From positions 1 to 38,479 of IMG/VR virus record IMGVR_UViG_3300022178_004177: a stretch of 38,479 nt of DNA; one strand, 5' to 3'. The DNA comes from a virus. Taxonomy: Duplodnaviria > Caudoviricetes. Each line of letters starts with the position of its first letter. Position 1 is the first letter of the stretch. Below are positions 1 to 38,479 of this stretch, piece after piece. The notes under the pieces are model-generated. The model was not told the origin of the DNA. It worked only from the letters and a program-made list of their open reading frames with translations, and did not search any database. The position numbers and the translations under genes are program-made.

Positions 1-2
1 CT

Positions 3-3000
3 TCAATTATAAACTCCAATAATCGTCTTGAAACCGTACATAAATTAGAGCAGGTAAAAAGAGAACACCATGACCGGCAAATTATAGAGCAAGCGGGAAT
101 AGGGACTGGTTTAGCAGCAGGTCTTGGAGCTGGTCTTTTAGATCCGATTAATTACATTGCTCTAGGTGGGGCCATGAGAACCGCCAAGGCTGTTGGGTTA
201 GCCACGAGGCCACTGGCCGTCGGAGCGGTCGGAGCGACTGAGAACGTCATTGGCTTATCCGTAGCGGAGCCTTTTCTTAGAGCCGCACAAATGACTCGTA
301 CAGACGAAGAGTTTCATCGTGACCTCTTTGGTGGCGTGGCACTTGGAGGGCTATTTGGGGGCATTTCTGGTTCTATAAGTTCGGCATCTACTGCGACAAG
401 CCGAGCATTATTAGGAACAGACAATCCAGAGAGTTTAATTTCTCAACAGGGAATAAACGATTATTTGCAAAACAATCCTGAACAAGCTCAGAGATTAGAT
501 GATCTTCTCGACGGAGATCAAGGTTTTGCTGTTTATGGAGAAACAAGAGAAGAACTTTCTGGAATTTTATTAGAAGCAACTAGGGGCACAAATCCTGAGT
601 TAGCTAGAATTTTAGGCCAAGATACTTTCTTTGGAAAAATGCTAGTAAAATTCTTATTCTTGAATCCGGCAATGAATCTTTCTAGGTCTAATTCGCAGTT
701 TGCCAGGGCGGCCTTGGATATCATGACCAAGCCAGCAATTCTAAGAGAGAATACTTTAGATACGCAGAGCATTGAAGCGGTTTTAGGAGTCGCTGAAGTA
801 GCCGCTGGCCGTATAGAAGTACGCATGAATACGGAAATATCAAGTTATATAGCTAATGGTGGCAGACTTTCAAAACAAGAAGTCCTAGATTTAGCAGGAA
901 GAGCGGCAGTAAGGACTGATATTGTAGATCCACAAAATGCTGCTAACGATTTCGTCATTGACGAGATCACAGGTGAACTAATAGAAGTCAATCCTTTTGC
1001 TGGTTTAGGCCAAGCTGAGATTGATGTTATTCAAAAAGTAGCGGGAATTAATCGTCAATTTTCTGACGCAATGAGAAAGACAGCCGTTACAGCAGGAGCA
1101 TTTACAGAACAACAAATCGATGCTGTATTTGCCAGCAACTATTTGCAGAGAAGATATAAAAGAGACAAAATTGATATGCACCCTGAACAGTTACGTGCAG
1201 TATTGATAAAGGCTTTTGAACATAAGAGATTGACAGAATTACCTGGATTGATAAGTGAAAGAGACGCAGTTAAACAACAATTAGACGATATCAATAACCG
1301 TTTGCGTAATATGGCTCCAGATAATCCTGACCGAAGAGCGTTGGAATATGATAGTGAGCAATTAAATGATAGTTTAAATCAATACCAAAGAAGTATTGAT
1401 GATCTTGGAAATCCTGATAACTGGGAAAATTTAGCAAATGCTGTTGAACTTCGTTTGAGAGATCAAATAGAAGATGACAGCGGCGGCCAAGTCAGAAGCA
1501 CTAACAGTTTAAATAATCGTGTATTGGATATTGAAGACCGTTTCCTGTCTCCTTTTATAGAACATAATGTTTCCACTCTCCAAAAACAACAGGTTCGAGT
1601 TCTTCTGCCTCAGCTAATGGCTGCGAATGCAATGGGGAATCACATGGACGGATTTCGTCTTAGCCCTGCATTGCAGACTAGATATACAAATGTAGTAAAC
1701 AGACTTGAGGAAATGAACACAAATCCTGATCGTTTTGGTTTTGAAGAGATCAATGAAACTAGGCTAGAATTAGAAGAAATCCTTGACGATGCGTCTCACT
1801 TGGAATTGCAATCTAACTTACGAGTCAATCTAGATTTAGAAAGATTAGGCCACACGAGTCAGCAGGATTTGCAAGAAACGCTAAACAGTTTAGTTACAAA
1901 TCTTAAAGAAGCTAGAAAAGGCTACCGAAGAACCCAACTGGAAATTAGAAATATATCTGAAAAGTTACGACTCGCAAGAGCTACTAATTTAGGCAGATCA
2001 TTAATTCAAGATCTTGAAAATCAACTTACAGAGTTAAACGCTAACGCTCTTGAGTTTAAAAACACGATGGGTAACCAAAGAACTCAAATAAATAAGTACG
2101 CAGACAATGCAGTTGTAAGCGGAACAAACGAATTAAATATTGATTTTAATACTAGCAAGTTTGGTTTAAACGAGATCAATTTTGAAGGGGCTGTAACTCC
2201 CGCTCAAATGTTGCAGAGACTTATTGTTACTAACAAATCTAGAGTATTAGCCTCTGTAGCCAACTCTCGCCGTAAATCATATATGGTCAACAACAACTCC
2301 CAACAACTTCAAGTTCAATTGCAACTAGACTTCCAGAGAATGCAACGAGATATTGACGCGGATTCTAGTTTGTCGTTTAAAAGAAAGACTAGAGAAAAAG
2401 AAAAGTTACGCAAAAAAATGGATCGAGATTTACAGGACTTAAAGGTTGTTTTTGACAGGTTACGCGGAAGAGATACTCCTGGAGATGCTTTGGGAAGAAT
2501 CGGAAAAACTGTTAGGGATTTAAACTACTCTCGATTGGGTGGTGGATTTTTAATTTCCAGTATGCCCGACGCACTGGTTGGCGTTGCTCAAGTTGGATTA
2601 CCTAATTATTTGCGAGCCTTTGCAACGCGATTAAATCCATTTATTAGTAAAGCTGAGTATCGCAGGGATATAGCAGAATATTTATATGCAAATGAAGCAG
2701 TCCTTGGCGGAGATCGTAACAGAAGAATTCATGGACTCGACCCGCTTGACCCTGACCGGCAAAATATTGTCGAGCGAGCTGGAGAAAGCGTTGCTAATAC
2801 AATGGGTCGATGGTTAGGGCTAAATAGTTGGAATGGCATGATGAAAGAAATTAATGCTATTGCTATTCAAAACAAAACGATGTCGATTGCGAAAAAGATT
2901 CAGCAGGGAAAAAGACTTTCTAGAAGCGACAAAGGTTTTATTCAGGGGACTGGTATCGGAGAAGACCAGTTTCGTCGGTGGGCTTCATACCAAGATTCGT

Positions 3001-3869
3001 TTGGTCAAAACAAAAAAACATTTATAGGCGGAGACTTTTATCATCCTCAAACTGGGATGTGGAACACGCTTCCTGGAGTTGACGAAAACTTAGTTCGTCA
3101 AGATCGCTTGGCTTTTGAGCGGTTTATTTTTCAGAGAGTAAATCAAACAATTGTTACTCCAGGTGCCGCTGATTTGCCGAGATGGATGACAAATACCGAA
3201 CTAGGAAGAATTGCAGGCCAGTTTGGTTCTTTCTCTATGGCTGCAACTTCTCAAGCAACAATTCCTATGATTCAGAAAATGGCTATGGGAGATATGAACC
3301 AAGTTATTATGTTTATTGGAACAGCCTCCCTTGGAGCCGCATCGTACTGGATACGACAAGCATTGAATGGGAAAGATCCTTTTGAAGACGAAGAAAAAAG
3401 AGATAGAAAAGGCCGACTCATTGCACGAGTGCCTTGGTGGAAAAAGTCTATTGTTGAAGGTATAGACCGAGGAGGTACGTTAGGTTGGCTTTCTCAAGGA
3501 AATGCAATGTCGGAAAGACTGACAGGATTCGGAGTTTCAACTCTGACAGGCACAGGAGCTTTAACTCGTATGCAAGCAAGGTCGAGAGTCGATACTTTAT
3601 TCGGGCCTACCGCCGGCCTAATAAACGATTTTACAGGAGTAATCGGAGCGGGTTTCGATAAAGCGATTAAAGGTGAGGATTTTAGTGAAGGCGATTACAA
3701 CGCAAGCCGTCGTATGATTCCGTTGCAAAATTTATTTCAACTTAGACTAGGACTTGACGTACTACCAAGTTTGAACCGGCAACGGCAGAACCCATTAAAG
3801 TATAGAAATTATCAAGACGCATATTTACCAGCCCAGCAAAAGTTAAGAAATTTAATGCAAGGACTCTAA
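3..3869 (+). CDS. Large internal virion / DNA-ejection protein (T7 gp16 / BPP-1 Bbp10-like class), 5'-truncated by the window edge
   Basis: The frame of ORF 174..3869 is open back to nt 3 (SIINSNNRLE...GLAAGLGAGLLDPINYIALGGAM). It has a Gly/Ala-rich hydrophobic N-region with a DPxNYI motif and a long helical body. C-terminal motifs RDLNYSRLGGGFLISSMPD and VNQTIVTPGAADLPRWM...GQFGSF resemble podovirus internal virion proteins. Confidence 0.7.
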   Translation, partial: SIINSNNRLETVHKLEQVKREHHDRQIIEQAGIGTGLAAGLGAGLLDPINYIALGGAMRTAKAVGLATRPLAVGAVGATENVIGLSVAEPFLRAAQMTRTDEEFHRDLFGGVALGGLFGGISGSISSASTATSRALLGTDNPESLISQQGINDYLQNNPEQAQRLDDLLDGDQGFAVYGETREELSGILLEATRGTNPELARILGQDTFFGKMLVKFLFLNPAMNLSRSNSQFARAALDIMTKPAILRENTLDTQSIEAVLGVAEVAAGRIEVRMNTEISSYIANGGRLSKQEVLDLAGRAAVRTDIVDPQNAANDFVIDEITGELIEVNPFAGLGQAEIDVIQKVAGINRQFSDAMRKTAVTAGAFTEQQIDAVFASNYLQRRYKRDKIDMHPEQLRAVLIKAFEHKRLTELPGLISERDAVKQQLDDINNRLRNMAPDNPDRRALEYDSEQLNDSLNQYQRSIDDLGNPDNWENLANAVELRLRDQIEDDSGGQVRSTNSLNNRVLDIEDRFLSPFIEHNVSTLQKQQVRVLLPQLMAANAMGNHMDGFRLSPALQTRYTNVVNRLEEMNTNPDRFGFEEINETRLELEEILDDASHLELQSNLRVNLDLERLGHTSQQDLQETLNSLVTNLKEARKGYRRTQLEIRNISEKLRLARATNLGRSLIQDLENQLTELNANALEFKNTMGNQRTQINKYADNAVVSGTNELNIDFNTSKFGLNEINFEGAVTPAQMLQRLIVTNKSRVLASVANSRRKSYMVNNNSQQLQVQLQLDFQRMQRDIDADSSLSFKRKTREKEKLRKKMDRDLQDLKVVFDRLRGRDTPGDALGRIGKTVRDLNYSRLGGGFLISSMPDALVGVAQVGLPNYLRAFATRLNPFISKAEYRRDIAEYLYANEAVLGGDRNRRIHGLDPLDPDRQNIVERAGESVANTMGRWLGLNSWNGMMKEINAIAIQNKTMSIAKKIQQGKRLSRSDKGFIQGTGIGEDQFRRWASYQDSFGQNKKTFIGGDFYHPQTGMWNTLPGVDENLVRQDRLAFERFIFQRVNQTIVTPGAADLPRWMTNTELGRIAGQFGSFSMAATSQATIPMIQKMAMGDMNQVIMFIGTASLGAASYWIRQALNGKDPFEDEEKRDRKGRLIARVPWWKKSIVEGIDRGGTLGWLSQGNAMSERLTGFGVSTLTGTGALTRMQARSRVDTLFGPTAGLINDFTGVIGAGFDKAIKGEDFSEGDYNASRRMIPLQNLFQLRLGLDVLPSLNRQRQNPLKYRNYQDAYLPAQQKLRNLMQGL

Positions 3870-3873
3870 TGAC

Positions 3874-4164
3874 ATGGAAAACATTGAATGGACTGGCGGT
3901 CTTGGTGCGATTGCCCTGACAATACTCATACTTAGGGAAGTTTTTTCTTTCTTGTCTAAATCAAAAAATGGCAATGGTCATGTGGCAATGGATACAAACA
4001 AAACAATGGCTCGGTTAGAAACCGAAATTAGAAAAGTAAGTCATGCAATTAACAATCTGAATCAAGTTTTAACTTTGATGCATCATGAGTTAAAAGAAAA
4101 CAGAAAAGAATCTGAGGAAATTTTAAATGAAGTCAGAAGACTTCGAGAGGAAATTAGAAAATGA
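3874..4164 (+). CDS. N-terminal TM + coiled-coil membrane protein (i-spanin- or BhlA-type holin-like); homolog of 31725..31991
   Basis: Hydrophobic GGLGAIALTILILREVFSFL followed by a heptad-like charged helix; SD-like AAGGA upstream; ATGA overlap with the downstream lipoprotein. Confidence 0.55.
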   Translation: MENIEWTGGLGAIALTILILREVFSFLSKSKNGNGHVAMDTNKTMARLETEIRKVSHAINNLNQVLTLMHHELKENRKESEEILNEVRRLREEIRK

Positions 4165-4397
4165 AATATTTAGTTCTGATAATGTTACTGCTAGTCGGCT
4201 GCGAAACTGTAACTGACATTTCTGATACTCTTTTTTACAGAGGAGAGGACGCGTCTAGCACAGCTGAAGACGCTCTTTCGGTTGCAAGACCTCTGATACC
4301 TTCTCCCTGGAGCGAAGCCCTTGTAGCAACAGTTACGGCTGTAGCAACATGGTGGACTGCAAAAAGAAAATTGTTATCCCAACCTACTGCAAAATAA
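4161..4397 (+). CDS. Lipoprotein, candidate spanin component
   Basis: Signal peptide II with lipobox (MKYLVLIMLL-LVGC); hydrophobic C-terminal segment ALVATVTAVATWW followed by KRK; SD GAGG upstream. Confidence 0.6.
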   Translation: MKYLVLIMLLLVGCETVTDISDTLFYRGEDASSTAEDALSVARPLIPSPWSEALVATVTAVATWWTAKRKLLSQPTAK

Positions 4398-4439
4398 GGT
4401 ATGTTGTTTTTTGTGTTAGAAAAATAAGGAGTAAGAAAA

Positions 4440-4856
4440 ATGAAATCCGTAAAAGTTTTTGATAATAAAACGTCTACTGGGGCTTCAGATTCCGTAGATG
4501 TTTTTATTGCTGACACGGGAATTAGTCCACCAAAAGCCCCACCATATGTAATGGTCAATGTTGTAAATGCAGGAAGTAATAATGCAAGTATTAACGTAGA
4601 GTGGTCTCCTGATAACTTAACTTGGTTTTCAGGAACTACGTATACCGGACCTGTTACTACTACAACTGGCCAAGTACGTCTAGACAGGATTGAAAATGTA
4701 GCTTCAGCATCGTCACCAGGTGTTGTAGCAAGTGACGGTGATTTAGATACGGGCAATTCTGCAATGCAGTTTGCTGTAAAAGGTCGTTATTGCCGTCTCA
4801 ATATAGTTCTAAAAGGAACTACAATTGATATAGATGCTTGGATTAGTGCTGGTTAA
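4440..4856 (+). CDS. Beta-rich putative virion (spike/decoration-like) protein
   Basis: Strong SD TAAGGAG. Ser/Thr/Val-rich with INVEWSPDNLTWF...GRYCRL, a pattern seen in small jelly-roll phage proteins. Confidence 0.45.
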   Translation: MKSVKVFDNKTSTGASDSVDVFIADTGISPPKAPPYVMVNVVNAGSNNASINVEWSPDNLTWFSGTTYTGPVTTTTGQVRLDRIENVASASSPGVVASDGDLDTGNSAMQFAVKGRYCRLNIVLKGTTIDIDAWISAG

Positions 4857-4894
4857 AAATCTTAGATCCAAAAATACCCACTAATTTAAAGCGT

Positions 4895-5248
4895 TTGGTT
4901 GTAGTCGTTTGGAGAGATATTACAGCCAGAGCAGATTGGGTAGGTAGCATCGAGGAAGTCGTTGAGGAGATTCAGCCAATTCTGTGCGTAACAGTAGGCT
5001 GGATTCTCCTTGACAACAAAGACACGCTAATAGTTGCGGATTCTGCAACAAAAGATAAAACTTTTGGAGGCACGACGGCAATTCCTAAAGGCGTAGTCGT
5101 AAGCATTGAAGATTTGAGAAAAGAAAGTGCAGCAGACATTCTCAAAAAAGCAACATTGAGAGAGTCTGTGAAAAAAAGAAAGGTGAAAAATGAGACCAAG
5201 AGAATTCTCACTGAGAGAGATGACGAGAGCAATTCGAGTCCTAAGTGA
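4895..5248 (+). CDS. Conserved phage hypothetical protein (VxWxD...VGW...IP pattern)
   Basis: VVVVWRDI...CVTVGWIL...GGTTAIPKGVV is a pattern I recall from small phage proteins. The start is uncertain (TTG, no clear SD). Confidence 0.55.
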   Translation: MVVVVWRDITARADWVGSIEEVVEEIQPILCVTVGWILLDNKDTLIVADSATKDKTFGGTTAIPKGVVVSIEDLRKESAADILKKATLRESVKKRKVKNETKRILTERDDESNSSPK

Positions 5249-5483
5249 AACGGCAAAGAAGAAACTGATATTAAGCGAGAGGCCGACGCGTTTCTATTTT
5301 CTAGAAGAAGACGGAAGTCAGACCCTGATTGGTCGTCACACGAGCGAAGCTTATAATAAAGTTCGAGCCGAAGCCGCCGAGACTATAGATGACCCTAAAG
5401 ATAAAAAGAAGTTTTTTGAAATCTCTTATCGTATAAGAAAAAATGCTCAATTCGGAGTAACCGGAATGGCCCAAGTCTTTTAG
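5190..5483 (+). CDS. Hypothetical protein
   Basis: 97-aa ORF, ATG preceded by AAGGTGA, fits the operon packing. Confidence 0.55.
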   Translation: MRPREFSLREMTRAIRVLSETAKKKLILSERPTRFYFLEEDGSQTLIGRHTSEAYNKVRAEAAETIDDPKDKKKFFEISYRIRKNAQFGVTGMAQVF

Positions 5484-5491
5484 GGGGACCA

Positions 5492-5602
5492 ATGAAAACT
5501 ACGATAGAAAATTTCTGGAACAAGATAGAGTTTATCTTGCTAGTAATTAGTGGCCTGTTTTTTATCAGCGTTATTTTGTATCTAGGGGGGTGCTTTGAAT
5601 GA
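5492..5602 (+). CDS. Small single-TM protein (36 aa; not in the ORF track)
   Basis: Translated by hand: MKTTIENFWNKIEFILLVISGLFFISVILYLGGCFE*. SD GGGGG upstream; its TGA overlaps the ATG at 5599. Confidence 0.55.
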   Translation: MKTTIENFWNKIEFILLVISGLFFISVILYLGGCFE

Positions 5603-6092
5603 GTTGGCATTGTTCGCTGGAGTTGGTGGAGGCATTCTCGCAAGCAAAAGTCTGGGTCACCGGGTCGTGTGTGCGGTGGAAAAAGATCCGTATTGCAGAG
5701 AGATCCTTATGCGGAGGCAAGAAGACAACTGCCTCCCAGTCTTCCCAATCTGGGACGACGTTGACAGCTTCGACGGGTACTCCTGGCATGGCGTTGTCGA
5801 TGTCATTTCTGCTGGATTTCCATGCCAAGGATTCTCCATTGCAGGAAAGCAAAAAGGAGCAGACGACCCCAGAAATAAATGGCCAGCGACTGCCAGAATC
5901 ATCGGAGAAGTACGCCCAAGCAGAGTTATTCTCGAAAACGTTCCAGGAATCAGAAAGTACGTCCGAGTCGTGGCCGGAGACCTTACCGATCTGGGGTACG
6001 ATTGTAAGTGGGGAGTTATTTCCGCTAGAGAAGCCGGAGCTAGACATCTCCGCAAACGATGGTGGTGCGTGGCCCACCCCACAAGCCCGTGA
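5595..6092 (+). CDS. C5 DNA cytosine methyltransferase, N-terminal (catalytic) part, motifs I-VIII
   Basis: LFAGVGG (motif I), AVEKD (II), AGFPCQGFS (IV, catalytic PC), ILENV (VI), GARHLRKRW (VIII). It stops before motifs IX-X. Confidence 0.9.
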   Translation: MNELALFAGVGGGILASKSLGHRVVCAVEKDPYCREILMRRQEDNCLPVFPIWDDVDSFDGYSWHGVVDVISAGFPCQGFSIAGKQKGADDPRNKWPATARIIGEVRPSRVILENVPGIRKYVRVVAGDLTDLGYDCKWGVISAREAGARHLRKRWWCVAHPTSP

Positions 6093-6570
6093 TTGGAAAA
6101 ACGGGCATGGTCCAAGTTATATCAATAAGGAGAGAAGCAACAGCCTAAACGATGCTGTGGATTATATCGAGAAAAAATGGCCTACTCCTTGTGTGAGTGA
6201 CTATAAAGGCGGAACCAGTGTTCCTAGAAAAGATACTGGCAAGGTTAGGACTGATCGACTCGACCACTGCTTAGAGCCTTATGCAAAAGGTCGATTAAAT
6301 CCTGACTGGGTGGAATGGCTGATGGGCTGGCCGATTGGCTGGACTTCGTTGGACTTTATGAAAATCGACATGAAGCGATGGTGGAACTATTCAATGATTA
6401 CAGAACCTGCCAAGTACTGGGAAGAAGATCCTGCTGACATTCCTGTGGGTGAGAAGTACCACACTCCGAGATTGACCTCGAAAAAAGAATACCGAGTAGA
6501 CCGATTAAAATGCTGCGGGAATGGTCAAGTCCCACAGCAGGTTATTTTAGCGCTGAAAATGTTACCTTGA
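5599..6570 (+). CDS. C5 methyltransferase C-terminal part in the +1 frame (WPTP repeats, motifs IX-X)
   Basis: WPTPQARDWK and WPTPCVSDYK repeats, RLNPDWVEWLMGWP (motif IX-like), RVDRLKCCGNGQVP (motif X). ATG is coupled to the upstream stop. Confidence 0.75.
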   Translation: MSWHCSLELVEAFSQAKVWVTGSCVRWKKIRIAERSLCGGKKTTASQSSQSGTTLTASTGTPGMALSMSFLLDFHAKDSPLQESKKEQTTPEINGQRLPESSEKYAQAELFSKTFQESESTSESWPETLPIWGTIVSGELFPLEKPELDISANDGGAWPTPQARDWKNGHGPSYINKERSNSLNDAVDYIEKKWPTPCVSDYKGGTSVPRKDTGKVRTDRLDHCLEPYAKGRLNPDWVEWLMGWPIGWTSLDFMKIDMKRWWNYSMITEPAKYWEEDPADIPVGEKYHTPRLTSKKEYRVDRLKCCGNGQVPQQVILALKMLP

Positions 6571-9500
6571 CGTTTGCTCTGCCAGTCCTTCAAGCGCACT
6601 GACTGCCTGGTTAAGTTCCAACTGCTGGTACGGTTGACGTTCGGTCAGGTCGAGTATTCTCTGCGCTGCGACGAAGTCTCCTTCATTTAACGCTTTCCGA
6701 ATTTTCTCTTGGTTAAAGTTTGATACACTTTCTAAGTGTTGCATTCTTCGACTTAGATCTATACTCGTAAGTCTGAGACCTGTGAAGAAAGGAACTAAGC
6801 TTTGGAAGAACGTCGAATCCTCGTCGCCGGCTATGCTGACCACCGTGCGGTAGAGTCTGGAGAAGTGCAGCTGATTCAAAAGGTGGTATCGGTGTCCGTT
6901 AACTCTGTAAAGAACTCGAGTGTCGGCACCACTGCCGATCCTGACTTTTCTCATGTCGAGGTAATCCCGGATCACCGGCCAGTCAAGAATAGCGCCTCGG
7001 ATAGTCTGGTCTTGGGAGATTTTGCTGTCGAAGTAGAGGTTTTTTCCAATATACAACTCAACGGGAATCTTCAGCATAGGATTCAATCTTGCGAAAACCT
7101 CATCGAAGAGAATATCAGGCGTACTCTGGCCCCTCCAGGTGGCGAGATCTCCGAGGAATCCCAGTTCCTCAGTAGCCAAGAGGTTGCGCCCTGTCCATAT
7201 CTGCAGCTGACCGTTATTGATCTGTGGCCCGAATCTCCATTGTTCTCGAACGTATGAAGGAAGCAGTGTGTCGATAGGGTCTGTGCGCTTTTGACTAAAC
7301 AGGTTCTGCGTTTTTCCCATTAAAGAAATCATGCCGGGTCGCTTGAACATGAGTCCGAGCTGCAGCGGCACGTTAAACCTGGAGAAAGTATAGAACGGGA
7401 AAAGCCTGCGCATGACGTTGCGCTCGAACGGTGAAAGACCGTTGGCATAATCAAACAAAAACTTTTGTGCGTATGCCATGGCGTCAGTGGCGCCCATGCC
7501 TTCTTCCATGTTTTTGAGCCAAATACTTAACCGGAAAAAGTTATCGCCCTTACCTGCAATTGTCGATGCCGTGTCCGCCAGAGAGTTAACGCCTCGCATG
7601 ACAAAGTTATCACTGAAGGGAGACAATATCCGAGGATCGGCGGCAATCATTGCAACGGAGGTCTGGCCGATCTTGTCTGCGAAGTTGACTTGTCCACCTA
7701 GTTTTTCAAACATTTCCAGCAGTACGTCAGAACGATACTGCACCCCGTTAATAGTTACGATCTCGTCGCCGCCCTGCATGATGTTCAACATCTTGCGATT
7801 CCAAGTTGGGCTTAAAGATTTTGTGCCCAAGGCGAACATACTTCTAACGGTGGCGTCCATGATGTTGCGAGCGTGGAAAGCTGGCCACGGCAAGGTCATT
7901 GCCCATTTGAAAGAGTTCGTCAAAGCGTCAGCGCTGCGGAGCATACCTCGCAGGACTGGACCAAACTCTCGCTCTGGTGCGACAGCATCGGCGACGGCGT
8001 CAGCCATCCACTTCGGAACTGTGATCGGTTGACCAAGATCTTTGCCTGACAGGTCGATTCCGTTTTCCATGATCCGAGCCATGCCTGGGAATCGAAGGGA
8101 GACCGGGCGCTCAGGATCGTTAACGTCCATCTCGCTGCCCAGTTTTTGGTATTCTTTTAGAAGCTCCTCGTCTGATAGCTCGCCCTTTTGCCAACGTGCT
8201 TCTAGCTTTCGAGGTAACAGCCCACGATCTCTCAGGCCTAACATGACCCTATCAGCTCTCTGCATGGACGCTCGGCTGCTCCGGCCAAAGCTTGTGACGT
8301 CTGGCTTCACGTTTGTTTGCAGGTAGTTGATGACTGCACTGGCCTCAGCTGCGCTTAACTTGTCTATGTTCTGGTGACCGATGACGGCCTGCAGTAAAAG
8401 ACGCTTCTGGTCAGTGGCTTCTATGGTGTCCCCTGAGAAGAAGCTATCCAGCGCTCGAGTTAGCTGCTTCTTCTGGATTTCCAGAGCCGGCACCCCTGTC
8501 ATCGCCCCACTCGTATCTTCGACCAGCTTCAGATAATCATGGACCTGCGCAACAGCGTTTACGAGGCTTGCATTAGCGTCTGTGACGACTCCGGCAGCTT
8601 CTGCAGCGTTTGCTACTATGAGACTGCCATCTTCTCCCTGAACGAGCCTGAGACCTTCTGAGCCACCTAGTAGTGCAAACTGGTCTTCCGGCAACTCGTC
8701 GAGGAACTCCTGCACCTTTTTTAGAAACTGTTGCGAGACAGCCCCAGCTTCGTAATCGATGTCCATATCTTGAATATCAATATTCAGCAGAGTCTTTATT
8801 GGATTTCCGGCTCTTTCAAACACCAGCTCTCCAGCACTTTCCAACATAACCCGGCGACCAGTAGTGATCTCGTCAATAGCTGCAGTCTGCTCTGGTGTCA
8901 TTACTCCTCTGCCGGCACCCGCAAGTCTCATGTTATTGATCTTCTCCAACTGTTCAGCGGGAGCGTCTAGGTTGCCGAGCTGATGACGCAACAACATATA
9001 GTTCATCTCTGCCCGGCTGGGCAAATCCATCAGCACTTTATGCAAAGCCATTTGCTCAGAGCGCTGAATCTGCAGTTTGAGGTAGTTCTGCATTTGGTAG
9101 ATACCACGCCACTGGGCTTTTTGTTCTGGCGTGTAATCCAAAGTGTCTTCAACGAAAGTTCGTGTTTCCATTTGCGGAATAGCTTCGTCGAGAGCTTGCA
9201 CCTCGTTTGTCAAAACCGCTCGAGATTCGTACTGCTTTGCAGCGTCGGAACGTGCGTCAGGAATCCGTGTTTCTACAAGCTTTTTCTTTGCAGCGTCCGA
9301 TGCCGTCTTGGGTTTCCCTCGCTCAAAGTACCTATCGAGTCCCGTCAGAAGATTGTTCGCCTGATCTTGAGTAATGGGTCCATTTGCAGAAGTGCCGTTG
9401 TTCAGCTGCTTCAATCTGTGGAGCCAGTACATAGCTCTGTTCGGGGTGTTTGTTTGGCTTCCCTGCTCGACGCCGTTCATCATATTCTGTAACTGCAGCA

Positions 9501-12500
9501 GTAACGGCTCGGATTCTCCAAAGTCTGGACCGTTGACATCACGTAACAAATCCTCCAGCGCAGACATCTCGGCTGAATCAAGAAAGTCAACACCTGGCGT
9601 GTTAGGTAAAGCAGTCCCTTCAGCGAGAAAAGAGGAAAGCGGATCGTTGGGATGCGTGTCGAGGTAGTCTTTAAAGAACTGTGGAACTCCTTGAGTGTTC
9701 AGTACTCGTGCATCGCTGACATCGTCAAGAGCTGTAGCCATTGGACGGTATAAGTCTTCAACAGTTTTGTTGATGTCTTTCAGCATTCTCTTAACGCCTT
9801 GCGTGACATTAGTCCTGCTTATCAGTGAAGTCGCTTTGTCCAAATCTGCAATCAGGTTCTGCATTTGTAGCGGCTCAAACCCTGTGATTTCAGACAGACG
9901 ATTCAAGGCTCCAGCCATATCAGAACTGGCCAGCACGATTAGCTCAGACGTCAGCATATCTACATTACCAAGTAGCTCCTGCGCAGTGTCAGCGTCAAGG
10001 TCTGCCCTCTGCAAAGTTTGCGCAAGTTCATTCTTAAAGGGTGCTATTGCCGCTCTTCCGGCGTCAGTCTTCATAGCATACAAGCCTTCTACAATGCCGC
10101 TCTTTGCTTGTATCTGTTTAATCAGTGCGTCAATAAATCGGCGTTCATACCCGATAGCTTCCGCTAGCTCACGCACCTCTGCGTCCGGAAGGAAAGCCGC
10201 TTCAGTCATACGACCGATGAGCCTGCTGGTCTCGTCGCCAAACCCAGTGCCAGACCGAGCAGTGGCTTCAGCTTTTAAAATAATATCTTTAGCAACAATG
10301 CCCAGCTCGTCTAATAAGCCTGGAGCTGCAGATTCAATTACTCCTGTAAGAGCTTGCTGTAAATCTTCAGGGCCGGGCTGCTCGAGGAATGCCGGCCTAC
10401 GCTGGGCTGCGTATATTCGTGCGTTCTCGGGATCGAGAGGAGCGCCAGATGCAATCCTCTGTAATGTGCCCACCCACTGCTCATTAAATGGTAACGGTGA
10501 AACTGGCGTCGCCCCAACTTGTGAAGTGTTGTACCAACTTTTCAGTGTGCCATCGCTTGGCCCTTTAAGCGCAACCTTCTCTGCAGCAACCACCCAGCCA
10601 ACACGGCTGAAATCGTCGCCCTTCATAAACTCGTCAATGACTGCCAGCTCTGCAAAGTTCTGATACAGAATCCAACCCTCTGGAGGATCGTCCCCCATAA
10701 AGATCGGTTTCAGTCGGGTCATTATTTCCTGTTGTCTTTCCCCGGCCTGCTCGACAAACCTAAGTTGCATTACCAGGTCATTGACTTTGCCTTCTGTAGC
10801 TCGGACGTCACGGTCAATCGCCTCGAGCGCTGCCTTTGCTCTAGTCTGCTGCTCTTTAGCTATCTCAAGTTGGCTTTTCTCGAACGCATCGAGAAGTTCT
10901 TGGTTTTCACCAAACACCCCTCGCATATCGTCGTGTAACTGCTGGGCTTCCCCGAGTAGCATATTGCTGTTCAGCTCTGGTTCTGTGATTTGATCCCAGC
11001 CAGCAGGGTCTGGGTTGTTTGAAGTCAGCAGTCGGCGGGTGTCTTCGTCAGACTGTATGATTTTCTTTTGCAGGTCGTCACGAATTGCAACCAGCTCATC
11101 GACAATACCAATGACGTCATCCGTGCTGGCAGCGATTATCGCTGTCGGGTTATCAACTAGCTTGAGAATATCGTCACTTACGGACCTTGCTCGGCTCAAC
11201 AAGCTAATGACGACTTGGTTACTCTCAATAAGCTGACGACCCATCTGGTCAATCATGCCGAGCATAAGGTCACGGCCCTCTGTCGAAACAACGACGGCCT
11301 CCAAACCTTCTTTCAGTTGATTGAAAGCTGAAAGTGTGGCTTCGTGAACATCTGTCAGAAGCTCATCGCCTTTCATTCTCGTAACAAGAATGTTGTCCAT
11401 TTCAGTCTGGAATGTTCTGACCAAAGACCGTGCCGTCTCGTCACCCATTCCAGGAATCTTTGTTAGCGCTGTGGATATCCGGTTAACCGTTGCTTTGCTT
11501 AAAGACTCCAGTTGTGCAATAAGATTGTCCGGCTGACCAACAAGGTTCCTGACCAAACCAGTCCACTTAGCTTTGGCCCCGTATATTTCCGTCACTATTG
11601 TGTGAGGTTTAAGAGCTGCGGCTGTGTCTTGAATCAGGTTAATAACAGCGGAAGCCTGACCCCCGTACAAATCTAACGTAGCGCTTCGCATTGCAGCTAA
11701 CGGATTAAAAGTGAATCCGGGCATTGCTGGCGATGGAGACATAACCAAGTCCAGCATATCAGCGTACTTTTTGCCGTTGTCTCCCAGCGAATCACGAATC
11801 TTGTTTTTTATCGATTTTATAGCACTTATTCGTGCTTGACCCTGTGGCGTTTTTCCTCCAGGAGCATACACAGGCAGCCTAAATATAGACAGGTTAGACT
11901 TCTCTGCTTTTTCTCGAGCTTCCTTCATTGCGTTTATAATGTGATTACGCAAATCTTGCCGGCGGCTGATATGAGGAATGTTGGGGTCAGAAGGAAGACC
12001 ATGACTTTTTCTCCATGCGTCATACCAGCGAGTAATCTCAGGGTGACGTGCGTACTCAGAGAGCATTTCGTCAGTCTTCTTTATGATTTCTTTCTGAATG
12101 TCCTGTGTAGTAGCGGCGGTAATGCTGTCGTCTGAAAGCCTGATCTCAAGATCGTATATTGCCTGCATTTTACTTGTTGCTTGAGCTGCTACAGTGCCTT
12201 CTGTGAGCAATACAGACTTCGCTACAAATCTTTCAAGACTAATACCGGGCACAGCAGACAGCGCCATCTCTAGGATTTGCTGTTCCAGCTGGTCCGTGAT
12301 AATCGAGTCGTCTACGTCTCGTGCTGCCCGTATTCGCTCGACCAAGTCGTCGACTGCTTTGTTAACCGCTTGCTCAATCTTGGGGGCTTTTTCCAAAAGC
12401 TTCTGTCGGATTGCTGAACCCGCATCCTCTGCGTCGTCAATGGCATTCATCAACACTGCAAGTCTTACAGTGTCAGCCTGCGATTCCGCTCCAACCTCAA

Positions 12501-15258
12501 AGACACTACCCCTTGAGCTTCTCTGCAATAGGTCTATAGGCGAAACGCCCGGCACTGCAATGTTTGCAGCTTCGAGGCGCTCCTTCATTAACTGGCGAAT
12601 GACAGATGCGATAGCTGGGGCGCCTGCTTCTTCTGCGCCAACGTCAGTGATTAACTGTTCCAGCTCGTCCATGCTGCCGGCAAGCGCTGAAGTAATCCCG
12701 TCTTCTGCCTGCAACAAACCGCCCTGACTGGAGAACAGGGAATCCATAAAGGTATTTACCGTGCCCAGGCCAGCCGATAAATCAGAGTTCACTGCGTCCA
12801 AAAACTTTGCAGAGCCTTCACCGCTGGCGAGCAGTGGCAACAAATCTTCTCGTCCCTGCAGCCAAGTTAAAGCCTGCTCAAACTTGCCGGTTTGTATCAG
12901 CGTTTTGAACGTGTCCAAATCTGGAATCATTACCCCTAAGTTTTCAGGAGTAATCAAATCCTCGTAAGAAGCTTCTGACATCAGGGCACGAACGAGGTCA
13001 TTGCCCAGTTCGCTTTCAGGTCCGTACATTCTGCGCAGGACATTACCCACTTGTCCGGGGTGTACGCCCAGATCATCGACAAGCTTAGTGACAAACGTTC
13101 GTTCTATCTGCGCTCGCTTCGCTGCAAACAATCGTGAGTACACAATGGCGTACAGGTTTTTGTTTGCGACCAGACCCATACTGTCGGCTTCTTCTCGAGT
13201 CAAAGAACGCACACGAGAAAATGGGTCTTCACCCTGCACACGGCCAAACTCGCTACCCGGCTGCAGACTAATATTCTCAACCTTCTGCCAGTTGGAATAG
13301 TTCAGCGGTAGGTAGTATTCCATGAACTCCATGGCCATACCGTGAGCAGCAGACTCGTCGTACACCTCAGTAAACTCTCTATGTATACGGCGCACAGTTT
13401 CCTGAAGCTGCTCGACCTGCTCTGGCGTGTAACCTTGCAGTCTGGGGTCTTGAGACATAAGAGGGATGTGCTGCTCGGTGTATCCGGGTGGAGTGTTCCC
13501 TGCTTGCAGTTCCATTTGTTCAGCTCTTGCAGCGTCTGCAGGGTCACCAGTGCGGCGGAGTCTTTCAATCTCTGCGTCGAATGCTTCTCGAGTAAAGAAC
13601 CGCTCTCCACTACGCAAGTGGCTTATCGCTGAGTCCTGTTCAGCGAGGACCGTGTCGACGACCACCTCGTATAAGTCTGCAGGCAAAGGCTGATCTGTGC
13701 CGTCTGGTGCCCAAGTCAATGTCTGCTGCGTGCGCCCTTCTGATAATACCTGCGCTTCCTTGATAGCGTTTTGTCTTGCAAGAAGTCTGGCATTTAGCAC
13801 GCCGGACCTTCTGGCGTTCGCACCGAAAGCTCGACTGACTTGGTAGCTAGCGCTCTTTCCAAACTTGGATACTGTTTCAGCGACCGCTTTGGTAGCGTTT
13901 CGTATTGGACCAGGAGTGTACTGGGCGGCAGCTCCCATCGCTTTGAGGATTCCCGTTTCCACAGCCAGAGCAAACTCGTCGAGCCACTGCGCCTCTGCAA
14001 TGACAATGCCTGACTGTGAGAATGGCGCTCTGATCTGCAGGCCACCAGGGTCAATCATGCTCCTCATGCCGCCAGTCAGGTTTGTCAGGAAGTCCATAAC
14101 GTTGTCTATCGTTACGTCTTTGCCTTCCATATCTAGGAAGTGCTTTAATACTGCGTGCGAGATCTCGCCAGTGGTGTCACCGCCAACAGCCTGCAGAAAT
14201 GCAGACAACTGCTCCGGAGAACCTCGCCCCTCTTCAATCAATCGGCGCAGTGTGCGAACGTCATTGTGCTTAGACAACATTGCAAACACAGCGTTAACGT
14301 CTTGACTGATACTGTCTTCTAATGACAGTCTGGCTACACCTTCCTGCACTTCTCCGACTGCAGCAGTGACGTCGTCCAGTTCGACAGTGGGGTCTAGGTT
14401 TTTTTTCACAATCTCAGCAAGGTCATTAGCTTTTTTCTGAGCAGCGTTGCCACCCAGTTGAAAAGCTTCGCCCCTCTTTAATGCTTCCAGACCTTCATCG
14501 ACAATGCTCAATGCAACTTTATTCAGCTCTTCTACAGGCGTAAACTTTTTCCCTGCAAGTATCGCCTTCCCTCTCAAAGGTACGTTTGTGGCAATACCTT
14601 TTGCAAGTCGAGCAGTCTGTGCTGAACCCAAGGATATGAAGTTGAGCGGGTCAGTAACAACGTCGAGGACAAAGCCCAACGTTTCACGGGACCAGTAGGC
14701 GTAACCGTCTTCACCTTCCCAGCCCAGATTCTCCAGTACGTCAGCGAACACTTCTTTGTCTTTAAGTGTCAGCCCCCGGTACGCCTCGACGATAGGGTTG
14801 GTTTCTTCAGTCTCACCTTGAGATAGGTTGACGACTGCATTGGTTGCGCCGGCCACTGCAAAGTTAAACGCACCGAAGATCTCAAGTAGCTTAATCCACC
14901 CAGAGGTTTCGGTATGTTCTCGTGGAATAAACTGCGTGTTGTCACCGTTGCGTATTGAAATATTCTTGCGCAGGTTCTTGAGCTTTCCTCGCTCGTCCTC
15001 TGTTAGCCCTGACTGACCAGGTCCAAACGGCTGTCGAGGACCAACGACTCCAGAGTCATAGAACTTTTGACGCATGATAGGGTTGGCGATTTGATCTTGC
15101 ATAAATCGCTGCGACAACAGCCCGGCGTCCTGCAAGTCCAGAAGCGTCCGCATGAACGGATCGACTTGCTGGTTAGGAAGCTGAAGCTGCGGCATATTCG
15201 GTGAAGATAAAGGCCTATCTTCATCTGGAGAGTACTGAGTGTAGATCCCGACTGGCAC
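6562..15258 (-). CDS. Giant internal virion / ejection protein (2898 aa) with LPD38-like C-terminus
   Basis: GTG start after AAGAGG. N-terminal VTDPLNFISLG, mostly helical. C-terminal FKWAMTLPWPAFHARN...FDY...LSPFERNVMRRLFPFYTF...LNPMLKIPVELYIGKN resembles large polyvalent virion proteins. Last gene of the structural operon. Confidence 0.7.
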   Translation of the reverse strand: MPVGIYTQYSPDEDRPLSSPNMPQLQLPNQQVDPFMRTLLDLQDAGLLSQRFMQDQIANPIMRQKFYDSGVVGPRQPFGPGQSGLTEDERGKLKNLRKNISIRNGDNTQFIPREHTETSGWIKLLEIFGAFNFAVAGATNAVVNLSQGETEETNPIVEAYRGLTLKDKEVFADVLENLGWEGEDGYAYWSRETLGFVLDVVTDPLNFISLGSAQTARLAKGIATNVPLRGKAILAGKKFTPVEELNKVALSIVDEGLEALKRGEAFQLGGNAAQKKANDLAEIVKKNLDPTVELDDVTAAVGEVQEGVARLSLEDSISQDVNAVFAMLSKHNDVRTLRRLIEEGRGSPEQLSAFLQAVGGDTTGEISHAVLKHFLDMEGKDVTIDNVMDFLTNLTGGMRSMIDPGGLQIRAPFSQSGIVIAEAQWLDEFALAVETGILKAMGAAAQYTPGPIRNATKAVAETVSKFGKSASYQVSRAFGANARRSGVLNARLLARQNAIKEAQVLSEGRTQQTLTWAPDGTDQPLPADLYEVVVDTVLAEQDSAISHLRSGERFFTREAFDAEIERLRRTGDPADAARAEQMELQAGNTPPGYTEQHIPLMSQDPRLQGYTPEQVEQLQETVRRIHREFTEVYDESAAHGMAMEFMEYYLPLNYSNWQKVENISLQPGSEFGRVQGEDPFSRVRSLTREEADSMGLVANKNLYAIVYSRLFAAKRAQIERTFVTKLVDDLGVHPGQVGNVLRRMYGPESELGNDLVRALMSEASYEDLITPENLGVMIPDLDTFKTLIQTGKFEQALTWLQGREDLLPLLASGEGSAKFLDAVNSDLSAGLGTVNTFMDSLFSSQGGLLQAEDGITSALAGSMDELEQLITDVGAEEAGAPAIASVIRQLMKERLEAANIAVPGVSPIDLLQRSSRGSVFEVGAESQADTVRLAVLMNAIDDAEDAGSAIRQKLLEKAPKIEQAVNKAVDDLVERIRAARDVDDSIITDQLEQQILEMALSAVPGISLERFVAKSVLLTEGTVAAQATSKMQAIYDLEIRLSDDSITAATTQDIQKEIIKKTDEMLSEYARHPEITRWYDAWRKSHGLPSDPNIPHISRRQDLRNHIINAMKEAREKAEKSNLSIFRLPVYAPGGKTPQGQARISAIKSIKNKIRDSLGDNGKKYADMLDLVMSPSPAMPGFTFNPLAAMRSATLDLYGGQASAVINLIQDTAAALKPHTIVTEIYGAKAKWTGLVRNLVGQPDNLIAQLESLSKATVNRISTALTKIPGMGDETARSLVRTFQTEMDNILVTRMKGDELLTDVHEATLSAFNQLKEGLEAVVVSTEGRDLMLGMIDQMGRQLIESNQVVISLLSRARSVSDDILKLVDNPTAIIAASTDDVIGIVDELVAIRDDLQKKIIQSDEDTRRLLTSNNPDPAGWDQITEPELNSNMLLGEAQQLHDDMRGVFGENQELLDAFEKSQLEIAKEQQTRAKAALEAIDRDVRATEGKVNDLVMQLRFVEQAGERQQEIMTRLKPIFMGDDPPEGWILYQNFAELAVIDEFMKGDDFSRVGWVVAAEKVALKGPSDGTLKSWYNTSQVGATPVSPLPFNEQWVGTLQRIASGAPLDPENARIYAAQRRPAFLEQPGPEDLQQALTGVIESAAPGLLDELGIVAKDIILKAEATARSGTGFGDETSRLIGRMTEAAFLPDAEVRELAEAIGYERRFIDALIKQIQAKSGIVEGLYAMKTDAGRAAIAPFKNELAQTLQRADLDADTAQELLGNVDMLTSELIVLASSDMAGALNRLSEITGFEPLQMQNLIADLDKATSLISRTNVTQGVKRMLKDINKTVEDLYRPMATALDDVSDARVLNTQGVPQFFKDYLDTHPNDPLSSFLAEGTALPNTPGVDFLDSAEMSALEDLLRDVNGPDFGESEPLLLQLQNMMNGVEQGSQTNTPNRAMYWLHRLKQLNNGTSANGPITQDQANNLLTGLDRYFERGKPKTASDAAKKKLVETRIPDARSDAAKQYESRAVLTNEVQALDEAIPQMETRTFVEDTLDYTPEQKAQWRGIYQMQNYLKLQIQRSEQMALHKVLMDLPSRAEMNYMLLRHQLGNLDAPAEQLEKINNMRLAGAGRGVMTPEQTAAIDEITTGRRVMLESAGELVFERAGNPIKTLLNIDIQDMDIDYEAGAVSQQFLKKVQEFLDELPEDQFALLGGSEGLRLVQGEDGSLIVANAAEAAGVVTDANASLVNAVAQVHDYLKLVEDTSGAMTGVPALEIQKKQLTRALDSFFSGDTIEATDQKRLLLQAVIGHQNIDKLSAAEASAVINYLQTNVKPDVTSFGRSSRASMQRADRVMLGLRDRGLLPRKLEARWQKGELSDEELLKEYQKLGSEMDVNDPERPVSLRFPGMARIMENGIDLSGKDLGQPITVPKWMADAVADAVAPEREFGPVLRGMLRSADALTNSFKWAMTLPWPAFHARNIMDATVRSMFALGTKSLSPTWNRKMLNIMQGGDEIVTINGVQYRSDVLLEMFEKLGGQVNFADKIGQTSVAMIAADPRILSPFSDNFVMRGVNSLADTASTIAGKGDNFFRLSIWLKNMEEGMGATDAMAYAQKFLFDYANGLSPFERNVMRRLFPFYTFSRFNVPLQLGLMFKRPGMISLMGKTQNLFSQKRTDPIDTLLPSYVREQWRFGPQINNGQLQIWTGRNLLATEELGFLGDLATWRGQSTPDILFDEVFARLNPMLKIPVELYIGKNLYFDSKISQDQTIRGAILDWPVIRDYLDMRKVRIGSGADTRVLYRVNGHRYHLLNQLHFSRLYRTVVSIAGDEDSTFFQSLVPFFTGLRLTSIDLSRRMQHLESVSNFNQEKIRKALNEGDFVAAQRILDLTERQPYQQLELNQAVSALEGLAEQTSR

Positions 15259-15271
15259 GTAGCCTCTTATC

Positions 15272-17443
15272 TTAGAAAGGTTGTTGCATTAGACCCAGCA
15301 AAGCCTGCTGCATTTCTTGTTTTTGAGCTTGACGTATAGATAAAGCACGCAAATACTCTTCGGCTCCCATTTGTGTTTCTTGTTGTAAAGGTGTCGGAGC
15401 TGGTGGTCCATACAGTGGCTGGGTTTCTGGTCCATACAGAGGTGGCTGGGTTTCTGGTCCATACAGAGGTGGTGGCTGGGTTTCTGGCCCATACAGAGGT
15501 TGATTTTCTGGTCCATACAGAGGTTGATTTTCTGGCCCATACAGAGGTGGTGGCTGCTGTTGTGGCGGAGCTGGACTATCACCCATTGCCATTTTCTGTA
15601 AATAATCCATTGGATACGCTAATTCGAGAAGTTGCCTTTTCTTTTCTTCAGTCATTTCTTCTACTGGTGCGTCTGCACGAGCTAGTTGCTTATCCTGCAT
15701 TAAATCAAAAAGGGTAGGTATTGGAGACTGGATCTTTAAGTCTTTAACATCATTAGAATTTAAACTGCTGTTTGGGTAAATGTTTTGAATTGCGGATAAA
15801 AGATCTTCGCTTGGTACATTTAGAAATGGATTTTCTGGCCCATACAAAGGTTGATTTTCTGGTCCTTGCAGAAGATTATCAACAGAACTCACTCCCGCCA
15901 TTGGGAAAATGCCAGCTTCTATCAATGCTTGTTGTTGAGCTTGATCTTGTGCCACGGCATTTTCAATCTTGTCTGCCAATGCTTGTAGTTGAGCTTGATC
16001 TTGAGTAAGTGGTCCCTGCAAAGGTGGCTGGGTTTCTGGTCCATATAAAGGTTGATTTTCTGGTCCATATAAAGGTTGATTTTCTAGTCCATATAAAGGT
16101 TGATTTTCTAGTCCTTGCAGAGGTTGTGGCTGCTGTCGTGGTATCGGCACATACGTCGCCTCTTTTTGATTTGAGAAAAAGAGGTCGTAGATTTCGTCTC
16201 CCATACCCCGCAATACACCTTCGATGGGACCGACTCTCTGGTCTTCTGGCAATCCCTGCTGCAGCTCTTGTGCCCGGCTCATCTTGCTCATGCTTCCTTG
16301 CAGCATAGAATCCTCGCCAAGAAACACGCCTTCTCCAGGCAATACCCCTTGCTCTTGTCCAATACGGCCCGCAACTTCTGCACCTCCTAAAACTTTAGCC
16401 AATGGCGCAGCAAATGGCTTTAAAAGAGGCCATAACTTTTGGTAAGCTTTATATAATCCATAACTAGTTCCTATAGTTGTACCTGGATTATCTGCTACAA
16501 CTTCCCCTGCGTCAGATAAAAGTTCTCCTGTTTTACTAAAAAATCCCGGTTCTGCTTCGGGAATGTTTCCGAGGATATCTACGACTGCTTCAGTTGCATT
16601 TTCTGCCAACCCGATTGTGTCTATGAGTGTGGGGTCTTCATCGATTTGCTCTTGTAAAGTTTGAGCATTCTCTTTAGACAGAGTGCCTAGAACTGCGTCG
16701 ACAACAGGCTCAGAGACTGCTCTTATCCCAGCTTCTGCCGCTTTTTTACCAAACGAGTTTACAGTTGCACGGGATACTTCTATCAGAGGATCGTCAGGAA
16801 TAAGTCGACCTGGATTTTCCACCGACTCTGATACTAATAACCCCGTCCCGCTTCTTGCGTTGTCTTCTGCCAACGTCTGCATGTATCCTTGTTGAAACTT
16901 GACGCCTTCAGAAATATTGTTGCCAAGGTCTTTGATTCTACTTTTTAAGCCCTCCATAAACCGTTGGGCTTCTTTAGCTGGAACTTCTGAGCTATCAATC
17001 ATGCTTTGAACTTGCTTCAGTTGAGTATTCACAACACGAATAATCTTAGCGTATTCTTCTGGGCTTCCACTCTGCATATTTCGGACAGCAGGAGACAATC
17101 CCAGATCTTGATTCAACATCGGATTAGAAGCCAGCTCCGGGTTGTCCATAAAGGTATTCAGGCTGTCTATCGTTTGATTTAACCTGCTGTATACGCTTTG
17201 ATTTTCGACGTCGCTGATATTTCTGATGGCTGTGGTTCCGGGAGTTTGAGCGACTTCTTCTCTTTGCTGCGCTTTCAACAATCCCCGCAGCTGCTCGCTT
17301 TGCAACTCCATTTGCTTACGGCTTAGTCGACGGTCTTCAGACTGCTGTTGATGTTGCATTAGCATCATCAGAGCCTGCATTGTAGAGTCTGCCGCTGAAG
17401 CCGTTTGAGATTGACGTTTTGCGTAGCTACCTAAAGTTGCCAT
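15272..17443 (-). CDS. Putative ejection (internal virion) protein with PLYGPENQ repeats
   Basis: 723 aa, Gln-rich; lies between the small pilot-like genes and the giant ejection gene; TAATG coupling with the upstream gene. Confidence 0.55.
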   Translation of the reverse strand: MATLGSYAKRQSQTASAADSTMQALMMLMQHQQQSEDRRLSRKQMELQSEQLRGLLKAQQREEVAQTPGTTAIRNISDVENQSVYSRLNQTIDSLNTFMDNPELASNPMLNQDLGLSPAVRNMQSGSPEEYAKIIRVVNTQLKQVQSMIDSSEVPAKEAQRFMEGLKSRIKDLGNNISEGVKFQQGYMQTLAEDNARSGTGLLVSESVENPGRLIPDDPLIEVSRATVNSFGKKAAEAGIRAVSEPVVDAVLGTLSKENAQTLQEQIDEDPTLIDTIGLAENATEAVVDILGNIPEAEPGFFSKTGELLSDAGEVVADNPGTTIGTSYGLYKAYQKLWPLLKPFAAPLAKVLGGAEVAGRIGQEQGVLPGEGVFLGEDSMLQGSMSKMSRAQELQQGLPEDQRVGPIEGVLRGMGDEIYDLFFSNQKEATYVPIPRQQPQPLQGLENQPLYGLENQPLYGPENQPLYGPETQPPLQGPLTQDQAQLQALADKIENAVAQDQAQQQALIEAGIFPMAGVSSVDNLLQGPENQPLYGPENPFLNVPSEDLLSAIQNIYPNSSLNSNDVKDLKIQSPIPTLFDLMQDKQLARADAPVEEMTEEKKRQLLELAYPMDYLQKMAMGDSPAPPQQQPPPLYGPENQPLYGPENQPLYGPETQPPPLYGPETQPPLYGPETQPLYGPPAPTPLQQETQMGAEEYLRALSIRQAQKQEMQQALLGLMQQPF
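15400..15560 (-). repeat. Coding tandem repeat, 24-30 nt units (P)(P)PLYGPE(N/T)Q, about 6 units
   Basis: Plus strand shows repeated ttctggtccatacagaggt / ttctggcccatacagaggt. Confidence 0.9.
15826..15875 (-). repeat. Two further units of the same repeat (LLQGPENQ PLYGPENP)
   Basis: gattttctggcccatacaaaggttgattttctggtccttgca on the plus strand. Confidence 0.8.
16010..16130 (-). repeat. Coding tandem repeat, 24-nt units PL(Y/Q)G(P/L)E(N/T)Q, about 4-5 units
   Basis: tccatataaaggttgattttct occurs three times in exact 24-nt phase. Confidence 0.9.
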
Positions 17444-17913
17444 TAAACCATTCCTCCCGCTGCCATGCCCATTTGCGGCTGCAACGCTTGATTGTATCCA
17501 GCTACGTTTGCCATATTATTTTGCATTTGCGACATCGGAGATTGCATATTTACAAGTCCCCTTAACTGGTCTTGGGCATTCTGAGTTGATTGTTGCTGGG
17601 CCTGCTGCATAAAATCAGTTTGCGGGCTACCAGGTTGGAATCCGTACTGAGCTAGATTCCTGCTTGCTTCAAAATCTCTTCGACGTTGAACTCCTTGAAT
17701 CTGATCCATGCCTCGAGATAAAACTTCTTTAGGATTAAATCCTTGCTGGTTCACGTTCCTCATTGCCATCTGCATTAAAGGATCTAAAGCGAACTGGTTT
17801 GCTAGTTGCTGTTGAAAACCGAACTGCGTATTTTGCATTCCTTGAGCCATGTCTGCTTGGCTTTTACCTGACAAATACGACAACCCCGCTCCAAGTGCTA
17901 AAGCTGGTAACAT
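17443..17913 (-). CDS. Small Gln/Met/Gly-rich ejection/pilot-like protein
   Basis: N-terminal MLPALALGAGLSYLSG, Gln-rich helix; composition and position match P22 gp7 / T7 gp14-class proteins. Confidence 0.5.
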   Translation of the reverse strand: MLPALALGAGLSYLSGKSQADMAQGMQNTQFGFQQQLANQFALDPLMQMAMRNVNQQGFNPKEVLSRGMDQIQGVQRRRDFEASRNLAQYGFQPGSPQTDFMQQAQQQSTQNAQDQLRGLVNMQSPMSQMQNNMANVAGYNQALQPQMGMAAGGMV

Positions 17914-18599
17914 TATCCTATTGCCTTTCCAGCGGCTCCGTACACGCCACCTAAGTATTGCGAAGCATTCAAGGATGCATTCCTTCTTGACTGCGCCGCT
18001 GCTTCACCTAACTGCATCTGCAAACCAGCCGCTGATTGACCTGCTTGGCCATAGTTCAGTAAACCAGACATATCCTGTTGAAGATTACCAGTTGGCTGCA
18101 TTGCTAAGGACTGTCCAAGTTGACGGTTCTGTTCTCCCGCCATGGCTGATCTCTGTTTACCACTAAATGGGTCGGTGGACATAAGTCTACCTAGTGCCAT
18201 TCTCATCTGAACTTGGCGTGGGTCTATGCCTCCGCCTCCAGGACCACCTGATAAAATGGTTCCCGGTGCTAAGACTCGGTCATACATTGACATGCCGCCA
18301 GTGTCACGACCTACTACTCTGGCACCTGCATTCTCACCCATTAAATCACCACGACCCAAAAGACTCATAAGAGAATTCTGCGTACCCTGCAAAGCTCTTT
18401 GATAACCTTGTTCTTGGACATTGTTCATGGCTTGTTGGCCAAAGTAGTTGCCAATAGCTGATCCCATGCCTAAACCAAGACTAGCATTAGACCCGCCCAT
18501 AAAGTTCATTAACTGATCGCCCCAACTCGGAGCAGTTTGATCAAAAACTGTAGCCGCCATACTCGTACTCATTGGTAAATTCATTATGACACCGTCCAT
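17913..18599 (-). CDS. Gly/Gln/Met-rich ejection/pilot-like protein
   Basis: GLGMGSAIGNYFG and terminal LGGVYGAAGKAIG Gly-rich segments; follows the tail genes. Confidence 0.5.
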   Translation of the reverse strand: MDGVIMNLPMSTSMAATVFDQTAPSWGDQLMNFMGGSNASLGLGMGSAIGNYFGQQAMNNVQEQGYQRALQGTQNSLMSLLGRGDLMGENAGARVVGRDTGGMSMYDRVLAPGTILSGGPGGGGIDPRQVQMRMALGRLMSTDPFSGKQRSAMAGEQNRQLGQSLAMQPTGNLQQDMSGLLNYGQAGQSAAGLQMQLGEAAAQSRRNASLNASQYLGGVYGAAGKAIG

Positions 18600-19171
18600 T
18601 GCACGGCCTGCATTTGGCCGAAGTACGTTCCGCTACCAGTACTACTCGTAGGCTTTAAATACAACGCAAACGTGCGTTCTGTCGTTGCTGTGTTGCTTAT
18701 CAACATTTGATGAACACACGGGACTGGTAGACTTCCGTCTGTGTCAAAACCAGTAAGCAAAGTTTTCAAGAATGTCGTGGCACCGCCAGTGGTTTCTCTG
18801 ATAGTTACAGACATTATTAAATCGTTAGAAGTGTCGATAAATCCGTTGACGTAAAGCATGAACGGAGCCGCTAAAATCGGAGTAACAGACACATCTGTTA
18901 TAGAAGAGCCGGCACCTGAACTGGTATAGGTGACTGATTTATTTGTTTCGTCAGTTTCTCCAATAACCGTAACAGCCACACTCAGGTTGTTGATTTGATT
19001 TTCCAGAGTAGTCACTGTTGAACTAAGCGACGTCACGCTGCCGGACACCGTGTTTATTTCTCCGCCAAGAGTTGCGTTTAAAGCGCTATCTCTACGGCGT
19101 ATATCGTCATATATCTGACGGCCTTCTGGAGCAACTGGGCCAACTCTATGGTATATCCTAGGATCACTCAC
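18584..19171 (-). CDS. Putative tail needle / short fibre (coiled coil + beta-rich tip)
   Basis: Heptad run INTVSGSVTSLSSTVTTLENQINNL then a beta-rich C-domain; directly after the nozzle, as for P22 gp26. Confidence 0.45.
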   Translation of the reverse strand: MSDPRIYHRVGPVAPEGRQIYDDIRRRDSALNATLGGEINTVSGSVTSLSSTVTTLENQINNLSVAVTVIGETDETNKSVTYTSSGAGSSITDVSVTPILAAPFMLYVNGFIDTSNDLIMSVTIRETTGGATTFLKTLLTGFDTDGSLPVPCVHQMLISNTATTERTFALYLKPTSSTGSGTYFGQMQAVQWTVS

Positions 19172-22100
19172 TTGCGCCTCCTTGGGCCACGAATCCGATA
19201 CCGAATAATAGCCCTTTGTATTTCGAGCTGATTATTTCTAGTCCTACCACTAAGTATTTCATACCGGATTCTTCGACCTCTTTTTCTCATTGAGTAGCTG
19301 AGGTCAGGAACCAATGAACTACTGGCGTACTCACTTGCTCCTCTTGAATAAGTGGGGGTGGACTCTTCATCAAACCATACACGGAAAACCGTGTCGTCGG
19401 ATGTCGGTACAACGTCTTGATCTGGAATAAAGGTCCACCCCGAAAACAGATAGTCGAATCCCACACCTTGAGGAGAGAACCAATGAGGGAGATATCGACG
19501 AAACTGAGTCCCCACGATAATCGTGGCATGAGTTCCGGAGGAGGTCAGAGGGTGCCCCAGGTAAAGACTCGTAGAGCCACCTGAAACTTTTACCCCTCTG
19601 ACAAACGTGTATAACCGAGGGTTGTCCCATATGGGATCAGTTGTTTCGGTATACGTTGCGCTACTATGAAACACCACCATTGCCGGCATTCCTATTACAG
19701 AACTATCCCATCCAAAAGTGCTAGTAAAACCGACACATTTTGAACTACTGGTGATATATTCTGCGGCAGCGTAAGTGTTGGAAAAGTCTGTCTGTCCTGA
19801 GCCTGCGTCACTTTCTCTATTGTCAAAGCTGGATTCAATCTCGTAGACATGACCTCTTGAACCTATAAGTGGTCTTTGCTGTCCTAAGCCTGAAGAATCC
19901 TGCCCTGAATCGATTACGTCGTGCGGCATCTCCCATTTACTCCACCTGCCTATGTTGTAATCAAATGTCAGAATAAGGTTTCTAGCACCTTCCCCACTGG
20001 GAGGTATTGATAACCAAATTCTTTGGTCTGGAGCATCGTGAGTCATTTGAGCATTTGATACCTGAGCTTCTGTCAAGCTTTCCAAGGTTCCCAGTATTGA
20101 CTGAGAACTAACGTCGTTGACTTCAAACCCATCGGTAACATACACGACACGATCAGGAGATAAGAAGAACAAGGAGTTTCCAGCAACGGCTGCCGCTTTT
20201 GGATTTACGCAACCTTTGCCGACATGGACATTTGCGGGTTGCTCTCCTGAAGCTGCAGCATCGTCACGAGCTGTCCAAATAGACCTTTGTTTTAAAATAA
20301 CTATTCTTCCAAACAGTGGCCGTATAACCATGACTCTATCGGAGTTGTCGTTATTCAAAGTCCAAACATTTAAGGGAGGAGCAGACTGTGGGAGCAGGGT
20401 CTTACTGTAATAGACATATCCCGGATTTGTCCCTGCGCCTCCAAAGTGCATCACCCGACCGCCGATGGCTGAAGTGCTGAAGTCGCCCGGTGGGTAGTTA
20501 TCGATACTCTCGGTCTGCTGCAGGAGAAGATCGGTCTCTCTGAGCTGACTAATGACAGTCAAAGGCGGCGACCCACTCAGGACATTTTGCCAGTAAGTTG
20601 GTCTTGGTATTCTTTGTTCAAGGTAATAAGTGTTAGATCCTTGGGCTTGTCGATACACCATTAGGAAGTCCCAATCGGTGTTTACTTTAGATATGATACC
20701 AACGCCCAGAGTCAGGGTATCATGACTAGCCGAAGTTGCAGCTGCCTCCCCTTCTGGATTCAAGTTGGACTCGTCGCCAGTTAGCGAGTTGTACAGAGAA
20801 AACTTGTACCGATACGTTGTACTGGCTACCAGCTCTCCGCCTTCGTCGCTGCTGGTTTCAGTAATGATACCAACTAGTGGACGTTGCAATCCAACTGTGT
20901 CGGTTCCTCCTGGATAAACCTTGAACGGTCGCATCTTGTTTCCGCTAACAATCAGCCTGTCATTATATTGGACAACTGAGGTTGCGTTTGCTGCCCCATA
21001 CATTGGAGCAACATAGAACTGCCCAGTTCCTGCAGATATATCTCTAACGTACACACCACCGGGCATAATCACAGCGGACTGCAGAGTCTGCTCCATACCC
21101 GCTTGTATGTTAAAATCATGTACACCTAAAACAGAAGCCTGCTTCGGTCCAGTCATGTTTCCAATGCCGGCGTAGTACCTTCTGCCTTGCACGTTTGGAA
21201 ACAAAGCATAGACGTAATCATTGCGGGAATCCCTCCACCGCTGCACTCCCGAATACGTGCCTACGGTTGTCGTCGCAACGTCCATTGTTCCATCTAGAGA
21301 AACCGCTAAACCGTTTGGGTACACCTTAGTTCCTGGAGTAACGTCGATAGCTACTACTTCGGCTGAGTTGCTGGGGAACGTAGTCAGTCCGCTGTAACCC
21401 CGAACGTCTGTCAAGGTAAAGGAAATGGTTCTGTCGTCGCCGTCGTACCCACCAAGATTTGCATCAAGAGTTTGAACGTTGTGAATATACGCATTGGTCT
21501 GATCAGTGCTGACCTGTGAATACGTCGAGCCTCCGTCAGTTGACACAAAAGCTCGAAGCGTTGATGCAGTACCAGAGCCGTATGTTGCAGGAGTAGTCTG
21601 CAGGAAAAAAGCTAACCGAACTCCAGAACCATATGAGATATCAGAGGTGGTCAAAGTCAACGGAGTTGAAACTACCCCCACTGCAGCACGGTCGTCGAAC
21701 ATACTGATTGACACTCGCAGCTTGTACTGAGTGTTTGGATCGGTTCCAGCGTTAACCGTCACAACCATGTTATTGTCGTCGTCTGTCATAACCCAAGGAG
21801 GAAAAGTGTAATCTTCATCGCCAGCCGGCGGAGCATTAACCGTTACTCCAAATATCCAACCCCAGTTTTTAACGCCTTCTAAACTAGTGTTTATTGCGGT
21901 TATGTATCCTGTATTGCCAGGTGGGAACACAACATTATTGCCAGACTTGTAGGTCATGGCAGGGTATATCACCATCTCGCCAGCGCCGGTATTAGTATAG
22001 GAGTTATTGCCCAAAGCTGACCACTTATACTCGGACCCTTCTGGCTGACTCAAGAAATAGACCCGAGTGGGTATGTCTCCTTCAGCATAAGAAAACCAAC

Positions 22101-22917
22101 GAGTTTCTGGATCTGTGTTTACCGTGTCAGTTTTGTGTATTTCAACTTGTCCGATATAGCCGTCAAAGTTGTGCTTGTAATATTCACTAGCCCCCCCGTA
22201 AAGGAAAGCCCCTATCGTCATGTAGTAACTTGCACTCGTGTCTATATAGACGTGCTGACTTGTTAAACTTCCACTAGTTGTAGCTGTAGTCGAGCTGCTA
22301 CCATTTAAATAATAGCGAAAAGTACTAGTAGTGTCGTCGGGAGTCCACACCCACTCGAGGCACACGTCGTCAGTTTCAGAAATAGATAATACGCTACTAG
22401 TTTGAAAGAAGTTGGATTCTGCACCAGAGTCGTTTTCTAACCTAGCGTCTATGCGGAACCGAAATGTTCCAACGCCGTACTGCTCTAATGACAACGCCCA
22501 ACCAGACGTTTGTCCTGAAGTGTTATGAAAATCAGTTGACGCACCTGTTGATCCACAAATATGCCAATAGATGCTACTGCCGCTATAAACTTTCTCTTCT
22601 TGTAGTCGATTGAGATTTATTCCCGAGAGATATGCTCGGACGACAAACCCGGTGTTGGCTGCAGCGGACAGAGCATTCAGAGAAAAAACGTCTGCTGCAT
22701 AGCTGGATTTAACCGCTACCTTTTTACCGTCGTGGTAAGTGGCTTGAGCTGGCAGTGCGTCAGCCCACACTCGAGTTGTCGGTCCACGGCCTCGGATACT
22801 TTGACGACGGAAGTCAATATTAACCGTGTCGTCTGCCCCCCAAGCTGGAGCGCCTGTACCCTGTCGTGTGTTGTATAGCCCCTGAAATACCTTTTGCTCT
22901 CGCTCTTGGTATCCCAT
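19168..22917 (-). CDS. Tail nozzle / stabilisation protein (P22 gp10 / T7 gp12-like) with inserted lectin-like region
   Basis: N-terminal FQGL...NIDF...IRGRG. Propeller-like blades in the C-half (YVYYSK, FGRIVILKQRSIW, GKGCV...AVAGNSLFFLS). LamG-like MTIGA...NFDGYIGQVEI in the N-half. Confidence 0.65.
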   Translation of the reverse strand: MGYQEREQKVFQGLYNTRQGTGAPAWGADDTVNIDFRRQSIRGRGPTTRVWADALPAQATYHDGKKVAVKSSYAADVFSLNALSAAANTGFVVRAYLSGINLNRLQEEKVYSGSSIYWHICGSTGASTDFHNTSGQTSGWALSLEQYGVGTFRFRIDARLENDSGAESNFFQTSSVLSISETDDVCLEWVWTPDDTTSTFRYYLNGSSSTTATTSGSLTSQHVYIDTSASYYMTIGAFLYGGASEYYKHNFDGYIGQVEIHKTDTVNTDPETRWFSYAEGDIPTRVYFLSQPEGSEYKWSALGNNSYTNTGAGEMVIYPAMTYKSGNNVVFPPGNTGYITAINTSLEGVKNWGWIFGVTVNAPPAGDEDYTFPPWVMTDDDNNMVVTVNAGTDPNTQYKLRVSISMFDDRAAVGVVSTPLTLTTSDISYGSGVRLAFFLQTTPATYGSGTASTLRAFVSTDGGSTYSQVSTDQTNAYIHNVQTLDANLGGYDGDDRTISFTLTDVRGYSGLTTFPSNSAEVVAIDVTPGTKVYPNGLAVSLDGTMDVATTTVGTYSGVQRWRDSRNDYVYALFPNVQGRRYYAGIGNMTGPKQASVLGVHDFNIQAGMEQTLQSAVIMPGGVYVRDISAGTGQFYVAPMYGAANATSVVQYNDRLIVSGNKMRPFKVYPGGTDTVGLQRPLVGIITETSSDEGGELVASTTYRYKFSLYNSLTGDESNLNPEGEAAATSASHDTLTLGVGIISKVNTDWDFLMVYRQAQGSNTYYLEQRIPRPTYWQNVLSGSPPLTVISQLRETDLLLQQTESIDNYPPGDFSTSAIGGRVMHFGGAGTNPGYVYYSKTLLPQSAPPLNVWTLNNDNSDRVMVIRPLFGRIVILKQRSIWTARDDAAASGEQPANVHVGKGCVNPKAAAVAGNSLFFLSPDRVVYVTDGFEVNDVSSQSILGTLESLTEAQVSNAQMTHDAPDQRIWLSIPPSGEGARNLILTFDYNIGRWSKWEMPHDVIDSGQDSSGLGQQRPLIGSRGHVYEIESSFDNRESDAGSGQTDFSNTYAAAEYITSSSKCVGFTSTFGWDSSVIGMPAMVVFHSSATYTETTDPIWDNPRLYTFVRGVKVSGGSTSLYLGHPLTSSGTHATIIVGTQFRRYLPHWFSPQGVGFDYLFSGWTFIPDQDVVPTSDDTVFRVWFDEESTPTYSRGASEYASSSLVPDLSYSMRKRGRRIRYEILSGRTRNNQLEIQRAIIRYRIRGPRRRK

Positions 22918-22919
22918 GA

Positions 22920-23300
22920 CTAACCTATGATTCTGTGTTGCGGATTTATAGCTGGAGATCCCACACTTGAACCAGGAAAAACCACCGCATTGTGTGTTCC
23001 GGTGGCTCCTTCGTAGACTCGATCTAACGTGTATGAGCTGTTTGTAGAAACGCTTGTTATCCTGTAAGCTTTTAAATCTTCGTTACTGACAATGATTTTC
23101 TCATCATGGGAAGATGCAGCCGAGCCGTATGTGACGGTTGCAGATCCATTAATAAAACCCATCGCCGTATTAGAAACATTTGTAGACACTTCGTGCCCCT
23201 GAGCTTCCAGCGCTGTGCTTGGCGCACCAGTTGCAAAGGTAAACATTTTGTTTGTGCCGCCCGTTTTAAAAACTTTAGCGCTTGAAAAATCGTAGGCCAT
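22920..23300 (-). CDS. Small tail-associated beta protein
   Basis: YRITSVSTNSSYTLDRVYEGATG resembles fibre-attachment modules; lies between adaptor and nozzle. Confidence 0.45.
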   Translation of the reverse strand: MAYDFSSAKVFKTGGTNKMFTFATGAPSTALEAQGHEVSTNVSNTAMGFINGSATVTYGSAASSHDEKIIVSNEDLKAYRITSVSTNSSYTLDRVYEGATGTHNAVVFPGSSVGSPAINPQHRIIG

Positions 23301-24223
23301 TATGTGCTGTCCGAGGTGTAGCCGGTAATTCGGTCAGTAGGTAAGTATCGATTCCTGCCAACAAAACGACTTCTGTCACTTCGCAAGAATCTAATCGCCC
23401 CAGCGTCTGCTCTAGAAAAGTTTCTCATTCGAGATATTCCCGCAAGGAACTCACCTTGAGCTGAGGCCTTTACGCCTTCATTCTCAAATTCAAACTCAAA
23501 AGCTTTGTATTTAGCCCCTGCCACAATCACCGGGTGGAAACGCTCTTGTATGCCAGTCACTACTTCAAGCTCGTCAGAGTCGGCAGTAGGGAGCTGTACA
23601 CGTCTCCAATATTCAACTTGGTATACTCGCTTCTCATTGGGAGGAGGGTACAGCACTAGCTGTATATTGCCGGAGGAATCGACACCTCTAGCCCACCACT
23701 CGTAAGGAAAAGCCCCAAGTGTTAAAAAGGGATCGGGAAATAGCCTGCGACATTGGTTCCCGGATCGACCAGATAAAACTCTGGGATACGCCATATCTAT
23801 AACGTCGATTACAGTTTCAACGTCAGAAGGCAGCGGGATAGTTTCCTGGATTATATGAACAGAGTCACCCACAACTGGAGTTGTGATTAAATCAGGAGAA
23901 ACCGTAAGTTTATTATTAGCAGAAACCCAGCTTACAATGTCGTAAACATTGCCGCCAATTTTAACTAAGCCGCCGTCGTACCCATTAACATGAGTGGCAA
24001 CTGTATGGATATGGTCTGCACCAATCGAGTGCGATCCGCTAACCGTAGTCTCGACATCATCAAGAACGGAAAATGTAGAGGCTTTTCTATCCCAAGGCCA
24101 GCGTCCTGCAGCATGGATATCTCGAAGAGCGTCGGTAACAAAGGTTCCGAGCTGAGAAGTTAACTCGTTACTTCCGGCTCCTATTGCGTCTTGCACTCTT
24201 GTCTTTGCTTCCCCGAAGTTCAC
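23300..24223 (-). CDS. Head-tail adaptor (P22 gp4 / T7 gp11-like)
   Basis: GTG after GGAGGAG. MNFGEAKTRVQ N-helix, ALRDI...WPW, LVLYPPP...YQVEYWR, ERFHPVIVAGA motifs typical of podovirus adaptors. Confidence 0.65.
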   Translation of the reverse strand: MNFGEAKTRVQDAIGAGSNELTSQLGTFVTDALRDIHAAGRWPWDRKASTFSVLDDVETTVSGSHSIGADHIHTVATHVNGYDGGLVKIGGNVYDIVSWVSANNKLTVSPDLITTPVVGDSVHIIQETIPLPSDVETVIDVIDMAYPRVLSGRSGNQCRRLFPDPFLTLGAFPYEWWARGVDSSGNIQLVLYPPPNEKRVYQVEYWRRVQLPTADSDELEVVTGIQERFHPVIVAGAKYKAFEFEFENEGVKASAQGEFLAGISRMRNFSRADAGAIRFLRSDRSRFVGRNRYLPTDRITGYTSDST

Positions 24224-24404
24224 TTTTCTTCTCCTCCGCCAAAGTCACTGTTAGATTACATTGGGTAATCTTTCCAGCTCCTGCAGCTTGAACAGTTTTA
24301 GATTGTGGTTCGGATCGCAAAAGAGTTTCATCTGGTCGCCCACGCAAAAGCGAAAGCTTGTACTGCTGTTGACGATCCAGGGATTCCTTACTTGCGTTGT
24401 CCAT
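24168..24404 (-). CDS. Hypothetical basic protein (78 aa, MDNASKES...)
   Basis: ATG at 24404 with SD GAGGAG just after the hairpin; more likely than the longer 24527 start in the track. Confidence 0.5.
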   Translation of the reverse strand: MDNASKESLDRQQQYKLSLLRGRPDETLLRSEPQSKTVQAAGAGKITQCNLTVTLAEEKKSELRGSKDKSARRNRSRK

Positions 24405-24420
24405 GCTTCTCCTCAACTTA

Positions 24421-24453
24421 TTAGAAGGGGCATCTAGACCTTCCAGATGCCCC
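24421..24453 (-). terminator. Hairpin, probable (leaky) intrinsic terminator after the capsid/decoration genes
   Basis: Minus strand GGGGCATCTGGA-AGG-TCTAGATGCCCC (12-bp stem with one G-U pair) followed by TTCTAAT. Confidence 0.65.
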
Positions 24454-24474
24454 CCCCAAAACCGCACACAAAAA

Positions 24475-25002
24475 TCAGACGAAGGTGCCGAACTCGCAAG
24501 CGATGCCCAACTGATTCCGGTTACCAAGCATAAAGATTTTACGCTTGTCTCCCGCAGTCGTTGCTCCAGAATCTCCTACTTGGAAAGCTACGGTGTAGGT
24601 ATCCGTTGCAGCAGCGATTTCCGCAAGGCTACCATCTACAGTGAGGTCAACACCATACGCAGTCAAATGTGGGTCGGTAATTGTCTCAACACACTTTGCC
24701 AAGCAAGGACCGTACACACGCACGGTTCCCCACTCGCTAGGCTTGATTTCGGCCAAAGCGCAACCCAACGCCGCAGCGTTACCAGCACTGCTAGAGCTAG
24801 CAGCTGCTTGGATTGGAATCACCGTCGTCGTACCTTCAGCCTCAAGCGGACCACGAGTGGTAGCATAAGGATCAATAGTAGACTTCAGCTCAACCGGAGC
24901 ATCAGCAGCCTGGACAATCATACCCGCTTCAATCGTGGCAGCAGTGCTGTTGTAGAACGGCTGATCGATTACCGGGTAAGGGTAAATAGTTCCTGTACTC
25001 AT
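24475..25002 (-). CDS. Capsid decoration/cement protein
   Basis: 175 aa, Ala-rich, directly after the MCP; LGCALAEI...EWGTVRVYG pattern. Confidence 0.55.
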   Translation of the reverse strand: MSTGTIYPYPVIDQPFYNSTAATIEAGMIVQAADAPVELKSTIDPYATTRGPLEAEGTTTVIPIQAAASSSSAGNAAALGCALAEIKPSEWGTVRVYGPCLAKCVETITDPHLTAYGVDLTVDGSLAEIAAATDTYTVAFQVGDSGATTAGDKRKIFMLGNRNQLGIACEFGTFV

Positions 25003-25012
25003 TTTATCCCCC

Positions 25013-26059
25013 TTAGCCTACGGCATTTACGAGAAGACCCTGACGGGCACGGTTGGAACAAGTGAGTTCACCTTTCCAGAAGATCCGGCTGAAGCGTGCC
25101 CACTGGCGCTCGGCTTCACGGAACTCTGTCGGTGTCATGTCAACGTCCGGATGGACATCTAGCTCTAGATAGTTGGAGTTCAAAAAGAACATACAACCAG
25201 CAGGAACGTCTCGATCAAACATGATAGTAGTCGCACGGTACATGAGACTCTCGAAGCCTGCATCCGCCGCCATAGTGTTAACGTAGCGCTTTTGATCCAC
25301 AAGAGTGGAGTCGTAGCTTTCGTAACTTGCTTGACTGCTGAGAATGAGGTCCGGAGTGTCCTGTCCACGAGAACAGTCAAGGTACAGCGAACGCATTTTG
25401 TCGACACCATTGGTGGCAAAAGCTGTCTCTGCAGCGCCGCAGTCGTCGAACTTGTTCACCCACCAGTCGTAAGTGCCGCCAGAGATACCACCATAGGCAC
25501 GGCCTTGAGTAGCATTTTGGCAAACATCAAACAGTCCGGTAGTACGCAAAGAGTCCGGCGTTGCAGTACCAAGAACCGCAGCTCCATTAGTTGCTGCAGC
25601 AGTGTTTGCTGTGTAAGGGCCAGCGTACCCGTTGTTAATCAGGTCGCTGTTGATTTGTTCTTTAAAAGATATCTCCGCCTGTTTTACCTTGGCTTCGATC
25701 AGGGAAATGATACGGGACTCTCCCATGTTGTCGGTCTCGCTGTCACGGGAAATCACTACCGGCGCTTGATACTTCTTGTACAAGAAGGTCGCAGGAGCAA
25801 CACCCTCAGTCGGTTCCGTCAGGAGGTCGTCGTATCCCGAAAACGGCTGTACCGTCGAGCCGGCGTACATCAAGGGAATCTCGATGCTTTGTCCGCCGGC
25901 AATCAGGCGCTTACGTCCATTGCTGGTCAACCACCAAAGAAGAGGAGTCGCATCACTAAAGTTATCGACTAGTCTTTTTTGGAAGTTCTGCAACGTGGTC
26001 GTCAGCAGAGCCGAGTAAGTGCTGGGGTTAGTTCCCAGGCTCGGGTCAATGAGTGGCAT
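25013..26059 (-). CDS. Major capsid protein (HK97 fold)
   Basis: 348 aa after the scaffold. LVDNFSDATPLL...GGQSIEIPLMY...FSGYD, PDLILSSQ, GFESLMY, MFFLNSNYL, GELTCSNRARQG match a common phage MCP family. Confidence 0.85.
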   Translation of the reverse strand: MPLIDPSLGTNPSTYSALLTTTLQNFQKRLVDNFSDATPLLWWLTSNGRKRLIAGGQSIEIPLMYAGSTVQPFSGYDDLLTEPTEGVAPATFLYKKYQAPVVISRDSETDNMGESRIISLIEAKVKQAEISFKEQINSDLINNGYAGPYTANTAAATNGAAVLGTATPDSLRTTGLFDVCQNATQGRAYGGISGGTYDWWVNKFDDCGAAETAFATNGVDKMRSLYLDCSRGQDTPDLILSSQASYESYDSTLVDQKRYVNTMAADAGFESLMYRATTIMFDRDVPAGCMFFLNSNYLELDVHPDVDMTPTEFREAERQWARFSRIFWKGELTCSNRARQGLLVNAVG

Positions 26060-26076
26060 TGCCTACTCGCTTTCGA

Positions 26077-26925
26077 TTACGATGATTGAAAACTTACAGG
26101 CCCGTCAATACCAAGCTGCTCTTTAGCTTGCGCAAAAGCATCATGAAGTGACTGGGCTGGGGCTTCTGCCGGAGTGCTAATTGAAGCAGCTCCAACAGGC
26201 GGAGGAGGAGACACAGGAGTAGTTGCCTCGTTCTCTCCAGAAAAATCGGTATGTACCTGTCCTGTCTCTACTCCAGACTGCGACTCAACTATTTCGCCTG
26301 AGTCGGCTTTACCCTTAGCAACTAAAAACAAATGCTCAAGATTTGCAGTCGGCAGTTCTTGTTTAATGGCGTGCATCATCGGCAAATACGCCTGGTATTC
26401 AGGGTACTTTGCTTCAAACGACTGCATTTCTGCGTATGCACGAGCTTGTTGCTGTTGTTGCTCCATGGCCTTGACTCTTAACTCAAGGTCATTAGGGACG
26501 GCTGAACCAGAAGAGCTATTTTGAGGCAGCTCCTCCTCGAACCCATTTAGGTCACTCTCGGGTGGCGGAGTATTATTGCCTTGAGGCGTTCCAGACTTCT
26601 CTCGGTAAAACGTCGAGAGAGATCCTTTCTGTCTCGCTTGCAAGTACTCGTTAAACTCTGAGTCCTTCATTAGTTCTTTCAGAACTCCAGACATTTGGAC
26701 ATCTCGCTGCAGTTGGCCCTGTTGTTGAGACAACTTTTGACGAGTTTCCGTAATGTATTTGTTCTGAGATGCGAGATGTTCTTTTACAACTTCTTGCTGT
26801 TGGGGCGGCAATACTGCCAAAGCCTGATTTACAGCTGGTGTAATTCCACCTCTCTGCAACCCTTCTGCAGTTGAGTCCGAGGTTTTACCCGGTTGTTCTA
26901 CGGCTTCTGTGTTGTTCTGATTCAC
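26077..26925 (-). CDS. Capsid scaffolding protein
   Basis: Acidic, Gln-rich coiled coil with Pro-rich tail and terminal helix (SLHDAFAQAKEQLG), directly upstream of the MCP. Likely GTG start at 26925 after AAGGA (the track gives 26943). Confidence 0.65.
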   Translation of the reverse strand: MNQNNTEAVEQPGKTSDSTAEGLQRGGITPAVNQALAVLPPQQQEVVKEHLASQNKYITETRQKLSQQQGQLQRDVQMSGVLKELMKDSEFNEYLQARQKGSLSTFYREKSGTPQGNNTPPPESDLNGFEEELPQNSSSGSAVPNDLELRVKAMEQQQQQARAYAEMQSFEAKYPEYQAYLPMMHAIKQELPTANLEHLFLVAKGKADSGEIVESQSGVETGQVHTDFSGENEATTPVSPPPPVGAASISTPAEAPAQSLHDAFAQAKEQLGIDGPVSFQSS

Positions 26926-27006
26926 GAACAGTTCCTTTCTCATGATTGTCTATGACAGATTATGTACAAGAAAACAAGCACCTACTAAACTTACAAGTGT
27001 TGTGTG

Positions 27007-27102
27007 TTATCCCTGATCTCCTCCAGAAAGAAGATCGACAAGGACACGTTCTAAATATTTTTGAATGCCTTCTAGCTCTAGGTAAACGGTTGTCCAACTC
27101 AT
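27007..27102 (-). CDS. 31-aa small ORF (not in the ORF track)
   Basis: MSWTTVYLELEGIQKYLERVLVDLLSGGDQG*. ATGA overlap with the upstream stop and AGGAGG about 9 nt upstream. Confidence 0.55.
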   Translation of the reverse strand: MSWTTVYLELEGIQKYLERVLVDLLSGGDQG

Positions 27103-29339
27103 CGCCTACGACCTCCTAAGCCTAAAACCATAATAACTTGAACCAAACGATCTATTTTTACAGCCAAATCGTACACGTCATCAATAGTCTTCTCTCCTGT
27201 TATTGTTGCCTCTACAACAGATGATCCTTCTAAAGATGCTGTAATATTTACGATTGCCGCAGTCACCGACAAGCTTGTTGTTACAGCGGAAGACCCTGAC
27301 AAGTTCGCAGTTAATGTTTCCTGGTCACCTGTCACTGTCAAAGTAGACGTGACTACAGAAGCGCCCGCCAACGCAGCGGTTAATGCTTCCTGATCACCTG
27401 TCACCGTCAGTGTCGTGGTTACGCCAGAAGCTCCGGATAATGCAGCCGTTAATGTTTCCTGATCACCCGTTACTGTCAGGCTGGAGACGACTGCAGAAGA
27501 TCCGGATAATGCAGCGGTTAATGTTTCCTGGTCACCTGTTACTGTCAGAGTAGTAGCGACAGAAGACGCACCAACTAATGCAGCGGTTAATGTTTCTTCG
27601 TCACCCGTTACTGTCAACGTCGCTGTGGTGATAGCAGCTGAACCCGTTAAACCTGCTGTTACGGCAACGTCAGCATCTGCGACTGTTAGAGTCGCTGTCG
27701 AGATTGCAGACGTACCCGTGAGGCTTGCCGATATTTCTTCTTCATTTGCAATAGTCAAAGTAGTCGCTACCGCAGACCCACCAGTTATCGATGCGGTTAA
27801 TGTTTCCTGGTCACCTGTTACTGTCAGTGTCGTCGCTACCGTAGACCCACCAGTTAGTGCAGCCGTTAGCGTTTCTTCGTCACCCGTTACTGTCAGAGTA
27901 GTCGTTAGAGCAGACCCACCAGTTAACGCAGCGGTTAATGTCTCCTGATCACCCGTTACGGTCAGAGTCGTCGCTACACCGGACGCACCGGTTAACGCAG
28001 CGGTAAGTGTCTCCTGATCACCCGTTACGGTCAGCGTCGTCGCTACCGTAGACCCACCAACTAATGCAGTGGTTAATGTTTCTTGATCACTTGTCACCGT
28101 CAGTGTCGTGGTTACACCGGACGCACCAGTTAGTGCAGCTGTAAGTGTCTCCTGATCACTTGTCACCGTCAGTGTCGTGGCTACTGCAGACGCACCAGTT
28201 AGTGACGCCGTTACTGTTTCTTGATCACCTGTTACTGTCAGGGTTGTCGCTACTGCAGACGCACCGGTTAACGTAGCGGTAAGTGTTTCTTGGTCACCCG
28301 TTACTGTCAGGGTCGTCGCTATTGCAGACCCACCGGTTAGTGCAGCGGTTACCGTTTGCTGGTCACCCGTTACTGTTAGGGTTGCAGTTCCTATGTCTGA
28401 AGTTGCGGACATTGACGAGGTTAAAGATACCTGGTCACCCGTTACTGTTAGGGTTGTGGCTACAGCCGAAGACGCAGAAAGAGCAGCGGTAATATTGACA
28501 ACAGTGGAGCCGGCTTCTTTAAGAGCCAGCCACAGCGTGTATTGACGCATTGTCGAGATGTTAGTACCGCTGTCCGTAAACTCTAAAGGCACTCCCATCG
28601 CTGTGCCCGTAGCAGCATCTGCCGCTGAATAACTGGCAAAATCACGCATCAGCATTATCGTGTTTTGCCCGTTACCTCTTAAACTGTTGTCAGAAGTTGT
28701 GTTTCCACTTTGAAAAGTAAGAGGCGACCAAGATGTAGGCAAGTTTGCGTGTAGCCAATTACTACGATCACACGCACCTATTGCCACAACAGTTAAAGAG
28801 CTATCGTAAAAAGTAGAGTTCCACGGGTCAGTGCTGGTACTCGGTATTGTATTGGAATCTGCCCAAGTAAAATCTCGGTTAGTAGCTCCGTCAAAACTTT
28901 CCCTTGAAGCGTCAAAGCTCATTTGAGCCATGTTTGGAGTGCCTGTATCCCAAGAACTCCAGTCTATGCCTCGTATTGCAGCAAGGTGAGCTTGAGCATT
29001 ATTCGCTGTAGGTGTTGCAGTGACTTCTATTTCTAAACTGGTTAAATCACCAGACTGCACTTTAACCCAATACAATCCAAAGTATCGACTGTTAGTGTCA
29101 GAAGCTGGATAAGAGTGAAGCCAGTCAGTACCTAACAAATCAAACTGGGTAAACGAGCTTGTACCCCCGGTAATAGCTGGACCTGTAACGGACCCGGTTC
29201 CGCTTTTAACCCCAAACGAAAACAGCAGCAGGTCGTCAGCCTGAAGGTTTCCATACGTTAACGTTATTTCATTACCACTATTACCCTGTCGCCTAGAAGG
29301 GCTGTTTCCTACTGCTGGAGTTACATGCGTTATCGCCAT
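27099..29339 (-). CDS. Fibre/adhesin-like virion protein with about 19 x 23-aa repeats
   Basis: N-terminal ~275-aa beta domain, then Thr/Ala-rich repeats VTGDQETLTAALTGASAVATTLT, then a short C-terminal helix. Confidence 0.65.
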   Translation of the reverse strand: MAITHVTPAVGNSPSRRQGNSGNEITLTYGNLQADDLLLFSFGVKSGTGSVTGPAITGGTSSFTQFDLLGTDWLHSYPASDTNSRYFGLYWVKVQSGDLTSLEIEVTATPTANNAQAHLAAIRGIDWSSWDTGTPNMAQMSFDASRESFDGATNRDFTWADSNTIPSTSTDPWNSTFYDSSLTVVAIGACDRSNWLHANLPTSWSPLTFQSGNTTSDNSLRGNGQNTIMLMRDFASYSAADAATGTAMGVPLEFTDSGTNISTMRQYTLWLALKEAGSTVVNITAALSASSAVATTLTVTGDQVSLTSSMSATSDIGTATLTVTGDQQTVTAALTGGSAIATTLTVTGDQETLTATLTGASAVATTLTVTGDQETVTASLTGASAVATTLTVTSDQETLTAALTGASGVTTTLTVTSDQETLTTALVGGSTVATTLTVTGDQETLTAALTGASGVATTLTVTGDQETLTAALTGGSALTTTLTVTGDEETLTAALTGGSTVATTLTVTGDQETLTASITGGSAVATTLTIANEEEISASLTGTSAISTATLTVADADVAVTAGLTGSAAITTATLTVTGDEETLTAALVGASSVATTLTVTGDQETLTAALSGSSAVVSSLTVTGDQETLTAALSGASGVTTTLTVTGDQEALTAALAGASVVTSTLTVTGDQETLTANLSGSSAVTTSLSVTAAIVNITASLEGSSVVEATITGEKTIDDVYDLAVKIDRLVQVIMVLGLGGRRR
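27200..28505 (-). repeat. 69-nt (occasionally 72-nt) coding tandem repeat array
   Basis: tcacc(c/t)gttac(t/g)gtcag recurs at about 69-nt spacing; about 19 units counted in the translation. Confidence 0.9.
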
Positions 29340-30448
29340 TACAGATGCTCTATCGTAATCTCGATAGTAACGGCACCTGCCTTATAAGCTTTAGTAGGGA
29401 TAATCGAAAACTCACCTGAAATCGTATCGGTATCGGGTTCATAGTAGCTGCTCCAAGTACTCCCTGATAAGGAGTCTAAATCTATATCTGAGTTATATGA
29501 TTTAGTTAAACTTGTAATAGGACTGCTGGCTTTCCAAGGGTGCCCAGTTGGCAAATAAGAACCCCCTGCAGTCTGTAATCCATATTCATAAGCGAGCCAA
29601 CCTTCTGCAAGTTGCCTATCCGCTGTTGAAAGATCCCCTTTTATAACTAAAACTCTAGATAAACTTAACCCGCTAAAAATAAGGTCTTGGTTCATAAAGT
29701 TAAAGTTTTGGGAAAGCCATCCTATACATCCAAAGTCGCAAGTTCCGGCAACTGTTCCTGTCATTGTTTGCACACCACGTCGATATTCCGTAACCACGTT
29801 ACTAGAATCCCTAGTTAATACTCGGATATCTTCATCTTGAATGTAATCGGCAGTACCGGAACCGTTAATAGAGCCATTACTTTCATCTCTAAAGTAAACT
29901 TGTCGACTAGCGTTGTTGCCATACCAAGTAGCGTAACTAAATCTACCACTAGCATTATCAGAACCTATAGCGGGTTTGTTTGAATTGTCCGCTTGGTCTA
30001 CAACTAGAATTACTGTAAACGGTTCACCAGCTGCAAAGGTAGGCGGACTAGAACTAAACTTAAGCCTTGAAGAAGTTCCAATATCAATCGCTGGATAAGT
30101 GGTAATGATTCCACCACTAGATGCGAAGGTAGGTTCATTGCCACTAGATGCCGTAAGATCTGCACCATCTACAGCATTTAAAGCAGTGCTTATATCATCG
30201 CCATCTGCATACTGTGATCTGATCTGATCAGGGTTTATGTCAGCCAGGACATTTTCTATATACGGGAATTTATCACCCTTGCTTGCGGAAGCATCAACAT
30301 TAAAAGCAAACTTACCACCTGTGATGGTTTTTTTTGCTTTCAGACGTTTTAACGTACAGGAACCATAGAAGGTTAAGCTTAACGCTGAATCTTCAAAACT
30401 GTCCATCTGGCTTCCGTCAAGCTCGACGGTGTATATAGTGTCTGCCAC
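29339..30448 (-). CDS. Fibre/receptor-binding protein with LamG/concanavalin-like domain
   Basis: FTVILVV...LSTADRQLAEGWLAYEYGL...LPTGHPWK resembles LamG-type domains of phage fibres. Confidence 0.55.
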   Translation of the reverse strand: MADTIYTVELDGSQMDSFEDSALSLTFYGSCTLKRLKAKKTITGGKFAFNVDASASKGDKFPYIENVLADINPDQIRSQYADGDDISTALNAVDGADLTASSGNEPTFASSGGIITTYPAIDIGTSSRLKFSSSPPTFAAGEPFTVILVVDQADNSNKPAIGSDNASGRFSYATWYGNNASRQVYFRDESNGSINGSGTADYIQDEDIRVLTRDSSNVVTEYRRGVQTMTGTVAGTCDFGCIGWLSQNFNFMNQDLIFSGLSLSRVLVIKGDLSTADRQLAEGWLAYEYGLQTAGGSYLPTGHPWKASSPITSLTKSYNSDIDLDSLSGSTWSSYYEPDTDTISGEFSIIPTKAYKAGAVTIEITIEHL

Positions 30449-30457
30449 AAAACCATC

Positions 30458-30907
30458 CTAAGATTCAGTAATCACCAAGCCACCAATTGCGATGGTCACA
30501 AAAGCGCCTGCCCCCACGTTAACAGCTGTAAATGATCCGGAATACAAAAGGTTAGTAACGGCTCCACCGGTAGCTTTGTAGATTCCGATTTCAGTAACGG
30601 CAATTGTTTCTGTTGTGCTGTTTTCCCATTGGTTGGTTCCATTACCCACTGCAACACCGTTCGTCGCTTTGCTGCCAGTGGACCCACCACCAACAGCTGC
30701 AAATGTCCAGTTACCGCTTGCACTTGCAGTGTCAAAAGTTGCTTCTTCCAACTCAGTGTTGTATGCAGTAAGCTGGCCCGTTGTGGTGTTGGGAACTCCA
30801 GTGCCCAAACGAACTCTTAAAGCAGTCGTGTCAATATCCGTGAAAGAAGTACCGTCTAACACTAGCTCAAGAATATCTTGAGCGATAGTTTGGCCTTTTG
30901 CTCCCAT
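30458..30907 (-). CDS. Small fibre-associated structural protein
   Basis: 149 aa Thr/Gly-rich; VTEIGIY...GG...NLLYSG...IAIGGLVITE pattern, which commonly precedes repeat-fibre genes. Confidence 0.55.
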   Translation of the reverse strand: MGAKGQTIAQDILELVLDGTSFTDIDTTALRVRLGTGVPNTTTGQLTAYNTELEEATFDTASASGNWTFAAVGGGSTGSKATNGVAVGNGTNQWENSTTETIAVTEIGIYKATGGAVTNLLYSGSFTAVNVGAGAFVTIAIGGLVITES

Positions 30908-31095
30908 TACTTTACCTCGTATTTCTTACTCATACCGTCGGCCAGTCCTTGGGCCAAGGCGTATCCTGCACAAACAATCGCCAAGGCCCACGCCTTCGCT
31001 GTCGTGTCTACATCTTCTAGTCCACTAATACCGAGCAAGCCGGCAAGAGTGACCAGCAGCTTTTTACTGCCTAAGTTTTCAAGAATGTTTTTCAT
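30907..31095 (-). CDS. Small two-TM holin-like protein
   Basis: SKKLLVTLAGLLGI and AWALAIVCAGYALAQGLAD hydrophobic segments, basic C-terminus. Confidence 0.5.
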   Translation of the reverse strand: MKNILENLGSKKLLVTLAGLLGISGLEDVDTTAKAWALAIVCAGYALAQGLADGMSKKYEVK

Positions 31096-31100
31096 TTGTA

Positions 31101-31400
31101 TCAGAGCCTGATTCCTTTCTTTTTACCTGTTTTTTTCTTAACAGCGGCTTTTTTCTTAACAGCGGCGGCTTTTTTCCGCAAGTGTTGGTACATTGGCAGT
31201 CCCGGTGGCCCCGCCAACTCTGTACCTACTGGCGGTTTAGTCCTTCCACTATTTGCAACCTTTCGTGCTTTTGTCAACGCCAAAACCCGTTTAGTTTTTT
31301 TTGCTGTTTTTGCACTTTTCTTTGCGTGTTGCGAACGTGGCTTTGCTTTGTCCGATGGTCTTCCACGTTTACTTCCGTATGTTCCTTTTCCTGATGGCAT
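31101..31400 (-). CDS. Lys/Ala-rich basic protein (possible DNA-binding)
   Basis: MPSGKGTYGSKRGRP start; KKAAAVKKKAAVKKKTGKKKG tail. Confidence 0.6.
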   Translation of the reverse strand: MPSGKGTYGSKRGRPSDKAKPRSQHAKKSAKTAKKTKRVLALTKARKVANSGRTKPPVGTELAGPPGLPMYQHLRKKAAAVKKKAAVKKKTGKKKGIRL

Positions 31401-31747
31401 TACTGCCTCCTGATTCCTAGGCCACCCAAGGCCAATGCACTAAGAAGAGTTTCAAAAACAGTAGAGCCGTACCTGAGCCAGCCTTTGAAATCTTCTAGTT
31501 GTTCATTTTTCATGCTACGGATATGGTCCTGTTTAGACTGGATCACCTCCTGTAAGTTTGTTTGAACCCTAGTCCACTGCGCTATTTCTTCTGCGTCAGT
31601 CGCTTTAATCAGATTCAACTCAACTCTATTGAGATCTTCACGAAGTTCCTGAAGCTGCTCTTTCTCAGTTCTAATTTGTCCGGTACAACCAAGAACAACC
31701 AATAAGATTGCCAGTGTGAACCATTTACTTGCGAATCTCACGGCCAA
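31400..31747 (-). CDS. Lipoprotein with coiled coil and hydrophobic C-terminus, candidate spanin
   Basis: WFTLAILLV-VLGC lipobox; heptad helix; C-terminal TLLSALALGGLGIRR. Confidence 0.55.
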   Translation of the reverse strand: MAVRFASKWFTLAILLVVLGCTGQIRTEKEQLQELREDLNRVELNLIKATDAEEIAQWTRVQTNLQEVIQSKQDHIRSMKNEQLEDFKGWLRYGSTVFETLLSALALGGLGIRRQ

Positions 31748-31991
31748 GCTCCTTCACCTCTTCTTTTACGTCTTTTGTCATTTGCACTAAGTTACTTAAA
31801 ACCTGCGTCGAGTTTCGTATTGCGTGCGTGTTACTTCTTAACGATTCTTCCATCGCTTTCCAGCGTTCGTATTCATGAAACTTACTCCCGCTACCAGTGC
31901 CGTTTTTAGACTTTAAGTAGGAGAAAACTTCTTTTGTCACAAACAAAGCCAAAGCTGTCGCTCCTACTGCTTCACCTGACAACACATCCAT
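31725..31991 (-). CDS. N-terminal TM + coiled-coil protein (i-spanin/holin-like); homolog of 3874..4164
   Basis: AVGATALALFVTKEVFSYL then a charged helix; overlaps the downstream lipoprotein gene. Confidence 0.55.
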   Translation of the reverse strand: MDVLSGEAVGATALALFVTKEVFSYLKSKNGTGSGSKFHEYERWKAMEESLRSNTHAIRNSTQVLSNLVQMTKDVKEEVKELGREIRK

Positions 31992-32209
31992 TACAGCTCA
32001 GTCCATTTCGTTATTCCGGTCAGCTTTCCCGTAGACCAGGTTAAAGTTATCCGAGCCTGTGTGCCGTCTTCCGCCGTCTCTGTAATCGTTTGCAACTCAT
32101 CATTAGTCCAAGTCAATGATATGCCTGGATTCCAAAGCTTAGTATGTGGAGCGGCTTGCTCTACAGATTGAATTCCTCGCCCTCGTGGGTGCCGATAGTT
32201 CACTGCCAT
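31991..32209 (-). CDS. Hypothetical protein with duplicated LTW...L..IT beta motif
   Basis: SLTWTNDELQTIT / TLTWSTGKLTGIT; TAATG-coupled on both sides. Confidence 0.55.
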   Translation of the reverse strand: MAVNYRHPRGRGIQSVEQAAPHTKLWNPGISLTWTNDELQTITETAEDGTQARITLTWSTGKLTGITKWTEL

Positions 32210-32478
32210 TAGGAATTAGTTCCCATTGTCCGAACTAGGGATTTCAATTCTTGTCTTGAGTTTTCTATGAAGGGATCCAATCCCCCTTGTCCTCCGACGT
32301 TGTTCACGTCAATATCAACAACCGCACCAGATATTTCCTGGTGTGGCATATCTCCGCCGTGTAAATGCACTAAATCTACATTAAATGTAATGGTGCAAGA
32401 GACTCGACTGTTCACCATGCACTGGGCTAAGTCTTTAGGCAGTTCTTCAGCTTTAAGTTTTATTTGCATTAGTGCCAC
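32209..32478 (-). CDS. Hypothetical protein
   Basis: Fits the coupled operon; the start may be the ATG at 32469. Confidence 0.55.
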   Translation of the reverse strand: MALMQIKLKAEELPKDLAQCMVNSRVSCTITFNVDLVHLHGGDMPHQEISGAVVDIDVNNVGGQGGLDPFIENSRQELKSLVRTMGTNS

Positions 32479-32729
32479 TCCACTTTAATGGTGCCATTGC
32501 TACTATCTTCAATGTTCTTAATTACTTCACGCTCTTGAGATTTAGAACCTACGTAAGCGTTCAGTGATTCATTAAATCCGCCTTGAAAGACTGACCCCAC
32601 AGTAGGAGTCCAACGCCGGCGACTAGCGTTCTGACATTTAGGACAAGGCTCAATCGCTTGAACCTCTTCCATATTCCTGAAGACCTCGAAATCCCCATGG
32701 TGTTCACAAACGAATGGATAAACCGGCAT
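32469..32729 (-). CDS. FmdB-family zinc-ribbon protein
   Basis: MPVYPFVCEHHGDFE...PCPKC...RR matches the MPxYxYxC..C...FE...CPxC pattern, with the first pair as CxxH. Confidence 0.7.
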   Translation of the reverse strand: MPVYPFVCEHHGDFEVFRNMEEVQAIEPCPKCQNASRRRWTPTVGSVFQGGFNESLNAYVGSKSQEREVIKNIEDSSNGTIKVEWH

Positions 32730-34783
32730 TAAAATCCGCCTCTCATAAGCTCTTGAACATTTTGACCTGTGGCCCCCCCGGACCCCATTTGTTGTGGAGT
32801 TCCTCCTGCTCCACCGGCAGTTAGTCCCGCACCTCCGCTTGGATTATTTGTTGTACCTGGCGCTGGGCCTGGATTTCCTCCGGTAGCCTGTCTTTGTTGC
32901 TGTACCTGCTGCATTCCTTGAGCGGATTGCTGCTGGGCACGAAGCATAGCCCGATGAGCTTCGAGATGATTTTGTAGTCTCTCGACCGTGCTTGGACTTT
33001 GCAGTGTCTGCGGATCTTGTAACTGTTGCTCGTGCGTGAATATGTGCCACTCGTGGTCGTCTATTTCGTTGGGCTGAAGATCCAGGCCTTTCTTCAACAT
33101 GAGATACCACTCTTGACCGGGGTCCATCGGCGGTCCGCTTTCGGGGAGGAACCTGAGATCCTGCACACCGAGTTCTTGGGCCACTTTTTTTAGCTGCGGG
33201 CGGATGTCGATCAAGGGTGCCGGGCTTCCTGCCTGTGAGTACGGTGTAAGCAGTTGCAAAGTCTGACCAGCTTTCGCTAATCTTTCTTGCCTGGTCTCTG
33301 CTGCCATGTCCTCGATGGTGCAACTCCACAGGTAGTTTCCTCCGAGATCGGCCCCTGAGTATGGAACCCAGACGATATCGCCTCGATCTCCAGTTATCTG
33401 TACTACCTTCTCTTTCGAGTAGTACTGACTCATCACTGCTCTCACGTCTTCGGCTAAGCTTTCCAGTGTTGACGAGATTCTTTCCCCGATTCCTGATCGG
33501 CGAGCATTCGCTGCTCCGGCGATTCGTCCTATTTCCGATGCGGACCTTTCGCCGGCACGGCTTCCTCCCAGGTCGAACTCTGACATTCCCGATATCTCTG
33601 TCCATCGTTGTTTTATCTCCGACGTAAAAGCGTATGAGTCTGGAGAAATATTAGCGTCTGGTATGGGAACAATCGATCCACTAACAGCTCCGCCAGCTGC
33701 ATGAACTCCTACTAGTGTTCCATCTTTTGGATATACCAAAGCGTCAACTTGTTCGTCGTCAATCCTGTCCATGTCGTAAGCGTATTTTCTTTTATAAGCG
33801 CTTAAATGGTTCAGGCGACTAGCGAGCGTAAGGTTGTATTCGTCAACTAGGTTTAGCCATGGGACCATAGGACTTTGAGTCCAAAAGTTTTCATTATCGT
33901 CAGTCCCGTGGAATACGTAAAACGGATATCTCTGGACAGGTAGTCGCATGGGCTGGCTGCCCAAAAACTGCTCACAGTCAGAAGTAAACGTATAGATCCG
34001 CTTGTCCACCATATCGTGGTATTGGACTAGTCGAACAAACTTGCGCTCTGGGTCTCTGCCGTATCGATTTTGAAACTCTGAAAGAGTCATATTCGGAGGC
34101 AAGTCCCACTCGTCGGCTTCTAGGTTTCCTGTGTTCTTGTACTGCGGATCTCGCTTTACAGCTTCTAAGTCACGCACATATTCAACAGCAACCCATAGAG
34201 CATCGTGAATACTTGTTGCGCACGGATCGACCATAAAGTTTTGCGGGCGAATGTGCAGAGCATAGATTTGGCCAGGTCGAATACCATACGGTAAATCGCT
34301 ATTATCTTTTGGCCCAGACTCTGCAGAGTTTTCTGGAGTTTCAGGATTCGCTCCTCCGGTGGTTGTTGGAACCAGTGCGTTATCGTAATAACCCAACTGT
34401 ATGATTCCAACGCCGTAAAGTAGCGTATCGTGTATAGCCTTTTTAAGAGTCGCCTTGAAGTTAATCGCTTGCAACTCAGCGGTAACAGCAGCCTCTACTG
34501 TAGGAGCTTGTTCTTCAGATTCTTGAGATTGAGGGGTTGCCGTGAATACTGGGTTTCGGTAAACCAGTGACGGCATCATGCTTTCATACCAAGCCCAAGG
34601 ATAGTTTACCTGGAGACGAAAGCCTTCAGGGTCAAAGCTGGTAGGTGGGTCTGAACGATAATAAGCATAGGTGTCTTCCCATACTTGTTTATTTGTTTCA
34701 CGACGCTCTTGAGCAACGACTACATTATCTTGTAATCGCTGTAACTGTTGTGAGAGCGTCGGTCGCCCTTCGCTGTATGGCAT
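32729..34783 (-). CDS. Portal protein (P22-like)
   Basis: 684 aa after the terminase. QVNY...YRNPVF, DTLLYGVGIIQLGY, FMVDP, ISGMSEF...G...ERSASE motifs; Gln/Gly-rich tail. Confidence 0.85.
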   Translation of the reverse strand: MPYSEGRPTLSQQLQRLQDNVVVAQERRETNKQVWEDTYAYYRSDPPTSFDPEGFRLQVNYPWAWYESMMPSLVYRNPVFTATPQSQESEEQAPTVEAAVTAELQAINFKATLKKAIHDTLLYGVGIIQLGYYDNALVPTTTGGANPETPENSAESGPKDNSDLPYGIRPGQIYALHIRPQNFMVDPCATSIHDALWVAVEYVRDLEAVKRDPQYKNTGNLEADEWDLPPNMTLSEFQNRYGRDPERKFVRLVQYHDMVDKRIYTFTSDCEQFLGSQPMRLPVQRYPFYVFHGTDDNENFWTQSPMVPWLNLVDEYNLTLASRLNHLSAYKRKYAYDMDRIDDEQVDALVYPKDGTLVGVHAAGGAVSGSIVPIPDANISPDSYAFTSEIKQRWTEISGMSEFDLGGSRAGERSASEIGRIAGAANARRSGIGERISSTLESLAEDVRAVMSQYYSKEKVVQITGDRGDIVWVPYSGADLGGNYLWSCTIEDMAAETRQERLAKAGQTLQLLTPYSQAGSPAPLIDIRPQLKKVAQELGVQDLRFLPESGPPMDPGQEWYLMLKKGLDLQPNEIDDHEWHIFTHEQQLQDPQTLQSPSTVERLQNHLEAHRAMLRAQQQSAQGMQQVQQQRQATGGNPGPAPGTTNNPSGGAGLTAGGAGGTPQQMGSGGATGQNVQELMRGGF

Positions 34784-34785
34784 GA

Positions 34786-35016
34786 CTAGCCTAGGATGTT
34801 AGTGCTGCCACCGGGCAGCTTGTTGATAGAAGCACCGGAAGCTGTAGGCTTTCCTTTTGTAACACTTCCACCCATAACGATGCCGTCGTGTTTCATACAC
34901 GCATTTACGTCAACACCCTTATTTGCCGAAACAGAACCAATGACGCAACCCTTTTTAGTATTATTAGGGGGAACGTTCTCGGTGCCTTTATTACTCTTGA
35001 TCGGATGGTTTTCCAT
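34786..35016 (-). CDS. Hypothetical protein
   Basis: 76 aa; TAATG coupling; SD GAGG. Confidence 0.5.
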   Translation of the reverse strand: MENHPIKSNKGTENVPPNNTKKGCVIGSVSANKGVDVNACMKHDGIVMGGSVTKGKPTASGASINKLPGGSTNILG

Positions 35017-35240
35017 TAGTAACCTCTCGGGGCCGACTTTGTTCCATGAGCAGTAGAGCCACCACGCTGACTAGCGGTGTGATTCTTTGCAGCGATTGCT
35101 ACGGCATTTTCAATCGTGCCTGCGCCGGAACTATACAGTCTATGGGCTTCTTTTACAACATCCTCCATATTAACTTCAGGAATAAACTGATAATGGTTTC
35201 TCACGAGAAAGCGCATTCTGTCATTTGATGGTGACCCCAT
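35016..35240 (-). CDS. Hypothetical protein
   Basis: 74 aa; SD GGAGG at the end of the terminase gene. Confidence 0.55.
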   Translation of the reverse strand: MGSPSNDRMRFLVRNHYQFIPEVNMEDVVKEAHRLYSSGAGTIENAVAIAAKNHTASQRGGSTAHGTKSAPRGY

Positions 35241-35241
35241 C

Positions 35242-36822
35242 TTACCTCCAAGGTCTAGCTGAATAGCCAGGACTATTAAATCGGCGAGCAGCTTGTTGTT
35301 CTAACATAGCCAGTTCATGCTCACCTGTGCCGGCTAATCTGCGTGGATCAAAAGAAGAGCCACGACTAGGTGGGGTCGCTATTCGAGTTAACATTTCGGT
35401 AGCGTCCATAAGATCTCGATAGCTGCTTCTTGGAAACTGTGCTAGTTCTGAGATTAAATCGTCACAAGACTCGTGAATATACAGCTTTCGGCCACTTAAC
35501 AAAGGGACAAGTCCTAACACTCTATTGTTTTTTGACTTGTTTTGATGGCTTACCGGAATAACAGGAATGGTGTATCCCATATTCTCACAGGCTTCTCGGA
35601 GGTGCTTCATTAGCCACTCCTGGCCTCCTCCTGCAGCTTCAAAGCCTATCTTGGATGCTTGCCAAGTTTGAGCAGCGGCAATGATGTGCTCAATCATTTC
35701 GTCGGGTTTAACTCTTAGTCGACGAGCTTCTAATACATAGAGTTTGCCCATTTCATTCATGGCTCCGACGACCAGTCCGGTATAGTCATGACCGTCCCAG
35801 GCGGGATCTACTGCAATAAACACCTGCAACAAAGCTCGCTCGAGGAACTCTTTTTTGTCGCCTTTCCACTGTACGTCTTCCAAGAGACTGGGAGCAAACA
35901 TGGCATTTTCGCTATCGACAGGCTCGTTCATCATTTGACTAGAGAACGTCCATTCACCCATTTCCTCACGCAACTCCCCTAAAACCTTGCGGCTAAACTT
36001 TTGCGGGAAAATGACCTTGCCACTCTCAAGCGCCTTCCTAAGACGGATATCGTACAAGTCGGTTAGGTTTGTCATAATATGGTTGTACAGGTCGTTCCAA
36101 TGCCACCGTGTTCCGATAACGATAAGGGATCCTCTAATAGGATCTTCTTCAGAGGGTGGTTCTAGGAGTGCTTGTAGTTCTCTGTATTTTTGTAGTGATT
36201 TGCGGATACCTGCTTCTGTTTGGACTGTACGGTCAGAAATAGGGTCATCGAGTATCATCACGTCTGGGTGGCGACCTGCAGTAGATTCCGTAATCGACTT
36301 TGCTTCTACAGAGGGGGATCTGTTTACTTTTTCTCGGTTAATAAGTAGAGCTGATTTTGTCCATATCCGTCGCTCACTAGGAGGAGGGACTAGATTTGGC
36401 CAATATTTAGATATCTTAGGGGCTACAAGCTGGTCTTGTATTTCTCTCAAGAAAGCTTCTGCAAGGTCTTGAGTTTCGTTAAAGATCGCAAACGTCCGGT
36501 TAGGATTTTGGATCAAACGCCACAGGGTCCACCCTACGGTAATCAAGCTGCTTTTAAGATGACCTCGTGGCAGCAAAAGCAACTTACGCCGATTCGGGCC
36601 ATTATTAACAAGGTCTGAAACATCGCCGTGCAAATCGTCGTCTAGGTCTTTGTATCCCAGGACGTGCCGGCAGAAAAACAAGTGGTCGTTCTCTGCCCGT
36701 TTCCTAAACTCGTCGTCTAAAACCTGTAAATCAAGCTCTGCTAGCTCGTTCTCTAACTCCTCTGTGGGCCTTTTTTTATCTGTAGTCATTGGTAAACTGC
36801 CACTCTTCCCAAGCCTCATCAT
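35242..36822 (-). CDS. terL: Terminase large subunit
   Basis: LLLLPRGHLKSS (Walker A-like), GRHPDVMILDD (Walker B), IVIGTRW (motif III), FIAVDPA and DLMDA (RNase H-like acidic residues). Confidence 0.92.
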   Translation of the reverse strand: MMRLGKSGSLPMTTDKKRPTEELENELAELDLQVLDDEFRKRAENDHLFFCRHVLGYKDLDDDLHGDVSDLVNNGPNRRKLLLLPRGHLKSSLITVGWTLWRLIQNPNRTFAIFNETQDLAEAFLREIQDQLVAPKISKYWPNLVPPPSERRIWTKSALLINREKVNRSPSVEAKSITESTAGRHPDVMILDDPISDRTVQTEAGIRKSLQKYRELQALLEPPSEEDPIRGSLIVIGTRWHWNDLYNHIMTNLTDLYDIRLRKALESGKVIFPQKFSRKVLGELREEMGEWTFSSQMMNEPVDSENAMFAPSLLEDVQWKGDKKEFLERALLQVFIAVDPAWDGHDYTGLVVGAMNEMGKLYVLEARRLRVKPDEMIEHIIAAAQTWQASKIGFEAAGGGQEWLMKHLREACENMGYTIPVIPVSHQNKSKNNRVLGLVPLLSGRKLYIHESCDDLISELAQFPRSSYRDLMDATEMLTRIATPPSRGSSFDPRRLAGTGEHELAMLEQQAARRFNSPGYSARPWR

Positions 36823-37129
36823 GATCGTCTTCTACAATAATGGGAGTCCATTCTCCTGTATGAATATCGGCAATATTGTACTCGTAGTACTCGGTAACGT
36901 CGTCAGGAGGAATTCCTAACTCAAACATCAAAGTCTTTAAAATCGCCATTCGGCTATATACAGCCACTAAGTTCTTGTCAGTTTTCCCCCGAAACAGCGT
37001 AACACCTATTAACGCATTGTCTAAATCGTCAAATACAATCGCTTCAGGGTTGCTTTCCGCCAGTCTCTCTCGGATCTGCTGGCCTGATTTCGATGGTCCC
37101 TTGCTCTTCAATGGCTGTTCCTCGCTCAT
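36776..37129 (-). CDS. Conserved phage hypothetical protein
   Basis: FDDLDNALIGV...VAVYS...EYYEYNI...GEWTPIIV is a pattern I recall from environmental phages. Confidence 0.6.
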   Translation of the reverse strand: MSEEQPLKSKGPSKSGQQIRERLAESNPEAIVFDDLDNALIGVTLFRGKTDKNLVAVYSRMAILKTLMFELGIPPDDVTEYYEYNIADIHTGEWTPIIVEDDHDEAWEEWQFTNDYR

Positions 37130-37577
37130 CGAGTATCCTCCTTAAATATTCCCTACGTTCGACCTTGTTACTCAACTCTTGGCCCGTTGCCGACACCGCC
37201 ACGGAACTCTCAGGAGTTTTGCCTAATGTTCTCTCTAACAAAAACTTAGTTGCCTGGTATCTCACAGGATTGTCAGCCGACACCTCTCCGGTCTTCGGGT
37301 CAACCTTCTCAGCCTGCGTCAACTCTTCCATTTTTTGCATTAACGAATACAGCCGGTTCTCTTGCCAGTTAGATAACCGAGAAGCCTTCTCTATCGCCTT
37401 ATTCTTAAACTCCTCCGGGAACTGCGCCAAAACACGCTTTTCCATTTCAGAGCCGCTTTTCTCCACAGCTACCAAAAAACTTTCCCAGTCTCCAGGCCAC
37501 GCACACCACTTCAACTCTAGGTTTCCCTGAGCATTGTCCAATATGTCACCTGACCTCGGAGCCAAAAAACCACTCAT
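37044..37577 (-). CDS. Candidate terminase small subunit
   Basis: Two genes upstream of terL; helical; VRYQATKFLLERTLGK resembles TerS oligomerisation helices. Confidence 0.45.
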   Translation of the reverse strand: MSGFLAPRSGDILDNAQGNLELKWCAWPGDWESFLVAVEKSGSEMEKRVLAQFPEEFKNKAIEKASRLSNWQENRLYSLMQKMEELTQAEKVDPKTGEVSADNPVRYQATKFLLERTLGKTPESSVAVSATGQELSNKVERREYLRRILDERGTAIEEQGTIEIRPADPRETGGKQP

Positions 37578-38137
37578 GTCAACTTCCTTACAAAATCAGG
37601 TGTCACCACTTCCGGCAATACATACAACTCACTCCACCTCAACGTCTTCAAGCTCCAAGGCAATCCCCGCAGCTCTCCGTTTACCTTCACACCATACTTC
37701 GTCAACCTCTTTAACCTAGAAACCTTCGCCATCTTACAACTCGCCTGTCTCATTGCCGGCAACCTAGCCCTCGCCTTTCGACGCTTCACTATCGCCTTCA
37801 ACCAATGAATCTTCTCTCTCGAAGCCAAAGGCGCCACTGTGCAGGTTGTAAATGTTCTACCCCATGCAGTCTTATCTTTCAGCCCTTTTTTCCAACGACG
37901 ACGTGCTGCGTCCTTCAACCAACGCCTCTCTTGCAAACACGGCAACGTCTGACCAAACAACAACACCAACTGCAATCTCTTCCTATGAGGCAACTTTCTC
38001 TTATTCTCAAATAAGCTTATACACGCCTCCCTACTCCAACCTAAAAGCCTTCTAAACTCCTGTACGTCCCATCCTCGACTCCTTAACTGATACTCCCACT
38101 CCCGATATCTTCGATAATATCGCTGTTTTCTTGTCAA
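37574..38137 (-). CDS. Very basic protein with possible HTH
   Basis: VQEFRRLLGWSREACISLFENKRK is XRE-HTH-like. Likely TTG start at 38137 after GGGAG (the track gives 38170). ATGA overlap with the next gene. Confidence 0.5.
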   Translation of the reverse strand: MTRKQRYYRRYREWEYQLRSRGWDVQEFRRLLGWSREACISLFENKRKLPHRKRLQLVLLFGQTLPCLQERRWLKDAARRRWKKGLKDKTAWGRTFTTCTVAPLASREKIHWLKAIVKRRKARARLPAMRQASCKMAKVSRLKRLTKYGVKVNGELRGLPWSLKTLRWSELYVLPEVVTPDFVRKLT

Positions 38138-38183
38138 GTTAAAATCTCCCTTCGTAAGTGCCCACAACAAAACAACTTATATT

Positions 38184-38211
38184 TTGTACTTGCTTTTTTT
38201 TTTATTATCAT
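38184..38211 (+). promoter_or_regulatory. Possible sigma70-type promoter, divergent from the structural operon
   Basis: TTGTAC-N16-TATCAT with a T-tract spacer in non-coding DNA. Confidence 0.3.
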
Positions 38212-38479
38212 GCACTCTCGCATCTCTCTATTCTCTCCTAACAATAAGGACGGCGGCCAGAGGGGGATCTTATTCTCCACCCTTTTGCAACCTTTCCATG
38301 ACACACGAACCACGAAACTCTGTATGAAATACCATTTACCCACGACTCATGACACAAGAAACCAGGGGTAAATGTTTTCAATAGGCTACATGTGGCCAAA
38401 AGCCGGGGGTTTGGCTCTATGAGAGCTTTGACCCAACGTACCCTACGGTATAGGAGGGTTTTAGGGATCACTTATGATG

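Follow-up and report, generated by a model that had tools for sequence, protein, structure and literature searches.

Chimeric contigs are a known phenomenon in virome assemblies (PMC5610896). C5 DNA methyltransferases split into two polypeptides are likewise on record, and PMC3404938 describes two of them, M.EcoHK31I, in which only motif IX is placed in the second polypeptide and motif X in the first, and M.AquI, in which one polypeptide carries motifs I-VIII and the other IX-X. The whole stretch of DNA analysed here (38,479 nt, referred to as the window) combines the end of the virion operon of one phage with the virion operon of another, joined in a C5 methyltransferase gene shared by both, and the join was very probably made by the assembler. 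Positions 1 to approximately 5840 belong to podovirus A, and positions from approximately 6041 to 38479 belong to phage B, an unrelated podovirus. The features of the window are as follows.

3..3869, plus strand: last internal virion (ejection) protein of phage A, C-terminal 1288 of 1387 aa, open at the 5' end (phrog_342 'internal virion protein with endolysin domain', E 3e-51)
3874..4397, plus strand: 96-aa membrane protein and 78-aa lipoprotein-like ORF of phage A (from sequence; counterparts in L006)
4440..5483, plus strand: three small ORFs of phage A, 138, 117 and 97 aa (phrog_427, E 8e-4; phrog_25889, E 2e-9; no family), also in G001 and L087
5595..6092, plus strand: N-terminal ORF of the C5 DNA methyltransferase (alpha, 165 aa), carrying the phage A allele at least as far as 5838 (phrog_363, E 9e-50)
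5599..6570, plus strand: overlapping +1-frame ORF of the C5 DNA methyltransferase (beta, 323 aa), chimeric, phage B allele from 6041 (phrog_1008, E 2e-30; motif IX-like and X patterns)
5839..6040, no strand: join interval, 202 nt without a listed A/B allele difference in run X1 (contig and allele comparison)
6562..15258, minus strand: 2898-aa final gene of the phage B virion operon, putative ejection protein (C-terminal match to MW202795.1)
15272..24223, minus strand: putative smaller ejection proteins, 1249-aa tail protein and adaptor of phage B (phrog_3287, E 2e-13; Pfam SU10_adaptor, E 1e-16; the rest by position only), with the tail protein at 19168-22917 and the adaptor at 23300-24223
24475..26943, minus strand: 175-aa ORF, major capsid protein (MCP) and putative scaffold of phage B, with the MCP at 25013-26059 (phrog_9953, E 3e-58; Mx8 capsid match)
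27099..32729, minus strand: repeat-rich virion proteins and membrane cassette of phage B (sequence and family searches), the cassette comprising an 88-aa protein at 31725-31991 and a lipoprotein-like ORF at 31400-31747
32729..38170, minus strand: portal, terminase large subunit (terL), putative small subunit and small ORFs of phage B, with the portal at 32729-34783 (Pfam SU10_portal, E 6e-17; P22_portal, E 3e-11), terL at 35242-36822 (phrog_38, E 3e-90; Terminase_6C) and the putative small subunit at 37044-37577 (by position only)

The initial annotation had described a head-tail-ejection operon on the minus strand that ends in the 2898-aa ORF, and ORF and family searches located terL, portal, MCP, adaptor and a tail protein in it. 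Its reading of the plus strand as an internal-virion-type gene followed by a membrane cassette also held, the genes being the 1288-aa ORF, the 96-aa membrane protein, which is putatively holin-like, and the 78-aa lipoprotein-like ORF; the 138-aa ORF comes next. The left gene is indeed richer in AT, with a G + C content of 40.8% (GC3 0.31) versus 50.4% (GC3 0.52) for the 2898-aa gene. The motif DPxN(Y/F)IxLG, reported as the only feature common to the two large proteins, was recovered as the best BLASTP segment between them, a weak match (E 0.033, two-sequence comparison) with no other alignment beside it, and at this E-value it was dropped as a sign of a common origin of the two halves. Within the window, neither an att site nor a long repeat was found at the join, in agreement with the earlier reading.

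The left part of the window has a native continuation elsewhere. Another record, G001, differs from window positions 1-5961 by a single mismatch and ends inside the shared stretch, and the additional 19.9 kb (19,910 nt) that it holds upstream encode terL, portal (phrog_332, E 2e-87), MCP (phrog_3437, E 3e-43), two tail proteins and internal virion proteins. This second morphogenesis set substantiates the proposal that the left gene codes for an internal virion protein from a separate podovirus, and the full 1387-aa form of that protein is present in L001 and L087. Over the first 6040 nt of the window the record L087 agrees at 6034 positions, with complete identity from 4717 to 6040, and past 6040 it diverges into a 421-aa beta ORF followed by RecT/RecE genes, which represents phage A's own methyltransferase end. 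In the diverged relative L006 the genes on either side of the methyltransferase keep the phage A order (11 of 14 A proteins matched, collinear), and in runs X4 and X8 contigs branch off from the window, at 5646 and 6081, toward sequence present in L087. The G + C content is 40-43% in all four A segments and 47-50% in all five B segments. Tetranucleotide profiles of the left segment correlate at 0.50-0.56 with upstream A and at 0.21-0.44 with B segments, a weak signal given that the A early module reaches only 0.29-0.43 with other A segments.

On the right side, the stop of the 2898-aa ORF overlaps that of the methyltransferase (6562-6570), an arrangement that is native to phage B and is bridged by an X4 piece covering 5662-7109. 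Residues 2431-2748 of the 2898-aa protein align with the gene that ends the virion operon of podovirus MW202795.1 (26%, E 7e-9); among 50,697 phage records the 2898-aa gene had only one match, over 11% of its length. The upstream flank of phage B, which is distinct from that of A, appeared in X1 and X15 as contig loose ends only, and two loose-end patterns from upstream of the methyltransferase gave no matches in viral_contigs, leaving the B early region unrecovered. In searches of viral_contigs, from which very near records may be omitted, 0 of 13 candidate stretches were confirmed as relatives of the phage B capsid protein and 0 of 4 as relatives of its terminase.

The methyltransferase directly follows the virion operon in A and in B, with different flanks. 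The switch from A to B falls within 5839-6040, inside the two-frame gene carried by both phages, the allele of the window being of A type before the shared stretch and of B type after it. In X1 the shared unitig measures 235 nt (5806-6040), and the join interval would widen to its full extent were the difference at 5838 disregarded. Identity between the A and B alleles is patchy, with approximately 93% at the 5' end (X15), full identity in the middle and 81% at the 3' end. The initial annotation was right that no gene is broken, since the join sits in a gene common to both phages; it overlooked the two-frame methyltransferase at 5595-6570, and the tail-to-tail stops at 6562-6570 are not the join. 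During assembly, the identical stretch of approximately 200 nt would have collapsed into a single node of the graph, which the path would have entered from A and left into B. Since the virion operon of B and its methyltransferase lie on opposite strands, the operon running toward the methyltransferase, the two virion modules appear tail to tail with no broken gene. The near-identity of the alleles may stem from a recent transfer of the gene among phages that infect the same host.

The two halves meet seamlessly and in frame inside homologous DNA, as they would also in a real minority molecule, formed by homologous recombination of co-infecting A and B in the methyltransferase to yield a cointegrate or hybrid that the assembler then followed. 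Such an origin is improbable, even though the patchy allele identity implies past recombination at this site and the RecE/RecT-like proteins encoded by phage A could produce a hybrid in vivo. The product of a single crossover would measure at least 58.4 kb (19,910 + 38,479) and carry two packaging systems, and searches of these two parts revealed no replication gene. Moreover, three metagenome records contain a 39-mer of the shared stretch, and the A-to-B join occurs only in the window's own record, while one of the others ends there and one continues as A. The further proposition that the dual-frame methyltransferase is a crossover hot spot at which two unrelated podoviruses infecting the same host fuse to form cointegrates with two complete packaging and ejection systems, one of which was caught in the window, is improbable to the same degree.

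Seven of 24 listed runs were compared (X1, X3, X4, X8, X13, X15, and X20; X1 is the probable source run), by contig depth except for the raw reads of X20, the depths being per-contig means and not copy numbers. Logan contigs break at each branch, and the absence of a contig bridging the join is uninformative. The initial annotation had named a coverage break as grounds for refuting its reading, and such a break is present both in the contig depths of X1 and as ratio shifts across runs. In X1 the depth is 11.9 on 1-5691, 26.7-29.1 on the shared unitigs and 20.8 from 6467; phage A's own allele continuation has a depth of 10.0 and its early module 11.5 and 10.1, and the B-allele unitigs, with their separate upstream flank, have 16-22. 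That both parental paths are present in X1 with close to the whole depth of the respective phage argues against a recombinant molecule, as does the fact that assemblers normally take majority paths. Two short A-specific unitigs are lower (5.5 and 7.6 versus A's 11.9), as are long phage A downstream unitigs (by 3-15%), a shortfall compatible with a small proportion of hybrid molecules. A and B co-occur in four of four runs, as recombination would demand, at left/right depth ratios of approximately 0.6 (X1), 2.8 (X3), 1.6 (X4), and 1.4 (X8). In X15 the B-type gene has a depth of 45-49; its upstream flank is that of X1 and its downstream flank that of the window, and 24 of 30 phage A bins have zero depth. 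Phage A is patchy and of low depth in X13, and X20, the only raw-read run, yielded seven partial reads (<95%), neither phage being present.

The initial annotation had also offered a single genome with two virion systems and a nested or helper/satellite pair. Contiguous, tightly packed genes, the lack of a broken ORF and the homologous membrane proteins in both halves (96 aa in A and 88 aa in B; 36% identity over 70 aa, E 5e-7) would suit one stable genome, a helper fused to its satellite or a nested pair of prophages, readings that are nevertheless scarcely credible. Both modules would then be expected at equal depth and always together, and this is not the case: the depth ratio differs approximately five-fold between samples and flips, and the B gene occurs without A in X15. 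Apart from the 88-aa protein, no phage B protein was matched in 80 methyltransferase loci, A and L006 continue natively into early genes, and family and profile searches detected no integrase or host gene within the window. Phage A has a complete head-tail set and so is no satellite, A and B each possessing terL, portal, MCP and tail genes. The anatomy described earlier is thus real, and of the origins offered for it the assembly chimera is favored by the depth step and the native continuations of each half, which leave the others unsupported. Three signs of an assembly chimera are present here: distinct continuations (A in L087, L006, X1, X4, and X8; B in X1 and X15), a step in depth and a join in a shared stretch.

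The shared gene is a predicted two-polypeptide C5 methyltransferase. Beta is a +1-frame ORF that begins 4 nt after alpha and overlaps all of it, an arrangement that differs from M.EcoHK31I and M.AquI; beta of M.EcoHK31I is read from an alternative frame. In 75 of 77 loci the +1 frame stays open for 160 codons, and the +2 frame does so in none of the 77. By family profile and pattern match only, the window split corresponds to the partition given for M.AquI, with N-terminal motifs in alpha and IX-like and X patterns in beta, and by pattern match the presence of both patterns in beta sets it apart from the partition given for M.EcoHK31I, which was found in 57 of 81 methyltransferase relatives by the same means. 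A sorting of the loci as 'single ORF' (60 of 80) was discarded as misleading, as it considered only the position of motif X. A methyltransferase search of genome_contigs indicated no host, the best identity being 61% and the matches being spread over many phyla.

A seamless, tightly packed phage contig without a broken gene may thus consist of two genomes if both carry one mobile gene, and the present record should be divided at about 5.84-6.04 kb. The biology that remains is modest, namely two unrelated aquatic podoviruses with related membrane proteins and a dual-frame methyltransferase exchanged in the recent past, and this sharing suggests a common host and the usual mosaicism of phages. 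Hybrid molecules, should they prove real, would directly display the crossover by which unrelated phages become mosaic. A literature search found no paper on this phage pair, and absence from print is not claimed.

In the phage collection searched, the capsid protein of phage A matches only HTVC010P-type Pelagibacter podoviruses and two unclassified phages (24 records, 22 of them Pelagibacter phages), with 26-28% identity in the best 15 of the 24 rows. The gene order is alike (terL, portal, MCP, two tail proteins, internal virion proteins), but phage A differs by its capsid identity below 30%, a G + C content of 42%, and RecE/RecT and methyltransferase genes beside the virion operon. Membership in the HTVC010P genus with a Pelagibacter host was rejected on the basis of the capsid identity and the host search. 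For the phage B capsid, 52 records matched, 41 of them Brucella phages, the best match being Myxococcus phage Mx8 with 29.6% identity; at this value placement in a genus of Mx8-like or SU10-P22-type podoviruses was likewise rejected, and the portal and adaptor are homologous to the SU10/P22-like families. Compared with the chimeric contigs treated in PMC5610896, the two genomes joined here are otherwise unrelated and share one gene, and their product mimics a double-virion genome.

The ORF calls bore out the initial annotation's gene map of both strands of the window, which is the entire record (38,479 nt) and carries the following features.

Features of the window
From the window start, plus strand: 1288-aa ORF, 5'-open, internal virion protein (phrog_342, E 3e-51)
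3' of the 1288-aa ORF, plus strand: 96-aa membrane protein, 78-aa lipoprotein-like ORF, then three small ORFs
5595-6570: C5 DNA methyltransferase in two overlapping frames (phrog_363, E 9e-50; phrog_1008, E 2e-30)
38170 to 6562, minus strand: virion operon of the right podovirus (ORFs and family matches)
Within the operon, minus strand: terminase large subunit (phrog_38, E 3e-90)
Within the operon, minus strand: portal (Pfam SU10_portal, E 6e-17)
Within the operon, minus strand: major capsid protein (phrog_9953, E 3e-58)
Within the operon, minus strand: adaptor (Pfam SU10_adaptor, E 1e-16)
Within the operon, minus strand: 1249-aa tail protein
Ending at 6562, minus strand: 2898-aa ORF, last of the operon

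The methyltransferase had been overlooked initially. The GC contrast noted between the two large genes was measured as 40.8% (left) vs. 50.4% (right), and the DPxN motif reported for their proteins is indeed their best alignment, but with an E-value of only 0.033. The C-terminal half of a 723-aa gene (15272-17443) adjoining the 2898-aa gene contains 8-aa repeats rich in Pro and Gln (24-nt period); this gene gave no family match.

The left part of the window (phage A, 1 to ~5840) is a phage separate from the right podovirus (phage B, from ~6041). Record G001 (25,871 nt), whose end falls at window 5961, equals the window from 1 to that point except for one mismatch; its 19.9 kb upstream of this match encode TerL, internal virion proteins, a portal-type protein (phrog_332, E 2e-87), a capsid protein (phrog_3437, E 3e-43), and two tail proteins (phrog_394, phrog_376). 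A methyltransferase 39-mer matched three metagenome records: the source of G001, the window's own record, and L087. Over window 1-6040, L087 shows six differences, with full identity over 4717-6040, and its sequence parts from that of the window at 6041. The second methyltransferase ORF (beta, window 5599..6570; the first, alpha, is 5595..6092) is longer in L087 (421 aa, with 81% identity to the window's 3' part), and RecT-like (E 9e-62) and RecE-like (E 7e-51) genes lie beyond it on the other strand. Gene order on either side of the methyltransferase is also the same in L006, a diverged relative of phage A whose internal virion protein is 45% identical, and 11 of 14 phage A proteins match it collinearly. 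These sequences indicate that the native right flank of phage A is not phage B. The six differences cluster within 16 nt (window 4701-4716) in the 138-aa gene of phage A, one form occurring in the window, G001, and sequencing run X1, the other in L087 and runs X3 and X8.

Contigs of several runs were mapped onto window 1-14000 and onto L087, the depths given being per-contig means and not copy numbers. In X1, the probable source run, a single unitig covers window 1-5691 at a depth of 11.9, a tangle of short unitigs follows (5662-6496; shared ones at 26.7 and 29.1), and another single unitig starts at 6467 with a depth of 20.8; contigs of the source runs end at graph branches whatever the underlying molecules. 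The left contig of X3 (depth 16.6) ends at 6040, with right pieces near 5.9, and left and right depths were ~7.3 and 4.5 in X4 and ~7.3 and 5 in X8. The left/right ratio thus flips between samples, the right side being deeper in X1 and the left in X3, X4, and X8. On L087, the depth of 11.9 in X1 runs on into phage A's own allele at 10.0 without difference (two short unitigs in between are lower, at 5.5 and 7.6), and the early genes of phage A have depths of 11.5 and 10.1. The depth data and the complete gene set of phage A contradict a stable double-module genome or a helper-satellite pair, both considered in the initial annotation and now highly improbable.

Phage B has a methyltransferase allele and an upstream flank of its own. 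X1 contains a second allele of the 5' half at a depth of 16-22, differing from L087 at no fewer than 14 sites between window 5633 and 5838 (among the 40 of 153 differences listed), at which the window carries the base of phage A. In both X1 and X15, a contig carrying 255 or more letters of different sequence, the same in either run, joins immediately ahead of the start codon. In X15, the gene has a depth of 45-49 and continues into letters matching window 6549-6578, and phage A has zero depth in 24 of its 30 bins. One X4 piece (5662-7109) contains both the B-type allele and the end of the 2898-aa gene; phage A's contig in X4 departs from the window at 5646 into letters at L087 10167, and a contig in X8 at 6081 into letters at L087 9415 (first 30 letters compared in each). 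The stop-codon overlap at 6562-6570 is therefore native to phage B, and the window changes from A to B sequence within 5839-6040. In the X4 variant of phage A, ~1.2 kb including most of the methyltransferase is apparently absent (30 letters past the break compared), which makes the gene look dispensable. At least four distinct upstream flanks (phage A, one common to X1 and X15, and one further flank each in X1 and X8) meet a similar methyltransferase 5' end (window 5596-5598), which points to further phages with close copies in these samples.

The adjacency of A and B is very probably an artefact, as the assembly-chimera option of the initial annotation had it; depth and the separate alleles and flanks favor this. 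Among the differences listed, the window carries A alleles to the left and B alleles to the right of a ~200-nt stretch without A/B differences, and both parental paths are present in X1 at about full depth. Such a stretch exceeds usual assembly words and short reads, so that it would have collapsed into one assembly-graph node, through which the assembler may have passed from A to B. The join is consistent with what PMC5610896 says of the nature and origin of chimeric contigs. GC contents of 40-43% in all four A segments and 47-50% in all five B segments agree with a two-phage origin. A minority hybrid molecule of A and B is unlikely, but is kept as a rival because of the recombination system of phage A and an evident history of recombination between the two alleles; no read across the join was seen, and the phage was not found in the single raw-read run examined.

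Reading frames indicate that the methyltransferase family (window 5595-6570, L005-L084, and L087 8928-10197) is dual-coded. Of 77 loci (the best 80 of 560 confirmed, minus three lacking a full start or enough length), 75 have an open +1 frame across the first 160 codons and none has an open +2 frame. In this widespread phage C5 methyltransferase family, the fully overlapping +1-frame ORF begins 4 nt after the main start. By pattern matches for the IX-like and X motifs, 57 of 81 loci (window and L087 included) have motif X in alpha and the IX-like pattern in beta, five (window, L087, L006, L007, and L043) carry both in beta, and the rest were either truncated (four) or left without assignment by these patterns (15). 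In the five, motif X appears to have switched polypeptides, from alpha to beta. Both partitions are described in PMC3404938, for M.EcoHK31I and M.AquI. Short WPTP-led repeats vary in number among beta alleles (L087 9400-9950), the repeat region of A exceeding that of B by ~280 nt, with further forms in X15 and X13; this possibly represents target-recognition variation.

Comparison of 22 phage A proteins (from G001) with 28 of phage B gave one real match (a further hit, at E 0.021, was set aside): the membrane proteins of 96 aa in A and 88 aa in B share 36% identity over 70 aa (E 5e-7). Apart from the methyltransferase, this is the only clear common protein, which may hint at a shared host envelope. 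Related 88-97-aa membrane proteins lie beside a lipoprotein-like ORF in phage A (window 3874-4164), phage B (31725-31991, between the portal and capsid genes), and L006 (4502-4795). Both phages also encode long Thr/Ala/Val-rich repeat proteins, with a 23-aa period in B (window 27099-29339) and a C-terminal fusion to the phrog_394 tail protein in A (record L003, 9041 onward). Residues 2431-2748 of phage B's 2898-aa protein match the gene that closes the virion operon of podovirus MW202795.1, a position suggesting an ejection role. The capsid protein of phage A is closest to HTVC010P-type pelagiphages (26-28% identity), and that of phage B is closest to Myxococcus phage Mx8 (29.6% identity).
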